A program made the position numbers and the translations under genes. A model generated the notes under the pieces. It was not told the DNA's origin and did not search any database. It worked only from the letters and a program-made list of their open reading frames with translations. From the IMG/VR virus record IMGVR_UViG_3300035208_003026, positions 1 through 64,000 of that record: a stretch of DNA of 64,000 nt. One strand, given 5' to 3'. This DNA comes from a virus (Duplodnaviria; Caudoviricetes). Positions 1-64,000 of this stretch are shown here, piece after piece; the stretch's first letter is position 1; the number at the start of each line of letters is the position of its first letter.

Positions 1-15
1 AAGTGGAAAATAATC

Positions 16-201
16 ATGGAAAACCAGATAAAGAAAGAATTACTTGCTCATCGAATGCGGCAGCTTGTGCAAGACGCCATAGGCCTTGGTATGAAAGCGG
101 ATCAGATCCAAGATCTATTCTGGAAAGCGTATTCTAGTGAATCCGGAATAGTGTATAACGAGCTGAGCCCAGAGGAATTGGCTGAAGCGTGGAGTAGGTA
201 A
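16..201 (+). CDS. small hypothetical protein
   Basis: 61-aa ORF, GGA upstream, tightly packed with next gene. Confidence 0.6.
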   Translation: MENQIKKELLAHRMRQLVQDAIGLGMKADQIQDLFWKAYSSESGIVYNELSPEELAEAWSR

Positions 202-203
202 TT

Positions 204-509
204 ATGCAAGAAAAAACTATTTACGTTGTAACAGATAAAGATGGAATACAACCTCTTGGTTGTTTTACTAAACATTCTGTTGCTTTAGATTATCTAAAGA
301 ATGAATTTCCGAATAGCGAAATTCAAACTCGCACAGGGATTGTATGGCCAGATAAAACTATTTCGATCTTTGATCCAAGAATTGGTTTCAAGTATGAGAT
401 TGATGATGATTATAGTTCAGAACCAACCAAAAAAAGAAACGAACTTCTAGCTTCGGCTTTGGCAAAGTTGACACTTGAAGAGAGAGAAGCTCTGGGAGTG
501 TACGGTTAA
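204..509 (+). CDS. hypothetical protein
   Basis: 101-aa ORF ending ALAKLTLEEREALG; abuts next ATG. Confidence 0.65.
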   Translation: MQEKTIYVVTDKDGIQPLGCFTKHSVALDYLKNEFPNSEIQTRTGIVWPDKTISIFDPRIGFKYEIDDDYSSEPTKKRNELLASALAKLTLEEREALGVYG

Positions 510-962
510 ATGAAAATACGAACAGGCTTCGTTAGTAATAGCTCTTCAGCCTCCTTCATAATCAAGAAGGCTGGTTTATCAGAAGCTCAGATTGATGCCA
601 TCAAAAGGCATGGAGAGTATTCAAAAATCGTAGACAAACACTTTACCAAGATGGCTAAAGAGCTTCATAAGGCTGGATTTGATCTTGAAGATTTAGATCA
701 TCAATTGGCGCAGCTTGTTGAAAAGAAAAGCAAATATTATCTATCATCATATTTTGATTACCAAGATCCTTGGGTTGTTAAAGAAACAGATACCGAGATT
801 CTTCTTGGTTGTGTATGTGATAATTTTGCTATGTACAAGTTTTTAAAGTTCATTGATGTTCCACCAAAACTTATAAAGGACGGTCCAGAATATTGGGCGT
901 TTGATGGTAATCATGAAGATGATGAAAATGGGGAAACAGCAGAAGAGAAGGAGGAACCATGA
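510..962 (+). CDS. hypothetical protein with N-terminal MKIRxGFVSNSSS motif
   Basis: starts MKIRTGFVSNSSSASFII, a motif I recognise from uncharacterised phage/bacterial proteins. Confidence 0.7.
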   Translation: MKIRTGFVSNSSSASFIIKKAGLSEAQIDAIKRHGEYSKIVDKHFTKMAKELHKAGFDLEDLDHQLAQLVEKKSKYYLSSYFDYQDPWVVKETDTEILLGCVCDNFAMYKFLKFIDVPPKLIKDGPEYWAFDGNHEDDENGETAEEKEEP

Positions 963-1099
963 TTCATTCTGAATATCTAATTTTGCAATCTAGATATCAA
1001 TCTCTTGAACAGAGATATGAAGAGTTGTTGGTTGAACATACGAAGTTGAAGAGGCTTATTCGTGATGCTCTTAGGAAACCAAAAGAAGAAATAAAGTAA
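959..1099 (+). CDS. small coiled-coil protein (46 aa, not in ORF track)
   Basis: ATGA overlap at 959 after GGAGG; MIHSEYLILQSRYQSLEQRYEELLVEHTKLKRLIRDALRKPKEEIK; TAATG coupling to next gene. Confidence 0.6.
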   Translation: MIHSEYLILQSRYQSLEQRYEELLVEHTKLKRLIRDALRKPKEEIK

Positions 1100-1710
1100 T
1101 GACGATTACTATTGTTGGCCCCAAAGAAGCTCCTAAGGAACCTAAAGGTGACTTCCCTTGGTTTGTAAATGCTACATCTCGTTCAAATTCTGAGCTTGGT
1201 AAAGCGTTCTCTCCATTCTTCCTCGGTCCCGTTCCTATGTATGATGGAGCGCCGGCTGGTGAGGCTTTTAATATGGAGAACGTTTGGCAATTTTCCAAGG
1301 TATACAAAAAGTATACTGATGAAAATGGGGATCCATCTGATGCTTGGAGAGAGTGGGCTCGTAAAGGTTTTCGGAATCCTAGAGCTTTTCGATACCCAAT
1401 GGGTCAGGGAGCTAAACCTGAATATGCTTTTTGGGCAGGAGAGAAGCTTCTATACATCGAAGCTAGAAAAAAGATCTACATACCGTTATACAAGTACGGT
1501 ATTCTAACTCATCGAAGAGAAGCATTTGATGAGTTATGTAAACTGTATGAAAAGCACAGAAGATTGATTCTGTGGGACTATGATGGGTATGATAGGAAGC
1601 GTTTCGGTCTAACTCCTGAACAGGTTGTTGACTGTGAAGTCCTAACTATGGGTCATGCCTTTGTGATTGAACAATTATTGTTGGATCATTTTGGTGGAGA
1701 ATTAGAATAA
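1099..1710 (+). CDS. DUF6939-like, possibly NADAR-fold protein
   Basis: motifs FSPF, ENVWQFSKVY, EARKKIYIPLY, LWDYD, GHAFV. Confidence 0.5.
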   Translation: MTITIVGPKEAPKEPKGDFPWFVNATSRSNSELGKAFSPFFLGPVPMYDGAPAGEAFNMENVWQFSKVYKKYTDENGDPSDAWREWARKGFRNPRAFRYPMGQGAKPEYAFWAGEKLLYIEARKKIYIPLYKYGILTHRREAFDELCKLYEKHRRLILWDYDGYDRKRFGLTPEQVVDCEVLTMGHAFVIEQLLLDHFGGELE

Positions 1711-1722
1711 GTAAGTAATATC

Positions 1723-1781
1723 TTGGCTTTGGTATAGTGTAAAATATTACGCAGATCTGCGTAACACTATACCGAGGTCAA
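1723..1781 (+). promoter_or_regulatory. long hairpin with perfect 18-bp palindrome, covering the RBS of the next gene
   Basis: TTACGCAGATCTGCGTAA (1747-1764) flanked by GGTATAGTG/CACTATACC; GAGG in the 3' arm; ATG at 1782. Confidence 0.6.
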
Positions 1782-2093
1782 ATGATTCTAATAGAAGCCT
1801 TCAAATTCCTTAATGATGGGTTAGATATTCGCAGGCGAGCTTGGCATAGAACTGGTTTTTTCCTTCGCAAAGTATCAGATTTTGAAAACATCAGTGAGTT
1901 GCCAGAAGAGTTCTCCGTTATCTACGAGGGAAAGGTTTATGGATTTTCGTTTGTTAGTGGAATCAATTTGTTCATGAATCATGGACAGTGGTCACAGCCT
2001 TGGTTTTGCGGATTATCTGAGCGAAGGGTTAGGGATTGGGAAGTTGGTTCTTTTGGTAAAGAGTTGGTCGAGGAATTCCAGGAAATTGCCTAA
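1782..2093 (+). CDS. hypothetical protein (weak DUF2829/Tad2-like pattern)
   Basis: EAFKFLNDGLDIRRRAW near the N-terminus and DWEV near the C-terminus. Confidence 0.45.
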   Translation: MILIEAFKFLNDGLDIRRRAWHRTGFFLRKVSDFENISELPEEFSVIYEGKVYGFSFVSGINLFMNHGQWSQPWFCGLSERRVRDWEVGSFGKELVEEFQEIA

Positions 2094-2171
2094 TAGTGTT
2101 TATTAGCACGGCAGAATCAGTATTCCTTTGCGAAAGGCTAGGATATCTGCTGAGGCTGTAAAGGAATTAAG

Positions 2172-2504
2172 ATGATCATGATTAACATTGTACAATTTGG
2201 TTCAGAGTTTAATAAAAGACATGACTTTAAATATGAAGATATAGACTTCTTACCAAATAAATATAGCCATATTGATTTTAAAGATATTCCAGAAGCATGG
2301 GTATGTCCGATAGATCATTGTCTTGAAAAGATGGAACACCTAATGAAGGTTTCTGAAATATCACAGTACAGCGGTTTGTTAGTTGTACATTGTGATAATG
2401 TTTCAGAAAATGATAAGCAACTATTGGCTGAGTTAGATAAAACTCTTCGTCTAATAGATTTAGATCTACACGAGCAGTTAGAAAATGGTATAGGTCAACA
2501 TTAA
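2172..2504 (+). CDS. hypothetical protein
   Basis: 110-aa ORF with AAGGA RBS. Confidence 0.6.
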   Translation: MIMINIVQFGSEFNKRHDFKYEDIDFLPNKYSHIDFKDIPEAWVCPIDHCLEKMEHLMKVSEISQYSGLLVVHCDNVSENDKQLLAELDKTLRLIDLDLHEQLENGIGQH

Positions 2505-2515
2505 GTAGAGGATCT

Positions 2516-2680
2516 GTGTCTAATTTCGATAGAACCCGTGAATTTGTCCAAGAGTATGCCTACGTTGAAGATTATTCATTGTTATATGAGTCTCCGAAAA
2601 GAAGAAAAGAATTAGATGAGAACCGTCGAGGTATCGTGGAAATAGATTTGAACAATGACCAAACAATCGAAATCATCTAA
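2516..2680 (+). CDS. small hypothetical protein (54 aa, GTG start, not in ORF track)
   Basis: GAGGA upstream of GTG; MSNFDRTREF...RRGIVEIDLNNDQTIEII; fills the gap between genes. Confidence 0.5.
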   Translation: MSNFDRTREFVQEYAYVEDYSLLYESPKRRKELDENRRGIVEIDLNNDQTIEII

Positions 2681-2975
2681 GAAAAAGTTCTTCATCAAAG
2701 AAGATGATGGTATATATGTTGTTCATGACATCTTTTTTGATGATATAGAAAGTCGTGAAGAGGCTTTGGTTATAGCTATGCGTACGTATGGCGAAATTCA
2801 CATAACACTTCAACAAGAAGTAGAAGCTGGTGAACCATTGTTCATTGGTAACATGAAGGTAACAACCGGTCTACAGCGTTGTCTTGATGAACTTGAAAAG
2901 CGTTGGCCATTCTTACTCAAAGAGCTGTATGCCGTTCCTCGGCGTATAAATGGACACGCAATGTCCTTAAGCTAA
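2655..2975 (+). CDS. hypothetical protein
   Basis: 106-aa ORF in the gene run. Confidence 0.6.
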   Translation: MTKQSKSSKKKFFIKEDDGIYVVHDIFFDDIESREEALVIAMRTYGEIHITLQQEVEAGEPLFIGNMKVTTGLQRCLDELEKRWPFLLKELYAVPRRINGHAMSLS

Positions 2976-3004
2976 TATAAGCGTAATAAAAACAGAAACG
3001 ATCC

Positions 3005-3613
3005 TTGAATGATGTCAGAATTACTAGAGTAACTGTTGAATTTGGAGATTTAAACTTGAGCTATCCGTACAGAAAAGCACCACAAAAAGATACCAAGAGA
3101 TACGTTTTCGGAAGGTTTATTCGTGAACCTAAAGTATTTTGTATAGATCATGAAGATATTAATCATGGTCTAATAGATACGCGCGATGCGCTGCGAATAG
3201 CGCAGGATGCCGGACTTGAACTTGTAATGGTTTCCCAGGGCAAAAATGGGAATCCGAGCACTTGTAAAATACTTGATTTTGGTAAATATAAGTTTGAGCA
3301 AGAGAAACGAGACAAGGTAACCAAGAAAAAACAACGTGAGAATGCTGTTAAGATCAAGGAAATCAAGTTCAGACCAGTAACTGATGAGAACGATCTCAAA
3401 ACAAAAGCTTGCCAACTGCAAGAATTTATAGATGAAGGTAATCGGTTAAAGATTACAGTAGTTTTCCGTGGTAGGGAAATGGCTCATCGAGAAATTGGTT
3501 TAGAGATTATAACAAAGTTTGTTGATATGATCTCTGCAAAATTCGAACAGGAACCTTCTATGACTGGTAGAAATCTTAATGCAATATTGATTAAGAAAGA
3601 TACTCAGTCATGA
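3005..3613 (+). CDS. infC: translation initiation factor IF3 (probable start TTG 3056)
   Basis: GLELVMVS, CKILDFGKYKFEQEK, KIKEIKFRP, FRGREMAHREIG, two-domain IF3 layout; GGAG 8 nt before TTG 3056. Confidence 0.92.
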   Translation: MNDVRITRVTVEFGDLNLSYPYRKAPQKDTKRYVFGRFIREPKVFCIDHEDINHGLIDTRDALRIAQDAGLELVMVSQGKNGNPSTCKILDFGKYKFEQEKRDKVTKKKQRENAVKIKEIKFRPVTDENDLKTKACQLQEFIDEGNRLKITVVFRGREMAHREIGLEIITKFVDMISAKFEQEPSMTGRNLNAILIKKDTQS

Positions 3614-4047
3614 TTATTACAGATGAAAAAGAACTTAGAGTTAAGTGTGTTCAAGTTTTACCAGATGAAGTAAATGATCTTAGAAAGAAACTTGAGGAAG
3701 TTTTAGTTTGGTCGGCAAAACAAGGCCGGCCTGGGGTGGGTTTAGCTTGTCCTCAGATTGGTATTGCCAAGAGTATGGCAATAGTTCGTATTGATGATTC
3801 TATGAAGTTCGATCTTGTAAATGCTAAGATTGTTCAAGTGTATCATCCATTTGAATTTGATAATGAAGGTTGTTTGAGCTTTCCTAATCGGAGTGTTCGT
3901 ACTAGAAGATATAAGGAAATGGTAGTCGAGGAAAATCTTGTGTACCCAAATAGGTTCATTGTCACAGATTTTAGTGCGGTTGTGGTAGCGCATGAGTGTG
4001 ACCATTTAAATGGTATATTGTTATCAGATGTTGCATTAAAAGATTAG
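3610..4047 (+). CDS. def: peptide deformylase (short, phage-type)
   Basis: GVGLACPQIG, EGCLS, HECDHLNG; ends soon after motif 3. Confidence 0.93.
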   Translation: MIITDEKELRVKCVQVLPDEVNDLRKKLEEVLVWSAKQGRPGVGLACPQIGIAKSMAIVRIDDSMKFDLVNAKIVQVYHPFEFDNEGCLSFPNRSVRTRRYKEMVVEENLVYPNRFIVTDFSAVVVAHECDHLNGILLSDVALKD

Positions 4048-4113
4048 GGCTGAATTAGAACAATATTCTATCCTTTTTGGAATATGGGCATTATCTAGAT
4101 TCTTGATAGCCGC

Positions 4114-4362
4114 GTGGGCTTACTACGCCGAAAGGACGAAGAGATGGACGAGAAGGCATTACAAGAATTATTCGCCAAGCAAGGGCAAGCAATTGCAACG
4201 TTAGCTCTTCGTTTAACAACGATAGAACAAATCTTGTTAGGAAAAGGAATTATTACCGAGACTGAAGTAACCCAAACAGCAATACGGCTTAGCAAAGAGT
4301 TTACCCTGCAAGCACAGGAAGCTTTGCGTAGGATTACTGAGGGAATCGAAACAGGAACCTAA
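4114..4362 (+). CDS. hypothetical helical protein
   Basis: 82-aa ORF; start could be the ATG near 4144. Confidence 0.6.
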   Translation: MGLLRRKDEEMDEKALQELFAKQGQAIATLALRLTTIEQILLGKGIITETEVTQTAIRLSKEFTLQAQEALRRITEGIETGT

Positions 4363-4481
4363 AAGTAAGTAAAGGTAAGAGGGCCGCGCATTTACAGCAT
4401 TGCCGGCCTTTGGCGTCTCTATTTCGTAGTAAATTTTTCGGCAGGATAAGCTCAGATGCAAGAGTTCACAAGGAGAATTTA

Positions 4482-4775
4482 ATGCTGGACATTGATAATG
4501 GAATTAGTCTTGTTAAGTTTGCAGCAACTTGGTGTGCACCATGTAAGGTAGTTGCGAAAAGTATTGATAAAATCAAAACGGAGTTTACGGATGTAAAATT
4601 CCAGGAGATTGATGTTGATGATAATCCAACCCTAGCCAAAGATTACAAGATAAGGAGTGTTCCAACTATAATTATTTTTAAAGATTCAGAAGAGATTACC
4701 AGATTTGTTGGTAACGTTAAGATAGATGTTTTAAGAAAAGCTTTGAGAGATGTTCTAAAAGATAGAGCCGCATAA
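4482..4775 (+). CDS. trxA: thioredoxin
   Basis: WCAPC active site, IRSVPT cis-Pro loop; AAGGAG before ATG 4482. Confidence 0.92.
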   Translation: MLDIDNGISLVKFAATWCAPCKVVAKSIDKIKTEFTDVKFQEIDVDDNPTLAKDYKIRSVPTIIIFKDSEEITRFVGNVKIDVLRKALRDVLKDRAA

Positions 4776-4785
4776 GAAAGGGAGT

Positions 4786-5142
4786 TTGAAAGTTATGGCA
4801 ACAAGAAAGAAAACTGATACGAGTAAGGCAGTTGAGGCAGTAAAAGAGACCGTAAAGGAAACTGCTGCAGAGAAGATTTGGGAAAAGATTAAGAATGCAC
4901 CGATGGATATCTTTGCACTTCCAAATCAGGTAGTTCAGATGTACGTCACTAGGGATGCAAGGCTTGAAAAGGCTATTCCCGATGCCGTCCATTTGAGATT
5001 AAAGTCTGCAGCAGTTCTTCCTGCACTAGAAGATTCTTTGGGTAGAATCCCTCTGGGAAAGAATGCAGTTGGGCAACAGCTTGTATTCGATCTATCTCAA
5101 ATGGATGTTTATACAGTTGTTAAGATTGTTCCCAGGATTTAA
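4786..5142 (+). CDS. hypothetical protein
   Basis: 118-aa ORF with GGGAG upstream. Confidence 0.6.
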   Translation: MKVMATRKKTDTSKAVEAVKETVKETAAEKIWEKIKNAPMDIFALPNQVVQMYVTRDARLEKAIPDAVHLRLKSAAVLPALEDSLGRIPLGKNAVGQQLVFDLSQMDVYTVVKIVPRI

Positions 5143-5152
5143 GAAAAGATGA

Positions 5153-5611
5153 ATGGCATTAGATCTAGAGGAATGTGCTTACCTGGTTTTAGGATGTCAT
5201 GGCCGTACTGAGAATGGATTCATTCTTTGTTCGGGTGTGCAAAATCGCATCCTAAAACTAAATGATTCTTTGGTAAATATTGATGGCGTTATAGATTATC
5301 TAGAGGCCGTTCGGTTATTTGACAGACCCATGTTAGATCAAAATGCTGTTCGTCATCTTATCTACAACCTTCAAGATCGTTTCGACCAGAAATTCAAAAG
5401 GTTATGGACAGATCATGAGTACAATTTGATTGAAAGATTCATCCACATGCATAAGCAATGTGGGGTTTATGCTCAATTGATAATTGTATTAGAGGAAGAT
5501 CAACAGACAAAAGATAAAGAACAGGTATCATTTGTCCAAGGTATCCCCGAAAAAGAAAGGCCAAATAAAGTAATTAGCTTAGCCGGAATGCGAGGGAGGA
5601 AGTTTGGATAA
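5153..5611 (+). CDS. hypothetical protein
   Basis: 152-aa ORF. Confidence 0.6.
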   Translation: MALDLEECAYLVLGCHGRTENGFILCSGVQNRILKLNDSLVNIDGVIDYLEAVRLFDRPMLDQNAVRHLIYNLQDRFDQKFKRLWTDHEYNLIERFIHMHKQCGVYAQLIIVLEEDQQTKDKEQVSFVQGIPEKERPNKVISLAGMRGRKFG

Positions 5612-5621
5612 TGAATCTTAT

Positions 5622-6881
5622 CGATATCGTGCAAAGAAAACTCCAATGCTTTAGCTTGGAGATGAATTTGCCGTTCTTTACCACAAATGTAGTAATATTT
5701 TCACATAAATAATACACTAATGCTTAAAGCTTTCCAATATAGAATCTACCCCAATCCTTCTCAATCAAAAGCTCTTTCTAAAGCTTTCGGTTGCTGTAGA
5801 TTCTTATACAACAAAGCTCTAGAACATAAAAAGAATACTTACGAATCTTCTAAGAAATCTATCTATTATAATGAATTAGCAACTTCTTTCCTAAAAGATC
5901 TGAAGCAAGAATTAATTTGGTTGCAAGAAACACCTTCACAAGCATTACAACAAAGTTTAAAACATCTAGATTCTGCATATAAAAGATTCTTTAAGTTTAA
6001 GAAAGGTTTCCCTTCTTTCAAATCCAAATATTCTAAACAATCATTTTCTCTTCCTCAATTTGTTAAAATTAATTTCAAAGATTCTACCATTAGTATTCCT
6101 AAAATTGGTACAATTAAAGCAAGACTTCATAGAACATTTGAAGGTATAATTAAAACTTGTACCGTTTCTAAAACTTGTACTAATAAGTATTACATTTCTG
6201 TTCTTGTAGATAATAAAGAAGAACTTCCACAAATTATATCAGGAGATAAGAATATAGGAATTGATCTTGGGATTAAAACATTTGCAACTTTCTCTAATGG
6301 AAATAAAATAGATAATCCTAAATTCTATCATAAATCATTACGAAAATTAAAAGCATTACAAAAGGTTTTATCTAGTAAGATTAAAGGTTCTTCTAATTAC
6401 CGAAAACTAAAGTACAAATTAGCTATATTACATGAAAAGATTTGTAACAAAAGAGATAATTTTCTACATCAAATATCTAAAGATATTATTAACAATAACC
6501 ACGTAATAATAACAGAAGATCTTGATATTAAATCTCTTCTTGAGAAATCATATACATCAATGTCAAGAAATATCGGAGATGTTTCTTGGAGTAAATTTGT
6601 ACAAATGTTAGAATACAAAGCTGCATGGAATGGGAAGAGGTTGATAAAGATAGGAAGATATGAGCCAAGTTCTAAGAAATGTTCAGAATGTGGGAATATA
6701 AATTCAGAATTGAAGTTAGAAGATAGAGAATGGAAATGTAAATCATGTGGAAAAGAGCATGATAGAGATGTTAATGCAGCGAAGAATGTATTAAAATTCG
6801 GTATGGAACAGACCGAATTAAAATGCCTTGAGAGTGCAAACTCAATAGAAAGCTCCTAACTTTTAGGTTGGAGTAGTTCAC
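5622..6881 (+). mobile_element. non-autonomous IS200/IS605-family (IS1341-type, tnpB-only) element
   Basis: left hairpin CTCCAA..TTGGAG (5641-5661); right hairpin CTCC..GGAG (6853-6873) followed by TAGTTCAC; AT-richer than flanks; no tnpA; left boundary uncertain (5622-5632). Confidence 0.75.
5720..6859 (+). CDS. tnpB: TnpB RNA-guided endonuclease
   Basis: N-terminal FQYRIYPN..FGCCRFLYN; RuvC GIDLG, ITEDL, DRDVNAAKN; zinc ribbon CSECG/CKSCG. Confidence 0.93.
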   Translation: MLKAFQYRIYPNPSQSKALSKAFGCCRFLYNKALEHKKNTYESSKKSIYYNELATSFLKDLKQELIWLQETPSQALQQSLKHLDSAYKRFFKFKKGFPSFKSKYSKQSFSLPQFVKINFKDSTISIPKIGTIKARLHRTFEGIIKTCTVSKTCTNKYYISVLVDNKEELPQIISGDKNIGIDLGIKTFATFSNGNKIDNPKFYHKSLRKLKALQKVLSSKIKGSSNYRKLKYKLAILHEKICNKRDNFLHQISKDIINNNHVIITEDLDIKSLLEKSYTSMSRNIGDVSWSKFVQMLEYKAAWNGKRLIKIGRYEPSSKKCSECGNINSELKLEDREWKCKSCGKEHDRDVNAAKNVLKFGMEQTELKCLESANSIESS

Positions 6882-7136
6882 ATGAAACCAATGTTTCATA
6901 TTATACACCCATCAATAATTGATTTATATGTTAATGCATTAACCTTGCATATTCTACAAGAGCAATTAAACAATTTGGATCCAGACAATTTTTCTCTGGA
7001 TAAGCAAACTGAAATTGATAAAGCTACTACAGAATACGTCATATCTATTAAGCGAGCCGAAGAACTTTATAAGGATTCCGAAATAGTTCAAAAGCAATTA
7101 GATGCCTTTGTAGCTCAAAGACAGGGTGATACATGA
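6882..7136 (+). CDS. hypothetical protein
   Basis: 84-aa ORF starting immediately after the IS right end. Confidence 0.55.
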   Translation: MKPMFHIIHPSIIDLYVNALTLHILQEQLNNLDPDNFSLDKQTEIDKATTEYVISIKRAEELYKDSEIVQKQLDAFVAQRQGDT

Positions 7137-7477
7137 GTGATATCCTTCAAAGATTAGTGACTGGGAACCTAACTTCCAATGAAAAGCGTGGTGTTTCGGA
7201 CTTCAACAAGAAGTATGATACCGATAAACCAGATCCTTTAGAGCCTATTGCCGTATCTTTTGCTTTGCAGAAGAATCAAAAACAGGCTATATTTCAAGAT
7301 GTTAGACAACGTGTTCTTGATGGCAAATCACCAGAAGAGATAGCTTCTGCCGTAGTTGCGGCAATGGATGAGCATCTCGTGGAAAAAGAACATGAAGCGT
7401 ACCCTGCCGCCTATCCAGACGAGAAAGCATTCGTAAATCCGAAGTCTGGAAAGAAAGGTGGTTTCAAACGTGTGTAA
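7133..7477 (+). CDS. hypothetical protein
   Basis: ATGA-coupled 114-aa ORF. Confidence 0.65.
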   Translation: MSDILQRLVTGNLTSNEKRGVSDFNKKYDTDKPDPLEPIAVSFALQKNQKQAIFQDVRQRVLDGKSPEEIASAVVAAMDEHLVEKEHEAYPAAYPDEKAFVNPKSGKKGGFKRV

Positions 7478-7494
7478 TAATCTAGCATATTCAC

Positions 7495-7752
7495 ATGAGT
7501 GATACTCTAGAAGAAGCCAAGGAAGCTGTAGAAAGGCGCAGAAGATCTGACCGCCGACAGTGGCTTTTTCATATTTTAGAACTTATTCTTGATGGCAAGA
7601 TTGATAGTTCAAAAACTCCACTAGCAGATATATTCAATCAAAGAGGACCGAGACAAAGTTATGTTTCACCCAAAGATAGGGCAACACGTAACTATGGATA
7701 TATGGAATTTAATGAGATGTTAGCTGGAACACCTTTTTATGGAGAATCGTAA
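7495..7752 (+). CDS. hypothetical protein
   Basis: 85-aa ORF. Confidence 0.6.
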   Translation: MSDTLEEAKEAVERRRRSDRRQWLFHILELILDGKIDSSKTPLADIFNQRGPRQSYVSPKDRATRNYGYMEFNEMLAGTPFYGES

Positions 7753-8138
7753 TGCGTACCATTTCCAAGACCCTTAAGAAAAGACTCATCGCCCAAGCAG
7801 AGGAAGCAAACTTCCAAGGACTGGAGAAGGTTGCGATCAGACTTGTTCATCAAGCCAAGAATAGTTCTATTCGTCAAGATGATGAAGAGTATATCTATTC
7901 TAACGCTGAGTTGAAGAATGATGTTGAAAATCTTCTTTGGAATGCAGTAGTTAGAGCAGAGGATTACTTTGGTAAAACTGCTGATGCGAAAGAGGCTGGT
8001 TTGATTGTTGAAGCCCTAGCCGATGAGCTTATAACAGCAATCCGCACAAAGATTGGCGGAGATGTTATAGGACCACATGAACCTCTTGTTCCTGGAGAAC
8101 AGAGAATGATTGTGGAGATTGACGAAGATGGTAGGTAA
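7752..8138 (+). CDS. hypothetical protein
   Basis: 128-aa ORF, TAATG coupling, GGAG RBS. Confidence 0.65.
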   Translation: MRTISKTLKKRLIAQAEEANFQGLEKVAIRLVHQAKNSSIRQDDEEYIYSNAELKNDVENLLWNAVVRAEDYFGKTADAKEAGLIVEALADELITAIRTKIGGDVIGPHEPLVPGEQRMIVEIDEDGR

Positions 8139-8676
8139 CAGACAAATTCAAGCATCACCAGACCCTAATCGTAAAATTGGATTTTCTGATGCCCACACGA
8201 AAGAAGTTCAAGCAACTCGTGGGGTAAAGCTCAAAAATAGATCAGCTGAAAAGCTGGAGCAGGAAAAGAAAGAACGAGAAGAGTATAAAGCTCGTTTTGA
8301 TGATAATGCTGATAAGACGGTTAAGTATCATCAGGAACAGAGTTCTCGTGCTGTACAAGTCATTCAGCGATACATGAAAATGACAGATGATAAAACTCTG
8401 TCACAGAATAAGGGAAGTATTGCTAACGATGTAGAGCGAGAGATTCGTCAGGATCTTATTCAATTAGCTTTGGATTTGAATAATGATGAGTTTGAAGAAG
8501 ATAATGGTAAAGGATCGGTTGTTGTACTAAGTGCCCTTACTAAGGTTCTTTTGCAGTACAGAGATCGAATCAATCAGTTAGAATTTGAAATACAGCAAAT
8601 GAAGCGCACGAGTCAGAAAACAAATACGGCGTCGAGCGCGCCACATCTACAGGCTACTAATGCAGACAAGCTCTGA
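8110..8676 (+). CDS. hypothetical coiled-coil protein
   Basis: 188-aa ORF; likely start ATG 8128. Confidence 0.6.
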   Translation: MWRLTKMVGNRQIQASPDPNRKIGFSDAHTKEVQATRGVKLKNRSAEKLEQEKKEREEYKARFDDNADKTVKYHQEQSSRAVQVIQRYMKMTDDKTLSQNKGSIANDVEREIRQDLIQLALDLNNDEFEEDNGKGSVVVLSALTKVLLQYRDRINQLEFEIQQMKRTSQKTNTASSAPHLQATNADKL

Positions 8677-8863
8677 TTTCAGAACTCGATTGATTCAAAT
8701 AATCACCGAGGAGAAACAAGCTCTGCTCGAATATAAGAGCCTATGCGCAAGGTTTCAAATACAGCCAGACCACCAGCCGGAAGCGATAGTCAAGGCCAAG
8801 GTTCAGATGATGGAGGAACTTCTGAACCTTTTGCCCACATCAAAGCGGCTAATCGAAAAGTAA
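8660..8863 (+). CDS. small hypothetical protein
   Basis: 67-aa ORF overlapping its neighbours. Confidence 0.4.
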   Translation: MQTSSDFRTRLIQIITEEKQALLEYKSLCARFQIQPDHQPEAIVKAKVQMMEELLNLLPTSKRLIEK

Positions 8864-9387
8864 GACTAATAGATATCTTACGCCATTATGGATTTAAGAT
8901 TGAAAAGAATCCACAGAGACCAAACTGGTCTAGCAACTTAAGGTGTCCGTTACCATCCCATAAAGGTGCTAAAGAACGGACACCATCATTTGGTTACAAC
9001 TTTGTAACTGATCACTGCCATTGTATGGGCTGCGGCTTTACCGGTCGAGCAGTGGAATTCATTTCAGCTATGGAAGGTGTAAGTAGAACATCTGTGGCGG
9101 AAAAGATTCTCGCCCAGTATGGTGAAGATGTATCTTCTGATGATTTTCAAGATTATGAAGATGATATCTCGCCAATTCTTCTTGAATGTTCAAGATACAT
9201 TCAAGATTACGTGCGAAAATATAAAGACAATCCCAAAGCTTTAACTTACATTGATAAGTTGATTTGGTGGTTGGATTTCTACCTAGCGCAAAAAGCTCCG
9301 ACTAAAAGCATTACTGCAGAAGAGCTTCGACACAGGTTTAATAGAGTAAAGGAACTTTTAGATAATGAAGTGCTTAATTCTGGGTGA
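8743..9387 (+). CDS. stand-alone primase zinc-binding (CHC2-type) domain protein
   Basis: CPLPSH..ERTPSF...CHCMGCG..G.AVEFISAMEG; no TOPRIM domain. Confidence 0.8.
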   Translation: MRKVSNTARPPAGSDSQGQGSDDGGTSEPFAHIKAANRKVRLIDILRHYGFKIEKNPQRPNWSSNLRCPLPSHKGAKERTPSFGYNFVTDHCHCMGCGFTGRAVEFISAMEGVSRTSVAEKILAQYGEDVSSDDFQDYEDDISPILLECSRYIQDYVRKYKDNPKALTYIDKLIWWLDFYLAQKAPTKSITAEELRHRFNRVKELLDNEVLNSG

Positions 9388-9415
9388 TTTACATATTGGT
9401 AAAGGAATATATTGA
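9365..9415 (+). pseudogene. displaced 5' stub of sbcD
   Basis: MKCLILGDLHIGKGIY* vs SbcD MKVLILGDPHIGK (11/13 identical). Confidence 0.8.
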
Positions 9416-9424
9416 CATTATGGT

Positions 9425-10156
9425 ATGTGGTACATATACAAAATCACCAATACTGTTAATGGAAAAGTTTATATTGGCCAAACCGTAAATTATAAGAACC
9501 GTTGGTCACGGCATCGTTCAGATGCAAAGCATAAGCCAGATAGTAGAAATAAACATCTAACAAGCGCTATTATAAAGTATGGCATTGATAATTTTACTTT
9601 CGAAGTGATTACTAAAGCAGATACTTTAGAGATTGCTGATGATTTAGAAATTGATTATATTAAACAGTACAATGCTACAGACCCTGTGTTTGGATACAAC
9701 AAACTACCCGGAGGACAAGGTAGGCGACCGATGTCAGAAGAAATGAAAAGAAAACTTTCTGAATCATTAAAAGGGAGAGTGAGCCCGATGAAAGGAAAGC
9801 ATCATACTGATCAGGCCAAACTATTATTATCAATAGCAAACATTGGAAATAAGCATAGTCTTGGTGTTAAAGTTTCAGATGAGACAAAAAAGTTATTATC
9901 AATTCTTAATACTGGTAAGATTCAATCAAATGAAACTCGTGCAAAGAGATCACAATCTATGATTGGTAAAAATGCTGGCGAGAAAAATGGAATGTATGGG
10001 AAAAGAGGTGCTCGTGGCAAGCTTACCAAAGAACAAGCTGATAATATTCGATTGGAATATAAAGAATCAAATATTTCAATGTTAAAATTGGCTTATAAAT
10101 ATAACATAAGCAAAAGGGCTGTTTTTAACATTTTACATGAAAGATTTTATAGATGA
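9425..10156 (+). CDS. free-standing GIY-YIG homing endonuclease with NUMOD3 repeats
   Basis: YIYKITN..NGKVYIGQT, GYN, repeats of the SEEMKRKLSES..KG type, C-terminal HTH-like tail. Confidence 0.9.
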   Translation: MWYIYKITNTVNGKVYIGQTVNYKNRWSRHRSDAKHKPDSRNKHLTSAIIKYGIDNFTFEVITKADTLEIADDLEIDYIKQYNATDPVFGYNKLPGGQGRRPMSEEMKRKLSESLKGRVSPMKGKHHTDQAKLLLSIANIGNKHSLGVKVSDETKKLLSILNTGKIQSNETRAKRSQSMIGKNAGEKNGMYGKRGARGKLTKEQADNIRLEYKESNISMLKLAYKYNISKRAVFNILHERFYR

Positions 10157-11364
10157 AAGTGTTGATACTTGGCGATCCTCATATTGGTAAAAATTTGTCA
10201 GTTGGTAAACCAGCGGAACAAGGTAAGCTTAACTCTAGGATTCAAGATCAAATTGATCTGTTGAATTGGTCTTATGATCAATGTGTACAACAAGATGTTA
10301 AACATATTGTGATTACAGGAGATGTTTACCAAGATTTTAGGCCGCATCCTGCTGTTATTGGCATCTTTATGCGTTGGCTTAAGCTTTGCGAACGTGCCAA
10401 TATCGAAGTCCATATCGTAATGGGTAATCACGACATACTACGTTCGGGACAATATGTAGTATCAGCTCTAGATTTAGTATCTGAACTAGAGCTTCAATCA
10501 GCTAATGTATATAAGAATGTTACAAGAGTTGAGCTTGAACACTTTACTCTAGTATTTATTCCTTTCCGTGACAAGCGAATGTACGATGTCAAGACAAAGG
10601 AACAAGCTCTCTCAAAACTGGCTGAGGAAATAGCCGCCGTAACAAAACTGGATTCCGATAAGCCCAAGATTGCAATTGGCCATCTAGCATTGGAAGGATC
10701 TTTATCTGTCGGTGATGAGATTTCCGATCAGCTTAATGAATTGTATGTTCCACCGGAGATGTTTGAGTGGTTTGATTATGTTTGGATGGGGCACATTCAT
10801 CATCCTCAGGTTATCCAACACCACAAACCATATGCCGCTCATATCGGCAGTTTAGATCGGTCTGACTTCTCTAGAACAGAAGTTGAGCATGGTAAGATTG
10901 CAATCCTTTTAGATCCTGGTTCAAAGAACAACTTTGTAGAAATTGATTTACCAACAAGGTCTTTAAGACCTTTGAAGATAGATGTACCGCCAGGTAAGGA
11001 TTCTACTGAGTTTGTTATCAATGAACTATGTTTACTTGACAAGAAGGCAACAATCAAAGATGCGATTGTTAGACTCGAAATTCAGTTGAACGGACCAGAA
11101 CTTGATAATGTTGATAGGGAAAAGGTAGAATCATATCTCAAGAACAATCTAGAGGTACATCATATCTGCAATTTCTCCGAATCAAGAGCCATCTCCATGC
11201 TTCAAATTAATGCCGAGGATACTTTCGATAACACTATGCAGATAGGTGACACTATTAACAAGTGGGCTGAAACCAGAGATCATTTCGAAAACGAACAGGA
11301 ACGTGATGAATTCAAGGCTGCAGCACACGAGATTTACAAGGCGTATGAGGAGAAATACCTGTAA
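10153..11364 (+). CDS. sbcD: SbcD/Mre11-family (gp47-like) nuclease
   Basis: GDPH, TGDVY, GNHD, GHL, MGHIH metallophosphoesterase motifs. Confidence 0.9.
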   Translation: MKVLILGDPHIGKNLSVGKPAEQGKLNSRIQDQIDLLNWSYDQCVQQDVKHIVITGDVYQDFRPHPAVIGIFMRWLKLCERANIEVHIVMGNHDILRSGQYVVSALDLVSELELQSANVYKNVTRVELEHFTLVFIPFRDKRMYDVKTKEQALSKLAEEIAAVTKLDSDKPKIAIGHLALEGSLSVGDEISDQLNELYVPPEMFEWFDYVWMGHIHHPQVIQHHKPYAAHIGSLDRSDFSRTEVEHGKIAILLDPGSKNNFVEIDLPTRSLRPLKIDVPPGKDSTEFVINELCLLDKKATIKDAIVRLEIQLNGPELDNVDREKVESYLKNNLEVHHICNFSESRAISMLQINAEDTFDNTMQIGDTINKWAETRDHFENEQERDEFKAAAHEIYKAYEEKYL

Positions 11365-13508
11365 TGAGACCTCTTAGAATTTTTCTGAAGAACTTCATGA
11401 ACCACAGGCTAACTGAGGTGGATTGTACGAACTTTCAAAGTGTTCTTATTGTTGGTAAGTCTCAAAAGAATGATCGTATTTCTAATGGTGTTGGTAAGAC
11501 AACCATTTTAAGTGCCATTGAATATGCTTTATTTAACCAGTCACATGCAACAACATTAGATAAGGTTGTTCGAGATGGTAAGAAGAAGGCTGTTGTTGAG
11601 TTTGATTTCGAACTCAATAGTGAAGTTTACCGCATTTATCGCCACAGATCCGTTACTGGTTCTTCTGATGTTCGGTTGTATAAACTTAATGGAACTGAGT
11701 TCGAATCCATTTGTGAGAGAACACCTTCAGCTACAGACTCAAAGATTCATGAGCTAATTAAGATTTCACATAAAGCATTTACGTACTCTGTACTTTTCAG
11801 ACAAGCAGATCTTACGGGTCTTACATCCGTAACTGATCCGAAAAAACGTAAAGAGATTCTGAAAGAACCTTTGAATCTTGGTACTTATACCAAGCTTGAA
11901 GAGATGGCTGTTGATAAGCGCCGTCCTCTCAAAAGCAAAATTTCCAATATTGAGGGTTCCATTCAGGTTATCGGAAACCCGGATGATGATATTAACAAGG
12001 CTGAATCTGAGCTAGTCTCAAATCAAGCCATGATTAAATCGCTACAAGACTCTGTAACTACCAATGAAGAAGTAGTTACAACCAATCGTGCGCAGGTTGA
12101 TGATTTAAAACAATCACTAGATCAGCAGGATGTTGATATCCATCGAAAGGTTATTGAGCACGAAGAGCTTTTAAAGAAATTGAAGACCTCTGCAAAGGCA
12201 AAGGATAAAAGACTTCTCAACTTATCCGAGTTGCTTATCTCGAAAGAAGCTGAGTTAAAGAAATTTGATTTAGAAATTGAAAACTCTGAATCTATAAAAA
12301 AGAATCTTGCCTCAGAAAGTGGTAAAGATTTTGATGAATTACAGCTTCTTTACAAGAAGATTTGTGATGATGAGGTTAAGGGGTCTGAGATGTTGGCGGC
12401 TGTCAAAGCTCAGATGAAACTTACAAAGAAGTCACTTCCGGATAGTGATCAATGCCCTACATGTCAACAGAGTATTACATCAGAGTATCGTCGTGAGATG
12501 GAAAATGATGTAACTGAAAAGATTTGTAAGCTCCAAGAAGAGGCTGAGTTCCTAGAGGATGCTCTTGGTAAATGTAGGCGGAAGAAGATCAAGCTGGATG
12601 AGGGTGTTAAAGCAGAGCAGAAAAGAGTCAACGACCTGGACAAGATAGTTCAAAAGATTGAATCTTCTGGTAAAGCCATCATAGCTCTTCGTGGCGAAAT
12701 TGATCGTCTTTACACTGATCAAAAGGATACTACAAAAGCTCTTCAAGATGAGGAGCGTCAGATTCATGAAACTCAAGAACATCTGGATACACTTAAAGAA
12801 GCTGCTGATAAGTCCAATTCACCGACAATCAACAAGAAAATCTTCGAACTGAACCAGAAAATTAAGGATGCTTATGACGCTATTACTGAAAGTAATAGGC
12901 GCATCACTTCTTTAAGTACAGTTCAGGGTGGCTTAAAAGAGCGTATAAAGACGCGTAAGTCTGATAAAGAAAAGCTTACGGTATTAAAGGATACGCTTAT
13001 CAAAGATCGGCGTGAGTTAAAGATTGCTCAAATGGTTGTTGATGCTTTCAGCGGCCGTGGCATTCCGAACTTCATTATCCAAACTGTTCTTGATGAACTT
13101 CAGTTTGAGGCTAATAAGGCTCTAAAAGAACTCAGACCAGAGCTTGATGTTAAGATTGATTCTGAATTGAACTTTGAATATAGGCGTAATGGAATTCAAA
13201 GGGATTATGAGCAGCTATCTCATGGACAGCATGTATATATTGCCTTAGCTTTTAAACGTGGTCTTTCTATGGTTATACAGAAGAAATTAGGTATAACTAT
13301 AAATCTTTTAGCTTTTGACGAGGTGGATGCTCATCTTGATGATGAGGGAATAGAAGCTTTTGCGGATGCAATACGTAAGTGGCAAAAAGATTTTAGTATC
13401 TTTGTTATTACACATAATAAAGATCTACAAGACAAATTTTCTCACGCTATTCTTGTAGAAGAGTCTGAGAATGACGGAGCTGAAGCAAGGTTGGTGTCAA
13501 TATGGTAA
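11364..13508 (+). CDS. sbcC: SbcC/Rad50-family (gp46-like) ATPase
   Basis: Walker A NGVGKTT, coiled coil with CPTCQQ hook, LSHGQ signature, FDEVDAHLD, VITH. Confidence 0.9.
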   Translation: MRPLRIFLKNFMNHRLTEVDCTNFQSVLIVGKSQKNDRISNGVGKTTILSAIEYALFNQSHATTLDKVVRDGKKKAVVEFDFELNSEVYRIYRHRSVTGSSDVRLYKLNGTEFESICERTPSATDSKIHELIKISHKAFTYSVLFRQADLTGLTSVTDPKKRKEILKEPLNLGTYTKLEEMAVDKRRPLKSKISNIEGSIQVIGNPDDDINKAESELVSNQAMIKSLQDSVTTNEEVVTTNRAQVDDLKQSLDQQDVDIHRKVIEHEELLKKLKTSAKAKDKRLLNLSELLISKEAELKKFDLEIENSESIKKNLASESGKDFDELQLLYKKICDDEVKGSEMLAAVKAQMKLTKKSLPDSDQCPTCQQSITSEYRREMENDVTEKICKLQEEAEFLEDALGKCRRKKIKLDEGVKAEQKRVNDLDKIVQKIESSGKAIIALRGEIDRLYTDQKDTTKALQDEERQIHETQEHLDTLKEAADKSNSPTINKKIFELNQKIKDAYDAITESNRRITSLSTVQGGLKERIKTRKSDKEKLTVLKDTLIKDRRELKIAQMVVDAFSGRGIPNFIIQTVLDELQFEANKALKELRPELDVKIDSELNFEYRRNGIQRDYEQLSHGQHVYIALAFKRGLSMVIQKKLGITINLLAFDEVDAHLDDEGIEAFADAIRKWQKDFSIFVITHNKDLQDKFSHAILVEESENDGAEARLVSIW

Positions 13509-14172
13509 ATGAATGCAATCACGATCTTAAAGATGAATGTAAGTGCATTTGTCATGAACCAAGAAAGATCATACTACATGGCCATGCTTGTTGTTCAAAG
13601 TGTCCAGAGTGTGGATTTAGAATAAGGTGTTCTTGCAAGTGGTGTAGTCCAAAAGATGACAACAGCAATCTACAAAAACAGGATTGAGGATAATTCTGGA
13701 ACGGTTTATAGAAATACCAAAATGTGGTTATAAATATGGAAACTTCAAAAGATTATTTTGTTGATGTTTGTGATAATTGTTTAACAGCCAGTTGTTGGCA
13801 TGGTGAATTTTTATGTAATAATTCATCTAATGCTGGAATTAAAAAAGTAAAAGCATCAGAATTACTTGAAAAAGCAAAAGAACATCCAGATAATTTTTCC
13901 ATTGAAAAGTTGATGAGTGTTTGTGGGAGCATTGATTATGTCAATGACAATGGTTTATGACAAATCGTATAATTATTAAATATGAAATGAACGAGAAAGA
14001 AACGGCCACTGCAGAATCTTTCTTGGAAGAACATAAAAATTGTGATAATGGAGCTGCAATTGGCGGAGCTATTACATGGCTGATCACATCAACATCTATT
14101 GGTCAAATGTGTTTTGTTAGGTGTAATCGTTGTGATAAAAATAAATCTATAACAGATTATATTTTGTTATAA
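13502..14172 (+). CDS. three small Cys-rich hypothetical ORFs (13502-13687, 13724-13960, 13957-14172)
   Basis: coupled short ORFs with CxxC pairs in an AT-rich patch. Confidence 0.5.
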
Positions 14173-14191
14173 TAATTAATCTTTTTGTGAA

Positions 14192-14698
14192 ATGAAACCA
14201 TCTGACAAAGTAAAACAGTTACCAGAAATGATGTCTCTAATTGAAAAACTAGAGGATAAGCTATTTTCTTTTTACAAATCAAGAGATGTACACTCTGGAA
14301 TGGTTAAGGATCGTATTGATGAATATAATGGGATTGAGGTTCCACTTCCAGAGGCTTATTGTTCTGGAATGGATCACTTCGATACACCCAATATCACCGA
14401 GTATCAAGATCTTGAGAGAGGATGTTTCGTAGATATCTATTTCAAAGAACTTGAAGAGTACAAAAAAGTTCTTCGACCTGGAAGATTTGTAGATATTGAT
14501 ACTCTTAACGTTTACCAAAAGGTTAAGATCTTTGATATTTTGGAAGCTTATCTTGTTGACCTTACTAAACAATTAGATTTGATTACTATCTATGTTGGAT
14601 TACCCAAAAGGACACAGGAAGAAATAGATAGAAAATCAGAAAGAATTCTAGAGCAGATGCGAAGTTGGATGGGTGATAGTGATGATGAAATGGTCTGA
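14192..14698 (+). CDS. hypothetical protein
   Basis: 168-aa ORF. Confidence 0.6.
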   Translation: MKPSDKVKQLPEMMSLIEKLEDKLFSFYKSRDVHSGMVKDRIDEYNGIEVPLPEAYCSGMDHFDTPNITEYQDLERGCFVDIYFKELEEYKKVLRPGRFVDIDTLNVYQKVKIFDILEAYLVDLTKQLDLITIYVGLPKRTQEEIDRKSERILEQMRSWMGDSDDEMV

Positions 14699-15182
14699 CA
14701 ATAACGATCTCTTTATCAAAGAACTAACCGAAGGATTTGCTTGGCAATCCATTCCGATGATGTTCTTTAAACTACATAACTTTGATGTCCAGATGCCTAG
14801 CCTGGAAATTAGGGATGATTCAATCAAGAATGCCGCACCATTTTTCAATTCCAAAGACCTGTTTGTTAACAGGATGAGGATTGAGATTAAATCTAGGAAA
14901 GAAAAGTTCACTTCACCTGATTCTTTTCCGTATGACACAGCTATGGTTGATACTGTAAAGAAATTCACAGGAAGAACGGATAAACCGGTAGCATATGTGA
15001 TGATATCTAGAGATACAGGCTCGATGTTATGGGTTGATAGTACTCGTTATAAAGAGTGGGATATCATTGAGAGGTTTGATAATACTAGAAAGTTCAGAGA
15101 AAAGTTCTTTGTAGTTGATAAAAACAAGCTTCTACCAATGAATCTGTTAGTTTCTGCATTGAAAAGAGCGTCAGGGGTTTAG
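14673..15182 (+). CDS. putative PD-(D/E)xK restriction-fold nuclease
   Basis: KDLFVNRMRIEIKSR fits D...ExK. Confidence 0.5.
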   Translation: MIVMMKWSDNNDLFIKELTEGFAWQSIPMMFFKLHNFDVQMPSLEIRDDSIKNAAPFFNSKDLFVNRMRIEIKSRKEKFTSPDSFPYDTAMVDTVKKFTGRTDKPVAYVMISRDTGSMLWVDSTRYKEWDIIERFDNTRKFREKFFVVDKNKLLPMNLLVSALKRASGV

Positions 15183-15200
15183 CGGCGCGACAAGGATATT

Positions 15201-15449
15201 ATGGCAAAAACAAAAGTTACACGAGCAAGTTGGGATTGGAAGGGAGATAATGATGATATTTTGGACTCATTAACAAAAGCTTTAGAGCCTTTTGGTGTTG
15301 TAGTCTTTCAAAGTGAGTCTCTTAGAGGTTCTGATGCCTTTGGTTTCGTCTTTAGTAACAATGATGAGATTGGTGAGGATGAAATAGCCGAAGCTGAAGA
15401 GTTTTTCGATGATGATGGTGATGATGAATCATACATTATAAAAGGATAG
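15201..15449 (+). CDS. small acidic hypothetical protein
   Basis: AAGGA RBS, 82 aa. Confidence 0.6.
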   Translation: MAKTKVTRASWDWKGDNDDILDSLTKALEPFGVVVFQSESLRGSDAFGFVFSNNDEIGEDEIAEAEEFFDDDGDDESYIIKG

Positions 15450-15494
15450 TTAAAATGAAAGAGTTTGAAACGTTAATGAAAGGATGAGTACTGA

Positions 15495-16166
15495 ATGAAC
15501 ATTATTGGAATTTCGGGTCTGGCCGGCTCTGGTAAAGATACGGTAGCGGATTTCCTTCTCAAGCATGAAGGTTTTGTTAAAATGTCTTTAGCAGACCCTA
15601 TTAAAAGGTTTGCAATGGATGTTTGGGAGTTTTCCGAAGAGCAATTATGGGGACCATCCAAGAATCGAAACTCTCCGGATTATAGATATCCACTAGGTAA
15701 CGACAACTTCCTAACACCAAGATTGGTTCTCCAACATCTTGGTACTGAAGGCGCTAGAGCTATCGATGATAATGTTTGGATTCGGTGCGCAATCCGTACC
15801 GCAACCCGTTTACTTGAAGCTAAACCAAGGGAATATTGCTATTCTCAAACTGGTGGGTTGGAAACTTACATCGAAAACTATCCTCAGGGAGAATTTGAAA
15901 GAGATGAAAACTTCCCAGAGAAAGTTAAAGCTGTAATTATTCCCGACGTAAGGTTTAAGAATGAAGTTCAGCACATCAAAGCTGCTGGTGGAAAGATTAT
16001 CAGAGTTCTTCGGCCGGGTGCTGGTCTTGCAGGAAACTTTGCACTTCACCAAAGCGAAATTGAAATGTCTGAGATTCAGGACTCCGAGTTTGATGTAGTT
16101 ATAAATAATGTAGGAACATTATCCGACCTAAAGAATTTGGTTGATGATTACGTCAGTAATCTTTAG
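15495..16166 (+). CDS. deoxynucleoside monophosphate kinase (T4 gp1-like)
   Basis: GLAGSGKDTVA, LADPIK, PRLVLQHLGTE, IPDVRFKNE, HQSE. Confidence 0.88.
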   Translation: MNIIGISGLAGSGKDTVADFLLKHEGFVKMSLADPIKRFAMDVWEFSEEQLWGPSKNRNSPDYRYPLGNDNFLTPRLVLQHLGTEGARAIDDNVWIRCAIRTATRLLEAKPREYCYSQTGGLETYIENYPQGEFERDENFPEKVKAVIIPDVRFKNEVQHIKAAGGKIIRVLRPGAGLAGNFALHQSEIEMSEIQDSEFDVVINNVGTLSDLKNLVDDYVSNL

Positions 16167-16193
16167 ATAAGTCCTTAATTTCATAGGCATCGA

Positions 16194-16235
16194 AAGGCAT
16201 CAAGTTGGAGGGAAAGCTTTCCAACTTGGTGCCTT
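16194..16235 (+). promoter_or_regulatory. 16-bp stem hairpin abutting a start codon
   Basis: AAGGCATCAAGTTGGA / TCCAACTTGGTGCCTT (one G-U pair); ATG at 16236. Confidence 0.55.
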
Positions 16236-16538
16236 ATGAGAGTGACTAGACGTATTCGAGATGAGTACGAAATGCTACTCAATGATGTTGGAGAGGTTAG
16301 ATTTTTCAAACACATTTTTAGCACTGGTATTCTGGCGCGAAAACATTTCGATCATCCAGAAATCGTAATGCTTGATCAGGCTGAAGCGTTTTTTGCGCTT
16401 TTCAGAACTACGGGTAATATCAACTATTTCACTATTGGCCGGTTACTACGCAGAATCTCACATAAGCTATACAGGGAGAGTCAGAAAAAGAATTCTGAGT
16501 ACCCTGTTAATAAGCGGTTCTTGAATTCGGTGAAGTAA
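16236..16538 (+). CDS. hypothetical protein
   Basis: 100-aa ORF. Confidence 0.6.
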   Translation: MRVTRRIRDEYEMLLNDVGEVRFFKHIFSTGILARKHFDHPEIVMLDQAEAFFALFRTTGNINYFTIGRLLRRISHKLYRESQKKNSEYPVNKRFLNSVK

Positions 16539-16540
16539 GT

Positions 16541-17530
16541 ATGGCAATTATCACAATCTCTATTACGGAGTCACCACTACAACTTGTAGCCGGAATTCCA
16601 TCCAATATTACGCTGGATACAAATATTCCCGCTACGGTTTTCTATACTCTTGATGGCTCCGAACCTTCTATAGCTTCTATGGTTGCCGTTGGGCCGATTC
16701 ATCTTCCAACTGATGTTTCCTATGTCTTGGTAAGAGCTTTGGCTGAGAATGGAACGGATTCTTCTGGAACCATCACTCAAGAATACTTTACTAATGTGGT
16801 TCCAGGTCGCCACCCTCACGACAAGGTAGTTGGAGGAGAGGGTACTTGTAATAAAGCAACGTATCCGTTTGGTTCTCCATCAGCTGGGATTCTTCCACCA
16901 CAACGATTTGGTAATACCGGTGGTATTATATATGACAATGGTCAGCCACCAATAGCTGCTGGTGCTTACAATGGTAATGATGGGTATGGTGATTTTTACA
17001 ACCCACCAGTGTCACAATATCAATTTAGATTTACCGAGACCAATGAAATAGGTGAGATGGGTCGTGGTATTGGAACAATGCCAGGCAGAGTTATCTCTAT
17101 CAAACCAAGAAATGATAATGAACAGTTGCAATCAACAAACACTTCAAGTGCATTATTTGATCCGAGAGCGCTAGTTATCTTTCAAGACTCAAGAGAGGAT
17201 CAGTATGATTCTGATATTCCAAGAATCAATCGTCCTTATTTCGATCTTGAAGATCAATCGAAAGCAAGAGATGGTTCTTTATTAACAAATACTGATTCAA
17301 TTACACCTCAAGGTGGTTTTCTCAAAGCTCATTACAATCCAAGAGATAACTCATTAACTTACTACTACTATGATAATAGAGTTGCTCGTTGGATCATTTC
17401 AAAAGAACCTTATTATCCTTCTCAAAATCCAACTGTCAATATGTCAGGTATGGTAACAAGATTTGGTCGAGGGCAAGGTGCTGGTATGGTCTTTAAATGG
17501 ATTCCGTTCAAGTATCGACGGCTCGTTTAA
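16541..17530 (+). CDS. protein with N-terminal chitobiase/FN3-associated beta-sandwich, possibly virion-associated
   Basis: TVFYTLDGSEPS motif. Confidence 0.55.
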   Translation: MAIITISITESPLQLVAGIPSNITLDTNIPATVFYTLDGSEPSIASMVAVGPIHLPTDVSYVLVRALAENGTDSSGTITQEYFTNVVPGRHPHDKVVGGEGTCNKATYPFGSPSAGILPPQRFGNTGGIIYDNGQPPIAAGAYNGNDGYGDFYNPPVSQYQFRFTETNEIGEMGRGIGTMPGRVISIKPRNDNEQLQSTNTSSALFDPRALVIFQDSREDQYDSDIPRINRPYFDLEDQSKARDGSLLTNTDSITPQGGFLKAHYNPRDNSLTYYYYDNRVARWIISKEPYYPSQNPTVNMSGMVTRFGRGQGAGMVFKWIPFKYRRLV

Positions 17531-17543
17531 GGAATTAAATTAA

Positions 17544-18395
17544 ATGAAAGTAGAAGCACAGCTTTTGCCCGAAAGAGATTCGAGCAATACTGATATGACT
17601 TTGTCTGTTAGTAAAGCGAAAACCTTTGAGAGTTGCAAAGCCAAGTTCAAATTTTGCTATATGGACAAGCTCCCTAAGATTGATAGGGATTTCCATATTT
17701 TTGGAAAGTATCTCCATCAGATTTTGGAGAATTTCCATCGCGAACTTATGACAAATCCCGAGCGTAAGGGTGAGTGGCGTAACGTCATGAAAGAAGCCTG
17801 GGACTCTGCATACGAAGAATATAGTGAACAGTTGACTGGAATTCAAGTAAAAGATGCCCAGGCAATGATTGATGAGTATTCTTCTATTTTAGAAGAAGAA
17901 GGACTACCAAATGTTATTGGTGTAGAGAAAGACTTTTATATAAATCTCAATAACAAGGTCTTGTTAAATGGTTTTATTGATCGAATTCAAATAGATCCAG
18001 ATGGCTTAATTCATGTTGCTGACTACAAGACAACAAAAGATCCAAAGTATCTTAAAGATTTCTTTCAGTTGTTAACGTACTGTTATGCTTTGATGCTCAA
18101 AGATCCTAGCATTGAAAGAATGAGAGCATCCTTTATCTTGTTACGACATTCTTTTGATTACATCACTCAGGAATTTACCAGAGATGAAGTAATGACCGTG
18201 GCCGAGAAATTTTTAAAGACCGCGTATGCTATTGATGATGAAAAACTCTGGAGACCAAATCCTCAATTCTTGTGTAAGTATTGTGATTACCTAGAATTTT
18301 GCCAAGAAGGTAAAGGGTTTTTGGTTAAGAAGGGTATTTTAAACGGCGAAAAACCGAAAAAGAAAGCTCCATTTATTGGAATAAGGAAATGGTAA
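17544..18395 (+). CDS. RecB/Cas4-like PD-(D/E)xK exonuclease
   Basis: LSVSK..FESCKAKF, GKYLH, GFIDRI..ADYKT, QLLTY, C-terminal CKYCDY..FC. Confidence 0.85.
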   Translation: MKVEAQLLPERDSSNTDMTLSVSKAKTFESCKAKFKFCYMDKLPKIDRDFHIFGKYLHQILENFHRELMTNPERKGEWRNVMKEAWDSAYEEYSEQLTGIQVKDAQAMIDEYSSILEEEGLPNVIGVEKDFYINLNNKVLLNGFIDRIQIDPDGLIHVADYKTTKDPKYLKDFFQLLTYCYALMLKDPSIERMRASFILLRHSFDYITQEFTRDEVMTVAEKFLKTAYAIDDEKLWRPNPQFLCKYCDYLEFCQEGKGFLVKKGILNGEKPKKKAPFIGIRKW

Positions 18396-19708
18396 TGAAT
18401 ACTATTCGAGGACAAGTGAAAGAAACGATTATGATAGATACAGCTGCCGAATTCAATTATAAGGATGTTGAATACCCTGTTGTAAATGTTGATGAGGTTG
18501 AATATTGCAAACTTAATGTGCATTACGAAGCTGATCCAGAGAAGGTTCAGGAGAAGATAAATGAAGCCATATCAAGTCTTCGAAATGTGAAGATGCCAGG
18601 TTTCCGTAAGGGAAAGGCTCCTGATTCTGCGATTAAGATGCGAATGCGTCCGCAGATTAACCAATATCTTGCTCGTGAAATGGCCTCAGAAGCTATTGAT
18701 GATGTTGTTTTTGAAACAGGTATCAAACTTCTTGGTCAGCCAATCTTCCAAAATGTACTTATCAATGGAAATAAGTTTTCTTGTGACGTTGAAATGGTGA
18801 AGAAGCCAGATCTCACTGTTGACAACATTAAGTTTGATGTTCCAAAGCCTCCGGTTGAGGATGTTGAAAGTCTTGTTGAGAAATCTCTTTTGAATCTTCG
18901 AATTCGTGTGGGTGAAATCAATCCATATGAAGATGATGATTTTGTTGAGATGGGAGATCAAGTAACATTCTCATTCTCTGCAACAATTGATGGCCAGGAG
19001 TTTGATGGTTCAACAGTTGAAGGTGAGATGTATCAAATCGGCTCTGATAGATGGGTTGGTTGGGATGATAATCTTCTCGGAATGAAGGCAGATGAAACAA
19101 AGGAATTCGAGTTTACGTTTAGCAATGGTCCAGAGATTATTGTTGGAAAGACTGCGAAGTTTTCTGTAACTATTCATATGGGAACGAAGCGTAAGCCTCA
19201 CCCGATTAATGAAGAGTTTTACAAGATCATGGGAGTTACCGATATTGAAGTTCTCATGAGTAAGCTTCGAAGTATTGCTAAGGCATCTGTTGATAGGCGA
19301 GAAGCTGAAGCCATTCGTAATCAAGTAGGTATCAAGCTAGTTGAAAACAACAAGTTTGATGTTCCTGAGTTTTTGATCGAGAATGAGGCGCGAGCTGGCG
19401 CTGCACAAATGGGTATCAATCTAAATGATACAACAGAAAATGAAAAGAAGATTTTCACAGAACAAGCTGAAAGAAATCTTCGTTTATCTCTGATATTAGA
19501 TACCATTCGAGAAAACGAACCGGATTCTGTTTTAAATGAAACAGAAGCTCGTCAGAAGCTGGCTAATCATATTCAACTTCGTGGACAAGATCCTAACGAA
19601 CTATTTAACAACCCAGCAATGAGTACACAACTCTTCTTTCTATTAAAAGCAATTAAGGAAGAATTCACCTTACAGTGGGTTGCTAAGCAAGCAAATATCG
19701 TTGAGTAA
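18389..19708 (+). CDS. tig: trigger factor (ribosome-associated chaperone/PPIase)
   Basis: ribosome-binding signature PGFRKGKAP, FKBP-like middle (GDQVTFSF..IDGQEFDG..LLGMKADE), C-terminal FDVPEFLI; full length. Confidence 0.88.
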   Translation: MVMNTIRGQVKETIMIDTAAEFNYKDVEYPVVNVDEVEYCKLNVHYEADPEKVQEKINEAISSLRNVKMPGFRKGKAPDSAIKMRMRPQINQYLAREMASEAIDDVVFETGIKLLGQPIFQNVLINGNKFSCDVEMVKKPDLTVDNIKFDVPKPPVEDVESLVEKSLLNLRIRVGEINPYEDDDFVEMGDQVTFSFSATIDGQEFDGSTVEGEMYQIGSDRWVGWDDNLLGMKADETKEFEFTFSNGPEIIVGKTAKFSVTIHMGTKRKPHPINEEFYKIMGVTDIEVLMSKLRSIAKASVDRREAEAIRNQVGIKLVENNKFDVPEFLIENEARAGAAQMGINLNDTTENEKKIFTEQAERNLRLSLILDTIRENEPDSVLNETEARQKLANHIQLRGQDPNELFNNPAMSTQLFFLLKAIKEEFTLQWVAKQANIVE

Positions 19709-20099
19709 AGGAAAAAAAAGAAAAATGGCAAGAGTAAAGAAGAATAAGGCATCTACTGCTCCCGATGGTTTTCCCGAGAAGTCTTGGAATAAACTATCTG
19801 ATACTTGGAGGGATGCAGCCCAGGCAAAGCAAACCGAAGAACTTGAACAGGATATTATTAAAGCTGTTCGTAATATGGCAAATACATCATTTGATATGAA
19901 TAATGATGATAAGTTAAAGATTCTTCAAGAAGATGTAAAGGAATTAAAGGGTTCTTATACAGAGACGATTGCAATTGAAAAAGCTAAGATTGATTTCTGT
20001 GTATTTCTCTTTAACACTCGTGGTGTTGCACCTTCAAAGAGCACAAAAGATGCTGTGAAGAATGCTGCTGAGGCGGATGATGGAGAGGAAGCAAACTAA
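19680..20099 (+). CDS. hypothetical protein (likely start ATG 19725)
   Basis: 139-aa ORF. Confidence 0.6.
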   Translation: MLSKQISLSKGKKRKMARVKKNKASTAPDGFPEKSWNKLSDTWRDAAQAKQTEELEQDIIKAVRNMANTSFDMNNDDKLKILQEDVKELKGSYTETIAIEKAKIDFCVFLFNTRGVAPSKSTKDAVKNAAEADDGEEAN

Positions 20100-20379
20100 G
20101 GCTTGTTGCGGTGGTGGTGGGTATATCTTTATTTTGGATGTACCCATCAACAGACGTGCATTGTCTGCTTTTCAAAATGCAGGGTATCGCACATCCAATG
20201 TCTATACATCGGCTGGTGTATTCTTTGTTGAGAAGAGTAGTGTCACTGCCAGCGGACCGTTTGGTGGAACCAAAATACATGTACGATGTGGTGGTTCCCC
20301 AATCTGTCCTCAATTGTTAGACGATCTTGAAAACACTTTCAATATTGCTGCTACAATTCCGGCAGAGGAGCCAAAGTAA
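20062..20379 (+). CDS. hypothetical protein
   Basis: 105-aa ORF, TAATG-coupled to the next gene. Confidence 0.55.
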   Translation: MLLRRMMERKQTKACCGGGGYIFILDVPINRRALSAFQNAGYRTSNVYTSAGVFFVEKSSVTASGPFGGTKIHVRCGGSPICPQLLDDLENTFNIAATIPAEEPK

Positions 20380-20765
20380 TGACAATTTCTTTACTCCTAA
20401 ACGATTTCTTAGATGACTTGGTTGATTTTAAACCAATGTCACTCGGGCAGATTGTATGGTTTACGAAATCTCACAAACATTTCGTTAAGATTTGTATGCT
20501 AGCTCGTAATAGTTCTAGGTCTGCTAAGTATTTTTTGAAGCAATGCGAATCTCTCAATACAGAAAATGAGATTTCTGATATTCAATTGTCCGCACTGATC
20601 GTAATCATTGGCGAGATTGAGAATCTAGGAACTCATAACATATACGACGCTTTGGTGTCGAGAACCTCGAAGGCAGCGGGTAATAGTTATTGGTCGCGAG
20701 GAATGGCGACCTCTTACTTGCTACACAGAGAGGTTACTTGTGAGACAATACGTAAGTCTGCATAA
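20379..20765 (+). CDS. hypothetical protein
   Basis: 128-aa ORF. Confidence 0.55.
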   Translation: MTISLLLNDFLDDLVDFKPMSLGQIVWFTKSHKHFVKICMLARNSSRSAKYFLKQCESLNTENEISDIQLSALIVIIGEIENLGTHNIYDALVSRTSKAAGNSYWSRGMATSYLLHREVTCETIRKSA

Positions 20766-23700
20766 TCACACTATTGGGTCAATTGGTGACAGCCTCATTA
20801 CACCAAAGCAACTTATTGAGGCAACCCAAGAAGCTGGACAGAGAGCTGTGGCCGTAACTGACCATGGCTCGATGTCACGTCTCTGGGAAACATATAAAGC
20901 AGCAAAGAAAGCTGGCATCAAGCTTATCGCGGGTTGTGAGATTTACTTCGTTGAAGATGCGTCCAACGAAAATGATACAACACTTACCCATTTGGTTCTA
21001 TTGGCAAAGAACCAAAAGGGCTATCAGAATTTGCTTACCCTAAATAAAAAGGGGTTTGACCAACAAAATGTAATTGGCAAACGAGCAATTTCTCGTGTTG
21101 ATTGGAAGTTGTTGGAACAATACCACGAAGGTTTAATTTGCACATCAGCTTGTGGTAATGGTATTGTTGCCCAATGCGTAATGCGAGATGATTTTGCAAG
21201 AGCTGAAAGAACAGCTCTACATCTTCAACAGATTTTTGGGGATGATTTTACTCTTGAACTGCAGCCACATAACCTGCAGCGTAGAGCTTCTGCGTATTCT
21301 GGTGCTGTCAATCAGCAAAAGGTTAACCTAGTTCTTAAAAAGTTGAGTGAGAAGCTTGGTATCCGTTGTATTGTTGCAACGGATGCACATTACATAAGGC
21401 AAGCGCATCACAAAGCACATGATGTGTATCTGTGCGATACATCTGGCCAGCCTATTACTTCTGGTAACAGACTTCGATATGACAAACCAGACTTCTACGT
21501 CAAGAATGCTGAGGAGGTATATGAGCATTTTACTCGTCACATGAAGGTGTGGGGAGAAGAATTTGTCGAATCATTGTTCGAGAATACCATCTATTATGCT
21601 GATCAGTGTGAGGACGCTGCATGGATTTCTCCCGAAGTAATGACCGGAGAGAAGTCTCAGCTTCCAGAGTTCCCATATAAAGATGAGCCTGATTATGAGC
21701 AATTTAAGGCTTGGCAAGCTGAAGACTCAGGTTTTGATTTCAAACAGTTTAAGAAATCAGACATACCTGAGGATGCTCAGTTCTATAGATTCCGAACGCA
21801 AGAAGGTTTGGTAAAGAAAATCAATCAGGATAAGATTCCCGCATCTGATCTTCCTGAATGTATCCAGCAAAGCCTAGAAGAGTTTGATGTATTCGAATAC
21901 AGAGGGTTCTCTAGTTATATGTTAATTACTGCTGATGTATTAAAATGGGCTAGAGATAATAATATATTAGTATCTGCTGGCCGTGGTAGTTGTGGAGGGT
22001 CTTTAACAGCATATGTTAATAATATACATCAAGCATATCCGAAACGTTATGGGCTTATTTTTGCAAGATTTTTAAATAAGTATAAAGAAGCCTATCCTGA
22101 CGTTGATATGGATCTTGCTCCATCTGGGCGTGAAAAAATTATTGATTATTTGCGTAGAAAATATGGACCAGATAACATCGCTCATGTTTCTAACATTAAT
22201 ACCATTACTCCAAAAGTGTATGCGAGAGATATTGCTCGTGTATTTGAATTTGATGGTTCTAGATCTGCCGCAGCTGAAAAAGGCAATTTGATTGCGGATT
22301 CTATTCCTACTGAGATGCATACTGTTAAACAGGCTTTAGAAGAAGCTCCGTTATTTGCTGAATATGCTAAACAATATCCAGAGTTAGCAGAGTTTGCAGA
22401 ATTACTTTGTGGTTTGCCTAGAGCTTGGAGTACACATGCTGGTGGTGTGATTATATCAAAAAGACCTTTAGAAGGTCTTGTACCACTTAGACGTGATAAT
22501 ACTGGTGTTTTAGTTTTAGAGTATGATAAAATAATTGCTGAGGAGAATGGCCTTATAAAATATGATTTTTTAGGGTTAGAAACACTTGATATTATTAATG
22601 AAACATATAAGTTGATAAAAGACTCAGGAAAAGAAATTATTGATTTTGATTATGAAATATATGATAAGAAAACATATGATCTTATAAGTGATGGAGATAC
22701 TTTTGGTGTATTTCAGCTCGGATCAACTGCTGTTAATGTATGTAAAAAAGTAAAACCAAAAAATATAGATGATATTGCACTAATATCTGCTTTAGTACGT
22801 CCATCATCGAAAGATTCAATTCCAGCAGTTTTGGATGTAAGAAATGAAAATAAAAAAGTTTCCTTACCACACAAAGATTTAGAAAGATCTTTTGGTAATA
22901 CATACGGAATTGGATTGTATGAAGAATCATTATTGTTTCTTGCTGGTGATTTTAGTGGTTGGGATTTAAACGAAGCAGATAAGCTTCGTAAGTTAACAAA
23001 GGAGAAGGGTAAAAATCCTGAAAAAGTTAAACAATGGAAAGAAGAATTTATTGAATCTGCTTATAAAAGAGGACACTCTAAAGAATTTGCTGATGAAGTA
23101 TGGGGTAAGTATGTAGAATCTTTCCAGGGATATGGTTTTAATAAGTCAGTCACAGAAGATGAATTAGTTAATATATTTACTTTAGAAGGAAAGTTCATAA
23201 TCTCAAAACCAATCAAGGATATTCAACCAGGAGAATTTGTCCGTTCGCGAAATGAGGAAACTGGTGAGGACATCTATATCGAAGTGATTCGTAATCATGA
23301 TCATGGAGAGTTGGAAGTGGTTGAGGTAGAGCTTGAGACTGGGGAGAAGGTAAAATGTACAATGAATCACAAGTTCAGGGTGCAAGAAACCGGAGAGATG
23401 TTACCACTTTGGAAAATTATTGAGCTTGGTTATTCTATGGTTGTGAGTGAAAATATATCGATAACAGATGAAGATTGGGTTGAAACGGTAGTTAATAAAG
23501 ATGAAGAACTTGCTCAAATCAAAAACCAAATAGTTGCAGGCCTTGGGTTATCTCAGGATCAAATTGGAGAACATCCACTTCATATATATGAACTCAAACA
23601 AAAGATAGAAAACTATGACCTTTTGGTAACCACAATTAGGAATATTCTCACTAAAGCAGGAATTCCTGACCGTGAGGATTATCCTGATGAAAATGTTGAT

Positions 23701-23946
23701 GAATATGAGAAGTCTTTAAGAGCTGCTGGAAGAGTAATTGCGCTTGATCAACGTGTAAAATTAGCTTGTGATAATACATTCTCAGCTAAAAGAATGGCTA
23801 GAAAAGATCCTGAAATCATTAAACAATTTCTAGAAGATTTAGCTTGGGAATTAGAAGAAGTTTATAAGAATTCAGAAACAGGATTAGCTCCAACGTTTAT
23901 TAACAAAGCTGTTTATGAAATCAGTACAATAAAGGAATTTGTATGA
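20740..23946 (+). CDS. dnaE: DNA polymerase III alpha, N-terminal part fused to split-intein N-fragment
   Basis: PHP motifs HNH, TDHG, DAHY; GRGS, PDVDMD, HAGG, KYDFLGL; ends GYGFNK then Hint sequence. Confidence 0.93.
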   Translation: MRQYVSLHNHTIGSIGDSLITPKQLIEATQEAGQRAVAVTDHGSMSRLWETYKAAKKAGIKLIAGCEIYFVEDASNENDTTLTHLVLLAKNQKGYQNLLTLNKKGFDQQNVIGKRAISRVDWKLLEQYHEGLICTSACGNGIVAQCVMRDDFARAERTALHLQQIFGDDFTLELQPHNLQRRASAYSGAVNQQKVNLVLKKLSEKLGIRCIVATDAHYIRQAHHKAHDVYLCDTSGQPITSGNRLRYDKPDFYVKNAEEVYEHFTRHMKVWGEEFVESLFENTIYYADQCEDAAWISPEVMTGEKSQLPEFPYKDEPDYEQFKAWQAEDSGFDFKQFKKSDIPEDAQFYRFRTQEGLVKKINQDKIPASDLPECIQQSLEEFDVFEYRGFSSYMLITADVLKWARDNNILVSAGRGSCGGSLTAYVNNIHQAYPKRYGLIFARFLNKYKEAYPDVDMDLAPSGREKIIDYLRRKYGPDNIAHVSNINTITPKVYARDIARVFEFDGSRSAAAEKGNLIADSIPTEMHTVKQALEEAPLFAEYAKQYPELAEFAELLCGLPRAWSTHAGGVIISKRPLEGLVPLRRDNTGVLVLEYDKIIAEENGLIKYDFLGLETLDIINETYKLIKDSGKEIIDFDYEIYDKKTYDLISDGDTFGVFQLGSTAVNVCKKVKPKNIDDIALISALVRPSSKDSIPAVLDVRNENKKVSLPHKDLERSFGNTYGIGLYEESLLFLAGDFSGWDLNEADKLRKLTKEKGKNPEKVKQWKEEFIESAYKRGHSKEFADEVWGKYVESFQGYGFNKSVTEDELVNIFTLEGKFIISKPIKDIQPGEFVRSRNEETGEDIYIEVIRNHDHGELEVVEVELETGEKVKCTMNHKFRVQETGEMLPLWKIIELGYSMVVSENISITDEDWVETVVNKDEELAQIKNQIVAGLGLSQDQIGEHPLHIYELKQKIENYDLLVTTIRNILTKAGIPDREDYPDENVDEYEKSLRAAGRVIALDQRVKLACDNTFSAKRMARKDPEIIKQFLEDLAWELEEVYKNSETGLAPTFINKAVYEISTIKEFV
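23146..23445 (+). other. split intein N-fragment (IntN, Ser1)
   Basis: SVTEDELV... block A; KCTMNHKF block B (TxxH). Confidence 0.85.
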
Positions 23947-24053
23947 GTAATATCAAATCAGTAAAACCGGTTGGTAAAGCACAAACTTATGATCTTGAGG
24001 TAGCTCATCCAGATCATCAGTATTATTTGAGCAACGGAATGCTAACAAGCAAT
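23943..24053 (+). other. split intein C-fragment (IntC, 37 aa)
   Basis: block F TYDLEV, block G LTSN/S. Confidence 0.88.
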
Positions 24054-25403
24054 TCTCATGCTACTCTTTACTCAATGATATCTTTCCATACAGCATATCT
24101 CAAAGCTCACTATCCGGTTGAGTTCTTGGTTGCCAACTTAATGTCCGAAGTGTCTTCTAATGCAAAGGCCGCCAAAGACAATATCATGAAGATTAAGACT
24201 GAGATTCGAAATCGAAAGGTTAAGATTGTTCCGCCTCATTTAAACAACTCAGAGTTGTCCTGGAAAATTGTAGATGACAATACTCTAATGACTGGTTTAG
24301 ATTCTTTGAGAGGTATTGGTAAGGATGCTATTCCAGATATTGTATCTAAACGTCCATTTAAAAATTATCAGGATTTGATTTACCGAACGGATTCATCAAA
24401 GGTTCGGTCTACAAGTATCCAGGCAATGGCGGCATCGGGTTCTCTTGATGATTTCGGAATGGATCGTAAGACTATGTTCCATTACGCTTCTGATTATAGA
24501 GCAAAGCTTCGAAGCCATATGGATAAGTTGGAACGTGCTTGGGAGAAAGATTGGGCTAAATCAAACTTCTACACCAAGGGTTCAGATGATTCCGGTGAGT
24601 TTTGGAAGGATGGTTCTGGAAATAGACATGAAGTACCTGCTATTCCCAAGGATCGTATAGAAAAACATCTAGCTGAGTTTAAGTATCCATTCCCCAAAGA
24701 GAAGCCCTGGACAGTGCAAGAGATGTTTGCAATGGAAGAGCATTACATGGGAGAGGGTATCTCTGGAGATATCTTTGAAAGGTATCAAGGATTCTTTGAT
24801 AGGAAGAAGACCGTACCTTTCGAGGCTCTTAAACAGATGTTCCCATGGGAGAGTGTTGGTGATGATGAGCGCACTAATAGAAAAGCTAATACACACTATC
24901 TTGGTAACCACAAGATTCGACCATTAGAAGGTGTTGTTACATCTGTCTTTAGTTTTACAGTTAAGAAAGAGGATTCTCCTATCTTTGGACAAGAGATGGC
25001 AAGACTAACGATCCAAGATCCTTGGGGTGATGAATCGAGCCTCCTTTGTTTCCCGGAAGCTTGGGACGGAATGAAAACAAGACTAAAAGAACTCTCTGGT
25101 AACAAACAAGAGGTTGTTCCAGGTATTGCTATTAGGTTTTTAGGATCTTTTCAATGGGAAAATGAAGCTTCAACATCTTTTGTATTATCGGATATATTGG
25201 ATTACAAAGCTCCTCCAAGTCTACCTACGGATCGAGAATCTAAGAAGGTTAAAATGCCAAGGGCTAAAGCTAAAGCTAAAGATCTCGAAGAGATGGAACC
25301 CGAAGAAATGCTTAATGTCTTGGAAGATGAAATGTTGGGAGATGGATTATCCACTGTCAACGATTTAGAGGATATAGAATCTATTGAATCGCGTGAAGAT
25401 TAA
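23943..25403 (+). CDS. dnaE: split-intein C-fragment fused to DnaE C-terminal part
   Basis: MSNIKSVKPVGKAQTYDLEV...MLTSN|SHATLYS..YLKAHYPVEF; HhH LRGIG; OB fold. Confidence 0.92.
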   Translation: MSNIKSVKPVGKAQTYDLEVAHPDHQYYLSNGMLTSNSHATLYSMISFHTAYLKAHYPVEFLVANLMSEVSSNAKAAKDNIMKIKTEIRNRKVKIVPPHLNNSELSWKIVDDNTLMTGLDSLRGIGKDAIPDIVSKRPFKNYQDLIYRTDSSKVRSTSIQAMAASGSLDDFGMDRKTMFHYASDYRAKLRSHMDKLERAWEKDWAKSNFYTKGSDDSGEFWKDGSGNRHEVPAIPKDRIEKHLAEFKYPFPKEKPWTVQEMFAMEEHYMGEGISGDIFERYQGFFDRKKTVPFEALKQMFPWESVGDDERTNRKANTHYLGNHKIRPLEGVVTSVFSFTVKKEDSPIFGQEMARLTIQDPWGDESSLLCFPEAWDGMKTRLKELSGNKQEVVPGIAIRFLGSFQWENEASTSFVLSDILDYKAPPSLPTDRESKKVKMPRAKAKAKDLEEMEPEEMLNVLEDEMLGDGLSTVNDLEDIESIESRED

Positions 25404-25411
25404 GGAAAAAT

Positions 25412-25474
25412 ATGAGATGTATGACATGTGGTGCTGATATCCCACCTCAATGGGTTCATGCATTAAAATGTTAA
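25412..25474 (+). pseudogene. displaced 5' stub of the 26517 gene
   Basis: MRCMTCGADIPPQWVHALKC* vs MRCMNCGVEIPPAWVKCLEL; AAGGA RBS retained. Confidence 0.8.
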
Positions 25475-25533
25475 ATTCAACCTGAATTGTTGTACTATTA
25501 TATTATAATCTATACATTTTGTAATATATTAGT

Positions 25534-26505
25534 ATGGATAAGATTTGCAAAGTTTGTTTGAATAATAAATCTGATGAGTGTTTTCGCAAGAACAGTGCAA
25601 CATGCAAAGAGTGTAATTGTAAAAAACAAGCTATTTATCGTAAAAATAACAAAAAAGTTATTAATGAGAAGAATAAGGCTTATTATTTAGCTAATAAAGA
25701 GAGTATTCTGCAAAAAGAAGCAGAATATAGAAAAAGAAACATAGATATTATTAGGAAAAAAGATAGAGAACGGACAAAACAAAGAAAAAGAATAAAGAAA
25801 GAAAAGTTTTGTACAATTTGTAATAAAATAATTAGTTCGTATAAAAAATATTGTGATGTATGTCGTGAAATTGGTTACGAGAAAATAAATAAACAATATA
25901 TTGAGAGCAATAAAGATGCGATTAAGAAACGTAGAAAAGAATATTATGATAATAATAAAGAAAAAATTAAGTTAAAAATTAAATTATATATTGAACGTAA
26001 TAAAGATCTTATTTCTAAAAAAGCTCATAGTAATTATGTAAAGCATAAAGATAAATATGCAAAGTATCATAAAGAATATCGTGCTAAAAATAAAGAAAAG
26101 ATAAAAGAAAATAGAAAAATATATGAAGATAAAAAGAAAAATGATTTGAATTTACGTATAAGACGCAGGGTTAGGAATGCGGTTTATTGTGCGTTACATA
26201 GAAATGGATTTGAGAAAGATGGGTCGATACTTTCAAAATTACCATACACCATTAGTGATCTTAGATTTCATTTAGAATCATTATTTGAACCATGGATGAA
26301 TTGGGATAATTGGGGAGTTTATGATCCTGAAACGTGGGATGATAATAATCAGAATACTTGGACTTGGCAAATTGATCATATTATTCAACAGAGGGATTTG
26401 ATATATGATTCAATGGATCATCTAAACTTCAAATTATGTTGGGCTTTGGAAAATTTAAGGCCTTATAGTGCTAAGGCTAATATAAAAGAAAGTAAAAGAA
26501 AGTAA
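25534..26505 (+). CDS. free-standing HNH-type endonuclease with zinc fingers and Lys-rich repeats
   Basis: CKVC/CKEC/CTIC/CDVC; WQIDHI...NLRPYSAKAN; very AT-rich. Confidence 0.8.
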   Translation: MDKICKVCLNNKSDECFRKNSATCKECNCKKQAIYRKNNKKVINEKNKAYYLANKESILQKEAEYRKRNIDIIRKKDRERTKQRKRIKKEKFCTICNKIISSYKKYCDVCREIGYEKINKQYIESNKDAIKKRRKEYYDNNKEKIKLKIKLYIERNKDLISKKAHSNYVKHKDKYAKYHKEYRAKNKEKIKENRKIYEDKKKNDLNLRIRRRVRNAVYCALHRNGFEKDGSILSKLPYTISDLRFHLESLFEPWMNWDNWGVYDPETWDDNNQNTWTWQIDHIIQQRDLIYDSMDHLNFKLCWALENLRPYSAKANIKESKRK

Positions 26506-26516
26506 TAGGATTTAAT

Positions 26517-27269
26517 ATGAGATGTATGAATTGTGGTGTTGAAATACCACCAGCTTGGGTTAAGTGTCTTGAGTTAAACAGGTGCCCAGCATGCGATGGC
26601 GAGATTATGAATCAGGTATCTCAGGATCTTTTACAAGAATTAGCTGATGCAATGACTCGGATGCCAAATGATCCGCAGGGTGTTGCTGGCTGGCTATTAT
26701 CCAATTATCGATTTCAGAAAATGGGTTCTGCTGAACCTGTTGAGAAGTTCCATCGTAAGGGTGGTGAAAGAAGATCATCTGAAGATTTTGATGAATCTAA
26801 CATGAAGGTTGATCCTACGTACAATGAATTCATCAAGAGAAATAATGCAGCTGATCTAGTTGCTCGTGGTGAGAAGTTAGCTAAATTTAAGCATGGTGGT
26901 AATTCTCAGCTAGCAGAATATGCCTCTATGATTCAAGGGGTTGGCGATCCTTATGGTGATGATACTACAATAAATTTATCAGATGATGCTTCTCCAGATA
27001 TTGAAGACCAGAGAACTATGATGGCATTGGCTTCTGCTGGTCTGAATCCTTTCGCTGAAACTCCAGTTGGTGGAATTACTGATATGTCACAAGCTATCAA
27101 TCCAAGAGACGTTGAAAATCTTCTTACAAAAGGACAAACAGCTCCATTAAAAGAAGAGGTTCAGCTATCTCAGACAGCTGAAGGTCGAGCATATCTACAA
27201 AGAGATCAGTTTAAAAAACTAAAGGCGCAAGATGCAATCTCTGGCGGTGGTGGAGCATTTAGGAGATAA
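26517..27269 (+). CDS. zinc-ribbon hypothetical protein
   Basis: CMNC..CPAC at the N-terminus. Confidence 0.7.
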   Translation: MRCMNCGVEIPPAWVKCLELNRCPACDGEIMNQVSQDLLQELADAMTRMPNDPQGVAGWLLSNYRFQKMGSAEPVEKFHRKGGERRSSEDFDESNMKVDPTYNEFIKRNNAADLVARGEKLAKFKHGGNSQLAEYASMIQGVGDPYGDDTTINLSDDASPDIEDQRTMMALASAGLNPFAETPVGGITDMSQAINPRDVENLLTKGQTAPLKEEVQLSQTAEGRAYLQRDQFKKLKAQDAISGGGGAFRR

Positions 27270-27270
27270 T

Positions 27271-27507
27271 ATGGTTATTCAAAGAATTGGAAGTAAGAGT
27301 ATTGATGTGATAGAATATGAGGAGTTAAAAAAACTTGCTTCTCAAGGTATATCAGAAGAAGAAATTGGAAGCGTTGTTGCTGATTATGAAAATCAAGAGA
27401 ACGAGATTGATGCTATCAAGTCTTTTGAAGTAAAGCGTGAAGAGTATAAGCGTGAGCGTGCGCAGGATAATTTCAAATCAGGTTCAGGTTCCTTTAGGAG
27501 GGGCTAA
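27271..27507 (+). CDS. hypothetical protein
   Basis: AGGAG before ATG 27271 (in frame with listed ORF 27232-27507). Confidence 0.6.
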   Translation: MVIQRIGSKSIDVIEYEELKKLASQGISEEEIGSVVADYENQENEIDAIKSFEVKREEYKRERAQDNFKSGSGSFRRG

Positions 27508-28217
27508 TGGATTTGACTGAAAAAATGTATTTAGCAAAACAAGATTTGATATCTGTTCTTCTGAAACATGATATTTCATATGGTAGAGCATCCGAATATG
27601 CAAATAAGTATATTCGGGAGTTTGTTGAGAGTGGTGCATGGACTAGGGATGCTTTGGATGAATTAAAATCTTGGGTTTATGGTGAATCAAACAGACACGG
27701 TAATAAATACGATCACCCACTTTTCAATGACATATCTAAAGCCATAAGTCAGTACGTATTGACATTTGCCGAACGTGCTAGGTTGGAATTAGAGAATGAA
27801 AGTTCAGAATTATCTGAAGAAGAGCTTTCATCAAGAAGAGAAGATCTTATAGCTCTTGAAGAGATGGAATCAATCTGTTCAGGAAACAAAGAGTGTTCTG
27901 TAACAGATGAGCAGAAGGAATTGATTCAGGTTCTAACAGAAGGGCTTGATCCTGAGAAATTTGATCTTGATACCAAGCCGCCTGTTACCAAGGAAGAGAT
28001 AGAGCAGTTCAGAGTTTTGGGAAAGAAGTTTGGTTTAAATGAAGAGTCCATTGCTCAATGTATCGAGATAGCAACATTAGGTATATCTTCTCCAACAGCT
28101 TATGTTGAAAGAATCATTTCTCAACAGAACATTATTAATCAAAGAAGAGCGGATAATTTGTTTGCTATCAGATCAACTAGAAGTCGTGGTAATTTCAAGG
28201 TAAAGGAAAGAGTCTAA
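27507..28217 (+). CDS. hypothetical acidic protein
   Basis: 236-aa ORF with AGGAGG RBS. Confidence 0.65.
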   Translation: MDLTEKMYLAKQDLISVLLKHDISYGRASEYANKYIREFVESGAWTRDALDELKSWVYGESNRHGNKYDHPLFNDISKAISQYVLTFAERARLELENESSELSEEELSSRREDLIALEEMESICSGNKECSVTDEQKELIQVLTEGLDPEKFDLDTKPPVTKEEIEQFRVLGKKFGLNEESIAQCIEIATLGISSPTAYVERIISQQNIINQRRADNLFAIRSTRSRGNFKVKERV

Positions 28218-28631
28218 ATGGGAAAGCCAGCTGCTACCTTCACTCCAAATATTCACATCATTGATAATAAGAAAGTCTGGATGACACCAGATGAAAGAAA
28301 GATGTATGAGATTATTTGTGAGGGATATAATAGACCCAACTTCCAAGGCAAAGATTTGTTCCAGGATCACTTTGAAACCAATGAAGCTGGAGTGATCCTT
28401 TTCGTCAAACCTCCGCATAAGAAGTATTCTTCAATGGAAGTCTTTACCTTTTTGGTAAGTCTTCAAGTTAATCAACATCTTAGAATTTCTCAGGAACAAA
28501 TGCAGTCTCTTGTTTCTGAAGTAGAAAAAGAGATTACTGAAAAAGTTATTGAGGTAGAAGGTTTAAAGAAAGAGATTCTGTTGTTAAAAGAAGAGGTCGA
28601 GCAGCTCAAGGAAAACTCAGTTAAAGAGTAA
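28218..28631 (+). CDS. hypothetical protein
   Basis: 137-aa ORF with coiled-coil C-terminus. Confidence 0.6.
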   Translation: MGKPAATFTPNIHIIDNKKVWMTPDERKMYEIICEGYNRPNFQGKDLFQDHFETNEAGVILFVKPPHKKYSSMEVFTFLVSLQVNQHLRISQEQMQSLVSEVEKEITEKVIEVEGLKKEILLLKEEVEQLKENSVKE

Positions 28632-28652
28632 CTCCAAGAGAGGTAAGGCCAA

Positions 28653-29117
28653 ATGATAGATCAGACTGAACAAATTCCACCTCTTCCAGGTCAAACTGAG
28701 AAGATTGATGAGTTGTTAGGGAACTTTACAGAGAAATACCACGCGGTATTGCTTCAGCTAGATTCCCTAGCTTCTGGCACTTTTGATGAAGATGAAGCGC
28801 CTAACATGGCAGCTATGTGCTTGATAGCGCAAGCTTCTTTGTTGGCAGATCTTGCTGCTGCCGATCTTAGATCGAGAGCATTGAAGCGAGATATAGATTT
28901 CGCAAAGGCCAAGGCATTTGCCGATATTAAACAGACCCCAGCTGATAAAAAGCCAACAGATGCATTGGTTCAAAACCTAGTAAATAAAGACGAAGAAGTG
29001 AGGCGCATATCCAATGAGCAAAACATCGCTGAGAGAGATTACAAACAACTCAGTAACATTCACGCTCTACTTAAAGAAGCGCATCTCACATTCAGGTCAA
29101 TCAAAAAAGGAGTATAA
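28653..29117 (+). CDS. UvsY-like recombination mediator (putative)
   Basis: all-helical 154 aa, KPTDALVQNLVNKDEEV; TAATG-coupled to the recombinase. Confidence 0.45.
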   Translation: MIDQTEQIPPLPGQTEKIDELLGNFTEKYHAVLLQLDSLASGTFDEDEAPNMAAMCLIAQASLLADLAAADLRSRALKRDIDFAKAKAFADIKQTPADKKPTDALVQNLVNKDEEVRRISNEQNIAERDYKQLSNIHALLKEAHLTFRSIKKGV

Positions 29118-30151
29118 TGAAGAAACAGGTATCAGATGTTTTAAGTGATGAGCTTGACAAAGCCGAAGCGTTGATTGAATCAACGCTTAAAAAGAAATCA
29201 CAGAAAGCCCCTCTTAACGTTGCTGAGCTTGTAGCGAAAGCACAAGGTCGTTTCGATAAGAAAAAGAAAGGTATCTCAGCCAGGATGAAGTCTGGTGATG
29301 AGATTGCTCTTTCACAAAATCCAGAAGATTATATTTGCTCTTCGGAGATTAACCAGTTTTGGAAACCATTAACTGGTCTTATAGGTTTGCCATTTGGGCG
29401 CATTGTACAAATTGCTGGTAGACCAGATTCTGGAAAAAGCACATCAGCAATGATTATTATGAAAGCAGCACAAGAGGGTGGAACTCTTGTGATATTATGG
29501 GATGCAGAGGGTAAGTTCGATTCTGTAAGGTATAGGGATCGTATGGGTGGAGATCCTTCTCAAATTCCTGTAGCTCCTAGTCGTAACATTCTTGAAGGCG
29601 TACAGCAAGTAGTAGCTTATGTAAAAGCAGCTAAGGAAATGGATCCAGAACAAAAAATTCTTATTGTTTGGGACTCTGTTGGTGCATCTATTAACTCAGC
29701 CGAAGATGAAGAGAATGATGATTACAGTAAACAGCCTGGCGTTACAGCAAAAGAAGTTTCTTGGGCTATTCGTCGATTCAATCAGTTGATGGAGAAATTC
29801 AGAGATTCTAATGGTAATTATACTATTGCAATCTTGTGTATTAATCAGGTGTATGCAAATATCGGATTTATGAAATCCGGATATGTTCAAAAGGGTGGAG
29901 CAGAACTTGAATATTTAAGTTCGCTTATTTTAGAAATGTCGAGGAAAGCTACGCTCACCCGTGTTAGGAACAAGCAAAAAAACAAGTACGGAATTACGAC
30001 CGTGGCAAAGGTCAAGAAAAATCACCTTTTTGGAGGTGAGGATTGCGTAGCAGAATTGGATCTAGTTGTTTCCGCGGCAGGCATTGAACTTGCCAGTGAA
30101 ATAAAAGGTAAGTCCAATGAAAATGATGACTTAGAAGAGGATGACGAATAA
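29117..30151 (+). CDS. recA: RecA/UvsX-family recombinase
   Basis: GLPFGRIVQIAGRPDSGKST, WDAEG, IVWDSVG, INQVY, GGAELEY, KNH. Confidence 0.88.
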   Translation: MKKQVSDVLSDELDKAEALIESTLKKKSQKAPLNVAELVAKAQGRFDKKKKGISARMKSGDEIALSQNPEDYICSSEINQFWKPLTGLIGLPFGRIVQIAGRPDSGKSTSAMIIMKAAQEGGTLVILWDAEGKFDSVRYRDRMGGDPSQIPVAPSRNILEGVQQVVAYVKAAKEMDPEQKILIVWDSVGASINSAEDEENDDYSKQPGVTAKEVSWAIRRFNQLMEKFRDSNGNYTIAILCINQVYANIGFMKSGYVQKGGAELEYLSSLILEMSRKATLTRVRNKQKNKYGITTVAKVKKNHLFGGEDCVAELDLVVSAAGIELASEIKGKSNENDDLEEDDE

Positions 30152-30453
30152 TGTCATTTACACCTAAAGTAGTAGATAGATCGGTGAATAAGCCGATATA
30201 TCTAGTAGTAGCTGAAGATTCAACAGAGAAAGATGGCTTTGCTTATTACAAGTGTAAAGACTTGAATGAAGGTGGGGCTATTTTGGAACTGAGGGGTTTT
30301 CAACTCTCAAAAACACAAGCGGGTCAATTAGTAAAAGATCCACATGCAACAACAAGTGCAAAAACGGAACCTCAAGCGGTTAACCGCAAAATTCCGTGGC
30401 ACAGAATCATTCGCATAGAAAACACAACGTATCAAAAACCGCAAGGAGAATAA
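30151..30453 (+). CDS. hypothetical protein
   Basis: 100-aa coupled ORF. Confidence 0.6.
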   Translation: MSFTPKVVDRSVNKPIYLVVAEDSTEKDGFAYYKCKDLNEGGAILELRGFQLSKTQAGQLVKDPHATTSAKTEPQAVNRKIPWHRIIRIENTTYQKPQGE

Positions 30454-31211
30454 TTATGAGTAACAACACACCGTTCGTAGGAATCCGTCCGTTTGGAACA
30501 ACCCCAAAGCGTCAGGGTCGTCAGTTTGATAGTGATCTTCCGCGCATTCCTTATATGAGAATGCAGCCTGGTATTAACACCATCCGTATCTTGACTGGTC
30601 TTGGTGGTTATAGTCAGGTTAAGTGGAAAGGTCCAAAGTCTAAGGGTAAGTTTGGTGATCGTGTACGTACCGCATATCCTGCAGTTACTCTGGAAGAGTG
30701 TCCTGTTTATAAGTACCTAGGCCTTGAGGGCAAGGAACGTAATATGGTCGTTGCAATTGACCGTAATGATAAGGACGAACCTTTGAAGTTGGTTGATCTT
30801 TCTCAGCTCACAGCCGAGCAGATTGAGACAAATAATGAGGTTAAAAATTCGATGCGCAAGGAAGGCCAGAAGGTTACTCCTCGCGATTTCGACATCTCGA
30901 TCAAATTTGATCCGAAGTCTAAGGTTGCAACCGGTTTCTACTCTGTAGTTGCTGGAGATGTTTCCCCACTCGATGAAGAAGATTTGAAACTGATCGAAGA
31001 TGCTGGTGGTCAGGAAGTTTTGGAGAAGGTTCTTCAGCGGGCTTGTGTATGTCCAAAGCCGGAAACCGTTGAGAAGCGTCTTCGTGATCTTGGTTGGGAT
31101 GGCGCTGTTCAGAAGAAGGCAGATGCCAAAGGAGAGGCACCCTCTAATCTTGAGGAGCCTGAGGAAGAGGATTACTCCTTCCAGCGCCCTACTGAAGGCG
31201 AAGCTGAGTAA
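30396..31211 (+). CDS. putative single-stranded DNA-binding protein (gp32-like; start probably ATG ~30457)
   Basis: YMRMQPGINTIRIL, CPV, DFDISI, acidic C-terminal tail; next to the recombinase. Confidence 0.6.
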   Translation: MAQNHSHRKHNVSKTARRIIMSNNTPFVGIRPFGTTPKRQGRQFDSDLPRIPYMRMQPGINTIRILTGLGGYSQVKWKGPKSKGKFGDRVRTAYPAVTLEECPVYKYLGLEGKERNMVVAIDRNDKDEPLKLVDLSQLTAEQIETNNEVKNSMRKEGQKVTPRDFDISIKFDPKSKVATGFYSVVAGDVSPLDEEDLKLIEDAGGQEVLEKVLQRACVCPKPETVEKRLRDLGWDGAVQKKADAKGEAPSNLEEPEEEDYSFQRPTEGEAE

Positions 31212-31241
31212 TCAGTAAATAGCTTAGAATCTTCTTAGCTT

Positions 31242-31282
31242 AAAAGGGACAGTTCCAATTTAGGAACTGTCCCTTTTCTTTT
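31242..31282 (+). terminator. intrinsic terminator (possibly bidirectional)
   Basis: perfect 15-bp stem AAAAGGGACAGTTCC/GGAACTGTCCCTTTT with T-rich tail. Confidence 0.85.
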
Positions 31283-31297
31283 GTTATAGAACTGTTT

Positions 31298-31807
31298 ATG
31301 GTTCTAAGACAACTCAAACAAAAAGACCTGCCAGCTCTTAGAGAGAAATGGTTTAAAGAGCAAGGAGGAAAATGTCCACTTTTTGGTAAAGAATATTTAA
31401 TTACCGATATGACACTGGATCATTTTCATCGATTAAAATCAGAACTACCAGATGAAACTGGAAAAGGTTTGTGCCGTGGGGTTTTGCATAAACAAGCAAA
31501 CTCAATTGAAGGAAAGATTACAAATGTTTTCAAACGGTATGGTGGTGATAAACACACTGATATAGTTTCATTTTTAAGGAATCTTGCCGATTATCTTGAG
31601 TATAATAAAATACATTCAGAAGAGAAATGGATTCATCCAACAGAGGAACCGAGGAATCCAAAACTTATGAAGTCTTCGTACAATAAGTTAGTTAAAGTTG
31701 TTGCTGGAAAACAAAAAGTACCAAAATATAGTGGTAAGCTTACCAAGCAGTTGGAGGCTTTATTTGAAAAGTACGATGTTACTCCAGAATTTCAGAGTCG
31801 AGGGTAA
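31298..31807 (+). CDS. endonuclease VII-family protein (resolvase or EndoVII-type homing endonuclease)
   Basis: QGGKCPL, LDHFH, GLCRGVLH..AN..EG, FLRNLADYLE. Confidence 0.8.
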   Translation: MVLRQLKQKDLPALREKWFKEQGGKCPLFGKEYLITDMTLDHFHRLKSELPDETGKGLCRGVLHKQANSIEGKITNVFKRYGGDKHTDIVSFLRNLADYLEYNKIHSEEKWIHPTEEPRNPKLMKSSYNKLVKVVAGKQKVPKYSGKLTKQLEALFEKYDVTPEFQSRG

Positions 31808-31834
31808 TCAAATGCTAAGATCTTTAGGTAAGAT

Positions 31835-32842
31835 ATGAATATTCAAGATGCATGCAATCTATTAGGGATAGAACCAGGAGCCTCGAAAGAAGAAGCTAAG
31901 AAGGCGTTTAGAAAGAAAGCTTCTGAGTATCATCCTGATAAAAACTCTTCAGAGGGTGCTGAGCAGAAGTTTAAAGATATCAATTCAGCTTATCAATTGA
32001 TTGAGAAACACGGAACAACCCCTCAACCATTTAATGTTTCTTCAGAGTTCTACGATCATAGTGAGCACTTCGCTGAAGAGCTTAGGCGCAGAATGAACTT
32101 TCATGTTAATTTTGGCAGACCATCACAGCTTAGAAGTGAACCTATAATTGTTCATGCAGATATTCCTTTTGATGTTTCTGTTCTTGGTGGTATTAAAGAA
32201 ATCATTTATGAGAGAACTATCAAGTGTGAAGCTTGTACTGGTGGTAAGGTATCATCCAACAAAGTGATGTGCTCTAAGTGCGGAGGACATGGGCATCGTA
32301 AGTATGGATCAGATGATCATGAACTTCCTTGTACTACTTGTGGGGCAACTGGATACATAACAAACAATTCTATATGTGATAAGTGTAAGGGTTCAGGAAC
32401 TCGGAAAAGTGTTGACACTTTGAAGGTAACGATTCCTCCTGGGATGGAATCTGGTGTTAGGCTGATTTTGAATGGTAAAGGAAATTATAATCCTTCATTT
32501 AACATTTATGACAATGTTATCGTTGTTATTTCAGTAATACCTGATCACGATATGCAACTTAGTGGCGGTGATGTTATATCAGTAATAGAGCTTAATTTGT
32601 TAGAAGCCCTACAAGGAACAAAGAGAAAGGTTCGTACGATTAAGGGCGAAAAAACATTAGTAATTAAACCAAAGACAAGACATAGAGATACGATTAGAGT
32701 TGCTGGTTTTGGTGTCCCACCAATGGGCGGTCATACGATAGTTATCAATGTATCATATCCTGATAGTGTTGATAACATAATTGAAGTATTGAAAGATAAA
32801 GAAAGTACAGAACCCGAAGAGATCTCTGGTGTTCAAAGTTAG
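31835..32842 (+). CDS. dnaJ: DnaJ chaperone (class A architecture)
   Basis: J domain YHPDKN; four CxxCxG repeats; C-terminal substrate domains. Confidence 0.92.
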   Translation: MNIQDACNLLGIEPGASKEEAKKAFRKKASEYHPDKNSSEGAEQKFKDINSAYQLIEKHGTTPQPFNVSSEFYDHSEHFAEELRRRMNFHVNFGRPSQLRSEPIIVHADIPFDVSVLGGIKEIIYERTIKCEACTGGKVSSNKVMCSKCGGHGHRKYGSDDHELPCTTCGATGYITNNSICDKCKGSGTRKSVDTLKVTIPPGMESGVRLILNGKGNYNPSFNIYDNVIVVISVIPDHDMQLSGGDVISVIELNLLEALQGTKRKVRTIKGEKTLVIKPKTRHRDTIRVAGFGVPPMGGHTIVINVSYPDSVDNIIEVLKDKESTEPEEISGVQS

Positions 32843-32850
32843 GAGTAAGA

Positions 32851-33207
32851 GTGGATTTTAGATCATTTTGTGACAACAAAGGTTGTGGAAAAGAAATGCG
32901 GCCTGTTGTTGATAAGGATACTTTAACAGCTTATTGTACAGAGTGCGGTAAGCCTGTTGGTAATATTTCAGTTTTCATGCGTCGTCAGATGATTTCTCAT
33001 GGTCAAGTTCGGCGAAATGAAAAGAAGAAGTTGGCATGGGCTGTTAAATGTCCTTCATGTACGAAGGAGGGTCCACCTGAACTGGATAAAAAGGGCGAGA
33101 ACCTTGTCTGCTCCTTCTGTGGTAAAGAGATCGATAACCTTGCAAAACCGTTCGAACAAATGATCAAGGTTAATTTGAAAGCTCAAAGGAGAGCTGATGA
33201 GGGATGA
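32851..33207 (+). CDS. double zinc-ribbon protein
   Basis: CDNKGC..CTEC and CPSC..CSFC. Confidence 0.7.
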   Translation: MDFRSFCDNKGCGKEMRPVVDKDTLTAYCTECGKPVGNISVFMRRQMISHGQVRRNEKKKLAWAVKCPSCTKEGPPELDKKGENLVCSFCGKEIDNLAKPFEQMIKVNLKAQRRADEG

Positions 33208-34016
33208 CCTCTTTATCTGAATTTAAAAAGAAGCAACGTATACTTAAAAAGGTTCTTCGAGTCTGTCAACATCTATTAGCTGGATCTGAACAGGCTCGCG
33301 GAGCTAGACGTTACATTAACTCTAGGTTAGATCAACGAGATCAAATGATTTGGGAGTTTGGATACTTCCCATCTGATGATCGGATTTCAGATCTTACCGA
33401 TATGATTGGTAGAAAAGATCTTGAATTTTTAAACTTGTATTATCCAAAGTTTCTAGCTGGTGGTATCGCTCCACATGGACACTTCTCAGATCATAACTTG
33501 ATCATGCCATTTAGAGATGTGCATGGAAATATTATAGCATTCTTAGGCCGATGTCTTCTTACAGAGACAGAACGTCAAGAGAATTTGATACATAAATATA
33601 AGTATAGTACAGGTTGTAATAAAGACTTGTACATCTATGGATTGGATAAGGCCAAAGATTCAATAATTGAAAACGATTTCGTTATAGGTGTAGAGGGTCA
33701 GTTTGATTGCATTTCACTACATGCTCATGGTATTAGTAATGCGATTGCATTTGGTTGGGCTAATATGTCTAGGTATCAAATGTTTCAACTACACCGATAT
33801 ACAAATAACATAGTTCTGATGTTTGATAATGATGAAGCTGGACAGAAGGCAAAGAAAAGAGTGAAGGATAGATATAAAGATGTTGCAAACATCAAAGTAG
33901 TATCTCCTCCAAAGGGGTTTAAGGATATTGATGAATTTTTCCGAGGCTCCAATGATACTGAATACGTCAAGTATGTTATAGATACAATAAAAGGTTTTGG
34001 AGAGAGGAATGGGTAG
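33204..34016 (+). CDS. dnaG: DnaG-type primase catalytic/TOPRIM domain lacking the zinc domain
   Basis: LIMPF..GNIIAFLGR, KYKYS, VEGQFD, MFDNDEAG, KDIDEF. Confidence 0.85.
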   Translation: MTSLSEFKKKQRILKKVLRVCQHLLAGSEQARGARRYINSRLDQRDQMIWEFGYFPSDDRISDLTDMIGRKDLEFLNLYYPKFLAGGIAPHGHFSDHNLIMPFRDVHGNIIAFLGRCLLTETERQENLIHKYKYSTGCNKDLYIYGLDKAKDSIIENDFVIGVEGQFDCISLHAHGISNAIAFGWANMSRYQMFQLHRYTNNIVLMFDNDEAGQKAKKRVKDRYKDVANIKVVSPPKGFKDIDEFFRGSNDTEYVKYVIDTIKGFGERNG

Positions 34017-34446
34017 AAAATCTAATCGATCTAACAATTATCAACATTTATTTGCAGAACAGTCATATTCGAATGAGATGATGGCTGAATTTTCCGAATC
34101 CCAAGGTTTGATTGAAAATTACAAACCCGAAGATAAGGAAAACTTAATAGATCTAAAGGAGTCTCTCCACAAAGAGTTCTGGAGGCTTGCCAAGGAAAAT
34201 CTAACAGAACGGCAGTTCCAGGTTATAGAACTTTTGGCTAAGGGGTTTACTCAAATTGAAATTGCTAAACAACTGAATGTCAATCAAAGTTCAATTACCA
34301 AAAGTGTTAATGGTAATTGTGATTATAGAAATGGGAAGCGCGTATACGGCGGTGCTAAGAAAAAATTGCGCAGATTGGCAGACCAAGACTCACAAATACA
34401 GGAAATCATAGCACAAATTGCCGAAATCCACGCTCAGTATGATTGA
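34009..34446 (+). CDS. sigma-70 region-4-like HTH transcription factor
   Basis: LTERQFQVIELLAKGFTQIEIAKQLNVNQSSIT; GAGG before ATG 34009. Confidence 0.75.
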   Translation: MGRKSNRSNNYQHLFAEQSYSNEMMAEFSESQGLIENYKPEDKENLIDLKESLHKEFWRLAKENLTERQFQVIELLAKGFTQIEIAKQLNVNQSSITKSVNGNCDYRNGKRVYGGAKKKLRRLADQDSQIQEIIAQIAEIHAQYD

Positions 34447-34511
34447 GACAATGGCAATAAACGGCAATAAAAGATGGTTTTTGGTCGAGAGTCGTAAGCC
34501 GTTGAAATATA

Positions 34512-35519
34512 TTGAGTATGAAACAGTGTATACTATGCAAGGAAGCGAAAGTACTTGATGCTTTTGCTAATAATAAAAGATCGAGTGATGGTTTACAGAA
34601 TTACTGTAAATCTTGTCAAAAGGTGTATCGGGATCGGTTAAAGCAAAAATCGAAACCAAAATTTGAACATCTTCAATGTGCTCGTTGTGGTATAACTAAA
34701 TCAGTAGATGATTTTCCAAAAGTTGGTAGTTCATCTACAGGATATGGATCTTGGTGTAAAGAATGTAAGAGTAAATATCAACAAAACTATGATTATCGAG
34801 AAGGTTACAAAAATCGCCGCAGTGAACGTGTTCAGTGGTTTCGTTCAATAAAATCTGGAATTCCTTGCACTGATTGTGGTCAGGTACTTGAGCCATCTTG
34901 TATGGATTATGACCATATTGGCGATGATAAAATTGAAAATGTAGCTCGTATGGTTGTTCATAATGCTACAAAAGAAAAGATACTTGAAGAGATGGAAAAA
35001 TGCGAGCTTGTTTGCTTATTATGTCATAACCGAAGAACACAAAGGCGTCTTGATGATCAAGGGGTAAATAAATATTCACCATATGTACAACGAAACATCG
35101 ACATCATTAATCAAGCTAAATCGGTTCCGTGTTCATATTGTGGGCAGCAATATGAACCATTTAACATGCAATTTGATCATATAGATCCTTTATTAAAGGA
35201 TGTTAATGTATGCCAGCTTAAGAGTGCTAAAGTCGATAGGTTAATGAATGAGATTTCAAAATGCCAGGTTCTTTGCGCTGTATGCCATCGTCGAAAAACT
35301 TTAATGGAACAAAAAGGTAATCTTTATCCAAAGTCTAGAAAGAAAGAAGAAGTAAAGAAAACGTTTCTTGATATAGATAATAAGAAGAAAGAATGTACAA
35401 AATGCCATGAGATTTTAGATTTTGATAAATTTAGGATTAGTAAAAAGACAAGTAGCGGGTTAGAGAGCTGGTGTAAGAATTGTTTGAATGAATATAAACG
35501 TGATAGACGGGCTAAATAG
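34512..35519 (+). CDS. free-standing endonuclease with two tandem HNH-like modules and three zinc fingers
   Basis: PCTDCG..DYDH..CELVCLLCHNRRT and PCSYCG..QFDH..CQVLCAVCHRRKT; CxxC..F..CKxC fingers. Confidence 0.8.
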   Translation: MSMKQCILCKEAKVLDAFANNKRSSDGLQNYCKSCQKVYRDRLKQKSKPKFEHLQCARCGITKSVDDFPKVGSSSTGYGSWCKECKSKYQQNYDYREGYKNRRSERVQWFRSIKSGIPCTDCGQVLEPSCMDYDHIGDDKIENVARMVVHNATKEKILEEMEKCELVCLLCHNRRTQRRLDDQGVNKYSPYVQRNIDIINQAKSVPCSYCGQQYEPFNMQFDHIDPLLKDVNVCQLKSAKVDRLMNEISKCQVLCAVCHRRKTLMEQKGNLYPKSRKKEEVKKTFLDIDNKKKECTKCHEILDFDKFRISKKTSSGLESWCKNCLNEYKRDRRAK

Positions 35520-35609
35520 AAATGGCAAAAAGGAAGCTTAGCAGATCAAGATAAATACATTCAATCAATAATCGCGCAGATAGCTGAGATACATGCTCAA
35601 TATGACTGA
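35518..35609 (+). pseudogene. displaced 3' stub of the sigma-like gene
   Basis: RNGK remnant, then LADQDKYIQSIIAQIAEIHAQYD* vs LADQDSQIQEIIAQIAEIHAQYD* (20/23 identical). Confidence 0.88.
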
Positions 35610-35635
35610 ACTCGGCTTTTGTGCGGCTAAACTAT

Positions 35636-35668
35636 AAGCCCACCTAGCCGTGGGCTTTTGTGTTTTTG
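35636..35668 (+). terminator. intrinsic terminator
   Basis: AAGCCCAC-CTAGCC-GTGGGCTT followed by a T-rich tract. Confidence 0.75.
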
Positions 35669-35721
35669 CTTCTATCACTACTTTTGTATGGTTTTAGCGC
35701 AGTTGCCTGTCCGCTATAAAC

Positions 35722-36267
35722 ATGGGAGAATCAATGAAGGATAAGTTCACAATTAACTTTGATCACCTAGCTGAGAGGGTTGTTCCACAGCAAACCTACC
35801 GTCTCAGAGATGTAGAACATCGTATTGAAAGGGTTGCTTATGATCTGGTTCGTTTTAGAGAAAACGAAGATACGGATCAGCTTTGGAAGATTGAGGATGG
35901 TAGTGATGGTCCCGTGATTGTAGCATTATATGGCGATGACGGGTCTTTACTAAAGACTGAATCTAGTACCAAGAAGGTATGGGAAGTAATTCCTGATAAA
36001 ACAGCGATGCACTTCTATTACAAGGGAGAGCCGTTGGTTTCTTTGTCTTCAGAGCAGCTTGGTATTCCTGAAAGCGAATTTAACATCGCTGGCCGTTGGA
36101 TTCCTCAAAAGCTTGCGTCTGATGAAAGATTCCAGGAATTGCTTTTGAATACAGTGAATAGAGCTGGCCGCGTACATATTGCTCAAAGATTCCCAGAACT
36201 TACCAAGGTAGCAGGCGTAACCGAGGAAGACTGGGAAGACGAGTCAAAGGATTCCGAAACTTTGTAA
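35722..36267 (+). CDS. hypothetical protein (head module)
   Basis: 181-aa ORF, first gene after the terminator. Confidence 0.65.
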   Translation: MGESMKDKFTINFDHLAERVVPQQTYRLRDVEHRIERVAYDLVRFRENEDTDQLWKIEDGSDGPVIVALYGDDGSLLKTESSTKKVWEVIPDKTAMHFYYKGEPLVSLSSEQLGIPESEFNIAGRWIPQKLASDERFQELLLNTVNRAGRVHIAQRFPELTKVAGVTEEDWEDESKDSETL

Positions 36268-36279
36268 GAGGAAAATACT

Positions 36280-37806
36280 ATGGATCTACACGAAATTACT
36301 TCATTGATCAATAAAGTAGCCGGAACAGTCGAGGCTAATGAAAAACTTGCACTTCCTATTTTGGCTGCAAAAGCTCGTAGAGAAGCGTCTACCCGTCCAA
36401 CAGATATTCCTCTTGTCAATGCTTCAAATGTTTTGACTAAGATGGCTTCGGATAGAACTTTCATTTCCCGTGACGAACTCCGTGGAATTATCGAACGCTT
36501 CTTTGCATCTCACTCCAAACTTTCTCAGGTATTTTCTGATGAACTTGGAAAGCATGCCGAGGTTAAGCCAAAGACTTTCGAACGTTATGCTGACGAAGGT
36601 CAATCACTGGATAGAGATTATGCAAAATTCTCTGATCCTATTTTGGCAAACGCTTTAGCTGGCGCAATGTCAGAAAACCCAACTGAACAGCTATACTCTC
36701 AAGCGGATGCACAGCGTGCTCAACGTGCGACTTATGCAAAACTTCTAGAAGCTGGAATTCAACCAAAAGACATCAAGACGTTCGCTGGCCGTAAGGATAT
36801 TATCATTGTTCAGGCAGTTCATGAAACACCTCTTGGTGTTTCTAATGTTCTAATTCCTGTTGAGCTAAAGGAAGGAAAGGCCATCCTACCATCCTTGTTC
36901 TTGTCCAGATTTGGATTTCAGGATATCGAGAAAAGTGCTTACAGCACTCATCTCAAGGCAATGGCTGGCAAGGCTTTCCGAGTTGATGGTTCTAAACTTC
37001 TCGATGTTTTGGAGCAAGTAAAGAATGGCTCAGCTGATATCGCTAATGAAGTTGAGATGGCTGCTATCAAGGTTGCCTCTGAGCAGGGAACTCGTCTACA
37101 TGATCCAAATGCTATTCTGTACACCCAGATTGATAAAGAGACTCCAGATGTACAGTTACCAAAGATGGCATCTAATGAGGAGAGCAGATTTGCTGAAACT
37201 CTTGGTAAACCAGATGGTGTAGCTCGTTTTGTCCACGGTGATCGTATTGTTGAGGCTGGTCGTTCTATGTTGGTTCGAAAGCTGGCCGAGATTGGGTACA
37301 AGAGTGTTCAGGTTAAGGTTGCGGATGTAGAGCAGGATAAGATCTTTTATGCTGTTGCAATTGGAACTGGAACTGGACTGAAGGTTCCAGTCGAAATTAA
37401 CGGAACAATGGTAATACCTCCAAAGGTTGTTTATGCTGACAGTTTTGTTACAGCATTTAGCAAGAAAGCTATTGATGAGGTTGTTGCTGCAGGTACTGGT
37501 GGTAATAAGCGTGCGCTAGCTACGGCATCACCATGCTATGACATGAAACCAACAGAACTTCTAGATGTTGTTAAGCAATCCATTGCTGAGGGTAATTACC
37601 TAAGAGCAGAGGATGCAATCAATGTTTTGGGTGAGGTTGATCCTCATACTCAGCGTATAGCAATTGCGCACATGATGATGAATATCTATGAGCCTGGCAA
37701 GGATCCTAAAGCGAATATTTCTGAGATGCAAAGAGTTGCATCAACTCCTGTTCGCGATACTCCACAATTCATGACTCACAAGATTTTCTTCCCTGAAGGA
37801 GCATAA
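36280..37806 (+). CDS. putative virion/head protein with an internal domain duplication
   Basis: two related segments (..LIPVELKEGKAILP / ..LKVPVEINGTMVIP); several K-x-A-S motifs. Confidence 0.6.
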   Translation: MDLHEITSLINKVAGTVEANEKLALPILAAKARREASTRPTDIPLVNASNVLTKMASDRTFISRDELRGIIERFFASHSKLSQVFSDELGKHAEVKPKTFERYADEGQSLDRDYAKFSDPILANALAGAMSENPTEQLYSQADAQRAQRATYAKLLEAGIQPKDIKTFAGRKDIIIVQAVHETPLGVSNVLIPVELKEGKAILPSLFLSRFGFQDIEKSAYSTHLKAMAGKAFRVDGSKLLDVLEQVKNGSADIANEVEMAAIKVASEQGTRLHDPNAILYTQIDKETPDVQLPKMASNEESRFAETLGKPDGVARFVHGDRIVEAGRSMLVRKLAEIGYKSVQVKVADVEQDKIFYAVAIGTGTGLKVPVEINGTMVIPPKVVYADSFVTAFSKKAIDEVVAAGTGGNKRALATASPCYDMKPTELLDVVKQSIAEGNYLRAEDAINVLGEVDPHTQRIAIAHMMMNIYEPGKDPKANISEMQRVASTPVRDTPQFMTHKIFFPEGA

Positions 37807-40800
37807 TGGCCATATCAATGGATTTGAGAGTTCTAGCTCGTAAGCTAGAGAAGAGCAGTGATGATCTTTTAGTCAATGCATCAATCAAAGGTCCGGAAGC
37901 ATTTGAAAAGGTAGCAACTGCAATTGCAGCAGCATCAACATTACTTGAAGGCGTAGCTGATGATATGGATCATAACGCCGAGTTCAGTATCACTGCTCAG
38001 CAATTGGATGAGATTGCCGCTTTGGCAACTGCATTCGATCAGAGTGGAGATCCTATTCTAAAGAAGCAGGCATCTGTATTGGACGAGTTATTGCTCTCAA
38101 TTGCTGCTCCCAAGAATGCTGCACGAGAATCGCGCAAAGTTACAGATGACGAGATTAATCGTCTTCGTGAAAAGCGTCGGTCATCTCGTCGTGAAGAAGC
38201 TTACGAAGATCCGAGAAAAGCTCATGCTGACATGAACAATGCAAAGGAACAGGCTAAAGCAGTTGCTCAGCAAGTAAAGCGTTATCGTCCGCTAGAAGCA
38301 CCTCTTCAGACTCGTTACCCACCGGATCGTCCAGGTGGTCAGATGACTAGAATTACAGATCATGTTTATCAGGATATTGTTACTGGTATTGTGTATGATT
38401 TTAAAGCTGGTTATACCACTCAAAAAGGTAATGAAGTTCCAGGTACTTCCGTAGAGAACCAAACCCGTCAGCTTGGAGATGCTAGAAACCAATCAACTTC
38501 TTTGTTTGAAACTCGTCAAGCTTTGATGGGTCGATATGCAAGTGATGGTGATCTCTATCATCTTAAGAAGTATGCAATGGGTAATGAGATTGTAGTGGCT
38601 CTTAAAGCCGCTAGAGATTTTGCTCCTGAATTGTTGGATAAGGCTATTGATCATGCTCAACAAGATGGTCTATCCACCTCTGAGATTGGAGAGGTTCTTA
38701 GTGATGTAGCTTCTGCTGATGAGTTCAACAATACTATTCAAACTCTTGAAAATCCTTCACGAGTTCAGATAATTTCTGTTTTAACCGATGATGAAAGTGC
38801 AGAAGAATATCATAAAGCAGTAAAGCTTTTTGATGCTTTTGCAGCCGCTGGTTGGTCAGAACTTATCGCAGATCATATGGCAGCTTTAAAGCACGCTGGC
38901 CTTGGTATTAAGTACCTTTCCAAACTTGAAAGCGAATTTCTAGGAGCTGAACCATATGAATCTTCTACAGAGATTGTTCCAGAAAGCTTAGAAAATGAGA
39001 TTAGTCCTTTTAGTAATACAGAATTTACTCCTAGTATTAAGACTATGATTAGTGCTGCAAACCGTCAGGGTTTGGCAGCTGTTGCTCTTGGCGCTGTTCA
39101 AGAACTTGCTCCTCATTTGTTAAAAGCAGCCGTTGCAAAGGCTAAGGGTGAAGGTCTTACCGACAAGCAGATTAAGTCTGTATTGATAACTGATTTAAAT
39201 AACAAGTTCAAGACTGCATCTTTTGGTGAAGATGGAGAAGTAAAGGTTGCAGAATCTTTATTTCCACAACTAAGAGCTTTGGGGTGGAACTCTCTGGTAC
39301 AAGATCATTTAAAAGTAATGGCTAGACTTGGTGTTAGTGGCAAAGCAATCCAGAAACTGGCATATGTCAAAACATCAACACTTGATGAGTTGAAGAGTGT
39401 TTTAAAACAAGCAGTTTTCGGGACTCAGCCTTTAGAATTTATTGATGAGCCATTGGAATTTGTTGAAGAATCTCCTCAAACAGTTAGAGATCCACAAACC
39501 TTTGATTGGGAAGAAGAAGAAGAACCGGTCACAATTAAGCAGCAACCAAAGGCTCCAGTAGCAACTGCGCCAAAGGCTAAAACTCCTAAAGCTGTTCCGG
39601 TAGCTAATTGGGAATTTGTAAATGAACCAATTGCGGCTCCTGCAGCACCAGCAGCTCCTGAAGAAGAAGCACCTTTCAGTTTGTTGACTGAAATGTTTGG
39701 GGACACACCAAAACCTCCAGCAGTAAAGGGTCCTGTTACTCCATTGGACGATCCAGAGGAGTGGGGTAAGGTCTTGGCAGCTGTTAAGTCCGAAATTGCC
39801 GCAGATCAATCCGTTAAGGATAAGATTCAGGAGTTCAGACTAGCTGGAAAGAAAGAGGATAGCTATGTTTTCGTTAAGCAACTCATCAATGAAAAAATGA
39901 ATGCTCAGGGATTTATTGGAGCTTATGAGAAAGATCCTTCTGGTGTTGATTGGATTACTGTTGCGGAGAAGGGTGGAGTAAAAACTCCATCACCTACGCC
40001 AATGATTACCGAGTTACCAAAAGAAACTGGACCACAAGGTCAAGGAAAGCGTTTCAATTGGAGTAATTATCAAACTCTAAATAGATTAGCAATGTCTGAT
40101 TCTGAGATTGAAGAATTAGAGAAGAGAGCGAAGGAAATCTGGGCAAGAGATGGTGGACAGTATTCCTCTATGATGGAGAAGTTCAAGTTTACTGGTACTG
40201 AAGTTCCTGCTGTTTATTCTAGTCTTCCCCCTGAAATAAGGAAACAACTTGATGTTTTGTTCCTTAGAGGTGAGGGTAGCACAGCTGTTAGAGGACTTCT
40301 TAACACGATTGTTGAGAATTATATTCAAGAGCATGCTGAACAGTTCTTGCAAGAGAGAATTTCTGAACTTAGTGGTAAGGCTGATGAATTGTTCGAAGAG
40401 TCTAGCAAGTTAGAAGCCAGTGGAAAGAGTAGACAAGCTCAGACCAAATTGGAAATGGCTGCAAAGATTAAGGAACAACTTGACAATCCAGAAGAGCTTC
40501 TAAAATCAACTATCAAAACTAAGAAAGAGCAGTTTATGTTGACAGAGAAGGATCTTATGGCCGCTAGAAAGGGTCTAAGATCAAATGATAAGGCAAAAGC
40601 TGCTGAAATAAAGCGTGAAGCTTTGACAGAACTTAATAAGCAATCAATCAACCAGGCTCTTCAGGAGAAGAAACTTCCTCCAATGTTTGATAACGTTAAT
40701 GTTATATCATTGGCTCGATTTGCAGAGAAGCTGCAAGAGATTGGGAAGATTGATGCAGTTGTAAAGGAAGATGCTAAGCGTGCTAGAACTCTAGGCGGAA

Positions 40801-41840
40801 AGAAGCCTTCTCTATTAATTCATGAGATTCCCAAGAACAAGGTAACTGGACAACCTTTAGCAACTCTTTGGGATGATCCTGAGTTCTATCTTGAGACAAT
40901 CAAGGAAGTCTCAGAAGATCACCCTCTACCAGATGTTCCTAGAAAAACTGAGGATAAGAAAGTAAAGGAACAGAAATTGAAGGATAGGAAGGCAGTTGAA
41001 GAGATTTGGAATAACATATTCGAAGATCGTGGATTAGTTGGTCCATTTAGAAAGTTGTTCGGAACCGGTCCTGATTGGGAAGGAACAATTGCTTCAACTC
41101 TAAATCTAAGACCTGATAAAGTTGATTTTCTTAGGTTCGAAGATTTGGTTCCAAATACAGTAATTAATGGAAAGCAACTCAAAACAATTCTTTCAAATCC
41201 AGAAGAGTATGCAAATCATTACCTAGAAGGTAAAGCAAAGTTTGGTCCTGAATTCCAATGGAAGTTAGAACCAATTCTTGAAATGAATCAAATTCATGGT
41301 GGAACTCCAAAGATTAATGCGCCTGCAAAGCTTATCTCTTTTGTTAAATCAAGAATGGATAAGGGACAAGATCTTGATAACCTCAAGGTTGAACTGATGG
41401 CAAAGGGTGTTCCTGCGGAACTTACCGAGAATGTTTGGAATGAAATTAAGGGTTCTGGTGATGTAATTCGTAAGAGACTGTTTGGTGGATTGGCTGGTGG
41501 TGCTCAAGACGTTCTTAAGGGAAAGAAAACCCCGCAAGAAGTTATTGATGACCTTTTGAATAATCCCAGAAACGGAATCATGACCAAGTTCCCTGATGCA
41601 TATATTCCTTCAGGAGTAATGCAAGCTTTGCTAAAGCAGTTGATTGCTAAAGAGCAGCATAATAATAAGGTAAAGGCTGATTGGAATAAGTGGTCATCCG
41701 ACCAGGGATTCTGGCCTCCTTACTCTAGAATAATGGGAAGATCTACCACAGCTGACCTTCTTAAAGGTGGCAGTGGATATAGAAACCCAGATCCAGATGC
41801 GGTTGGCGGAACTCCATTAGCAGAACTGAATCTTGATTGA
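37806..41840 (+). CDS. large (1344 aa) modular putative virion protein
   Basis: internal repeats, Pro/Ala linker, many K/R-x-A motifs. Confidence 0.65.
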   Translation: MAISMDLRVLARKLEKSSDDLLVNASIKGPEAFEKVATAIAAASTLLEGVADDMDHNAEFSITAQQLDEIAALATAFDQSGDPILKKQASVLDELLLSIAAPKNAARESRKVTDDEINRLREKRRSSRREEAYEDPRKAHADMNNAKEQAKAVAQQVKRYRPLEAPLQTRYPPDRPGGQMTRITDHVYQDIVTGIVYDFKAGYTTQKGNEVPGTSVENQTRQLGDARNQSTSLFETRQALMGRYASDGDLYHLKKYAMGNEIVVALKAARDFAPELLDKAIDHAQQDGLSTSEIGEVLSDVASADEFNNTIQTLENPSRVQIISVLTDDESAEEYHKAVKLFDAFAAAGWSELIADHMAALKHAGLGIKYLSKLESEFLGAEPYESSTEIVPESLENEISPFSNTEFTPSIKTMISAANRQGLAAVALGAVQELAPHLLKAAVAKAKGEGLTDKQIKSVLITDLNNKFKTASFGEDGEVKVAESLFPQLRALGWNSLVQDHLKVMARLGVSGKAIQKLAYVKTSTLDELKSVLKQAVFGTQPLEFIDEPLEFVEESPQTVRDPQTFDWEEEEEPVTIKQQPKAPVATAPKAKTPKAVPVANWEFVNEPIAAPAAPAAPEEEAPFSLLTEMFGDTPKPPAVKGPVTPLDDPEEWGKVLAAVKSEIAADQSVKDKIQEFRLAGKKEDSYVFVKQLINEKMNAQGFIGAYEKDPSGVDWITVAEKGGVKTPSPTPMITELPKETGPQGQGKRFNWSNYQTLNRLAMSDSEIEELEKRAKEIWARDGGQYSSMMEKFKFTGTEVPAVYSSLPPEIRKQLDVLFLRGEGSTAVRGLLNTIVENYIQEHAEQFLQERISELSGKADELFEESSKLEASGKSRQAQTKLEMAAKIKEQLDNPEELLKSTIKTKKEQFMLTEKDLMAARKGLRSNDKAKAAEIKREALTELNKQSINQALQEKKLPPMFDNVNVISLARFAEKLQEIGKIDAVVKEDAKRARTLGGKKPSLLIHEIPKNKVTGQPLATLWDDPEFYLETIKEVSEDHPLPDVPRKTEDKKVKEQKLKDRKAVEEIWNNIFEDRGLVGPFRKLFGTGPDWEGTIASTLNLRPDKVDFLRFEDLVPNTVINGKQLKTILSNPEEYANHYLEGKAKFGPEFQWKLEPILEMNQIHGGTPKINAPAKLISFVKSRMDKGQDLDNLKVELMAKGVPAELTENVWNEIKGSGDVIRKRLFGGLAGGAQDVLKGKKTPQEVIDDLLNNPRNGIMTKFPDAYIPSGVMQALLKQLIAKEQHNNKVKADWNKWSSDQGFWPPYSRIMGRSTTADLLKGGSGYRNPDPDAVGGTPLAELNLD

Positions 41841-41851
41841 GGAAGGTATGA

Positions 41852-42640
41852 ATGGCTACGGACTTTACAAAGATCGCGAATCATCCAGAAATCAAAACTA
41901 TAATATCAAAGCTTGTTAGCGGAGAGAGTCCAAAGCTTGTTTCTAACTATCTCAAAGATAAATATCCAAAACCAGACGAAGGACATCTAAGAATTCCTAC
42001 AACCCAATTGCAGGAGTTCTTAGACTCCTATGCTGATCATAATGGATATGTCAAAAAGATTATTCAGCGAGATACTGATTCTAAATTAGATAAGAAAATT
42101 GCCGATTCTTTATTAAATACGACCCCATGGAAAGAACGTGTTCTTGAAGGTGTTGAAAAGGAAATAAATTACATTGATAAACTCAATGCAGTTGTAACTA
42201 TTCTTGAAAAGAGAGCTGAACAATTATTTGATTTAATTCAAAGCGATCCTGAAAATACTAGAACTGACTATGTATTTACGAAGTACATGGAACAGTTAAT
42301 GATTGCTATTGAGAAAGCTGATAAGATCAAGAATGACAAACCTGATATTAGGATAGAACATACATATACGGTACAGATGGTTGAGCAACAAACTGTGGCT
42401 TTTCAAGAAGCTATTCGGCGTGTTCTTGAGAGGATGGGTCCTGAGCACACATCAGTCTTTATGGATATGTTGGCAGAAGAGATGGGTAGGTTAAAAGCAA
42501 AGGACGTATATCATTTGCCAGAAACTCGCGATATCGATAAAGAAACTAAATCATTGAATAAGTTTCAGGATGACATTCAAGAAATGGATTCTAAATTTCT
42601 AGAAGAAGGTGCTTTCGATGACGAAGATGACAATGAATGA
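41852..42640 (+). CDS. hypothetical helical protein (possible terminase small subunit)
   Basis: N-terminal HP..I..L.SG.S HTH-like segment plus coiled coil; function is a guess. Confidence 0.45.
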   Translation: MATDFTKIANHPEIKTIISKLVSGESPKLVSNYLKDKYPKPDEGHLRIPTTQLQEFLDSYADHNGYVKKIIQRDTDSKLDKKIADSLLNTTPWKERVLEGVEKEINYIDKLNAVVTILEKRAEQLFDLIQSDPENTRTDYVFTKYMEQLMIAIEKADKIKNDKPDIRIEHTYTVQMVEQQTVAFQEAIRRVLERMGPEHTSVFMDMLAEEMGRLKAKDVYHLPETRDIDKETKSLNKFQDDIQEMDSKFLEEGAFDDEDDNE

Positions 42641-44540
42641 TCACCTAAAAAAACAGCTTGACTCAAACAACTGTACATTTCTTCCCAAAGATGTAAAGGA
42701 TGGAGTACTTGCTGACTTTGAGATTATGTCACATCTTGGTATAGATAATGACGAGAATCAGAATAAGTTCTTTATGATTCGTAATCATGTTCCAGAAATT
42801 CTCAATCTTATTTTCAAAATCAAACTGAATGATAAAGTAGAACGCTTGTTAGCTGCCGAAGTTTTTAGAAACAAAGAAAAAGCACCTATTGGTACTCTTT
42901 TAGAGCTGATAGAAGCCGTTGATTTGGCATTAAAGAAGATGGTACCACAAAGCATTAGACCAAAGTTAGCTTATCCTCAATCTAAAAGTAGGCAACAGTT
43001 ACCTCAGTATGATGTAAGTCGTTGGGTAGAGGCTACTAAAAAGATTTATGGTCTTATGTCAAAGGGCCAATCTTCCACTCAGGCAAGGGAGTCTGTAATT
43101 GGAAACTGGGAACGAAGGGAACAAATGGACTATGAACAATGGCTAAAATTTTATAAAGAGCGAGTACCCGAGAAGTATCCCAAATTGGCTTTCGATACCA
43201 GCGAACCACTATTGGGCGGTCTTCCTGTTAATACTCTTAGGGCCATTATGCCAACACCTAATGGTCAGGGACATGCTACAAAAGTTTCACCAGGATTACC
43301 TCAACATTTACCAAATGATGTTAATGAAGTCCGAGAGACTATTGAATCTCAGCGTAAAAAACTGATTGGTCGTCTTAACTCTGCTGAAAAACTATTATCG
43401 ACTATGGATGGTCAACTTTTTGCTGGTGACGATCAAGAGTTGATGCTTAAACTTTTACAAGACTTGAAACGTAGAATTCAAATTACAAATAAGCGTACTG
43501 TAAAATCTTCTTTGTTTGAAGATCATGTTTACCGTACAGCAAACCGCCTCAAGGTACAGGGTAAAGATAAAGCGGCTGGATTCTTTTTAAAGATTGCTCA
43601 ACTTGGAGATCTTGGTGCGCCAATTGATATTCCAGGTGTTAGCAGTCCTGAAGCTGGACCTCCTGCAGCAGATTCTGGCAAGGGAGATAAACAGGAAACT
43701 CATGATCTTCTTAAAGAATTCTTTGACAACATCAAGCGTGGTGTTAACGATCCTGATGATACAGTAGAAGAGCGTGAAGAGATTGAGAAAGAAGAAGCAG
43801 CTACCGCTCCTGCAGCGCCGGCTAGTCCACCAATCGTTCCACCGCCAGCCCCACCAGTTAATGCATCTTACAACCCAGACCGTATTAAGATTGGTGCTGG
43901 ATACTGGCTTGTAAAGAATGCTCAAGAAGCGCCTCCTGCTCCAATACCAAACAGAATGGCACCACTACCTCAAGCTCAACGGGTTATTACCCCAGCTGCT
44001 GGCCCAGATGATGAACCAATAAGTGATGATAATGCAGATGATTTAATTGAAGTAGCTCTTAAGAATGTAAATATAAATGATGTTGTAAATCGTTTGGAGA
44101 TGTTGGTTAGTATTTACAATAAGAGAGAATTGTCAAGACAGCTTGGTATTCTTGATATTATGATGGATAGACTTGGGATTGCTGCATATTTTCCATCCTT
44201 GGGTGAGGCTATGTCTAAGGCCCTAGAAGCAAACCAATACATTGGAAATCGTCTTGGTGAAATCCTTTCACGTATTAAGGGGTCTGTTGATTCTCCTGGT
44301 GCAAGTGAATGGATTGAGGTTAGCGAACCCAATAGCCCAGAGACTGCCGGTTTGCGCGCTAGACTTGAACAAGAAAAACAAAAAGATGAGCAGCGCAAAG
44401 AACTAAGAAAGCAACAGGATTTGGCAAAGATGCAGGGTACTGCAGCTCCTCAAGCCTCAGCTCCAACATCTGTAGGTGAGGCCGCAGACCTTCAACAACC
44501 ATCAAGAATTGAAAAGGCACCTAAACTCGAAGTGAGGTAA
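42609..44540 (+). CDS. putative virion/head protein with Pro-rich linkers
   Basis: 643 aa; KLAY, KLAF, KIAQ, KNAQ motifs. Confidence 0.6.
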   Translation: MLSMTKMTMNDHLKKQLDSNNCTFLPKDVKDGVLADFEIMSHLGIDNDENQNKFFMIRNHVPEILNLIFKIKLNDKVERLLAAEVFRNKEKAPIGTLLELIEAVDLALKKMVPQSIRPKLAYPQSKSRQQLPQYDVSRWVEATKKIYGLMSKGQSSTQARESVIGNWERREQMDYEQWLKFYKERVPEKYPKLAFDTSEPLLGGLPVNTLRAIMPTPNGQGHATKVSPGLPQHLPNDVNEVRETIESQRKKLIGRLNSAEKLLSTMDGQLFAGDDQELMLKLLQDLKRRIQITNKRTVKSSLFEDHVYRTANRLKVQGKDKAAGFFLKIAQLGDLGAPIDIPGVSSPEAGPPAADSGKGDKQETHDLLKEFFDNIKRGVNDPDDTVEEREEIEKEEAATAPAAPASPPIVPPPAPPVNASYNPDRIKIGAGYWLVKNAQEAPPAPIPNRMAPLPQAQRVITPAAGPDDEPISDDNADDLIEVALKNVNINDVVNRLEMLVSIYNKRELSRQLGILDIMMDRLGIAAYFPSLGEAMSKALEANQYIGNRLGEILSRIKGSVDSPGASEWIEVSEPNSPETAGLRARLEQEKQKDEQRKELRKQQDLAKMQGTAAPQASAPTSVGEAADLQQPSRIEKAPKLEVR

Positions 44541-44542
44541 TA

Positions 44543-45289
44543 ATGGGTGTCAAAGAAATTCTATTCAAAATCAAAGAGTTAGCAAAGGATAATGGACTTT
44601 CAGAGCCCTATATCGTTGGTGGCTTGCCCAGAGACAAAATCCTCAATCGTTCCAGAAAGATTGAGGATATTGATCTCACTTCTGGTGATGAATCTATTCA
44701 TCAGTTGGCCGAGCTTGTATCTAATGAATTCAAAGTACAACCCATGAGGTTTCCTGATGGGCACTATCAACTATACATTGATAATTTGAAATTTGACTTC
44801 TCATCCAATTATAACTCACCAGATGCTAAATACTTTCTAGAGAAAGCCGGTGTAAAGAATCCTTCCGAGATGCAGTTAGAGTTATTTAGTCGTGACTTTA
44901 CTTGTAATACATTAATCATTCCTCTTACGTTGAGGAAGATTGTAGATCAAACTGGCCTAGCTCTAGATGATATAAAGAAGAAGCTGATTCGAACACCTCT
45001 ACCACCAAGGATTACTCTAAGAGATGATACAAAACGAGTTATTCGTTCTATTTATCTTGCGGCAAAGCTTGGGTTTACAATAGAGCCGGATATTATTAAA
45101 TGGACACTTGCGCATCATGACAAGATTAAAGAAGAAGTTTCTCAAGGGTTTTCTAAGAGAAAGTTGGCAGATGCAACCAGAGCAGATGCAGATAAAACAA
45201 TTGATCTAATGACTCAAATGGATCTGTGGAACGTTATTGGTGTTCCAAAGGTTCTTTGGGAACAAGTAGGATTAAAAGGAGTTGTGTGA
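44543..45289 (+). CDS. CCA-adding/poly(A) polymerase-family nucleotidyltransferase (short form)
   Basis: YIVGGLPRD, DIDL, RDFTCN, DDTKRVIR. Confidence 0.85.
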   Translation: MGVKEILFKIKELAKDNGLSEPYIVGGLPRDKILNRSRKIEDIDLTSGDESIHQLAELVSNEFKVQPMRFPDGHYQLYIDNLKFDFSSNYNSPDAKYFLEKAGVKNPSEMQLELFSRDFTCNTLIIPLTLRKIVDQTGLALDDIKKKLIRTPLPPRITLRDDTKRVIRSIYLAAKLGFTIEPDIIKWTLAHHDKIKEEVSQGFSKRKLADATRADADKTIDLMTQMDLWNVIGVPKVLWEQVGLKGVV

Positions 45290-45588
45290 AAAAACAATCA
45301 TACTTCCAAGGAACCGCTGATCCGAAAGAGAAAAGAAAACCAGAGGAATTTCCAACATCAAGAATAGATATGGATGTTCGTCAGCCTTTCAGTTTTAGAA
45401 ACTATGACTACACGGAAGAGGGTCCGAACGAAACCTCTCCGGGTGGTGGGTTGTATCATGGTCCAATGGATCGCTTCAAAAGTGTAAAGGATTTCTTGGA
45501 AAAGCGCCGTAAGGAAATGAAGACCAGAAACGAAAGAGCCAATAAGAGAGCAGAACTTCTACATCTTTTGGTAACAAAGGTGGGATAA
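45286..45588 (+). CDS. hypothetical protein (GTG start)
   Basis: AAGGAG before GTG 45286; MKKQSYFQG. Confidence 0.6.
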   Translation: MKKQSYFQGTADPKEKRKPEEFPTSRIDMDVRQPFSFRNYDYTEEGPNETSPGGGLYHGPMDRFKSVKDFLEKRRKEMKTRNERANKRAELLHLLVTKVG

Positions 45589-46076
45589 TGAAGAGGCATT
45601 TGAAGTTAGCAGAAATCCGTAAGAACGATGATACTCCATGTCCATTGGGATTACCAATCCCATTTGGATGTCAATGTGCTGGAAAGAACGTTGATAGAAT
45701 GGCTCCTCTAGATATTATGGGCGCTGATTCTTCTGATGATGAAAAGAAGATGATTAGTGGTGCTAATACAAAGCTTCTTGCATGGAATCTGCTTCGTAGT
45801 TCAGAAAAACCAGCACAATGCCCTTATGCGGGGCATATATTAGAAGGTAATAACGCCGTTGAATGTAATTATAACGATACGGCACCAGGGGAAGGAGCAT
45901 CACAAGCCCTCCAAGCTGCCCCATTCTATTCTAAGATTTTCAATGGTAGTATAAATGGTTTGTTTACTTATCCTGTTGGGTATTACACAGACTATAATCT
46001 GTCTAGGAATTTATATTATGGAACATATAGCCTTATGGGAAGTTTAATTCACAAGATGAAAATTAGTGGAAAGTGA
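45588..46076 (+). CDS. Cys-containing hypothetical protein
   Basis: CPLGLPIPFGC, CPYA, VECNY. Confidence 0.6.
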   Translation: MKRHLKLAEIRKNDDTPCPLGLPIPFGCQCAGKNVDRMAPLDIMGADSSDDEKKMISGANTKLLAWNLLRSSEKPAQCPYAGHILEGNNAVECNYNDTAPGEGASQALQAAPFYSKIFNGSINGLFTYPVGYYTDYNLSRNLYYGTYSLMGSLIHKMKISGK

Positions 46077-46143
46077 AGACAGAAGCATTTGTCGTAATAT
46101 ACGAATACTTCGGAATAGGTATTGTAGCAACATTGAGGTTGTA

Positions 46144-47004
46144 ATGGTAGAGAAGAACGCGCAACAGTACGATACAAATGAACTGAATCTGGGGGAATTT
46201 TTACTTCCAGTCATGCAGGGCAATTTCCCATCTATTGAAGTTGGTGATAACATCGAGGTTTCTGATGATGAAGAACCAGATGAGATTATCTTTGTTCTAG
46301 ATGATATCCCAGGTGCTCCAAGTGCACAGGATATTCTTATCCAGGATGATGATGACAACGTGGAAGTACAGGGAGAAGATCCTGCTGATGTTGATCTGTG
46401 GAAATGGGAACCATCTAGTTTCTTGGATTGGTTAAAGGGAATGTTTAAAGGTGTTCCTTCTCATTCCGGTTATGACTCCACAGGTTTAGAAAAAGCAATC
46501 TCGTATTTCGAGGCATTGGATCGTGAGATTACCAGAGCAATGCGTACGGATTTCAAAAATGAAATTGATTCAGCAAAGGCTGAGCGTGCTCGTGAACAAA
46601 TTGAAGATGGTCTTGAGAGATTAATTAAACGTCTTGAAGATATTAAGAAAACAAAATTCAAAGGTCGTGGTAAGAAATCTAAGTCTTGGGCTGAAGATAC
46701 GGGTATGGTTAAGGAAGCTGGAACGGCAAATATTACTGGCATTACCATTACGGTTCCTTTATTGATTTCAAGAATTGCGCGTGTATGCATTAATGGCATG
46801 GTTTCTGCCGGACATGATATCGAAGATATGTTTGAACGTCAAGCTTCAGAATACAGTCTTGATAAACGAGAGCGTGCCGAACTTTCACAACTTCTAAGCG
46901 ACATGGGGTACCCAATGCTTCAGGATCGTGGCTTCCCAGTAGGCGAGCCTGTTGAGATTTGGAAAAACGACAATTTTGATTGGAGTAGTAATTATCGTGG
47001 GTAA
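46144..47004 (+). CDS. hypothetical acidic head-module protein
   Basis: GAGG before ATG 46144 (MVEKNAQQ), in frame with listed ORF 46066-47004. Confidence 0.65.
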   Translation: MVEKNAQQYDTNELNLGEFLLPVMQGNFPSIEVGDNIEVSDDEEPDEIIFVLDDIPGAPSAQDILIQDDDDNVEVQGEDPADVDLWKWEPSSFLDWLKGMFKGVPSHSGYDSTGLEKAISYFEALDREITRAMRTDFKNEIDSAKAERAREQIEDGLERLIKRLEDIKKTKFKGRGKKSKSWAEDTGMVKEAGTANITGITITVPLLISRIARVCINGMVSAGHDIEDMFERQASEYSLDKRERAELSQLLSDMGYPMLQDRGFPVGEPVEIWKNDNFDWSSNYRG

Positions 47005-47033
47005 GCGTGGAGCGATTTAATTAGAGGATTATT

Positions 47034-47768
47034 ATGAGAGATATCAAGGGAGCATTCCAGAGAACTGGTGAGATTAGCCGTGAAGCATCTAAAACTTCTG
47101 TTTGGCTTGAAGACTTTGCTGAGCAAATGGCTCTCAAGGAACAAGTTACAAAGAATGCGAGGCTTACAAAAGAAGCTCGTGCTGTAACTGCTGTTGAGGT
47201 TGCGCGCAATCAGCGTACACAGGCCCAACCAAGCATCTATGAAATGATGTCAGCAATTGTCTCTGGTAATAAGCCAAAGTTCAGTTCTGTAGAAGAGGCT
47301 GTAAAGGATTATCAGGAACGTACTGGCTTAGCACAATATCTAAAAGCACAAGAAGATGATAGAATGGCAGCTTATGCGGCTCTTGTTGTAGCACAAGCCG
47401 AAGAACCAATTGTAGATAATAATATTCCAATTTTAGATAATAAACTTCAGCCTATTGGTCCTGCAACAAATGAAGGTCATCCTGTTGGTCCTGCTACGAA
47501 TATCGGAGCACCTGTCGGTCCTGCCACAAATACAGCTGATAAAATGTCAGCTGATGATGGTGAAGATGAAGATGAAGAGGATGAGGATGAGGATGAAGAC
47601 GACAAAGATGAGGACGAAAAGGAAGAGTCCAAGTCTAAAAAAGATAAAGATGAAGACGAGGATGAGGAAGAAGAGGACGAAGAAGACGATGATGAGGATG
47701 ATTGCAAAACATCTCTCGCTGCCATAATTCGTCAATTTAGACTTGAGACTTTAAAAAAAAAAGTCTAG
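47034..47768 (+). CDS. hypothetical protein with GPATN repeats and poly-D/E tract; possibly extended by -1 frameshift
   Basis: GAGGA RBS; ends LKKKV on an A10 run. Confidence 0.65.
   Translation: MRDIKGAFQRTGEISREASKTSVWLEDFAEQMALKEQVTKNARLTKEARAVTAVEVARNQRTQAQPSIYEMMSAIVSGNKPKFSSVEEAVKDYQERTGLAQYLKAQEDDRMAAYAALVVAQAEEPIVDNNIPILDNKLQPIGPATNEGHPVGPATNIGAPVGPATNTADKMSADDGEDEDEEDEDEDEDDKDEDEKEESKSKKDKDEDEDEEEEDEEDDDEDDCKTSLAAIIRQFRLETLKKKV
47451..47531 (+). repeat. three 30-nt coding repeats (P[IV]GPATN)
   Basis: CCTATTGGTCCTGCAACAAAT / CCTGTTGGTCCTGCTACGAAT / CCTGTCGGTCCTGCCACAAAT. Confidence 0.8.
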
Positions 47769-47872
47769 CCGAAGCTGACACCAATAATGTTGAATGGAAT
47801 GAAGAAAAACAAAGGTTAGAATCCTTTAGTGATGAAGATAGTGATGAAGCGGATGATAAGCCAGAGCTTGTC

Positions 47873-48178
47873 ATGAAGAATCCTTCTATTGAGCACTTTA
47901 TAATAAACATCATTGATACAAATCACGGCATTCAAGTACCAGCTTTGTTACACAGTTTAGTTGAGACATTTGCCCGTGATGGTGTATCTCAATCTGTGTT
48001 TTCTGATAAGCCTCTTTTAAATTGGATCAATAAAAAGCTTATGAATAAGCAACATATTAAAGAGGAAATCCCTTCACAGATTGGACGTGGAGTTGGTACT
48101 CATGTAGATTACTCTGGAGAAAAAGACTCAAATAGAGATCCTTTTGTACTCTTAGTTCCTGATAGGGGTATATTCTAA
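47873..48178 (+). CDS. hypothetical protein or frameshift extension of the 47034 gene
   Basis: frame open back to 47750; no clear SD before ATG 47873. Confidence 0.55.
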   Translation: MKNPSIEHFIINIIDTNHGIQVPALLHSLVETFARDGVSQSVFSDKPLLNWINKKLMNKQHIKEEIPSQIGRGVGTHVDYSGEKDSNRDPFVLLVPDRGIF

Positions 48179-48243
48179 TCAAAATATACTCATTTGTCTG
48201 TATATTTCTGTGATATAGGTATATTAAGACGAATGAGGATTAT

Positions 48244-51200
48244 ATGAAGTCTCCGGCTTCAACTTACAACGAACTATTTTATCAATTTCAAGACTCTCTT
48301 TTCCGAATGGACCCTGTGTACTTCTGTGCGAAGTATTTAAAGGTTGACGGAAAACCATTAGATTTAATTGGAACTGGGTATAAGCCGTTTCAAGACATTT
48401 ATAGATACATAGGCATTTCCGCAATGGAGAAGAACTCTAAACCAATTGTTATGGTTAAGGGTCGTCAGGTGGGTGCTACAACAATGGCTGCAGCTTTGGA
48501 GTGTTACTTCATAGGTTGTAACCGTTTTGGTACTTATGGTCGTTCACCAATGCGTATGATGCATTTGTTCCCCACATTATCTTTGGCGGCAGCGTATACA
48601 AAAGACAAGCTTGATCCTATGATTGGACAAGCCGCCCCTGTTCCAGGAACGCTCAAGAAGAACGGTCTTCCAAAATCTTTCATGGAGAACATCTTTGATT
48701 CAAGTTCTCCAGCAAATGATTCTATGCACTTTAAGAAGTTCATGCATGGAAATCAGATTTGGATTGAATCTACTGGTCTAGACGGTGACCGTGTGAGAGG
48801 TCGTCTTCTTAATTTAGAAACAGAATTACCAACACCAACTGGATTTATTAAACTAAAAGATCTTAAAGAAGGGGATGATTTATTTGATGATAAAGGTGAT
48901 GTGTGTAAGTGTATTAAGTTACATCCAATACGTAAATCTCCAGAATCTTATAAAGTAACATTTGATGATGGAACAACAGTGGATGCTTGTGCGGATCATT
49001 TATGGTTAACATACACAAAAAAAGATAGAAATGTAGAAAGTCGAAATAATTACAAATTAAGAAGAAGAATTATTCGTAGAGAACAGGGGAAAGAATACAA
49101 ACCTTTTTTGGAACGTATTAATCGCATATCACAACCCACTGTAAAAACAACTAAAGAAATTTTGGAAACTCTAAAATGTGGTATAGAATATAATCATTCT
49201 ATACCTATAATTCCTTTTGCTAAATATTCAGAAAAGGAATTACTTATAGACCCTTATATTTTAGGAGCTTGGCTTGGTGATGGGACAAGTATTAGTGGTA
49301 TCATTACTAGTGCTGATCCGGAAATTTTTGAAGGTTATGATTATCACTTAATTCCATCAAGTGAAAATGTTTATAATAAAAACGCTTTTAGTAAGGATGG
49401 GTATTCTAAATCAAATAATTACAGAATATCAGGCTTAACATCCAAATTAAGAAAGTTAAACCTCCTTAATAATAAACATATTCCTGATATTTATCTAAAA
49501 TCTTCTTATGAACAAAGATTAGCATTACTCCAAGGATTAATGGATACGGATGGATGTTGTTATAAAGATGGGAGATGCGAATTTACCCAAATAGTTGATA
49601 GAAAAACTTTAGTATTTCAAATAAAAGAACTAATTAGCAGTCTTGGTATAAAATGTAGAATTAAAAGAAAAAAAAGTCTGAGATATAATGTAAGATATAA
49701 AGATAAATATCAAATACTTTTCATAACAACAAAACCTGTTTTTAGATTAGATAGAAAACTAAAACATCAAAAAAATAATAGTAATACAAAACAAAATCAT
49801 AGATTTATAAGATCGATAGAACCAATAGAATCGGTTTCAATGCGATGCATTACTGTAGATAGTCCTTCTAGTTTGTATCTTATTACTAGATCATATATCG
49901 CAACACATAATACTTGTGATTGTGTAATGTTTGATGAGTGTTTTCCATATAATCAATTAATTGATACAAATATTGGTAAAATAAAGATTGGTAAGGTTGT
50001 CGATTTGTTTAACAAAGGACAAGCGCCACTTGTTAATACATATAATGAAAGTTCTGATATTTTTGAATACAAACAAATAACTAATTCATGGAATAGGGGA
50101 AAGCGTAAACTTATTCAAGTACAATTAAATAATAGAAAGATTAAATGTACACAAAACCATCCATTTTTAACAACAAAAGGATGGGTAAAAGCAAAAGATC
50201 TTGTTTCTGGAAATCTTGTTTTAACATCCCCAACAGAAGCTATACAAATTAGTAAACAACTAAATAGTGATCAGTATCAAATTGTTTTAGGATCATTTCT
50301 TGGTGATGGTCATATTTCAAAACATGGTCAGAGTCGTTACAGATTATGCGAACGACATGGAATTGATCAATCAGAATATTGTTTATGGAAAGCATCAATG
50401 TTTGGAGCAAAAACAACCATTATTGACCATAATGGCTTTTCTGGTAAACCAGCTATTTTCTTTGAAACAAAACTCTTTGGACTAGAAAAAGATTTTCCAA
50501 AAACAAAAACATCTTGTCCTCAATGGGTGTTAGATGATCTTGATGAACGTGGTTTAGCTATTTGGTTTATGGATGATGGTACTAAAAGAGGAGTTATAAG
50601 CACTTGTTCTTTTGATGAGGATAGCCAAACTAGAATTGTCAACAAGTTAAAATCTTTTGGTATTGATTGTGAATATAGATCATATAATGTTAAAAGTAAA
50701 AATACTAAGTATTTTTCAATATATCTTTCATCAAATGGTTATAACAAAATTTGTAGCATTATAAGTAAATATATTCATCAAGAAATGTCATATAAAATAT
50801 CAACTGACATTTGTGAACAATACAATTGGAATAGTTCTTATAAATCATCTGGTCTTATTCCTGTTAAATCTATAAATTTTCTAAATGAAGAAGTCGAAGT
50901 ATATGATATAGAAGTTAAAGATAACCACAATTTTATTGCTTGTTCTGTATGTAATGCGAAAGACAATTCAGGAATTATTGTTCATAATTGCCAGGATATG
51001 AATGACCTCGCTATTGGTGCTGCTACTAAGATTTTAGCTAAGTCCAATTACGGAACAACAGGTCAGGGTCTTCAAGTATACTTTGGAACACCAAAAACTA
51101 AAGGCGGTTCATACTGGGAAATGTGGAAAAACTCTTCCCAACAGTATTTCCATCTGCGTTGTGAGAAATGTGGATCTTACTTTCCGCTTTATCGTCCAGA

Positions 51201-52269
51201 TACCAATTGGGAAGATGTTTGGATTTATGGCATGACTGTTCGCTGCACGGATTGTGCGCATGAGCAGGATAAGAATGAAGCTGTTGAACGTGGTAAATGG
51301 ATTCCATTGAATAATCCTGATGAATGTGACTTTGTTGGTTATCACTTTAACCAATTATATATTCCAACCTTTACCAGAGAAACAATTATTAAAGCCAAGC
51401 CTGACCGTTCACCGATTAATACTGAACGCGTTTATATGAATGAGGTTCTTGGTGAATTTTATGATGGTGAGGGTGGAACCATTACAACCGAACAGATTAG
51501 AACCAAGTGTATTGATAAAGATCGTAGAATGGTTAAATACATTCATTCTGATTCTGGTAAGCGCGTCTATGCTGGATTCGACTGGGGTCAAAGAGGTGCC
51601 CTTGAACAGCTGTCTGGACGTGGTGGAAAGAAAGGTTCTTATTCTTGTGCTGTTATTCTTACAGCTCAAGATAATATATTTAACATAGAATTTGCTACTC
51701 GTCTTATGAAAGCCGATCCTGAGACAAAAGAAGGAGCAGTTGAAGAGATGTTCCGCAGATATAACATGACATTAGCAATAGGTGATATTGGTGATGCTTA
51801 TGATTTAACTCACAGAATGCAAAGAACTTATGATGAAAGATTCTTAGCATCTCGTGCTCAACACAGAGTTATTGGTCATGTTAAATATTCAGCAGATGAA
51901 TGGCCAAAGACAATTGTATTTGAGAAAGATTATTACATTGGTGAACTTCTTGGTTTGTTAAAAGAAGGTAGAATAAAGTTTCCTGGAGGTCATCATCATA
52001 AAGTTGAATGGCTAATTGAACACTGTGCATCAATGGATATTAAAGTAACCAAAGATAAATCTGGTGAACCTTTAAAGAAGTATGTGAAAGGTTCAGGAGC
52101 AAACGATGGTTTGATGGCATTGCTTAATGCATATTTAGCTTGGAAATTTGATGTAACACAAGGATTTAGCATAGCAAACCCTCTGCACATGAAATATGAA
52201 ATTGCAACAGAGGCTCATCCAATTCAGGCGGTTATTGGATATATTCCTAGAATGAACGGACGCCGATGA
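48244..52269 (+). CDS. terL: terminase large subunit (GpA-like) with two inteins
   Basis: KGRQVGATT, RG...MFDE Walker B, FGTPK, CEKC/CTDC zinc ribbon, GYHFNQLY, NEVLGE, AGFDWG. Confidence 0.88.
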   Translation: MKSPASTYNELFYQFQDSLFRMDPVYFCAKYLKVDGKPLDLIGTGYKPFQDIYRYIGISAMEKNSKPIVMVKGRQVGATTMAAALECYFIGCNRFGTYGRSPMRMMHLFPTLSLAAAYTKDKLDPMIGQAAPVPGTLKKNGLPKSFMENIFDSSSPANDSMHFKKFMHGNQIWIESTGLDGDRVRGRLLNLETELPTPTGFIKLKDLKEGDDLFDDKGDVCKCIKLHPIRKSPESYKVTFDDGTTVDACADHLWLTYTKKDRNVESRNNYKLRRRIIRREQGKEYKPFLERINRISQPTVKTTKEILETLKCGIEYNHSIPIIPFAKYSEKELLIDPYILGAWLGDGTSISGIITSADPEIFEGYDYHLIPSSENVYNKNAFSKDGYSKSNNYRISGLTSKLRKLNLLNNKHIPDIYLKSSYEQRLALLQGLMDTDGCCYKDGRCEFTQIVDRKTLVFQIKELISSLGIKCRIKRKKSLRYNVRYKDKYQILFITTKPVFRLDRKLKHQKNNSNTKQNHRFIRSIEPIESVSMRCITVDSPSSLYLITRSYIATHNTCDCVMFDECFPYNQLIDTNIGKIKIGKVVDLFNKGQAPLVNTYNESSDIFEYKQITNSWNRGKRKLIQVQLNNRKIKCTQNHPFLTTKGWVKAKDLVSGNLVLTSPTEAIQISKQLNSDQYQIVLGSFLGDGHISKHGQSRYRLCERHGIDQSEYCLWKASMFGAKTTIIDHNGFSGKPAIFFETKLFGLEKDFPKTKTSCPQWVLDDLDERGLAIWFMDDGTKRGVISTCSFDEDSQTRIVNKLKSFGIDCEYRSYNVKSKNTKYFSIYLSSNGYNKICSIISKYIHQEMSYKISTDICEQYNWNSSYKSSGLIPVKSINFLNEEVEVYDIEVKDNHNFIACSVCNAKDNSGIIVHNCQDMNDLAIGAATKILAKSNYGTTGQGLQVYFGTPKTKGGSYWEMWKNSSQQYFHLRCEKCGSYFPLYRPDTNWEDVWIYGMTVRCTDCAHEQDKNEAVERGKWIPLNNPDECDFVGYHFNQLYIPTFTRETIIKAKPDRSPINTERVYMNEVLGEFYDGEGGTITTEQIRTKCIDKDRRMVKYIHSDSGKRVYAGFDWGQRGALEQLSGRGGKKGSYSCAVILTAQDNIFNIEFATRLMKADPETKEGAVEEMFRRYNMTLAIGDIGDAYDLTHRMQRTYDERFLASRAQHRVIGHVKYSADEWPKTIVFEKDYYIGELLGLLKEGRIKFPGGHHHKVEWLIEHCASMDIKVTKDKSGEPLKKYVKGSGANDGLMALLNAYLAWKFDVTQGFSIANPLHMKYEIATEAHPIQAVIGYIPRMNGRR
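48805..49911 (+). other. class-3 intein with LAGLIDADG domain (369 aa, Leu1)
   Basis: LLNLETELPTPTG; DHLW; MRCITV; THN/T; LGAWLGDG and LQGLMDTDG. Confidence 0.85.
49939..50988 (+). other. intein with LAGLIDADG domain (350 aa)
   Basis: CFPYNQLI; CTQNHPF; LGSFLGDG, WFMDDG; VYDIEV..VHN/C. Confidence 0.88.
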
Positions 52270-52279
52270 TATAGAGGGA

Positions 52280-55200
52280 ATGATGGTAGATATTAATAAC
52301 AACATTACTAGGGCCGAACAGCTTATTGCTCAGAACAAAGAGAAACAAGCTCGCTCATCTGAAATTATGAGAAAGCGTGCGGCTATTGCTGGAACGCCTG
52401 AAGTAAACAATCGTATGGCCAGATCTGTATCTGATGAACGCAGAGAAATTATGGAGATGCAGTTAGATGCTGGGGAATTTAGAGAACAAGGTTCTGGATT
52501 TGCCCCGACCTCTCGTGGTGATTCTCCTGATAAGATTAGAATGATTCAGACACAAGCCGGCGTGGTTTCCCACAATGGTAGAGGTTTATACAAAATGGGT
52601 TCTGGTTCAGGAAATGTAACCAGTACATCTTCAGGTTGGAGAGGATCAAATGACTCAACTAGACAGGTTCCAGAAGTTTATTCACCACTGTGGCTTAATT
52701 CTAACCTAAATCTACCTCGTGATCGTCCCACAATCAACGCATGGAGTCGTTCATTCTTTGCACTAAATCCAATTGTGCATAATGCTATTTCACTCCATTC
52801 AACATATCCAATTGCTAAGCTTAATATCAAGTCAAAGAACCCTAAAGTTGAGAAGTTCTTTGCTCAGATGATTGAAGAAATCGACTTGATGAACATGGCT
52901 GTCTTGGCTGCTCAAGAGTACTGGATTCTTGGAGAGGCTTTCATTTACGCAGAACTAGATGAATCTGCTGGTAAATGGAGTCGTCTAATGATTCTCAATC
53001 CAGACTATGTAAACGTTCAGCGTAACGTAATTGCTGCAGAACCTATTATCTCTCTTCGTCCTGATGAGAATCTCAGACGTGTAGTTCATGGTAATCAACC
53101 ATCTGATCTGCAACAACGTAAACAATTGGATCCAAGCATTGTTGAGCACGTTAGAAAGAATGAGGACATTCCTTTAAATAACTTCTATGTTCATCACATG
53201 GCTCGCCGCATTTCTCCTTATGAGATTCGTGGAACCGGTCTTGTTGTAAGTTGTTTTAGAGCTTTGATGCTCTGGGATAAATTGCGTGAATGTTATGGGA
53301 CGGAACACGAGGTTTTAACACAAGATGGATGGAAAACAATTTTCGATATTATTGAAATCAATAAAGAAGATGTTACCCCAAATCGTCTAAAGACGGTAGG
53401 TGTAGATTACGATGAGAATGGTAATGTGCATGGAGTAATTACTCTCAAGAAAGGAGTAAAAGTTGCGCAATTCAATCCTGAGACAGAAGAGTTAGAATTT
53501 GTAGAGCCAGAAGAACTTCATATGTCTCGTTATCAGGGAAAGATGTTACATTTTTCTGGTAAAAAAGTTGATGCATTAGTTACGCCAAACCACAAGATGT
53601 GGGTTGCTCAAAGACATGGTAATGAATATGGAAATTTCGAAAAAATTCCAGCTTCTCAAATTAAAAAACAGAAACCATACAAACTACAAGGAACTGTAAA
53701 ATGGACCGGAAAAGATGTTGAATCTGTTAACATTCTGGATAAAAATATTCCAATTAATGAATACCTGAAGTTTATTGGATATGTAATTTCAGAAGGTTGT
53801 GTTGATACTTCAACAGTAAAATCAACAGGATATCAAAGAGGTAGAATTGCTCTCTCTCAGTTAACATCTTCCGATTGTACAGAAGATATGAAACAATCTA
53901 TTAGGAAGTTTGCTTCATATTTTGATTATACACCAACTGAAGAAATTAAGGTTAGAGGTTCTGGTTTCTCTAAAGATACTCCAAAAGAAGCTTGGATTGG
54001 AACCATCTCAAATAAAAAGATTACTAACTTTATCCATGACGAGATTGGGATTGATGGATACTGTGATTCAAGATATAAGAAAATACCAAGATGGGTACTA
54101 CAACTTTCACCAAATCGCTTGAAAGTTATTCTTGATGCTCTTGTTGCTGGTGATGGTAATGTAGAAAAAATTAAAGATGGGTTTTCTTATAGGTATTTCA
54201 CTATTAGTAAGCAACTTGCAGATGATGTTCAGGAAATTGCTTTTAAGTGTGGATATGCTGTAAATATTTTAGAAAGACAAAGAGAAACTTGTTTAGAATT
54301 TACGGTAACTTGGTCTGATGGTATTCGTGGTCGAAATCCAATTATTCATCATAATGGTAAAGGGGCTTCTATTGAAGAAGAAGATTATGATGGTATTGTT
54401 TGGTGTCTCGGAATGCCAAGTGGTCTGTTTCCAACGAGACATAATGGTAAATTAACCATATTAGGCAATTCAAAGTATGCGCAAGCCGATAATATGGTCA
54501 ACCCTCTTACTCTTGTAAAGATTGGTAACCAAGATTTCCGTCCTACACCAATCGACTTAGAGCATTGGAGAAACGTATTTGAAGAATGCCATGATGAAGA
54601 AACGGAAGTTTTAACAGATCATGGGTTTATGAAATACGATGAGGCTATAGATATAAGCTCTGTATTTGAAGAGGGAACTAATAAGTTAGTTTCAAATCCA
54701 AAAAACAATATAAAGATTGCTTGTTTTAATCCTGATACAGAAGAATTAGAATATCATTTCCCAATAGAATCACATGTATATGAACATAATGGTGAAATGC
54801 ATCATTATCATAATAATAAGATTGATATTAAAGTAACTCCAAGTCACAACATGTGGATACAGAAAAAGATATTCACTGGTACTGGTAAAGAAAGAGTTTC
54901 AAAATGGGGAGAATGGCAAAAAACAAAATCCAAAGACATGATTTTTGATTGTAGATTTAGAACTAATTTGAATTGGGTTGGTAATGATTCTGTACAATCA
55001 ATTAATGTTATTGGTAAAGAAGTTCCTATTGAATTATATTTAGAATATTTAGGATATCTTATTAGTGAGGGATGTTTATATACAGATAATAAAAGTCAGC
55101 ATACTATAGGTATAACTCAAACTATCATACGAAAATATGGTCAAGATAACTCTGAAAAATATAACAAAATAAGTTCTTGTATGAAATTGATGTCAGAATT

Positions 55201-56503
55201 TATTGAAAAATCATATTCTGAGAAAATTGTAAAAAGAGAAGATTGTGGACAAGAAGTTGTTTGGGATGGTATTTTTTGTGGAAAAGATCTTTTCCAATAT
55301 TTTGTTAAAGAGATTGGTACTGATGGAGAATACAAATCCAAACATAAAAGAATTCCTAGGTGGGTATTAGATCTGAGTCCAAGACTGTTAAATATCTTAA
55401 TAGATGCATTAGTTCTTGGAGATGGTGGGGTTAATGGTACGTATGGGTATTGTTATTACACCTCTAGCAAGCAATTAGCTGATGATGTTTATGAAGCTGT
55501 ATATAAAGTTGGTTACGCGCCAACAATGTTTAAGCGTAATCAAGTGTATACAATTCAATGGTCTAAAACAAATATTGGAGAATTTCCTCTTGTTAATAAG
55601 TATTCTACAGACCCAAGAACTAAAGAGAAAACAGAATTAGTATCTAGTGTTGATTATAAAGGAAAGGTATGGTGTTTTACTGTTCCAACTGGACTTTTTG
55701 TTACCAGAAGAAATGGTAAAATCACAATTCAAGGAAATTGTCAGTATGATAAGGATTTCAAAATCTTTACTCATGATGCTATTTCTGTTGAGCGCGTAGG
55801 TTATGGCCAGGGTATCTATGATACTTCCAATGATGTATCACAACTTATTAAAGAAATCTATATTGGTTTGATGGTTCCATCAGTTATTATGGATGGTTCT
55901 GATACTACGTATGCAACAGGTTCTGTTGCTCTTGATGTTCTTCGTCAAAGGTATATGCAGTTCCGTCAGATGATGACGTCCTGGTTGAAGCGTAAGATTT
56001 TTGCTCCTATTTCTCAAATCAATGATTTCTATGAGTATATTGATGGTGAGAAAACCCTTATTGTACCAGAGGTTGATTGGAATCACATGTCTCTATTCGA
56101 TATGGATTCTTACATCAATAACATGGTTAACCTATCGCAGGGTGAAGGCGTTCAGAAGCGTGTATCGTTACAGACATTGTACAGGTCTCTTGGATTAGAA
56201 TACGAAGAGGAACAGCGTAAGATTCGTTACGAAGATATTCAGGATGCTATTCGTACTCGTGAAGTTGCTGCGATGCAAAGATATAATATTCATGAGCTTA
56301 AATCTCTTGGTCCGGGTGATGAGATTGATGAAGTTGCTGATGAGCCAGTGCCAGGACAAAGTCCATACGAACCGCCTACAAGTGGTGGTGGACCTGCCGG
56401 TGGTGCTTTATCTATGCCAGGAATGCCTCCAATGCCAGGTGGTAGGCCAGCAGGTGCTCCACCTCCATCACCAATTGGTGGTACTAAGCCAGGTCCAGTT
56501 TGA
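52280..56503 (+). CDS. portal protein (putative) with two inteins
   Basis: directly after terL; NPIVHNAI..H, EYWILGEAF, ILNPDYV, RGTG, Pro/Gly tail. Confidence 0.75.
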   Translation: MMVDINNNITRAEQLIAQNKEKQARSSEIMRKRAAIAGTPEVNNRMARSVSDERREIMEMQLDAGEFREQGSGFAPTSRGDSPDKIRMIQTQAGVVSHNGRGLYKMGSGSGNVTSTSSGWRGSNDSTRQVPEVYSPLWLNSNLNLPRDRPTINAWSRSFFALNPIVHNAISLHSTYPIAKLNIKSKNPKVEKFFAQMIEEIDLMNMAVLAAQEYWILGEAFIYAELDESAGKWSRLMILNPDYVNVQRNVIAAEPIISLRPDENLRRVVHGNQPSDLQQRKQLDPSIVEHVRKNEDIPLNNFYVHHMARRISPYEIRGTGLVVSCFRALMLWDKLRECYGTEHEVLTQDGWKTIFDIIEINKEDVTPNRLKTVGVDYDENGNVHGVITLKKGVKVAQFNPETEELEFVEPEELHMSRYQGKMLHFSGKKVDALVTPNHKMWVAQRHGNEYGNFEKIPASQIKKQKPYKLQGTVKWTGKDVESVNILDKNIPINEYLKFIGYVISEGCVDTSTVKSTGYQRGRIALSQLTSSDCTEDMKQSIRKFASYFDYTPTEEIKVRGSGFSKDTPKEAWIGTISNKKITNFIHDEIGIDGYCDSRYKKIPRWVLQLSPNRLKVILDALVAGDGNVEKIKDGFSYRYFTISKQLADDVQEIAFKCGYAVNILERQRETCLEFTVTWSDGIRGRNPIIHHNGKGASIEEEDYDGIVWCLGMPSGLFPTRHNGKLTILGNSKYAQADNMVNPLTLVKIGNQDFRPTPIDLEHWRNVFEECHDEETEVLTDHGFMKYDEAIDISSVFEEGTNKLVSNPKNNIKIACFNPDTEELEYHFPIESHVYEHNGEMHHYHNNKIDIKVTPSHNMWIQKKIFTGTGKERVSKWGEWQKTKSKDMIFDCRFRTNLNWVGNDSVQSINVIGKEVPIELYLEYLGYLISEGCLYTDNKSQHTIGITQTIIRKYGQDNSEKYNKISSCMKLMSEFIEKSYSEKIVKREDCGQEVVWDGIFCGKDLFQYFVKEIGTDGEYKSKHKRIPRWVLDLSPRLLNILIDALVLGDGGVNGTYGYCYYTSSKQLADDVYEAVYKVGYAPTMFKRNQVYTIQWSKTNIGEFPLVNKYSTDPRTKEKTELVSSVDYKGKVWCFTVPTGLFVTRRNGKITIQGNCQYDKDFKIFTHDAISVERVGYGQGIYDTSNDVSQLIKEIYIGLMVPSVIMDGSDTTYATGSVALDVLRQRYMQFRQMMTSWLKRKIFAPISQINDFYEYIDGEKTLIVPEVDWNHMSLFDMDSYINNMVNLSQGEGVQKRVSLQTLYRSLGLEYEEEQRKIRYEDIQDAIRTREVAAMQRYNIHELKSLGPGDEIDEVADEPVPGQSPYEPPTSGGGPAGGALSMPGMPPMPGGRPAGAPPPSPIGGTKPGPV
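53291..54469 (+). other. intein with LAGLIDADG domain (393 aa)
   Basis: CYGTEHEVLT; VTPNHKM; IGYVISEG, DALVAGDG; VWC..ILGN/S. Confidence 0.85.
54587..55738 (+). other. intein with LAGLIDADG domain (384 aa)
   Basis: CHDEETEVLT; VTPSHNM; LGYLISEG, DALVLGDG; VWC..IQGN/C. Confidence 0.85.
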
Positions 56504-56570
56504 TTTAAAGCCAGCGCATATTTTGGCTTCTTAGAGAACGAGCGTTAAGAGCGTTTAGTGAGGATTAACT

Positions 56571-57815
56571 ATGACTTTGGAAAAAGAAGCCCAGAGAAAA
56601 TCTGTTGTAAACATGTTGGGCAGGCACCTAAATCCGATGGAGCTTGCCCGGCGAATGTTCTCTGAGAGATACAGAGAGGTTTATAATAAGATTAAGGACG
56701 TTGATTCTGAGATGCGAAACAAAGCATTAGAGAATGATCCTGACATTCGTGATACTTTACACAAAGCTCGTATGGCTTATAAAAATCGTGAATATCCAAA
56801 GGTTGTATTTTACACTTGGAAAATTCTCGAATCTATGAGTGGTGTTTTTGATAGTGTGGATGAGCTAGAAAAGTTCAAAGAAACAGTCATCAAAGATTTC
56901 TATCAGAGCCGTGGTGAGCAGCTTTCTAATGAAGAGTTTACTCAGATGAATGAGGCATTAAGCGCAAAGCCACTAGTTCAGGGTCCTGTTCAGATGCCGA
57001 AAGCTAGCAAACTTGAATATTTGCTTTACACAGCTGCCGCTCCAGATCCTAGCCTTCCAATCGGAATGGTAAAGCAGGCTGGACCTGTTCAATGGCTAAA
57101 GGAGAACATTCCTACATTTACACAGATGGAAGGTGCTCTTCTTGATAGGATTTTCCGCAACAAAATGGGTAAACAACGAGAAGCTGCAAGGAGAGCTTTG
57201 AGTATTGCCGAGAATGTTCATTCATCAATAAAGGAAATGTTTAAACTTCTTGATGCTGCGAGAACTGATTTTACTTCATACATTTCAACAGCTAGAAAAT
57301 TCAGGGATAAGTTTAATCAACAGAAGCAGGAACTGTCTACAATCTATCAAACACATTTTGCTGATATTGTTCCTGAAAAAACTGAAACGCCGGCAGCACC
57401 GGTTCCAGCCGCTCCGGCTGCTCCAATTGAAATTGCTACAGAAACGCCGGCTAAACCACCAGCGGTAGCACCTGTTGTTCCTGCGCCAGCTGCGCCAGTT
57501 GCTCCCGTAGCTGCTATTCCGCCACCTCCTCCAGTTGAACAAATGCCAGAATCCGCTGAGGCTGATTGGGAGTTTGAAGAGAATGGACCTCCAACATTAA
57601 CCAGTGCCCAGATGGAAGAATTTAGAGCCAATATGGGAAAGCCAGCAGCTCAGGTTATAAATCTATGGAAAGCGGCAAAAATTGAAGCATCGCGTGGTGA
57701 TAGAGGAATTTCAGCAGCTCTTCTAGCAAAGGCTTCTGAGATTTGTGATGATAATAATGATGAAGCTGATGCTAAGCTTTTACTACAAGCAGCTGAAAAG
57801 GTATTACAGGGATGA
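56571..57815 (+). CDS. putative virion protein with Pro/Ala-rich linker
   Basis: MTLEKEAQ, MVKQAG, PAAP tract. Confidence 0.6.
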   Translation: MTLEKEAQRKSVVNMLGRHLNPMELARRMFSERYREVYNKIKDVDSEMRNKALENDPDIRDTLHKARMAYKNREYPKVVFYTWKILESMSGVFDSVDELEKFKETVIKDFYQSRGEQLSNEEFTQMNEALSAKPLVQGPVQMPKASKLEYLLYTAAAPDPSLPIGMVKQAGPVQWLKENIPTFTQMEGALLDRIFRNKMGKQREAARRALSIAENVHSSIKEMFKLLDAARTDFTSYISTARKFRDKFNQQKQELSTIYQTHFADIVPEKTETPAAPVPAAPAAPIEIATETPAKPPAVAPVVPAPAAPVAPVAAIPPPPPVEQMPESAEADWEFEENGPPTLTSAQMEEFRANMGKPAAQVINLWKAAKIEASRGDRGISAALLAKASEICDDNNDEADAKLLLQAAEKVLQG

Positions 57816-59308
57816 ATAAAAACGACCTTCAATTGCTTCGCACGGCAGCACTAGAGCTACAAGAAAGTGGCACTGACCTAGTGCGTGTAGCGGGTATTGT
57901 CCAACAAATCAAAAACTGGTGGAAGGCTAGGTTCAGCAAAGAGTTCGCAGAACGCCAAGGAAAAGTAGAGGAAGCATATATAGGAATGAAGGGACCTCTT
58001 TCAGATCTTATCAATCAACTTACAGAGATTGATAAAGCATTTAAGAGTCAAGATCCTGACACTATAGCAAAACTCGTTGGGATTGTACCAGAAACCATTG
58101 CTCAAGTTACCAGAGATATGAACAATTTGAGTAAAGAGATGCGCGCAGCCGATGCTGTAATTCCGGTCACATATGTTGATGAAAGTGGTAGAGAAATCTC
58201 TGGTGATAATGTTTCTTGGATGACATCTGGTTACCAAAAAGATAGAAACCTTATTGAGAAGATGTGGGAACAACTTCCCGAACAATTTCAAAAGATTCCG
58301 ATTGGCCGTAAAATCAATCAGCCTATAACAGATTTTGAATGGTTTGCTAATTATAATCCTTCTCAAATATACATTTCAAGTACAGTGTATGAAGACGCAA
58401 AGCTTGAAATGAGGAAGGCTTTAGAGCGCGGGCAGTTAGAACCAGATGTTGTTGATCTTGTAATCACATATGGTTTTGATGATTTTATTGAGAATCTTAA
58501 AGTAGCAATCCTTCAAAACTCTATTCTTCTTCAAGCAAGATTCCCAGATATTTCAGCGAAGATTACTCATAGAAGAGTTAATGAAATGTTGGTTGATGTT
58601 CAGCCGGGATTTGTTGCATTACCAGTAATGTCTTACGACTTCTACATACATGTTGGATTGGTTCGTTTGCATGATCTTGGGGCATCAGTAACACCAACAC
58701 CACAACTTTCTGTAGCAATGGTTAGACATATAAGATTATCTACAGATACTATCAGGGCTTTGAAAGAGAAGTGGCGTGAGAGTAAAGGATTTGGAAAGAA
58801 ACCACAAGAACCTGTTGGTCAAGAAACTGAGAGTGAGATTATAAATCAACAAGTACAAAATATAAATCAGAATAAAGAAGAAAATAAAGATGAAAAAGTT
58901 CTTACAGCATCTGGACCTATTACTAAGATAGTAAAGCGAGCTTTGCTTAAAGAATGTTTACCAATAGTTCCTGCTGTTGTAAAGGTTGATGGTTTAGAAT
59001 TTCATCATAAAGCTAGGTTTGCAAAAATACTATCATCTGCTTTGCGTCAAGAAATTGATGCAGAATGTTCTGTAAGAAATAATGGTAACAATGTCGAAGT
59101 TCAGGTATTTGCTTCTGGTTCTAAAATGAATGTTGTACCTGCAATTTATGGCATCTCTACATATATAGCTGATGAATATTTAAAAACAACGAAAGCTGGA
59201 ATTGAAATTGATGTTCAATATGGACACTCGGCTTTTGAAGTTATGGGCTCTGATGTGTTAGATCAGAGTTTTAGAAAAGTAGCTTTTGATAATTGGAGAA
59301 TGTCATGA
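57812..59308 (+). CDS. putative virion protein
   Basis: 498 aa; RTAA, RVAG, KRAL, KVAF motifs. Confidence 0.6.
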   Translation: MNKNDLQLLRTAALELQESGTDLVRVAGIVQQIKNWWKARFSKEFAERQGKVEEAYIGMKGPLSDLINQLTEIDKAFKSQDPDTIAKLVGIVPETIAQVTRDMNNLSKEMRAADAVIPVTYVDESGREISGDNVSWMTSGYQKDRNLIEKMWEQLPEQFQKIPIGRKINQPITDFEWFANYNPSQIYISSTVYEDAKLEMRKALERGQLEPDVVDLVITYGFDDFIENLKVAILQNSILLQARFPDISAKITHRRVNEMLVDVQPGFVALPVMSYDFYIHVGLVRLHDLGASVTPTPQLSVAMVRHIRLSTDTIRALKEKWRESKGFGKKPQEPVGQETESEIINQQVQNINQNKEENKDEKVLTASGPITKIVKRALLKECLPIVPAVVKVDGLEFHHKARFAKILSSALRQEIDAECSVRNNGNNVEVQVFASGSKMNVVPAIYGISTYIADEYLKTTKAGIEIDVQYGHSAFEVMGSDVLDQSFRKVAFDNWRMS

Positions 59309-59634
59309 TTGATGTATCGCAATTTGCAGATAATGAACATATCAATACACTAGCAGAAGCTATTGGTCATATTTACAAAGACAAGATTGTTCAAATATAC
59401 TGGGGTGAATCTGGTGGTACCACCAAATACTCTGATTATGACGTTACTCAAAACATGTACATTGAAGGTAAGGTTATTTGGGGACAGGGGCATGTTTTTG
59501 CTATTGAAATTGAATTAACTACAAATGAAAAAACTTATAGAAAACAAATTCTATTGAGTGATTATGAAATTACGATGGCGGCTGAAAAAACTGATGATTT
59601 GAATTTGACGGCGGTTTTTAAAGGCAAGATATGA
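59293..59634 (+). CDS. hypothetical protein (likely start ATG 59305)
   Basis: ORF with GGAG upstream. Confidence 0.55.
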   Translation: MENVMIDVSQFADNEHINTLAEAIGHIYKDKIVQIYWGESGGTTKYSDYDVTQNMYIEGKVIWGQGHVFAIEIELTTNEKTYRKQILLSDYEITMAAEKTDDLNLTAVFKGKI

Positions 59635-59933
59635 GTATTGCAACAGAGTTAGCACAGATTTGTAAAGACCTAAGACTTCTTGGTGATAAAGAACTTACGG
59701 GGAGGGCTCTCATGGCTTATGCAGCTGCAACGGATACCGAGAATCCTCGGGCAGATCTTAGTTATAGTTATGTGATGCGTCAGTTAAGAAAAGACGATGA
59801 TGAACGTAGGTTGAAGTTTCAGAAAGTTTTTAAGAAAGCTTTTGACGAAGCATTGCTTGAAGATATTGAAGATCCAGCAGCTGTAGCTTTAATGGTTGGT
59901 ATTAAAGCTATTGATTTTAAAGATGAGGAATAA
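59631..59933 (+). CDS. hypothetical protein
   Basis: ATGA-coupled 100-aa ORF. Confidence 0.6.
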   Translation: MSIATELAQICKDLRLLGDKELTGRALMAYAAATDTENPRADLSYSYVMRQLRKDDDERRLKFQKVFKKAFDEALLEDIEDPAAVALMVGIKAIDFKDEE

Positions 59934-60979
59934 TGCCTGCTAGATTTGCAAGAGTACAAAAAGGTCTGTATAGAGGTGGTTGTCCTACTGCCGAGGATCT
60001 TCGTATTCTAAAAAATGTTTATGGTGTTAAGAAGATTGTAAGTTTGGATTACAAATGTGGACATGCAATTGATAATATTTGCAAAGATCTTGAGTTAGAG
60101 CATGTTATCTGGGGCCTTGGTGATGGGCGTGATCCCAAAGTGGGAGCACTGAAAAAGAGAATTGTACCGCAACTTCTTCATGGAGGACCCACTTACGTTC
60201 ATTGTTTCCATGGAAAAGACCGCACAGGAATGACCATTGCAATGTTTCGTATCTATACAGGATGGTCTGTTGATGATGCTTTAGCTGAATCTTTTAAATT
60301 CGGAATGGGAAATGGTCTTTCACCAGCCGTTAAGCAAAGTTATTATGATGCAGTAAAGGATTTTGCAAAAGAGTTTAATGAAGATAAAGATAATGTATTA
60401 GATGCAGTTTCATTAACTAGAGAGCAGAATTCGTTTGGACCTGTTGGAAATTGGTTGGATGATATGAGTATTCCGACTAGTTTGCAGATGGGAATACCCC
60501 CTCATGCAGATATAGAGTTTTCACACCTTAGTCGAACAGCTTCCGGTCGTATATTCTGTAAGTGTAAATCATTTAGTCTTCTAAAACCCAAAGTATATTG
60601 GTGGAGTTCTAAAGAAGATGCATTAAAAAATCCAACAGATGAAGATGGTAGTTTATATTCTGCTAGTTTAGCATTAGGCACAAAGGTCGAAAGATTTGAT
60701 GAGAGAATCAGTCAAAAATTGATTCATATGGTTCTAACTCGGGATATAGATGCAGCAGCACTGAGGAATGGTCAGTTCTTGATTTTAGATCCTGGTTCTT
60801 TGGTAAATATTCAGGAAGAAGAAGATATTAATGATATGTTCATGCCCGAAGTTGGAAGTAGGGACAATTCTACGGACTATACGTTTGCATATCCCGGCTC
60901 AGGCTCTGGTGTAGGTGGAATGCCTGATGGAGCAGCTGGTATTGTACAATTACCATATTCTGGCCAAGGTCAAGTTTGA
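59933..60979 (+). CDS. dual-specificity/tyrosine phosphatase with an extra C-terminal domain
   Basis: LYRGGCP; YVHCFHGKDRTG (HCX5R). Confidence 0.85.
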   Translation: MPARFARVQKGLYRGGCPTAEDLRILKNVYGVKKIVSLDYKCGHAIDNICKDLELEHVIWGLGDGRDPKVGALKKRIVPQLLHGGPTYVHCFHGKDRTGMTIAMFRIYTGWSVDDALAESFKFGMGNGLSPAVKQSYYDAVKDFAKEFNEDKDNVLDAVSLTREQNSFGPVGNWLDDMSIPTSLQMGIPPHADIEFSHLSRTASGRIFCKCKSFSLLKPKVYWWSSKEDALKNPTDEDGSLYSASLALGTKVERFDERISQKLIHMVLTRDIDAAALRNGQFLILDPGSLVNIQEEEDINDMFMPEVGSRDNSTDYTFAYPGSGSGVGGMPDGAAGIVQLPYSGQGQV

Positions 60980-61020
60980 TAGTAATAACGATGCATAGTT
61001 TTTAGAATGTATGAGGCGTA

Positions 61021-61656
61021 ATGATTGATAAAAAAGCTTACTCAGTACAGATGAACTTTGATGTTCCGGACTCTGAAAAGCGAGTTGCGGAGAAGGCTGA
61101 GGAGTATTTTGAGCAATTACTCACAGATATAACTAAGATTAGTGAATATCTTGATATCATTTATGTTCCGTTTTCTAAGTATCAAAACATTGATACTGAT
61201 ATGCTTGTTGATTATAGAAGAACATTTTATCAGTATAGAGATCAAGTTAAAGCTAAGTTCACGAAAGTTATGAAGAAATCTTATAAGTCAATAGCTTTAA
61301 TGAATGAATTTAGCGTGGATACTGCAACTGAAGAGTTGATGGATTCTTTTATAGGATCCGTTAGAGAATTAGAGAAATATGTTGATACATTTGTGTCAAT
61401 ATTTTCGAATCTAAATAGCCCAGAGTTCAGAACTTATTTGATCTCTACAATTGATTCTCTGAAGAAACAGCTAAATCAGATTCGCCAATTAATTACAGAC
61501 CGTATTCTGGATCATATAGACAGTAATATTCTGGCAAAAGATTGGGCAAAAGATTTATCAGAACGTTTTGAAGAACCACTTCAAGAACGTGTGCCTATAG
61601 TTGTTCAGCTCTTTAGAGAAAGACAGAAAGCTTTACAAGACATTTCAAAGGGCTAA
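61021..61656 (+). CDS. hypothetical helical protein
   Basis: GAGG RBS; starts MIDKKAYS. Confidence 0.65.
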   Translation: MIDKKAYSVQMNFDVPDSEKRVAEKAEEYFEQLLTDITKISEYLDIIYVPFSKYQNIDTDMLVDYRRTFYQYRDQVKAKFTKVMKKSYKSIALMNEFSVDTATEELMDSFIGSVRELEKYVDTFVSIFSNLNSPEFRTYLISTIDSLKKQLNQIRQLITDRILDHIDSNILAKDWAKDLSERFEEPLQERVPIVVQLFRERQKALQDISKG

Positions 61657-61667
61657 TCGGAGATAGT

Positions 61668-61838
61668 ATGTTGGTGAAAAACGGAGATGCAGAAATCATT
61701 GGCATCATTGATCAAGAAGAAATCAATGATGATAATAAGCGCAAAGATGCATTGGCTAATGCATTAATCAAGGCAAAAGAACGTATTTCTGGAGCAAAAG
61801 CTACAGAGATTCGGGAAGAGATTAAAACGGAGAACTAA
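61668..61838 (+). CDS. small hypothetical protein (56 aa, not in ORF track)
   Basis: GGAG RBS; MLVKNGDAEIIG...; TAATG-coupled to the next gene. Confidence 0.6.
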   Translation: MLVKNGDAEIIGIIDQEEINDDNKRKDALANALIKAKERISGAKATEIREEIKTEN

Positions 61839-64000
61839 TGCTGATTAAACTAGGCGAATCGGTTACTATTAGTCCAGAGGATTTGCATCCTGTAGAGAAG
61901 ATTGCAAAGGATGAAAGTCTTGATATTGAAAATCGCATGGCTAAGTTTGCACAGGAGCTTAAAGTTATTGCTCCTCAGGCAAAAGACTTTCTATATTTCA
62001 CCGCAATTATGATGCACGCAGCAGAAGCTGCTTGTGTTAATGATGACGGATCTCCAAAGAAGCTTTCTAATGGAGAAATTGTAACAGCTCATTGGGAAAC
62101 TGTTGGTGATGGTGTAAAGTGGGTTAGTAATGATCCTAATCTAAAACCATATCGCAACAGTAATTGTTTTCTTCCAGGAACTGATATTTTAATGTCAGAT
62201 GGAAGTAATAAAAAAATAGAAGATATACAAATTGGTGATTCTGTAATTACCCATGATGGAACAGTAGGAAATGTTACGAAAACATTTATAACCCCTCATG
62301 ATGGTGAAATTCTAAAAATAAGGGTAAAAAATAAACCCGCTTTATTTGTTACCAAGGAACATCCTTTTTTTGCTATTCCTAATGTTGCAAATAAAAAATT
62401 ATCAAAAATTAAAGAATCCAAAGCATCATTTGGATGGATTGAAGCACAACAGCTATCTGCGATGGATGTTTTGACATGTCCAATTATTTCTACCATTATA
62501 GATAGTGATCTTACACCAAACCAAGCAAGACTGTTAGGTTTTTTTGCTGCAGAAGGGTCTTTTTCAAAAAAATATAACAAGCGGCAAGCTGCTGTTCTAA
62601 CTTTCGGATCTCATGAAGATAAAATAGCTTTTTTGGTAAAAGAAATTTGTGAAGAAGAATTTCCAGAATGTAGTGTCAAAATAAATAAAAATGAACTAAG
62701 AAATGTTATAAATATAACAATTACTGGTTCTGGAATTGCTGAATGGTTTTATTATCATGTTGGTGAATATTCTCATTCTAAAAAATTAAGTAAAGAAATT
62801 GTATTTGGATCTTATGATATTAAAAGGCAATTTCTTCTTGGATGGTTAGAAGGTGATGGTTGTATTTCCGAAGGTAATAAATTAATAGGTATTAGTACTT
62901 CCGCTGATTTAGCATGGCAAGTTAGCACTATGCTATATTCTATTGGGATTTTAGCATCCATTAGAAAGATTGCTGCAAAAAAATCTGTAATTATAAATAA
63001 AAACTATGGACCATTTGATTCAAAATCTCATTATAGAGTTGAAGTGTATGGGGCAAAAGCTGCTGAACTTTGTGGAACTGACAGTGTAAAATATATTATA
63101 AATAATGAATATAATCATAAAAATGTAGATCAGTTTTATGGTAATAAAACGCTTCATCGAATAACATCTATTGAGGAAGAAGTATATTCTGGAAATGTTT
63201 ATAACTTTGAAGTAGAGGGAAATCATTCATATATAGCAAATGGTATTGCTGTACATAACTGTGATATATTTCCTGAACCAGAATTAAAAATAGCATATAA
63301 AAACTGGGTAGGTCGTCCATTATGCCTCGATCATCAATCTCAATCGGTTGATAAGATTCGAGGCGTTATTGTTGATACAGTATACGATGACAAGCGTAAA
63401 CGTGTAATTGCATTATGTGCTTTGGATGCAAAGAACTATTCAGATCTTGCTGATAAGGTAAAGACTGGTGTAGCTAATAATGTTTCTATGGGAACTGCTG
63501 TTGGACGTGCAGTATGCACAGAATGTTATAAAGCAGCTCGTACAGAACGTGATTTTTGCCAGCACATGAGGGCGAAAAGTTGTTACGGAGAAGTTAATCT
63601 TGATCTGTCTCCAATTGAACTTTCATTAGTAGTACAAGGAGCGGATCCAAAAGCAAAAGTTAAGCATATTATTGCTAGTGATATAGCAAAAGCAGCTGGT
63701 CTATTAACAGATTATTTACAATTAAAAGAAGCTGCAAAAAATGTGTCTACGCATGATGTGGAATCAATTAGGAAAGAACTAGAGAAGCTTACTGAGCGTA
63801 TTGAAAATATTGCTCGTGCCTCTGGCGTAAAAGATGATGAGAGTGATGCGGTTGGTCCGACTCACTCTAAGTGGTCGATGGACACTGATGTGGTTAATAG
63901 CCCATCGACTCAGATAAATGCTCCTGAGGCTTTCCCAACCTATGCCTCAGAGCTTCAACAGGCAATTTTGGGAGCACAAACTAAACTGGCTAGCCTACAG
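61838..64000 (+). CDS. prohead-protease-like protein with intein, truncated by the window end (not in ORF track)
   Basis: open frame from ATG 61838; spliced NSN|CDIF, LCLDH, RGVIVD, VSMG, CTEC..CQH, IELSLVVQGADPKA. Confidence 0.7.
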   Translation, partial: MLIKLGESVTISPEDLHPVEKIAKDESLDIENRMAKFAQELKVIAPQAKDFLYFTAIMMHAAEAACVNDDGSPKKLSNGEIVTAHWETVGDGVKWVSNDPNLKPYRNSNCFLPGTDILMSDGSNKKIEDIQIGDSVITHDGTVGNVTKTFITPHDGEILKIRVKNKPALFVTKEHPFFAIPNVANKKLSKIKESKASFGWIEAQQLSAMDVLTCPIISTIIDSDLTPNQARLLGFFAAEGSFSKKYNKRQAAVLTFGSHEDKIAFLVKEICEEEFPECSVKINKNELRNVINITITGSGIAEWFYYHVGEYSHSKKLSKEIVFGSYDIKRQFLLGWLEGDGCISEGNKLIGISTSADLAWQVSTMLYSIGILASIRKIAAKKSVIINKNYGPFDSKSHYRVEVYGAKAAELCGTDSVKYIINNEYNHKNVDQFYGNKTLHRITSIEEEVYSGNVYNFEVEGNHSYIANGIAVHNCDIFPEPELKIAYKNWVGRPLCLDHQSQSVDKIRGVIVDTVYDDKRKRVIALCALDAKNYSDLADKVKTGVANNVSMGTAVGRAVCTECYKAARTERDFCQHMRAKSCYGEVNLDLSPIELSLVVQGADPKAKVKHIIASDIAKAAGLLTDYLQLKEAAKNVSTHDVESIRKELEKLTERIENIARASGVKDDESDAVGPTHSKWSMDTDVVNSPSTQINAPEAFPTYASELQQAILGAQTKLASLQ
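62165..63259 (+). other. intein with LAGLIDADG domain (365 aa)
   Basis: CFLPGTDILMSDG; VTKEHPF; LGFFAAEG, LGWLEGDG; VYNFEV..VHN/C. Confidence 0.88.

Follow-up and report, generated by a model that had tools for sequence, protein, structure and literature searches.

Three free-standing homing endonucleases of an uncultured jumbo phage accompanied by foreign gene ends and native terminal stubs

We analysed a 64,000-nucleotide window, positions 1 to 64,000 of a 209-kb IMG/VR virus record (IMGVR_UViG_3300035208_003026), a metagenomic assembly of an uncultured jumbo phage. At three loci a nuclease gene has on one side a full-length but chimeric gene and on the other a piece of that gene's end. Comparison with related phages shows, as judged from sequence, that each unit joins a nuclease to a foreign end of the conserved gene beside it, and that the native end remains as a stub across the nuclease. 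The same comparison shows that the working end travels with the nuclease, and that the units are mobile between diverged phages. Our preferred reading is that these free-standing homing endonucleases probably spread by gene-end replacement, in the manner of the WHO elements of yeasts and the mORFs of fungal mitochondria.

Layout and recurrence of the nuclease units

The nucleases (GIY-YIG, HNH-like and double-HNH) are each flanked by a stub of 15-30 codons and a complete gene. At the sbcD locus (a) and the zinc-ribbon gene locus (b) the order is stub of the gene start, nuclease, complete gene; at the HTH/sigma-like gene locus (c) it is complete gene, nuclease, stub of the gene end. These layouts were recovered where a preliminary description of the window had placed them. 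All features given below lie on the plus strand, and L-numbers are labels of relatives' loci compared with the window. We compared every ORF end of the record with the surrounding ±3 kb (501 ends in three frames). The three stubs score 97, 77 and 55, and background scores reach 46 at most, so their likeness to the gene ends is not due to chance. The remaining high scores belong to full-length paralogous ORFs, to a repeat region and to one low-complexity stretch. Thus the record holds three such terminal stubs only, and its three further free-standing nucleases have none. Of 1,999 gene ends in the retrieved loci, those with stubs all lie next to nucleases.

Related phages share the three-part layout and its junctions, and the contigs concerned were assembled independently, with different assemblers, from separate samples. 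The nucleases are GIY-YIG or HNH genes that belong to no intron or intein; each has a constant site, which is occupied in only some of the related phages. The host genes are whole and co-linear with those of relatives. Nuclease-free relatives carry a single copy of each gene end, and the two copies were never seen together there. A search of cultured phages gave no match above 27% identity, and a search for a near-identical empty allele of the window phage found none. Flanking context marks the stub as the native end at all three loci; sequence identity does so at (a) and (c). The expectation that gene ends of nuclease-free relatives match the stub was borne out for 7/7 relatives at (a), 6/9 at (b), and L016, L017 and L020 at (c), though not for L015, L018 and L021.

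Evidence at the individual loci

At (a), the last 23 nt of a primase zinc-finger (CHC2) gene (8743..9387; Pfam PF01807, E 1e-8) overlap the start of the stub (9365..9415), and the identical overlap with the sbcD start is present in nuclease-free L090, L091 and L095. The stub is homologous to the sbcD start at 10153 over codons 1-15, to position 9409 (15 codons; 11/15 amino acids, 29/45 nt), and stops just past the metal-binding D-x-H motif. At the DNA level it is nearer than the working start to all seven nuclease-free relatives. The GIY-YIG endonuclease follows (9425..10156), with NUMOD3 repeats and a C-terminal HTH (Pfam PF01541, 8e-14, and PF07460; PHROG homing endonuclease, 3e-41); its catalytic Tyr, Gly, Arg, Glu and Asn are invariant across the aligned family. 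Its stop is coupled by an ATGA overlap to the ATG of the working, Mre11/gp47-like sbcD (10153..11364), of which codons 1-15 (10153-10197) are the replacement.

Stubs occur in 6/6 nuclease lineages at (a), ending at codons 12-15, in hosts down to 39% SbcD identity. The stubs of the window and L059 differ at five codons, and in the sbcD frame every one of these changes is synonymous. From inside the stub onwards the two have 8 mismatches in 344 nt, against 75-80% identity in the flanks. The hosts are about 77% identical, yet the 5' end of the nuclease, beginning inside the stub, is 98% identical, indicating that homing at sbcD probably occurred repeatedly, with the stub as a homology arm. Lys-Gly at sbcD codons 13-14 is present in 31/56 empty starts, 3/3 long stubs and 0/5 starts linked to intact nucleases, a suggestive pattern (p about 0.04) in favour of gene-end replacement.

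At (b), the stub (25412..25474) begins 8 nt past the dnaE-C stop and contains the native start of the zinc-ribbon gene with its RBS. Its homology to the working start runs to 25468 and spans 19 codons (12/19 amino acids, 39/57 nt); just 6/9 relatives favour it at the DNA level. The imported tract (25469..26612) extends from the stub end through the nuclease to working codons 1-32 and is about 85% identical to L049, a relative that has no stub. Codons 1-32 match L049 at 84/96 nt and other relatives at 61-64/96, and codons 33-44 match L049 at 21/36, which is background. The working gene (26517..27269) is a conserved gene following dnaE in phages of this group. Stubs are present in 2/6 nuclease lineages, both stopping at codons 19-22; since 4/6 have none, a stub is not required here. 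The L053 start resembles the empty type. A hairpin (25493..25534) that ends at the nuclease start codon, with similar sequence in L049 and L053, may possibly repress translation of the nuclease, by analogy with T4 (PMC2988022).

This nuclease (25534..26505; 26% GC) is free-standing and HNH-like, with N-terminal CxxC pairs, Lys-rich helical repeats and a C-terminal D-H...N...N domain. Its own sequence has no Pfam or PHROG match, and 11/20 relatives match HNH_4, weakly; the motif residues D, H, N and N are invariant in the alignment. The predicted structure (pLDDT 92.6) gave weak matches to HNH folds only: none was significant with Foldseek (E at least 0.6), and the HNH-type CAD (Z 3.4, rmsd 4.2, 101 aligned) and PacI (Z 3.2, rmsd 4.9, 87 aligned) matched weakly. 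In a PDB sequence search the best E was at least 0.34. The window had been said to hold three unrelated nucleases, which needs adjusting, as (b) and (c) both appear to be of the HNH (beta-beta-alpha-metal) type; they do have no detectable sequence in common.

At (c), the working gene (34009..34446; 145 aa) is LuxR/sigma-region-4-like (Pfam GerE, 2e-6; PHROG sigma factor), and its replacement 3' end covers at least 34375-34446, with a left boundary that is not sharp. The free-standing double-HNH endonuclease (34518..35519, ORF from TTG 34512; PHROG HNH, 2e-53) has CxxC zinc motifs, and in the alignment both HNH modules are conserved, with D-H and downstream N/H residues present. The stub (35516..35609) consists of an intact frame (35538-35609) and an internally deleted remnant back to 35516. 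It matches the working end at 20/23 amino acids and 47/69 nt, and nuclease-free L016, L017 and L020 at 44/48 and 41/48 nt; L015, L018 and L021 favour the replacement end instead, and no nuclease remnant was seen in the 425-nt spacer of L015. The replacement ends cluster together across hosts: those of the window, L062, L064 and L181 agree at 37-43/48 nt, against 30-35/48 with their own stubs. L062 and L181 are discordant, with hosts 91% and nucleases 69% identical. Stubs are present in 5/5 nuclease lineages; none accompanies the more remotely related nucleases that follow the HTH gene in L032, L040, L033, L044 and L045.

A hairpin is predicted at 35574..35626, in which a 15-nt motif of the native end (35576-35590) pairs with the 3' UTR. 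The run is invariant in six native-type alleles, in which just 3/77 body codons are invariant, and the hairpin is absent from all replacement ends. It folds as a consensus, with weak covariation (one two-sided change). An intrinsic-terminator-like hairpin (35636..35657) lies directly after the gene in nuclease-free relatives. The motif was also considered as the nuclease target and set aside: the stub still has it and it base-pairs with the UTR, and a constraint on the RNA is at least as good an explanation. It occurs once in the 209-kb record, and matches in a scan of viral contigs look mostly like chance.

The gene ends had been described as conserved in protein, diverged in DNA and recoded. 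Stub and working copy are 64-68% identical in DNA at the three loci. Synonymous changes exceed background at (c) (16/20 against about 0.55 expected, p about 0.02), in part because the native end is tied into the RNA hairpin, and are at or below it at (a) (5/10) and (b) (3/9). Recoding therefore stands at (c), where it is partly release from RNA-structure constraint, and at (a) and (b) the differences are those of ordinary divergence between alleles.

Gene-end replacement and its alternatives

We propose that during co-infection the nuclease would cut or nick within the first or last 12-40 codons of an empty allele, in zones placed at about codons 12-15 of sbcD, 19-22 of the zinc-ribbon gene and 107-123 of the HTH gene. 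The gene-side broken end would recombine with the donor's working gene, copying in the donor terminus. The other end would recombine with the donor stub where present, as at (a) and (c), or where it is absent, as at (b), would join by microhomology; one-sided repair of this kind is known in T4 (PMC2988022). The product would be the recipient's own stub, the nuclease, the donor terminus and the recipient's own gene body, with no splicing. It would escape re-cutting because the insert interrupts the site and the incoming terminus has another sequence. Later decay of stubs and nucleases would leave chimeric gene ends; decay stages are seen in L061, L110, L181, L071 and L115, the first three with decaying stubs. 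Catalytic residues appear intact in all three nucleases, which supports the mechanism, and its precedent has been shown experimentally in yeast WHO elements (PMC7282813). Counted against it are the stub-less lineages at (b), the L053 start, the distant HTH-gene nucleases and the three other stub-less nucleases.

The nucleases might instead be of the ordinary T4 seg/mob type, cutting elsewhere, with the stubs as scars of illegitimate entry and the foreign ends as co-converted flank with no role in immunity. Those nucleases are likewise GIY-YIG or HNH, have conserved phage genes on either side, are spread by co-conversion and carry start-codon hairpins. They differ in cut sites described as hundreds to thousands of bases away, and in the passages searched (PMC2988022; ICP1 survey, PMC10448857) no duplicated terminal stub was found. 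Such distant cutting with co-conversion, the rule in T4 (PMC2988022), speaks against gene-end replacement and for this reading, as do the occupied alleles that lack a stub, both at (b) and downstream of distant HTH genes, and the ordinary divergence of the replacements at (a) and (b). We nevertheless regard it as unlikely: stub endpoints stay within about four codons across very diverged hosts, stubs are present in 11/11 close lineages at (a) and (c), and the (a) stubs are host-specific, open and changed only synonymously, which requires repeated recombination inside the stub. A quite improbable suggestion, compatible with end-replacement homing, is that stubs persist mainly as holders of host cis-elements which the nuclease need not use. 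Candidates are the primase-gene end at (a), with its 23-nt overlap, the RBS at (b), and the RNA hairpin, with its invariant UTR-paired motif, and terminator at (c). This would account for retention rather than origin; the overlap at (a) spans only 8/15 codons, the stubs do decay, and covariation in the hairpin is weak.

Self-splicing introns, with the stub as exon, are still less credible, even though, of six similar-looking cases in Tremella mitochondria, one proved to be a real intron (PMC7315562). The non-coding flanks of the inserts are 0-71 nt, each gene is complete without splicing, and Rfam intron models gave no match at the three sites at gathering or E<=5 thresholds; elsewhere in the record, in the capsid gene, the group I model does recover a probable intron. 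The earlier statement that there is no room for a ribozyme thus holds, and with foreign ends and recurrence in relatives so does its view of the units as splicing-free mobile cassettes of nuclease and replacement terminus. Least probable of all are nuclease-independent local duplications or assembly artefacts, favoured solely by the metagenomic origin of the record and already contradicted by independent contigs with the same layout; moreover, the copies are well diverged and no stub is found without a nuclease.

Known systems and implications

Gene-end replacement most resembles the WHO elements at FBA1 in Torulaspora and Lachancea yeasts (Coughlan et al. 2020, PMC7282813). These likewise combine a nuclease with a substitute gene end, which is resistant, without splicing; the displaced old end forms a fragment beginning close to the cut, is used as a homology arm and later decays. 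As to the arm, high identity begins inside the stub at (a), and at (b) donors lack stubs. WHO elements are yeast nuclear, encode an intein-like LAGLIDADG-zinc-finger protein, have one target and about 400-bp 3' fragments, and form clusters. The phage units use GIY-YIG and HNH proteins, three targets and 45-90-nt stubs, at 5' as well as 3' ends; they would thus work like WHO elements without being members. Fungal mitochondrial mORFs (Allomyces atp6; Glomus atp6, atp9, cox2 and nad3, PMC3630166; Tremella terminal duplications, PMC7315562) likewise join an endonuclease ORF to a foreign terminus and displace a native one closer to empty relatives, in several genes per genome. They differ from the units of this 209-kb virus record in residing in organelles, in being mostly LAGLIDADG, some GIY-YIG, and, in Glomus, in affecting C-termini only. 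The T4 MobA/gene 60 element (bioRxiv 10.1101/2022.08.31.505936) is also an HNH element in a conserved phage gene with a short homologous region replacing a target segment; it differs in mid-gene insertion, two proteins, deletion of the native segment and ribosomal bypassing. No such split with a bypass cassette is seen in the host genes at the three loci, which are whole. We found no phage papers describing a stub with a replacement end, within incomplete literature coverage that is not proof of absence. As to the suggested general strategy, it was already known, having been shown experimentally in yeast.

The odds appear roughly even that, besides introns and inteins, nucleases of any family commonly have end-replacement homing as a third way into conserved jumbo-phage coding sequence, with stub endpoints marking cut sites within a few codons and the (c) stub also preserving a host regulatory RNA element. 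If so, one could deduce directly from genome sequences what many uncharacterised nucleases target. Each stub is a precise and cheap prediction of a nuclease target, so the specificity of three unstudied families is directly testable. Annotation pipelines overlook stubs, and chimeric ends can mislead phylogenies. The units would bring phage GIY-YIG and HNH nucleases, and gene starts, within the reach of a mechanism already proven in yeast, and suggest a reason for mosaic phage gene ends. They also suggest how free-standing nucleases may reach conserved, hard-to-escape targets without a ribozyme or intein, as at sbcD, where the target would adjoin the SbcD metal-binding motif.

Duplicated gene ends flanking nuclease genes

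At three loci, a short displaced copy of a gene end (stub) is separated from the complete gene by a nuclease gene; these layouts, claimed in the preliminary description, all proved real on re-examination of the sequence. At the sbcD locus, a 15-codon copy of the gene start lies at 9365, followed by a GIY-YIG gene (9425-10156); the stop codon of the latter and the ATG of the complete sbcD overlap. At the zinc-ribbon locus, a 19-codon copy of the gene start (25412) is followed by a gene for a 323-aa nuclease-like protein, and the complete gene begins 3' of it at 26517. Small tandem paralogues of the zinc-ribbon protein C-terminus come next (27232-27507), numbering one to three, as also in relatives L013, L068 and L072. 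At the HTH locus, the complete gene comes first and encodes a 145-aa protein (Pfam GerE, sigma region 4); behind it lie a double-HNH gene and then a 23-codon stub matching the HTH gene end, with a deleted remnant reaching back to 35516. A tandem 10-nt repeat 5' of the double-HNH gene (34452-34471), possibly a promoter or operator, is kept in occupied alleles L062 and L064.

We compared each ORF end in the 209-kb record with its surroundings. The three sites gave terminal-copy scores of 97, 77 and 55 against a background of at most 46 over all ORF ends, and were the sole terminal copies outside ORFs or repeats. Among 1,999 gene ends of the loci retrieved for comparison, such copies always span a nuclease gene; paired copies without a nuclease, which would contradict the preliminary reading, did not occur.

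The sbcD-linked nuclease is a clear GIY-YIG/NUMOD3 protein with catalytic residues invariant in the alignment, and both modules of the double-HNH protein are conserved. No direct family match was found for the zinc-ribbon-linked protein. It is likely an HNH nuclease, since a D-H...N...N pattern is invariant in the alignment, 11 of 20 relatives have weak HNH_4 matches, and the top Foldseek rows for a confident structure model are all HNH nucleases, each weak individually. The three nucleases, called unrelated in the preliminary description, thus have three architectures and probably belong to two superfamilies.

At 209 kb and an estimated 49% completeness (IMG/VR), the record belongs to a jumbo phage; the window covers its first 64 kb. 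No close relative was found among cultured phages (best SbcD match 27%), and the gene order of the window is common to many uncultured relatives.

Introns and other mobile elements

Intron models gave no match at the three sites even at E<=5, and the non-coding flanks of the nuclease genes measure 0-71 nt. As a positive control, the group I model does find a probable intron in the apparent major capsid protein gene of the full record (G000:C1, about 77980-79150, beyond the window; RF00028, E 5e-6, under the gathering score), which carries a 305-aa nuclease-like ORF. We therefore consider self-splicing introns very unlikely, in agreement with the earlier view that the flanks leave no room for a ribozyme.

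Further elements were observed. The dnaE gene (20740-25403) is fractured at a split intein, its N-half continuing into ~160 unrelated residues where L009 and L010 have a separate 343-348-aa ORF; this resembles the 'fractured genes' outlined in PMC2677866. A TnpB-like ORF (5720-6859; 379 aa by eye) has no adjacent transposase and is missing at the site in L002 and L003. Elsewhere in G000:C1, several intein-type LAGLIDADG matches lie within long ORFs, and no stub was detectable at three other free-standing nucleases, one HNH and two LAGLIDADG (98835-99161, 101836-102657 on the minus strand, 103651-104784). The HTH/sigma-like gene is itself a hotspot: depending on the phage, HNH, GIY-YIG or LAGLIDADG-like genes flank it on one side or the other, and most of these cases have no stub (L022, L023, L019, L033, L042, L044, L045).

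Native stubs and imported ends

The native copy is the stub. The sbcD stub shares 23 nt with the upstream primase zinc-finger gene, an overlap that sbcD itself has in nuclease-free (empty) relatives, and is nearer than the working start to all seven close empty relatives, as the preliminary description anticipated. The zinc-ribbon stub retains the RBS after dnaE, and the same expectation held there for 6/9 relatives in DNA and 8/9 in protein. Downstream of the HTH stub come the UTR and terminator found behind the gene in the empty alleles L016, L017 and L020. The final 48 nt fall into two classes, the stubs together with these three alleles (37-46 identical) and the working ends found in four close occupied alleles (37-43); a stub matches its own working end at 30-35. 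L015 and L018 depart from the expectation: they lack the nuclease, yet end replacement-like, and may be donors or alleles after nuclease loss. In L179, stub (about 3490-3520) and working end (2360-2390) share a perfect ~28-nt repeat and then diverge, hinting at gene conversion or staggered repair.

The proposal that the replacement ends are recoded held at one locus. Relatives use different codons for about half of their identical residues, so that 5/10 at sbcD and 3/9 at the zinc-ribbon gene are ordinary divergence, whereas 16/20 at the HTH gene is an excess (p 0.006-0.05 depending on background). Constraint on the native end may contribute to this excess as much as selection for immunity does, because a 15-nt run there is invariant across six native-type alleles (against only 3/77 conserved body codons), has predicted pairing with the 3' UTR, albeit with weak covariation, and is absent from all nuclease-linked ends. 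At sbcD, Lys-Gly at codons 13-14 occurs in 31/56 empty alleles and in 0/5 of the starts that go with an intact nuclease, which hints at the nuclease target.

Sequence comparison indicates that the working end moves together with the nuclease. Starting right at the stub end and continuing to codon 32 of the zinc-ribbon gene, the window and stub-less L049 are ~85% identical (84/96 nt over codons 1-32, versus 61-64 with other relatives), and identity drops to background beyond; this is a co-conversion tract of ~1.1 kb with its far junction at the stub end. At sbcD, the flanks of the window and L059 show 75-80% identity, and from 9398, inside the stub, only 8/344 nt differ. Their stubs differ at five codons, every change synonymous in the sbcD frame; the stubs therefore diverged when they still served as the gene's working start. 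Read most simply, these data mean that recombination within the stub brought near-identical nuclease DNA into two diverged hosts. At the HTH locus, stub and downstream DNA are 96-100% identical between the window and L062, and the nuclease proteins only 80%. Dead or truncated nucleases in L110, L115 and L071 round off the element life cycle. In L061 (1164-2456) and L110 (about 1530-1840), the decayed sbcD stub is separated from the primase zinc-finger gene by a second, unrelated ORF.

Probable end-replacement homing

The layout is real and well supported by the comparison, which establishes anatomy, native stub, imported end, recurrence and mobility; end-replacement homing by three free-standing nucleases is the best explanation and a probable one. 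Cleavage would occur near the stub/nuclease junction, one broken side would be repaired on the donor gene, and the other on the donor stub or joined by microhomology. Work on T4 shows that homology on one side suffices for homing, with junctions formed by microhomology, and that phage nucleases prefer codons of critical residues (PMC2988022). The split and diverged site would make the occupied allele immune.

The main rival, that the nucleases cut at a distance and the stubs are accidental scars, seems unlikely to us. The free-standing seg/mob nucleases of T4 do cut at a distance (PMC2988022), and occupied zinc-ribbon alleles L049, L050, L053 and L074 have no stub. Every placeable close nuclease homologue, however, sits at the same junction. 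The sbcD stubs (window, L059, L060, L180; decayed in L061, L110) all end at codons 12-15, those of the zinc-ribbon gene (window and L056 only) both end at codons 19-22, and HTH stubs recur in L062, L064 and L179 besides the window (decayed in L181).

Our literature search, of incomplete coverage, found no phage paper describing a stub with a replacement end. T4 MobA splits its host gene and carries along a short homologous region (bioRxiv 10.1101/2022.08.31.505936). In yeast, the 3' end of FBA1 is replaced by WHO elements, which cut allele-specifically and leave behind a fragment proposed as a recombination arm (PMC7282813); fungal mitochondrial mORFs equip several genes of a single genome with foreign C-termini (PMC3630166; PMC7315562). 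The phage elements work like WHO elements and mORFs but are members of neither group, being free-standing phage nucleases.

Follow-up and report, generated by a model that had tools for sequence, protein, structure and literature searches.

Organization of the regulator locus

The stretch of DNA analysed here (the window) is the initial 64 kb of an IMG/VR virus record of 209 kb with a CheckV completeness of 49 %, and the length of the record at this completeness indicates a jumbo phage. Genes for a primase, a 145-residue helix-turn-helix (HTH) regulator and a protein with two HNH domains are followed by a short second copy of the regulator end (the stub), a terminator and the gene p181, all on the plus strand (Table 1). 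Searches with the regulator protein retrieved loci of the order primase-regulator-p181-p508, 35 of them viral and 75 metagenomic (individual loci are referred to by L numbers), and this synteny is seen in about 110 loci. Orthologs of the regulator are colinear with the window gene and share its length of 145 residues.

Table 1. Features of the regulator locus, in window coordinates
Feature	Coordinates	Strand	Remarks
Toprim/DnaG-like primase gene	33204-34016	+	Pfam Toprim_2, E = 2e-18; syntenic in all related loci; upstream neighbour
Regulator gene (host gene of the HEG), 145 aa, LuxR-type/sigma-70 region-4-like HTH	34009-34446	+	ATG 34009; open frame from TTG 33997
Regulator 3' segment, putatively cassette-derived	34230-34446	+	left limit approximate; third-position differences vs L038
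RVYGGAKKKLRR codons, candidate insertion/cleavage region	34339-34374	+	23/36 identity to L038; pS 0.92
In-gene tail: last 23 codons and stop, functional, cassette-borne	34375-34446	+	protein identical to L038 (23/23)
Spacer, 71 nt, regulator stop to HNH start	34447-34517	+	tandem GGCAATAAA, two copies
Free-standing homing endonuclease gene (HEG), 333 aa	34518-35519	+	ATG 34518; TTG 34512 possible
Junction, 20 nt, first 2 nt overlapping the HNH stop codon	35518-35537	+	not homologous to the L038 junction
Stub: displaced native last 23 codons and stop, untranslated	35538-35609	+	no start codon; codon sharing; tree clade
Hairpin hp1 across the stop codon of the stub	35572-35626	+	5' arm in the ...AQIAE codons, 3' arm just past TGA
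Native intrinsic terminator, 8-bp GC-rich stem and T-run	35636-35667	+	stem 35636-35657; conserved in HEG-free relatives
Conserved intergenic/promoter region and p181 gene (downstream neighbour)	35668-36267	+	p181 of 181 aa, ATG 35734 or 35722

In the first-pass annotation of this DNA, the regulator had been described as a sigma-like protein. Its C-terminal HTH matches the Pfam GerE/LuxR model at 28 bits (cut-off 23.5), whereas Sigma70_r4_2 scores 19.9 bits, below its cut-off of 25.7, no Pfam match to sigma-70 region 2 is found in the regulator and the PHROG sigma-factor families reach at best only an E-value of 1e-6. The label is apt as far as a region-4-like HTH is concerned and does not hold beyond it; the product should be read as a LuxR-type or region-4-like HTH protein and not as a full sigma-70 factor.

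The tandem copies of GGCAATAAA in the spacer (34453-34461 and 34463-34471) are conserved in the relative L038, and no terminator was found in the spacer at 34447-34517. A terminator had been noted after the stub and is indeed present there; it is this native terminator which now serves the regulator-HNH transcript. Further downstream, about 50 nt of the intergenic region near p181 are still 92-95 % identical in distant relatives.

A double-HNH endonuclease gene next to the regulator

The protein encoded by the HNH gene has three zinc-ribbon modules of the form CxxC...CxxC and, in tandem, two HNH/EndoVII-type domains, the catalytic and zinc-binding motif C..CG...D(Y/F)DHI...C..(L/V)C..CH.R being present in two copies. 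The earlier description as a double HNH protein is correct, the two halves being 36 % identical (E = 4e-15). Among the PHROG families, HNH endonuclease phrog_2255 is matched at an E-value of 2e-53 and another HNH endonuclease family at 7e-37, and endonuclease VII families are matched as well; the Pfam HNH models gave no match to the 333-residue protein, and a sequence search of solved structures returned no relative of it. The protein has the HNH/EndoVII-type motif with flanking CxxC ligands, and related genomes carry the gene sporadically, always at one homologous site. An endonuclease activity of the protein and its route of transfer are inferred.

Two copies of the regulator end

The last 23 codons of the regulator encode LADQDSQIQEIIAQIAEIHAQYD and the stub LADQDKYIQSIIAQIAEIHAQYD, each followed by a stop codon. 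Twenty of the 23 residues are identical and 16 of these 20 are differently coded, exactly as counted by hand in the first-pass annotation, the change being confined in each of the 16 to one third position. The copies agree at 50/72 nucleotides, and their longest identical run is 5 nt. The 22 nucleotide differences are split 3/2/17 over codon positions 1, 2 and 3, which is not a matter of chance and implies that both tails were constrained as coding sequences during almost the whole of their divergence. L038 possesses both copies as well, hence the duplication itself is not due to chance either, and with two independent assemblies in agreement the hybrid architecture is not an assembly artefact.

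Between the HNH TAG and the stub TGA, the stub frame contains no in-frame ATG, GTG or TTG, and hence the stub is not an independently translated ORF, a possibility considered earlier. Expression by read-through of the HNH TAG, which would give ...RRAK-stop-KWQKGSLADQD..., is extremely unlikely. The stub does lie in the HNH frame in the window, but such a match arises by chance in one of three cases, a 4-nt indel in L038 shifts the stub frame there, and the long ORFs of the window are normal under code 11.

Evidence for the stub as the displaced native end

The downstream copy had been proposed to be the displaced native end of the gene, and comparison with HEG-free loci supports this polarity through colinearity, codon sharing and a tree. 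Stub, terminator and intergenic region are colinear with HEG-free L002 (84 % over 149 nt), the alignment from stub to intergenic region is also colinear with L041 (84.6 %), and the spacing between the stop of the stub and p181 equals that between the gene stop and p181 in empty loci. Against a background codon identity at shared residues of about 45 % (~40-50 %) along the regulator among the closer orthologs, 13/17 codons of the stub agree with those of L002, 13/17 with those of L006/L048 and 11/17 with those of L003, the corresponding values for the in-gene copy being 1/16, 6/18 and 6/17. Over 69 nucleotides, stub and in-gene tail have 53 versus 40 matches to L002, 52 versus 41 to L041, 54 versus 48 to L003 and 55 versus 50 to L048. 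The codon usage of the stub is inside the range of the genome (amino acid-conditioned P = 0.07); regulator codons 107-145 use rarer and more GC-ending codons (amino acid-conditioned P = 0.002; 2.4th percentile of equal-length segments).

In a maximum likelihood tree of 69 columns, the stubs of the window and L038 are placed inside a clade with HEG-free L048, L003, L002 and L041 (UFboot/SH-aLRT 89/95), a grouping which may partly be held by nucleotide constraint on the hairpin rather than by descent, and the in-gene copies fall outside this native-type clade. A tree of the regulator 5' part had no resolution, hence no discordance with the tail tree could be demonstrated. A sibling of the window's own lineage that lacks the HEG was not found, protein identity to the nearest HEG-free regulators being ~80-84 %, and the polarity therefore rests on context, codon sharing and the 69-column tree.

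Three relatives depart from this pattern. L001 and L042, which have no intact HEG, match the in-gene tail at 53 and 50 of the 69 nucleotides versus 45 and 44 for the stub, and in L044 too the stub is not closer than the in-gene copy. On their sequence these three tails are read as probably cassette-derived, those of L001 and L042 being putative post-HEG scars. The concern that HEG-free orthologs might match the in-gene copy is answered by the loci that keep the native hairpin-terminator context, which match the stub.

The in-gene tail and the endonuclease gene diverge together

L038, a 3.8-kb metagenome contig, aligns end to end with positions 32490-36287 of the window at 87 % nucleotide identity and has the same architecture, including the stub. 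By the Nei-Gojobori method, dS between the two is 0.41, 0.50, 0.44 and 0.67 in four backbone segments, 1.25 in the in-gene tail and 1.30 in the HNH gene, which is only 79 % identical. As tail and HNH gene both exceed the backbone in dS, they share a history older than the split of the backbones; together with the in-gene codons atypical for the genome, this co-divergence supports the earlier proposal that the in-gene copy arrived with the double-HNH gene. The dN/dS of 0.09 for the HNH gene shows that purifying selection acts on the endonuclease in both phages, and the same can be said of the in-gene tail, whose protein is unchanged in L038 despite its dS. The maintenance of the protein and the greater age of the cassette than of the backbone are indirect evidence for a putative site-specific cleavage of HEG-less alleles and transfer of the HEG by repair.

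Third-position differences between the two regulators rise from ~11 % in codons 1-45 to ~45-50 % from codon 75, and hence the carried segment may begin near 34230. The most divergent segment of the gene is formed by the RVYGGAKKKLRR codons, with an identity of 64 % to L038 as against 90.6 % upstream (pS given in Table 1 for codons 111-122), and different parts of the KIYGGAKKKLRR codons are absent from the stub in the window and in L038. Being most divergent and partly absent from the stubs, these codons are the best candidate for the region of insertion or cleavage, and the cut site would lie in or near codons 107-122 of the regulator.

Junction, right flank and hairpin

An RNGK remnant overlapping the HNH stop had been noted in the first pass. 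The string AGAAATGGCAAA (R-N-G-K, in a third frame) does occur at 35518-35529, with a 2-nt overlap with the TAG stop at 35517-35519, and matches the in-gene RNGKK codons of L038 at 13/15. Its status as a remnant is doubtful, however, since the RNGK string is absent from L038's own junction and window 35522-35545 can alternatively be read as (G)AKRKLSR with an 8-nt slippage deletion at the TTAGCAGA tandem. The two junctions, AAATGGCAAAAAGGAAGC in the window and GTAGATTACGCCGT in L038, are unrelated. In the stub frame the L038 junction reads ...RLRR-LADQD, and the L038 stub is three or four codons longer, this extension being an exact match to TTA-CGC-CGT of L003. Because the junctions differ completely, it cannot be told whether one insertion followed by rearrangement or two insertions took place.

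To the right of the junctions the situation is reversed, and 70/72 positions of the stub (97 %) are identical between the window and L038. The stub belongs to a low-divergence tract from 35538 to ~35920, in which 10/385 positions differ and p181 has 2 third-position differences in 62 codons; beyond ~35920 the divergence is at the backbone level. The left edge of the tract is the first base of the stub, a simple reason for which would be the end of homology at this point, the junctions being unrelated. As the tract also covers silent sites of p181, the 97 % identity of the stub is explained by a recently shared tract and does not by itself indicate function, and stub conservation was set aside as evidence for it.

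Next to the conserved terminator, the hairpin hp1 is predicted not only in the window and L038 but also in four relatives without a HEG; its inner stem persists in L002, L003, L041 and L048, where all changes are one-sided. One may consider that the stub is kept by selection as the 5' arm of hp1, aiding the terminator or the expression of p181, which would be compatible with the history proposed below. Besides the recurrence of the hairpin, the near-identity of the stub in two phages whose neutral sites elsewhere differ by ~33 % speaks for such a role. We regard it as a tentative suggestion, and rather a doubtful one, because the recent recombination evident from the 385-nt tract explains the conservation, no compensatory pairs were found in the hp1 alignment, the fold z-score is only -1.6 and the 5' arm has decayed in L042.

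A hotspot with successive stages of invasion and loss

HNH homologs directly 3' of the regulator are found in the window, L038, L044, L005/L046, L056, L084, L087, L018/L092, L026/L101 and L112. Within the loci fetched by the regulator protein, from which these homologs were obtained, they represent ~10 lineages at 43-78 % identity and are absent from most of the ~110 loci. In L018 and L026 the HNH start overlaps the regulator stop and there is no stub, ~95 nt of sequence of no assignment being kept in the former and none in the latter; a self-search detected no stubs in the first 35 loci or in the other HEG-bearing loci. Other genes also occur around the regulator, namely GIY-YIG genes in L020 and L032, a LAGLIDADG gene in L029 and genes for zinc-ribbon proteins with no firm family match in L031 (weak HNH_4, E = 0.0097) and in L008 and L009 (none).

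Apart from presence and absence, stages of decay are observed. The HNH gene of L047 is reduced to its last zinc ribbon. The HEG is lost from L042, where a non-native (foreign-type) tail is followed by 39 nt, a decayed stub (core matching at 17/17, middle replaced) and then hairpin, terminator and promoter, and a shorter stub remnant is located at +314 in L001, in the syntenic place. At up to 3 mismatches, the stub core occurs at only 11/972,868 positions across all fetched DNA. The window and L038, L047, L042 and L001 thus represent invasion, degeneration and loss, and the replaced end outlasts the endonuclease. Outside this set, GenBank phages searched with the locus DNA and the regulator protein gave no match, a scan of viral contigs with the HNH protein alone yielded only one weak relative, and a degenerate pattern for the shared tail had no match in viral contigs.

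Proposed history of the locus and alternative explanations

We consider it very probable that a HEG cassette replaced the end of the regulator, that the native end was displaced as the stub and that the recoding reflects divergence between lineages. A double-HNH HEG would have reached the 3' end of the regulator from a related phage that carried it, either by recombination or in the repair of a break. In the cassette, the HEG and a short spacer would be preceded by the 3' end of the donor's regulator, which covers 39 codons or more and perhaps begins at ~34230. The cassette tail would complete the reading frame and become the functional end of the regulator, and the resident tail would have been pushed 1.16 kb downstream to remain as an untranslated 23-codon stub before the original hairpin, the terminator and the next promoter. 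The synonymous differences would have arisen while each tail was a functional allele in a lineage of its own, the silent sites of these lineages being saturated. Two consequences would follow, namely that the copies, with no shared run above 5 nt, cannot readily recombine to delete the HEG, and that the HEG-linked tail presumably differs from the native target sequence. An identical run of 5 nt is far below the length needed for efficient homologous recombination, so the HEG is protected from repeat-mediated deletion whatever the cause of the recoding.

The extent of recoding had originally been attributed to a distant donor or to selection; a diverged donor lineage is sufficient, and selection is not needed. 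If the cassette tail had been selected for maximal silent difference, escaping self-cleavage and blocking deletion of the HEG, one could understand why only 4 identical codons are observed at the 20 shared residues when 10.2 are expected from genome usage (P = 0.003; 0.009 with the stub held fixed), why the in-gene copy shares so few codons with native-type L002 and so short a run with the stub, and why the RVYGGAKKKLRR codons are hyper-divergent between two HEG-bearing phages. Real ortholog pairs are, however, a fairer null than genome codon usage, and 6 % of them (n = 116 pairs sharing at least 15/23 residues) have a codon identity of 20 % or less, the pair L003-L045 sharing 1/16. No family-wide recoding is seen either, as 11 HEG-bearing lineages are no more remote from the HEG-free codon consensus than HEG-free lineages are (0.422 versus 0.417), and the in-gene RVYGG...RR segment of L038 looks native-like (30/36 to L002, by hand count). 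The comparison of both copies with orthologs for synonymous divergence, which had been suggested as a check, gave saturated silent sites and a stub closer to the HEG-free ends in native context. With silent sites saturated across the family and 6 % of pairs equally different, a diverged donor is enough to account for all of the observations; selection for recoding is possible but unsupported, and we hold adaptive recoding to be an unlikely explanation.

Of the origins that do without a cassette tail, a local tandem duplication of the gene end, with the HEG inserted between copies that then diverged in place, would explain why LADQD and HAQYD are common to both tails and occur in none of the sampled orthologs. 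A non-coding copy would, however, change at all codon positions, contrary to the observed split and the mere 3 residue changes, and the dS of the in-gene tail tracks the HEG and not the backbone, which makes such a duplication highly improbable. A reversed polarity, with a native in-gene tail and a stub that came with the HEG as its right flank, is very unlikely too. It could draw on the stub and right flank, which are 97-99 % similar between the window and L038 like a recently transferred tract, and on the closeness of L001 and L042 to the in-gene version; against it, the HEG itself has far lower identity between the two phages, which means that the right tract was not transferred along with the HEG, the stub lies in the exact hairpin-terminator-promoter context of the HEG-free loci, and it is the in-gene codon usage that is atypical.

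The cassette history could be carried further, to a mobile unit which in these giant phages would be made up of a HEG and its own diverged neighbour terminus, self-immunising and deletion-proof, with three such units in the window and with the silent divergence of the carried copy selected. We think this wider reading improbable; if true, HEGs would regularly drive the replacement of gene-end alleles, the new terminus persisting after loss of the HEG as in L042 and L001. The three units so counted are an HNH gene at the regulator 3' end, a GIY-YIG gene at the sbcD 5' end and an HNH gene at the 5' end of a zinc-ribbon gene, the latter two likewise with a stub.

Comparison with known systems

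The locus provides a natural record of a HEG remodelling a phage gene, in which the foreign piece can be compared with the native one, the hybrid gene is under selection and a scar outlives the HEG. The ends of conserved phage genes beside HEGs may have their own history, which matters for phylogeny and for recombination analysis. Stub-type and in-gene-type sequences also form a substrate pair for testing the specificity of this uncharacterised double-HNH family.

The nearest parallel comes from fungal mitochondria, where mobile endonuclease ORFs (mORFs) bring a replacement C-terminus for their host gene, as reviewed for Allomyces macrogynus atp6, Glomus atp6, atp9, cox2 and nad3, Rhizopus atp9 and Mortierella cox2 (PMC3630166). 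There, the native C-terminus lies downstream and resembles that of relatives, the inserted copy has 64-81 % DNA identity (Glomus) with a nearly identical protein, and the Glomus atp9 and cox2 hybrids have no in-frame endonuclease fusion (PMC3630166). In the window, too, an endonuclease ORF lies between two copies of a gene end, of which the inserted one is in frame with the gene and the native one is found downstream; the inserted copy is more diverged in nucleotides (69 %, within the range given for Glomus) than in protein, and the displaced copy is closer to the ends of relatives, namely those with native context and not L001, L042 and L044. Unlike in Allomyces atp6, the HEG is not fused, the gene ending at TGA 34444-34446 and the HNH ORF following 71 nt on. 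The host is a jumbo phage, the enzyme is of a double-HNH/zinc-ribbon type rather than GIY-YIG or LAGLIDADG, and unlike for the fungal mORFs a decay series, with the HEG lost and a scar left, is visible across phage relatives.

Among phages, the free-standing HEGs SegF, SegG, SegB and MobE of T4-like phages home without an intron and co-convert flanking markers (PMC2988022, PMC2790892, PMC2330249). The HEG of the window resembles them in its intergenic place beside a conserved gene, in its variable presence, in the transfer of a flank with the HEG and in the expectation that the HEG-bearing genome is protected by differences in the target sequence. Cleavage has been shown for T4 and is a predicted activity in the window. 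With the T4 enzymes the flank undergoes conversion only, and we know of no description of a displaced duplicate of the gene end in these phages.

In ICP1 phages, nuclease genes are found at boundaries of genetic exchange; these nucleases are T5orf172/GIY-YIG-like, unlike that of the window, and a duplication of the neighbouring gene end is unmentioned (PMC10448857). Sharp changes of divergence at the nuclease gene and repeated zinc-finger DNA-binding modules are features in which the window and the ICP1 HEGs agree. A limited search of the literature did not find a phage case of a displaced duplicate gene end. To our knowledge, endonuclease-borne replacement of gene ends has so far been documented mainly in fungal mitochondria. 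The window is therefore a well-documented phage example of a known process and not a new mechanism, and it extends that mechanism to bacteriophages.

Sequence features at the end of the regulator gene

At the 3' end of the gene for the LuxR/sigma-region-4-like regulator, the double-HNH homing endonuclease gene (HEG) and the stub, the displaced native end of the regulator gene, share one frame in the window, with the TAG alone between them (35517-35609). This shared frame is regarded as a coincidence, since the stub is out of frame with the HNH ORF in L038, a related contig with the same HEG-plus-stub architecture. Directly to the right of the highly divergent cassette, 35538-35920 forms a tract of low divergence from L038 (2.6%); identity to L038 is also 95-98% across 33930-34110, where the regulator gene begins. 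The N-terminus of p181, the downstream 181-aa gene, falls within this tract and carries 5 non-silent differences as against only 2 silent ones.

A hairpin (35572-35626) spans the regulator stop codon, with its 5' arm within the AQIAE codons, its 3' arm directly past the stop and a terminator downstream. It was found in the stub and in the native-type, HEG-free gene ends of L002, L003, L041 and L048, and may explain the nucleotide-level conservation of GCGCAGATAGCTGAG; no compensatory changes were found in it. The spacer preceding the HNH gene contains a tandem of two GGCAATAAA units (34453-34471), perfectly conserved in L038 within a spacer only 74% identical around it, and the HEG-bearing L044 has two copies of GGAAAGAAA at the corresponding place. 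Within the window's spacer, CGGCAAT (34462-34468) has its complement in the ATTGCCG codons at 34417-34423.

Other insertions

A second and a third HEG-plus-stub case were observed in the window, spanning 9365-10195 and 25413-26577, respectively. The short ORF of the former differs from the sbcD-like gene start by 5 silent codon differences followed by 12 identical nt, and the stub of the latter shares its initial 13 nt with the zinc-ribbon gene start.

Features of the two further HEG-plus-stub cases
Feature	Position	Sequence	Location
Short ORF	9365-9415	MKCLILGDLHIGKGIY, then stop	upstream of GIY-YIG-like gene
GIY-YIG-like gene	9425-10156		
Intact sbcD-like gene	start 10153	begins MKVLILGDPHIGK	
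Stub	25413-25475	MRCMTCGADIPPQWVHALKC, then stop	5' of HNH cassette
Intact zinc-ribbon gene	start 26517	begins MRCMNCGVEIPPAWVKCLELN	

Between the regulator gene and p181, a common insert of ~330 nt occurs in the related loci L001 (4438-4863), L040 (2034-2329) and L047 (2935-3506), holding an open frame of ~52 aa (including DIVIKTSPTTPFQWK); in L001 a stub remnant lies 3' of it. The gaps on both sides of the regulator gene hold GIY-YIG (two lineages, L020 and L032) and LAGLIDADG (L029) genes, and are also filled by several zinc-ribbon proteins lacking a firm family match, that of L031 giving only a weak match to HNH_4 and those of L008 and L009 none. Since GIY-YIG, LAGLIDADG and zinc-ribbon genes thus flank the regulator gene, its site is a multi-family HEG hotspot.
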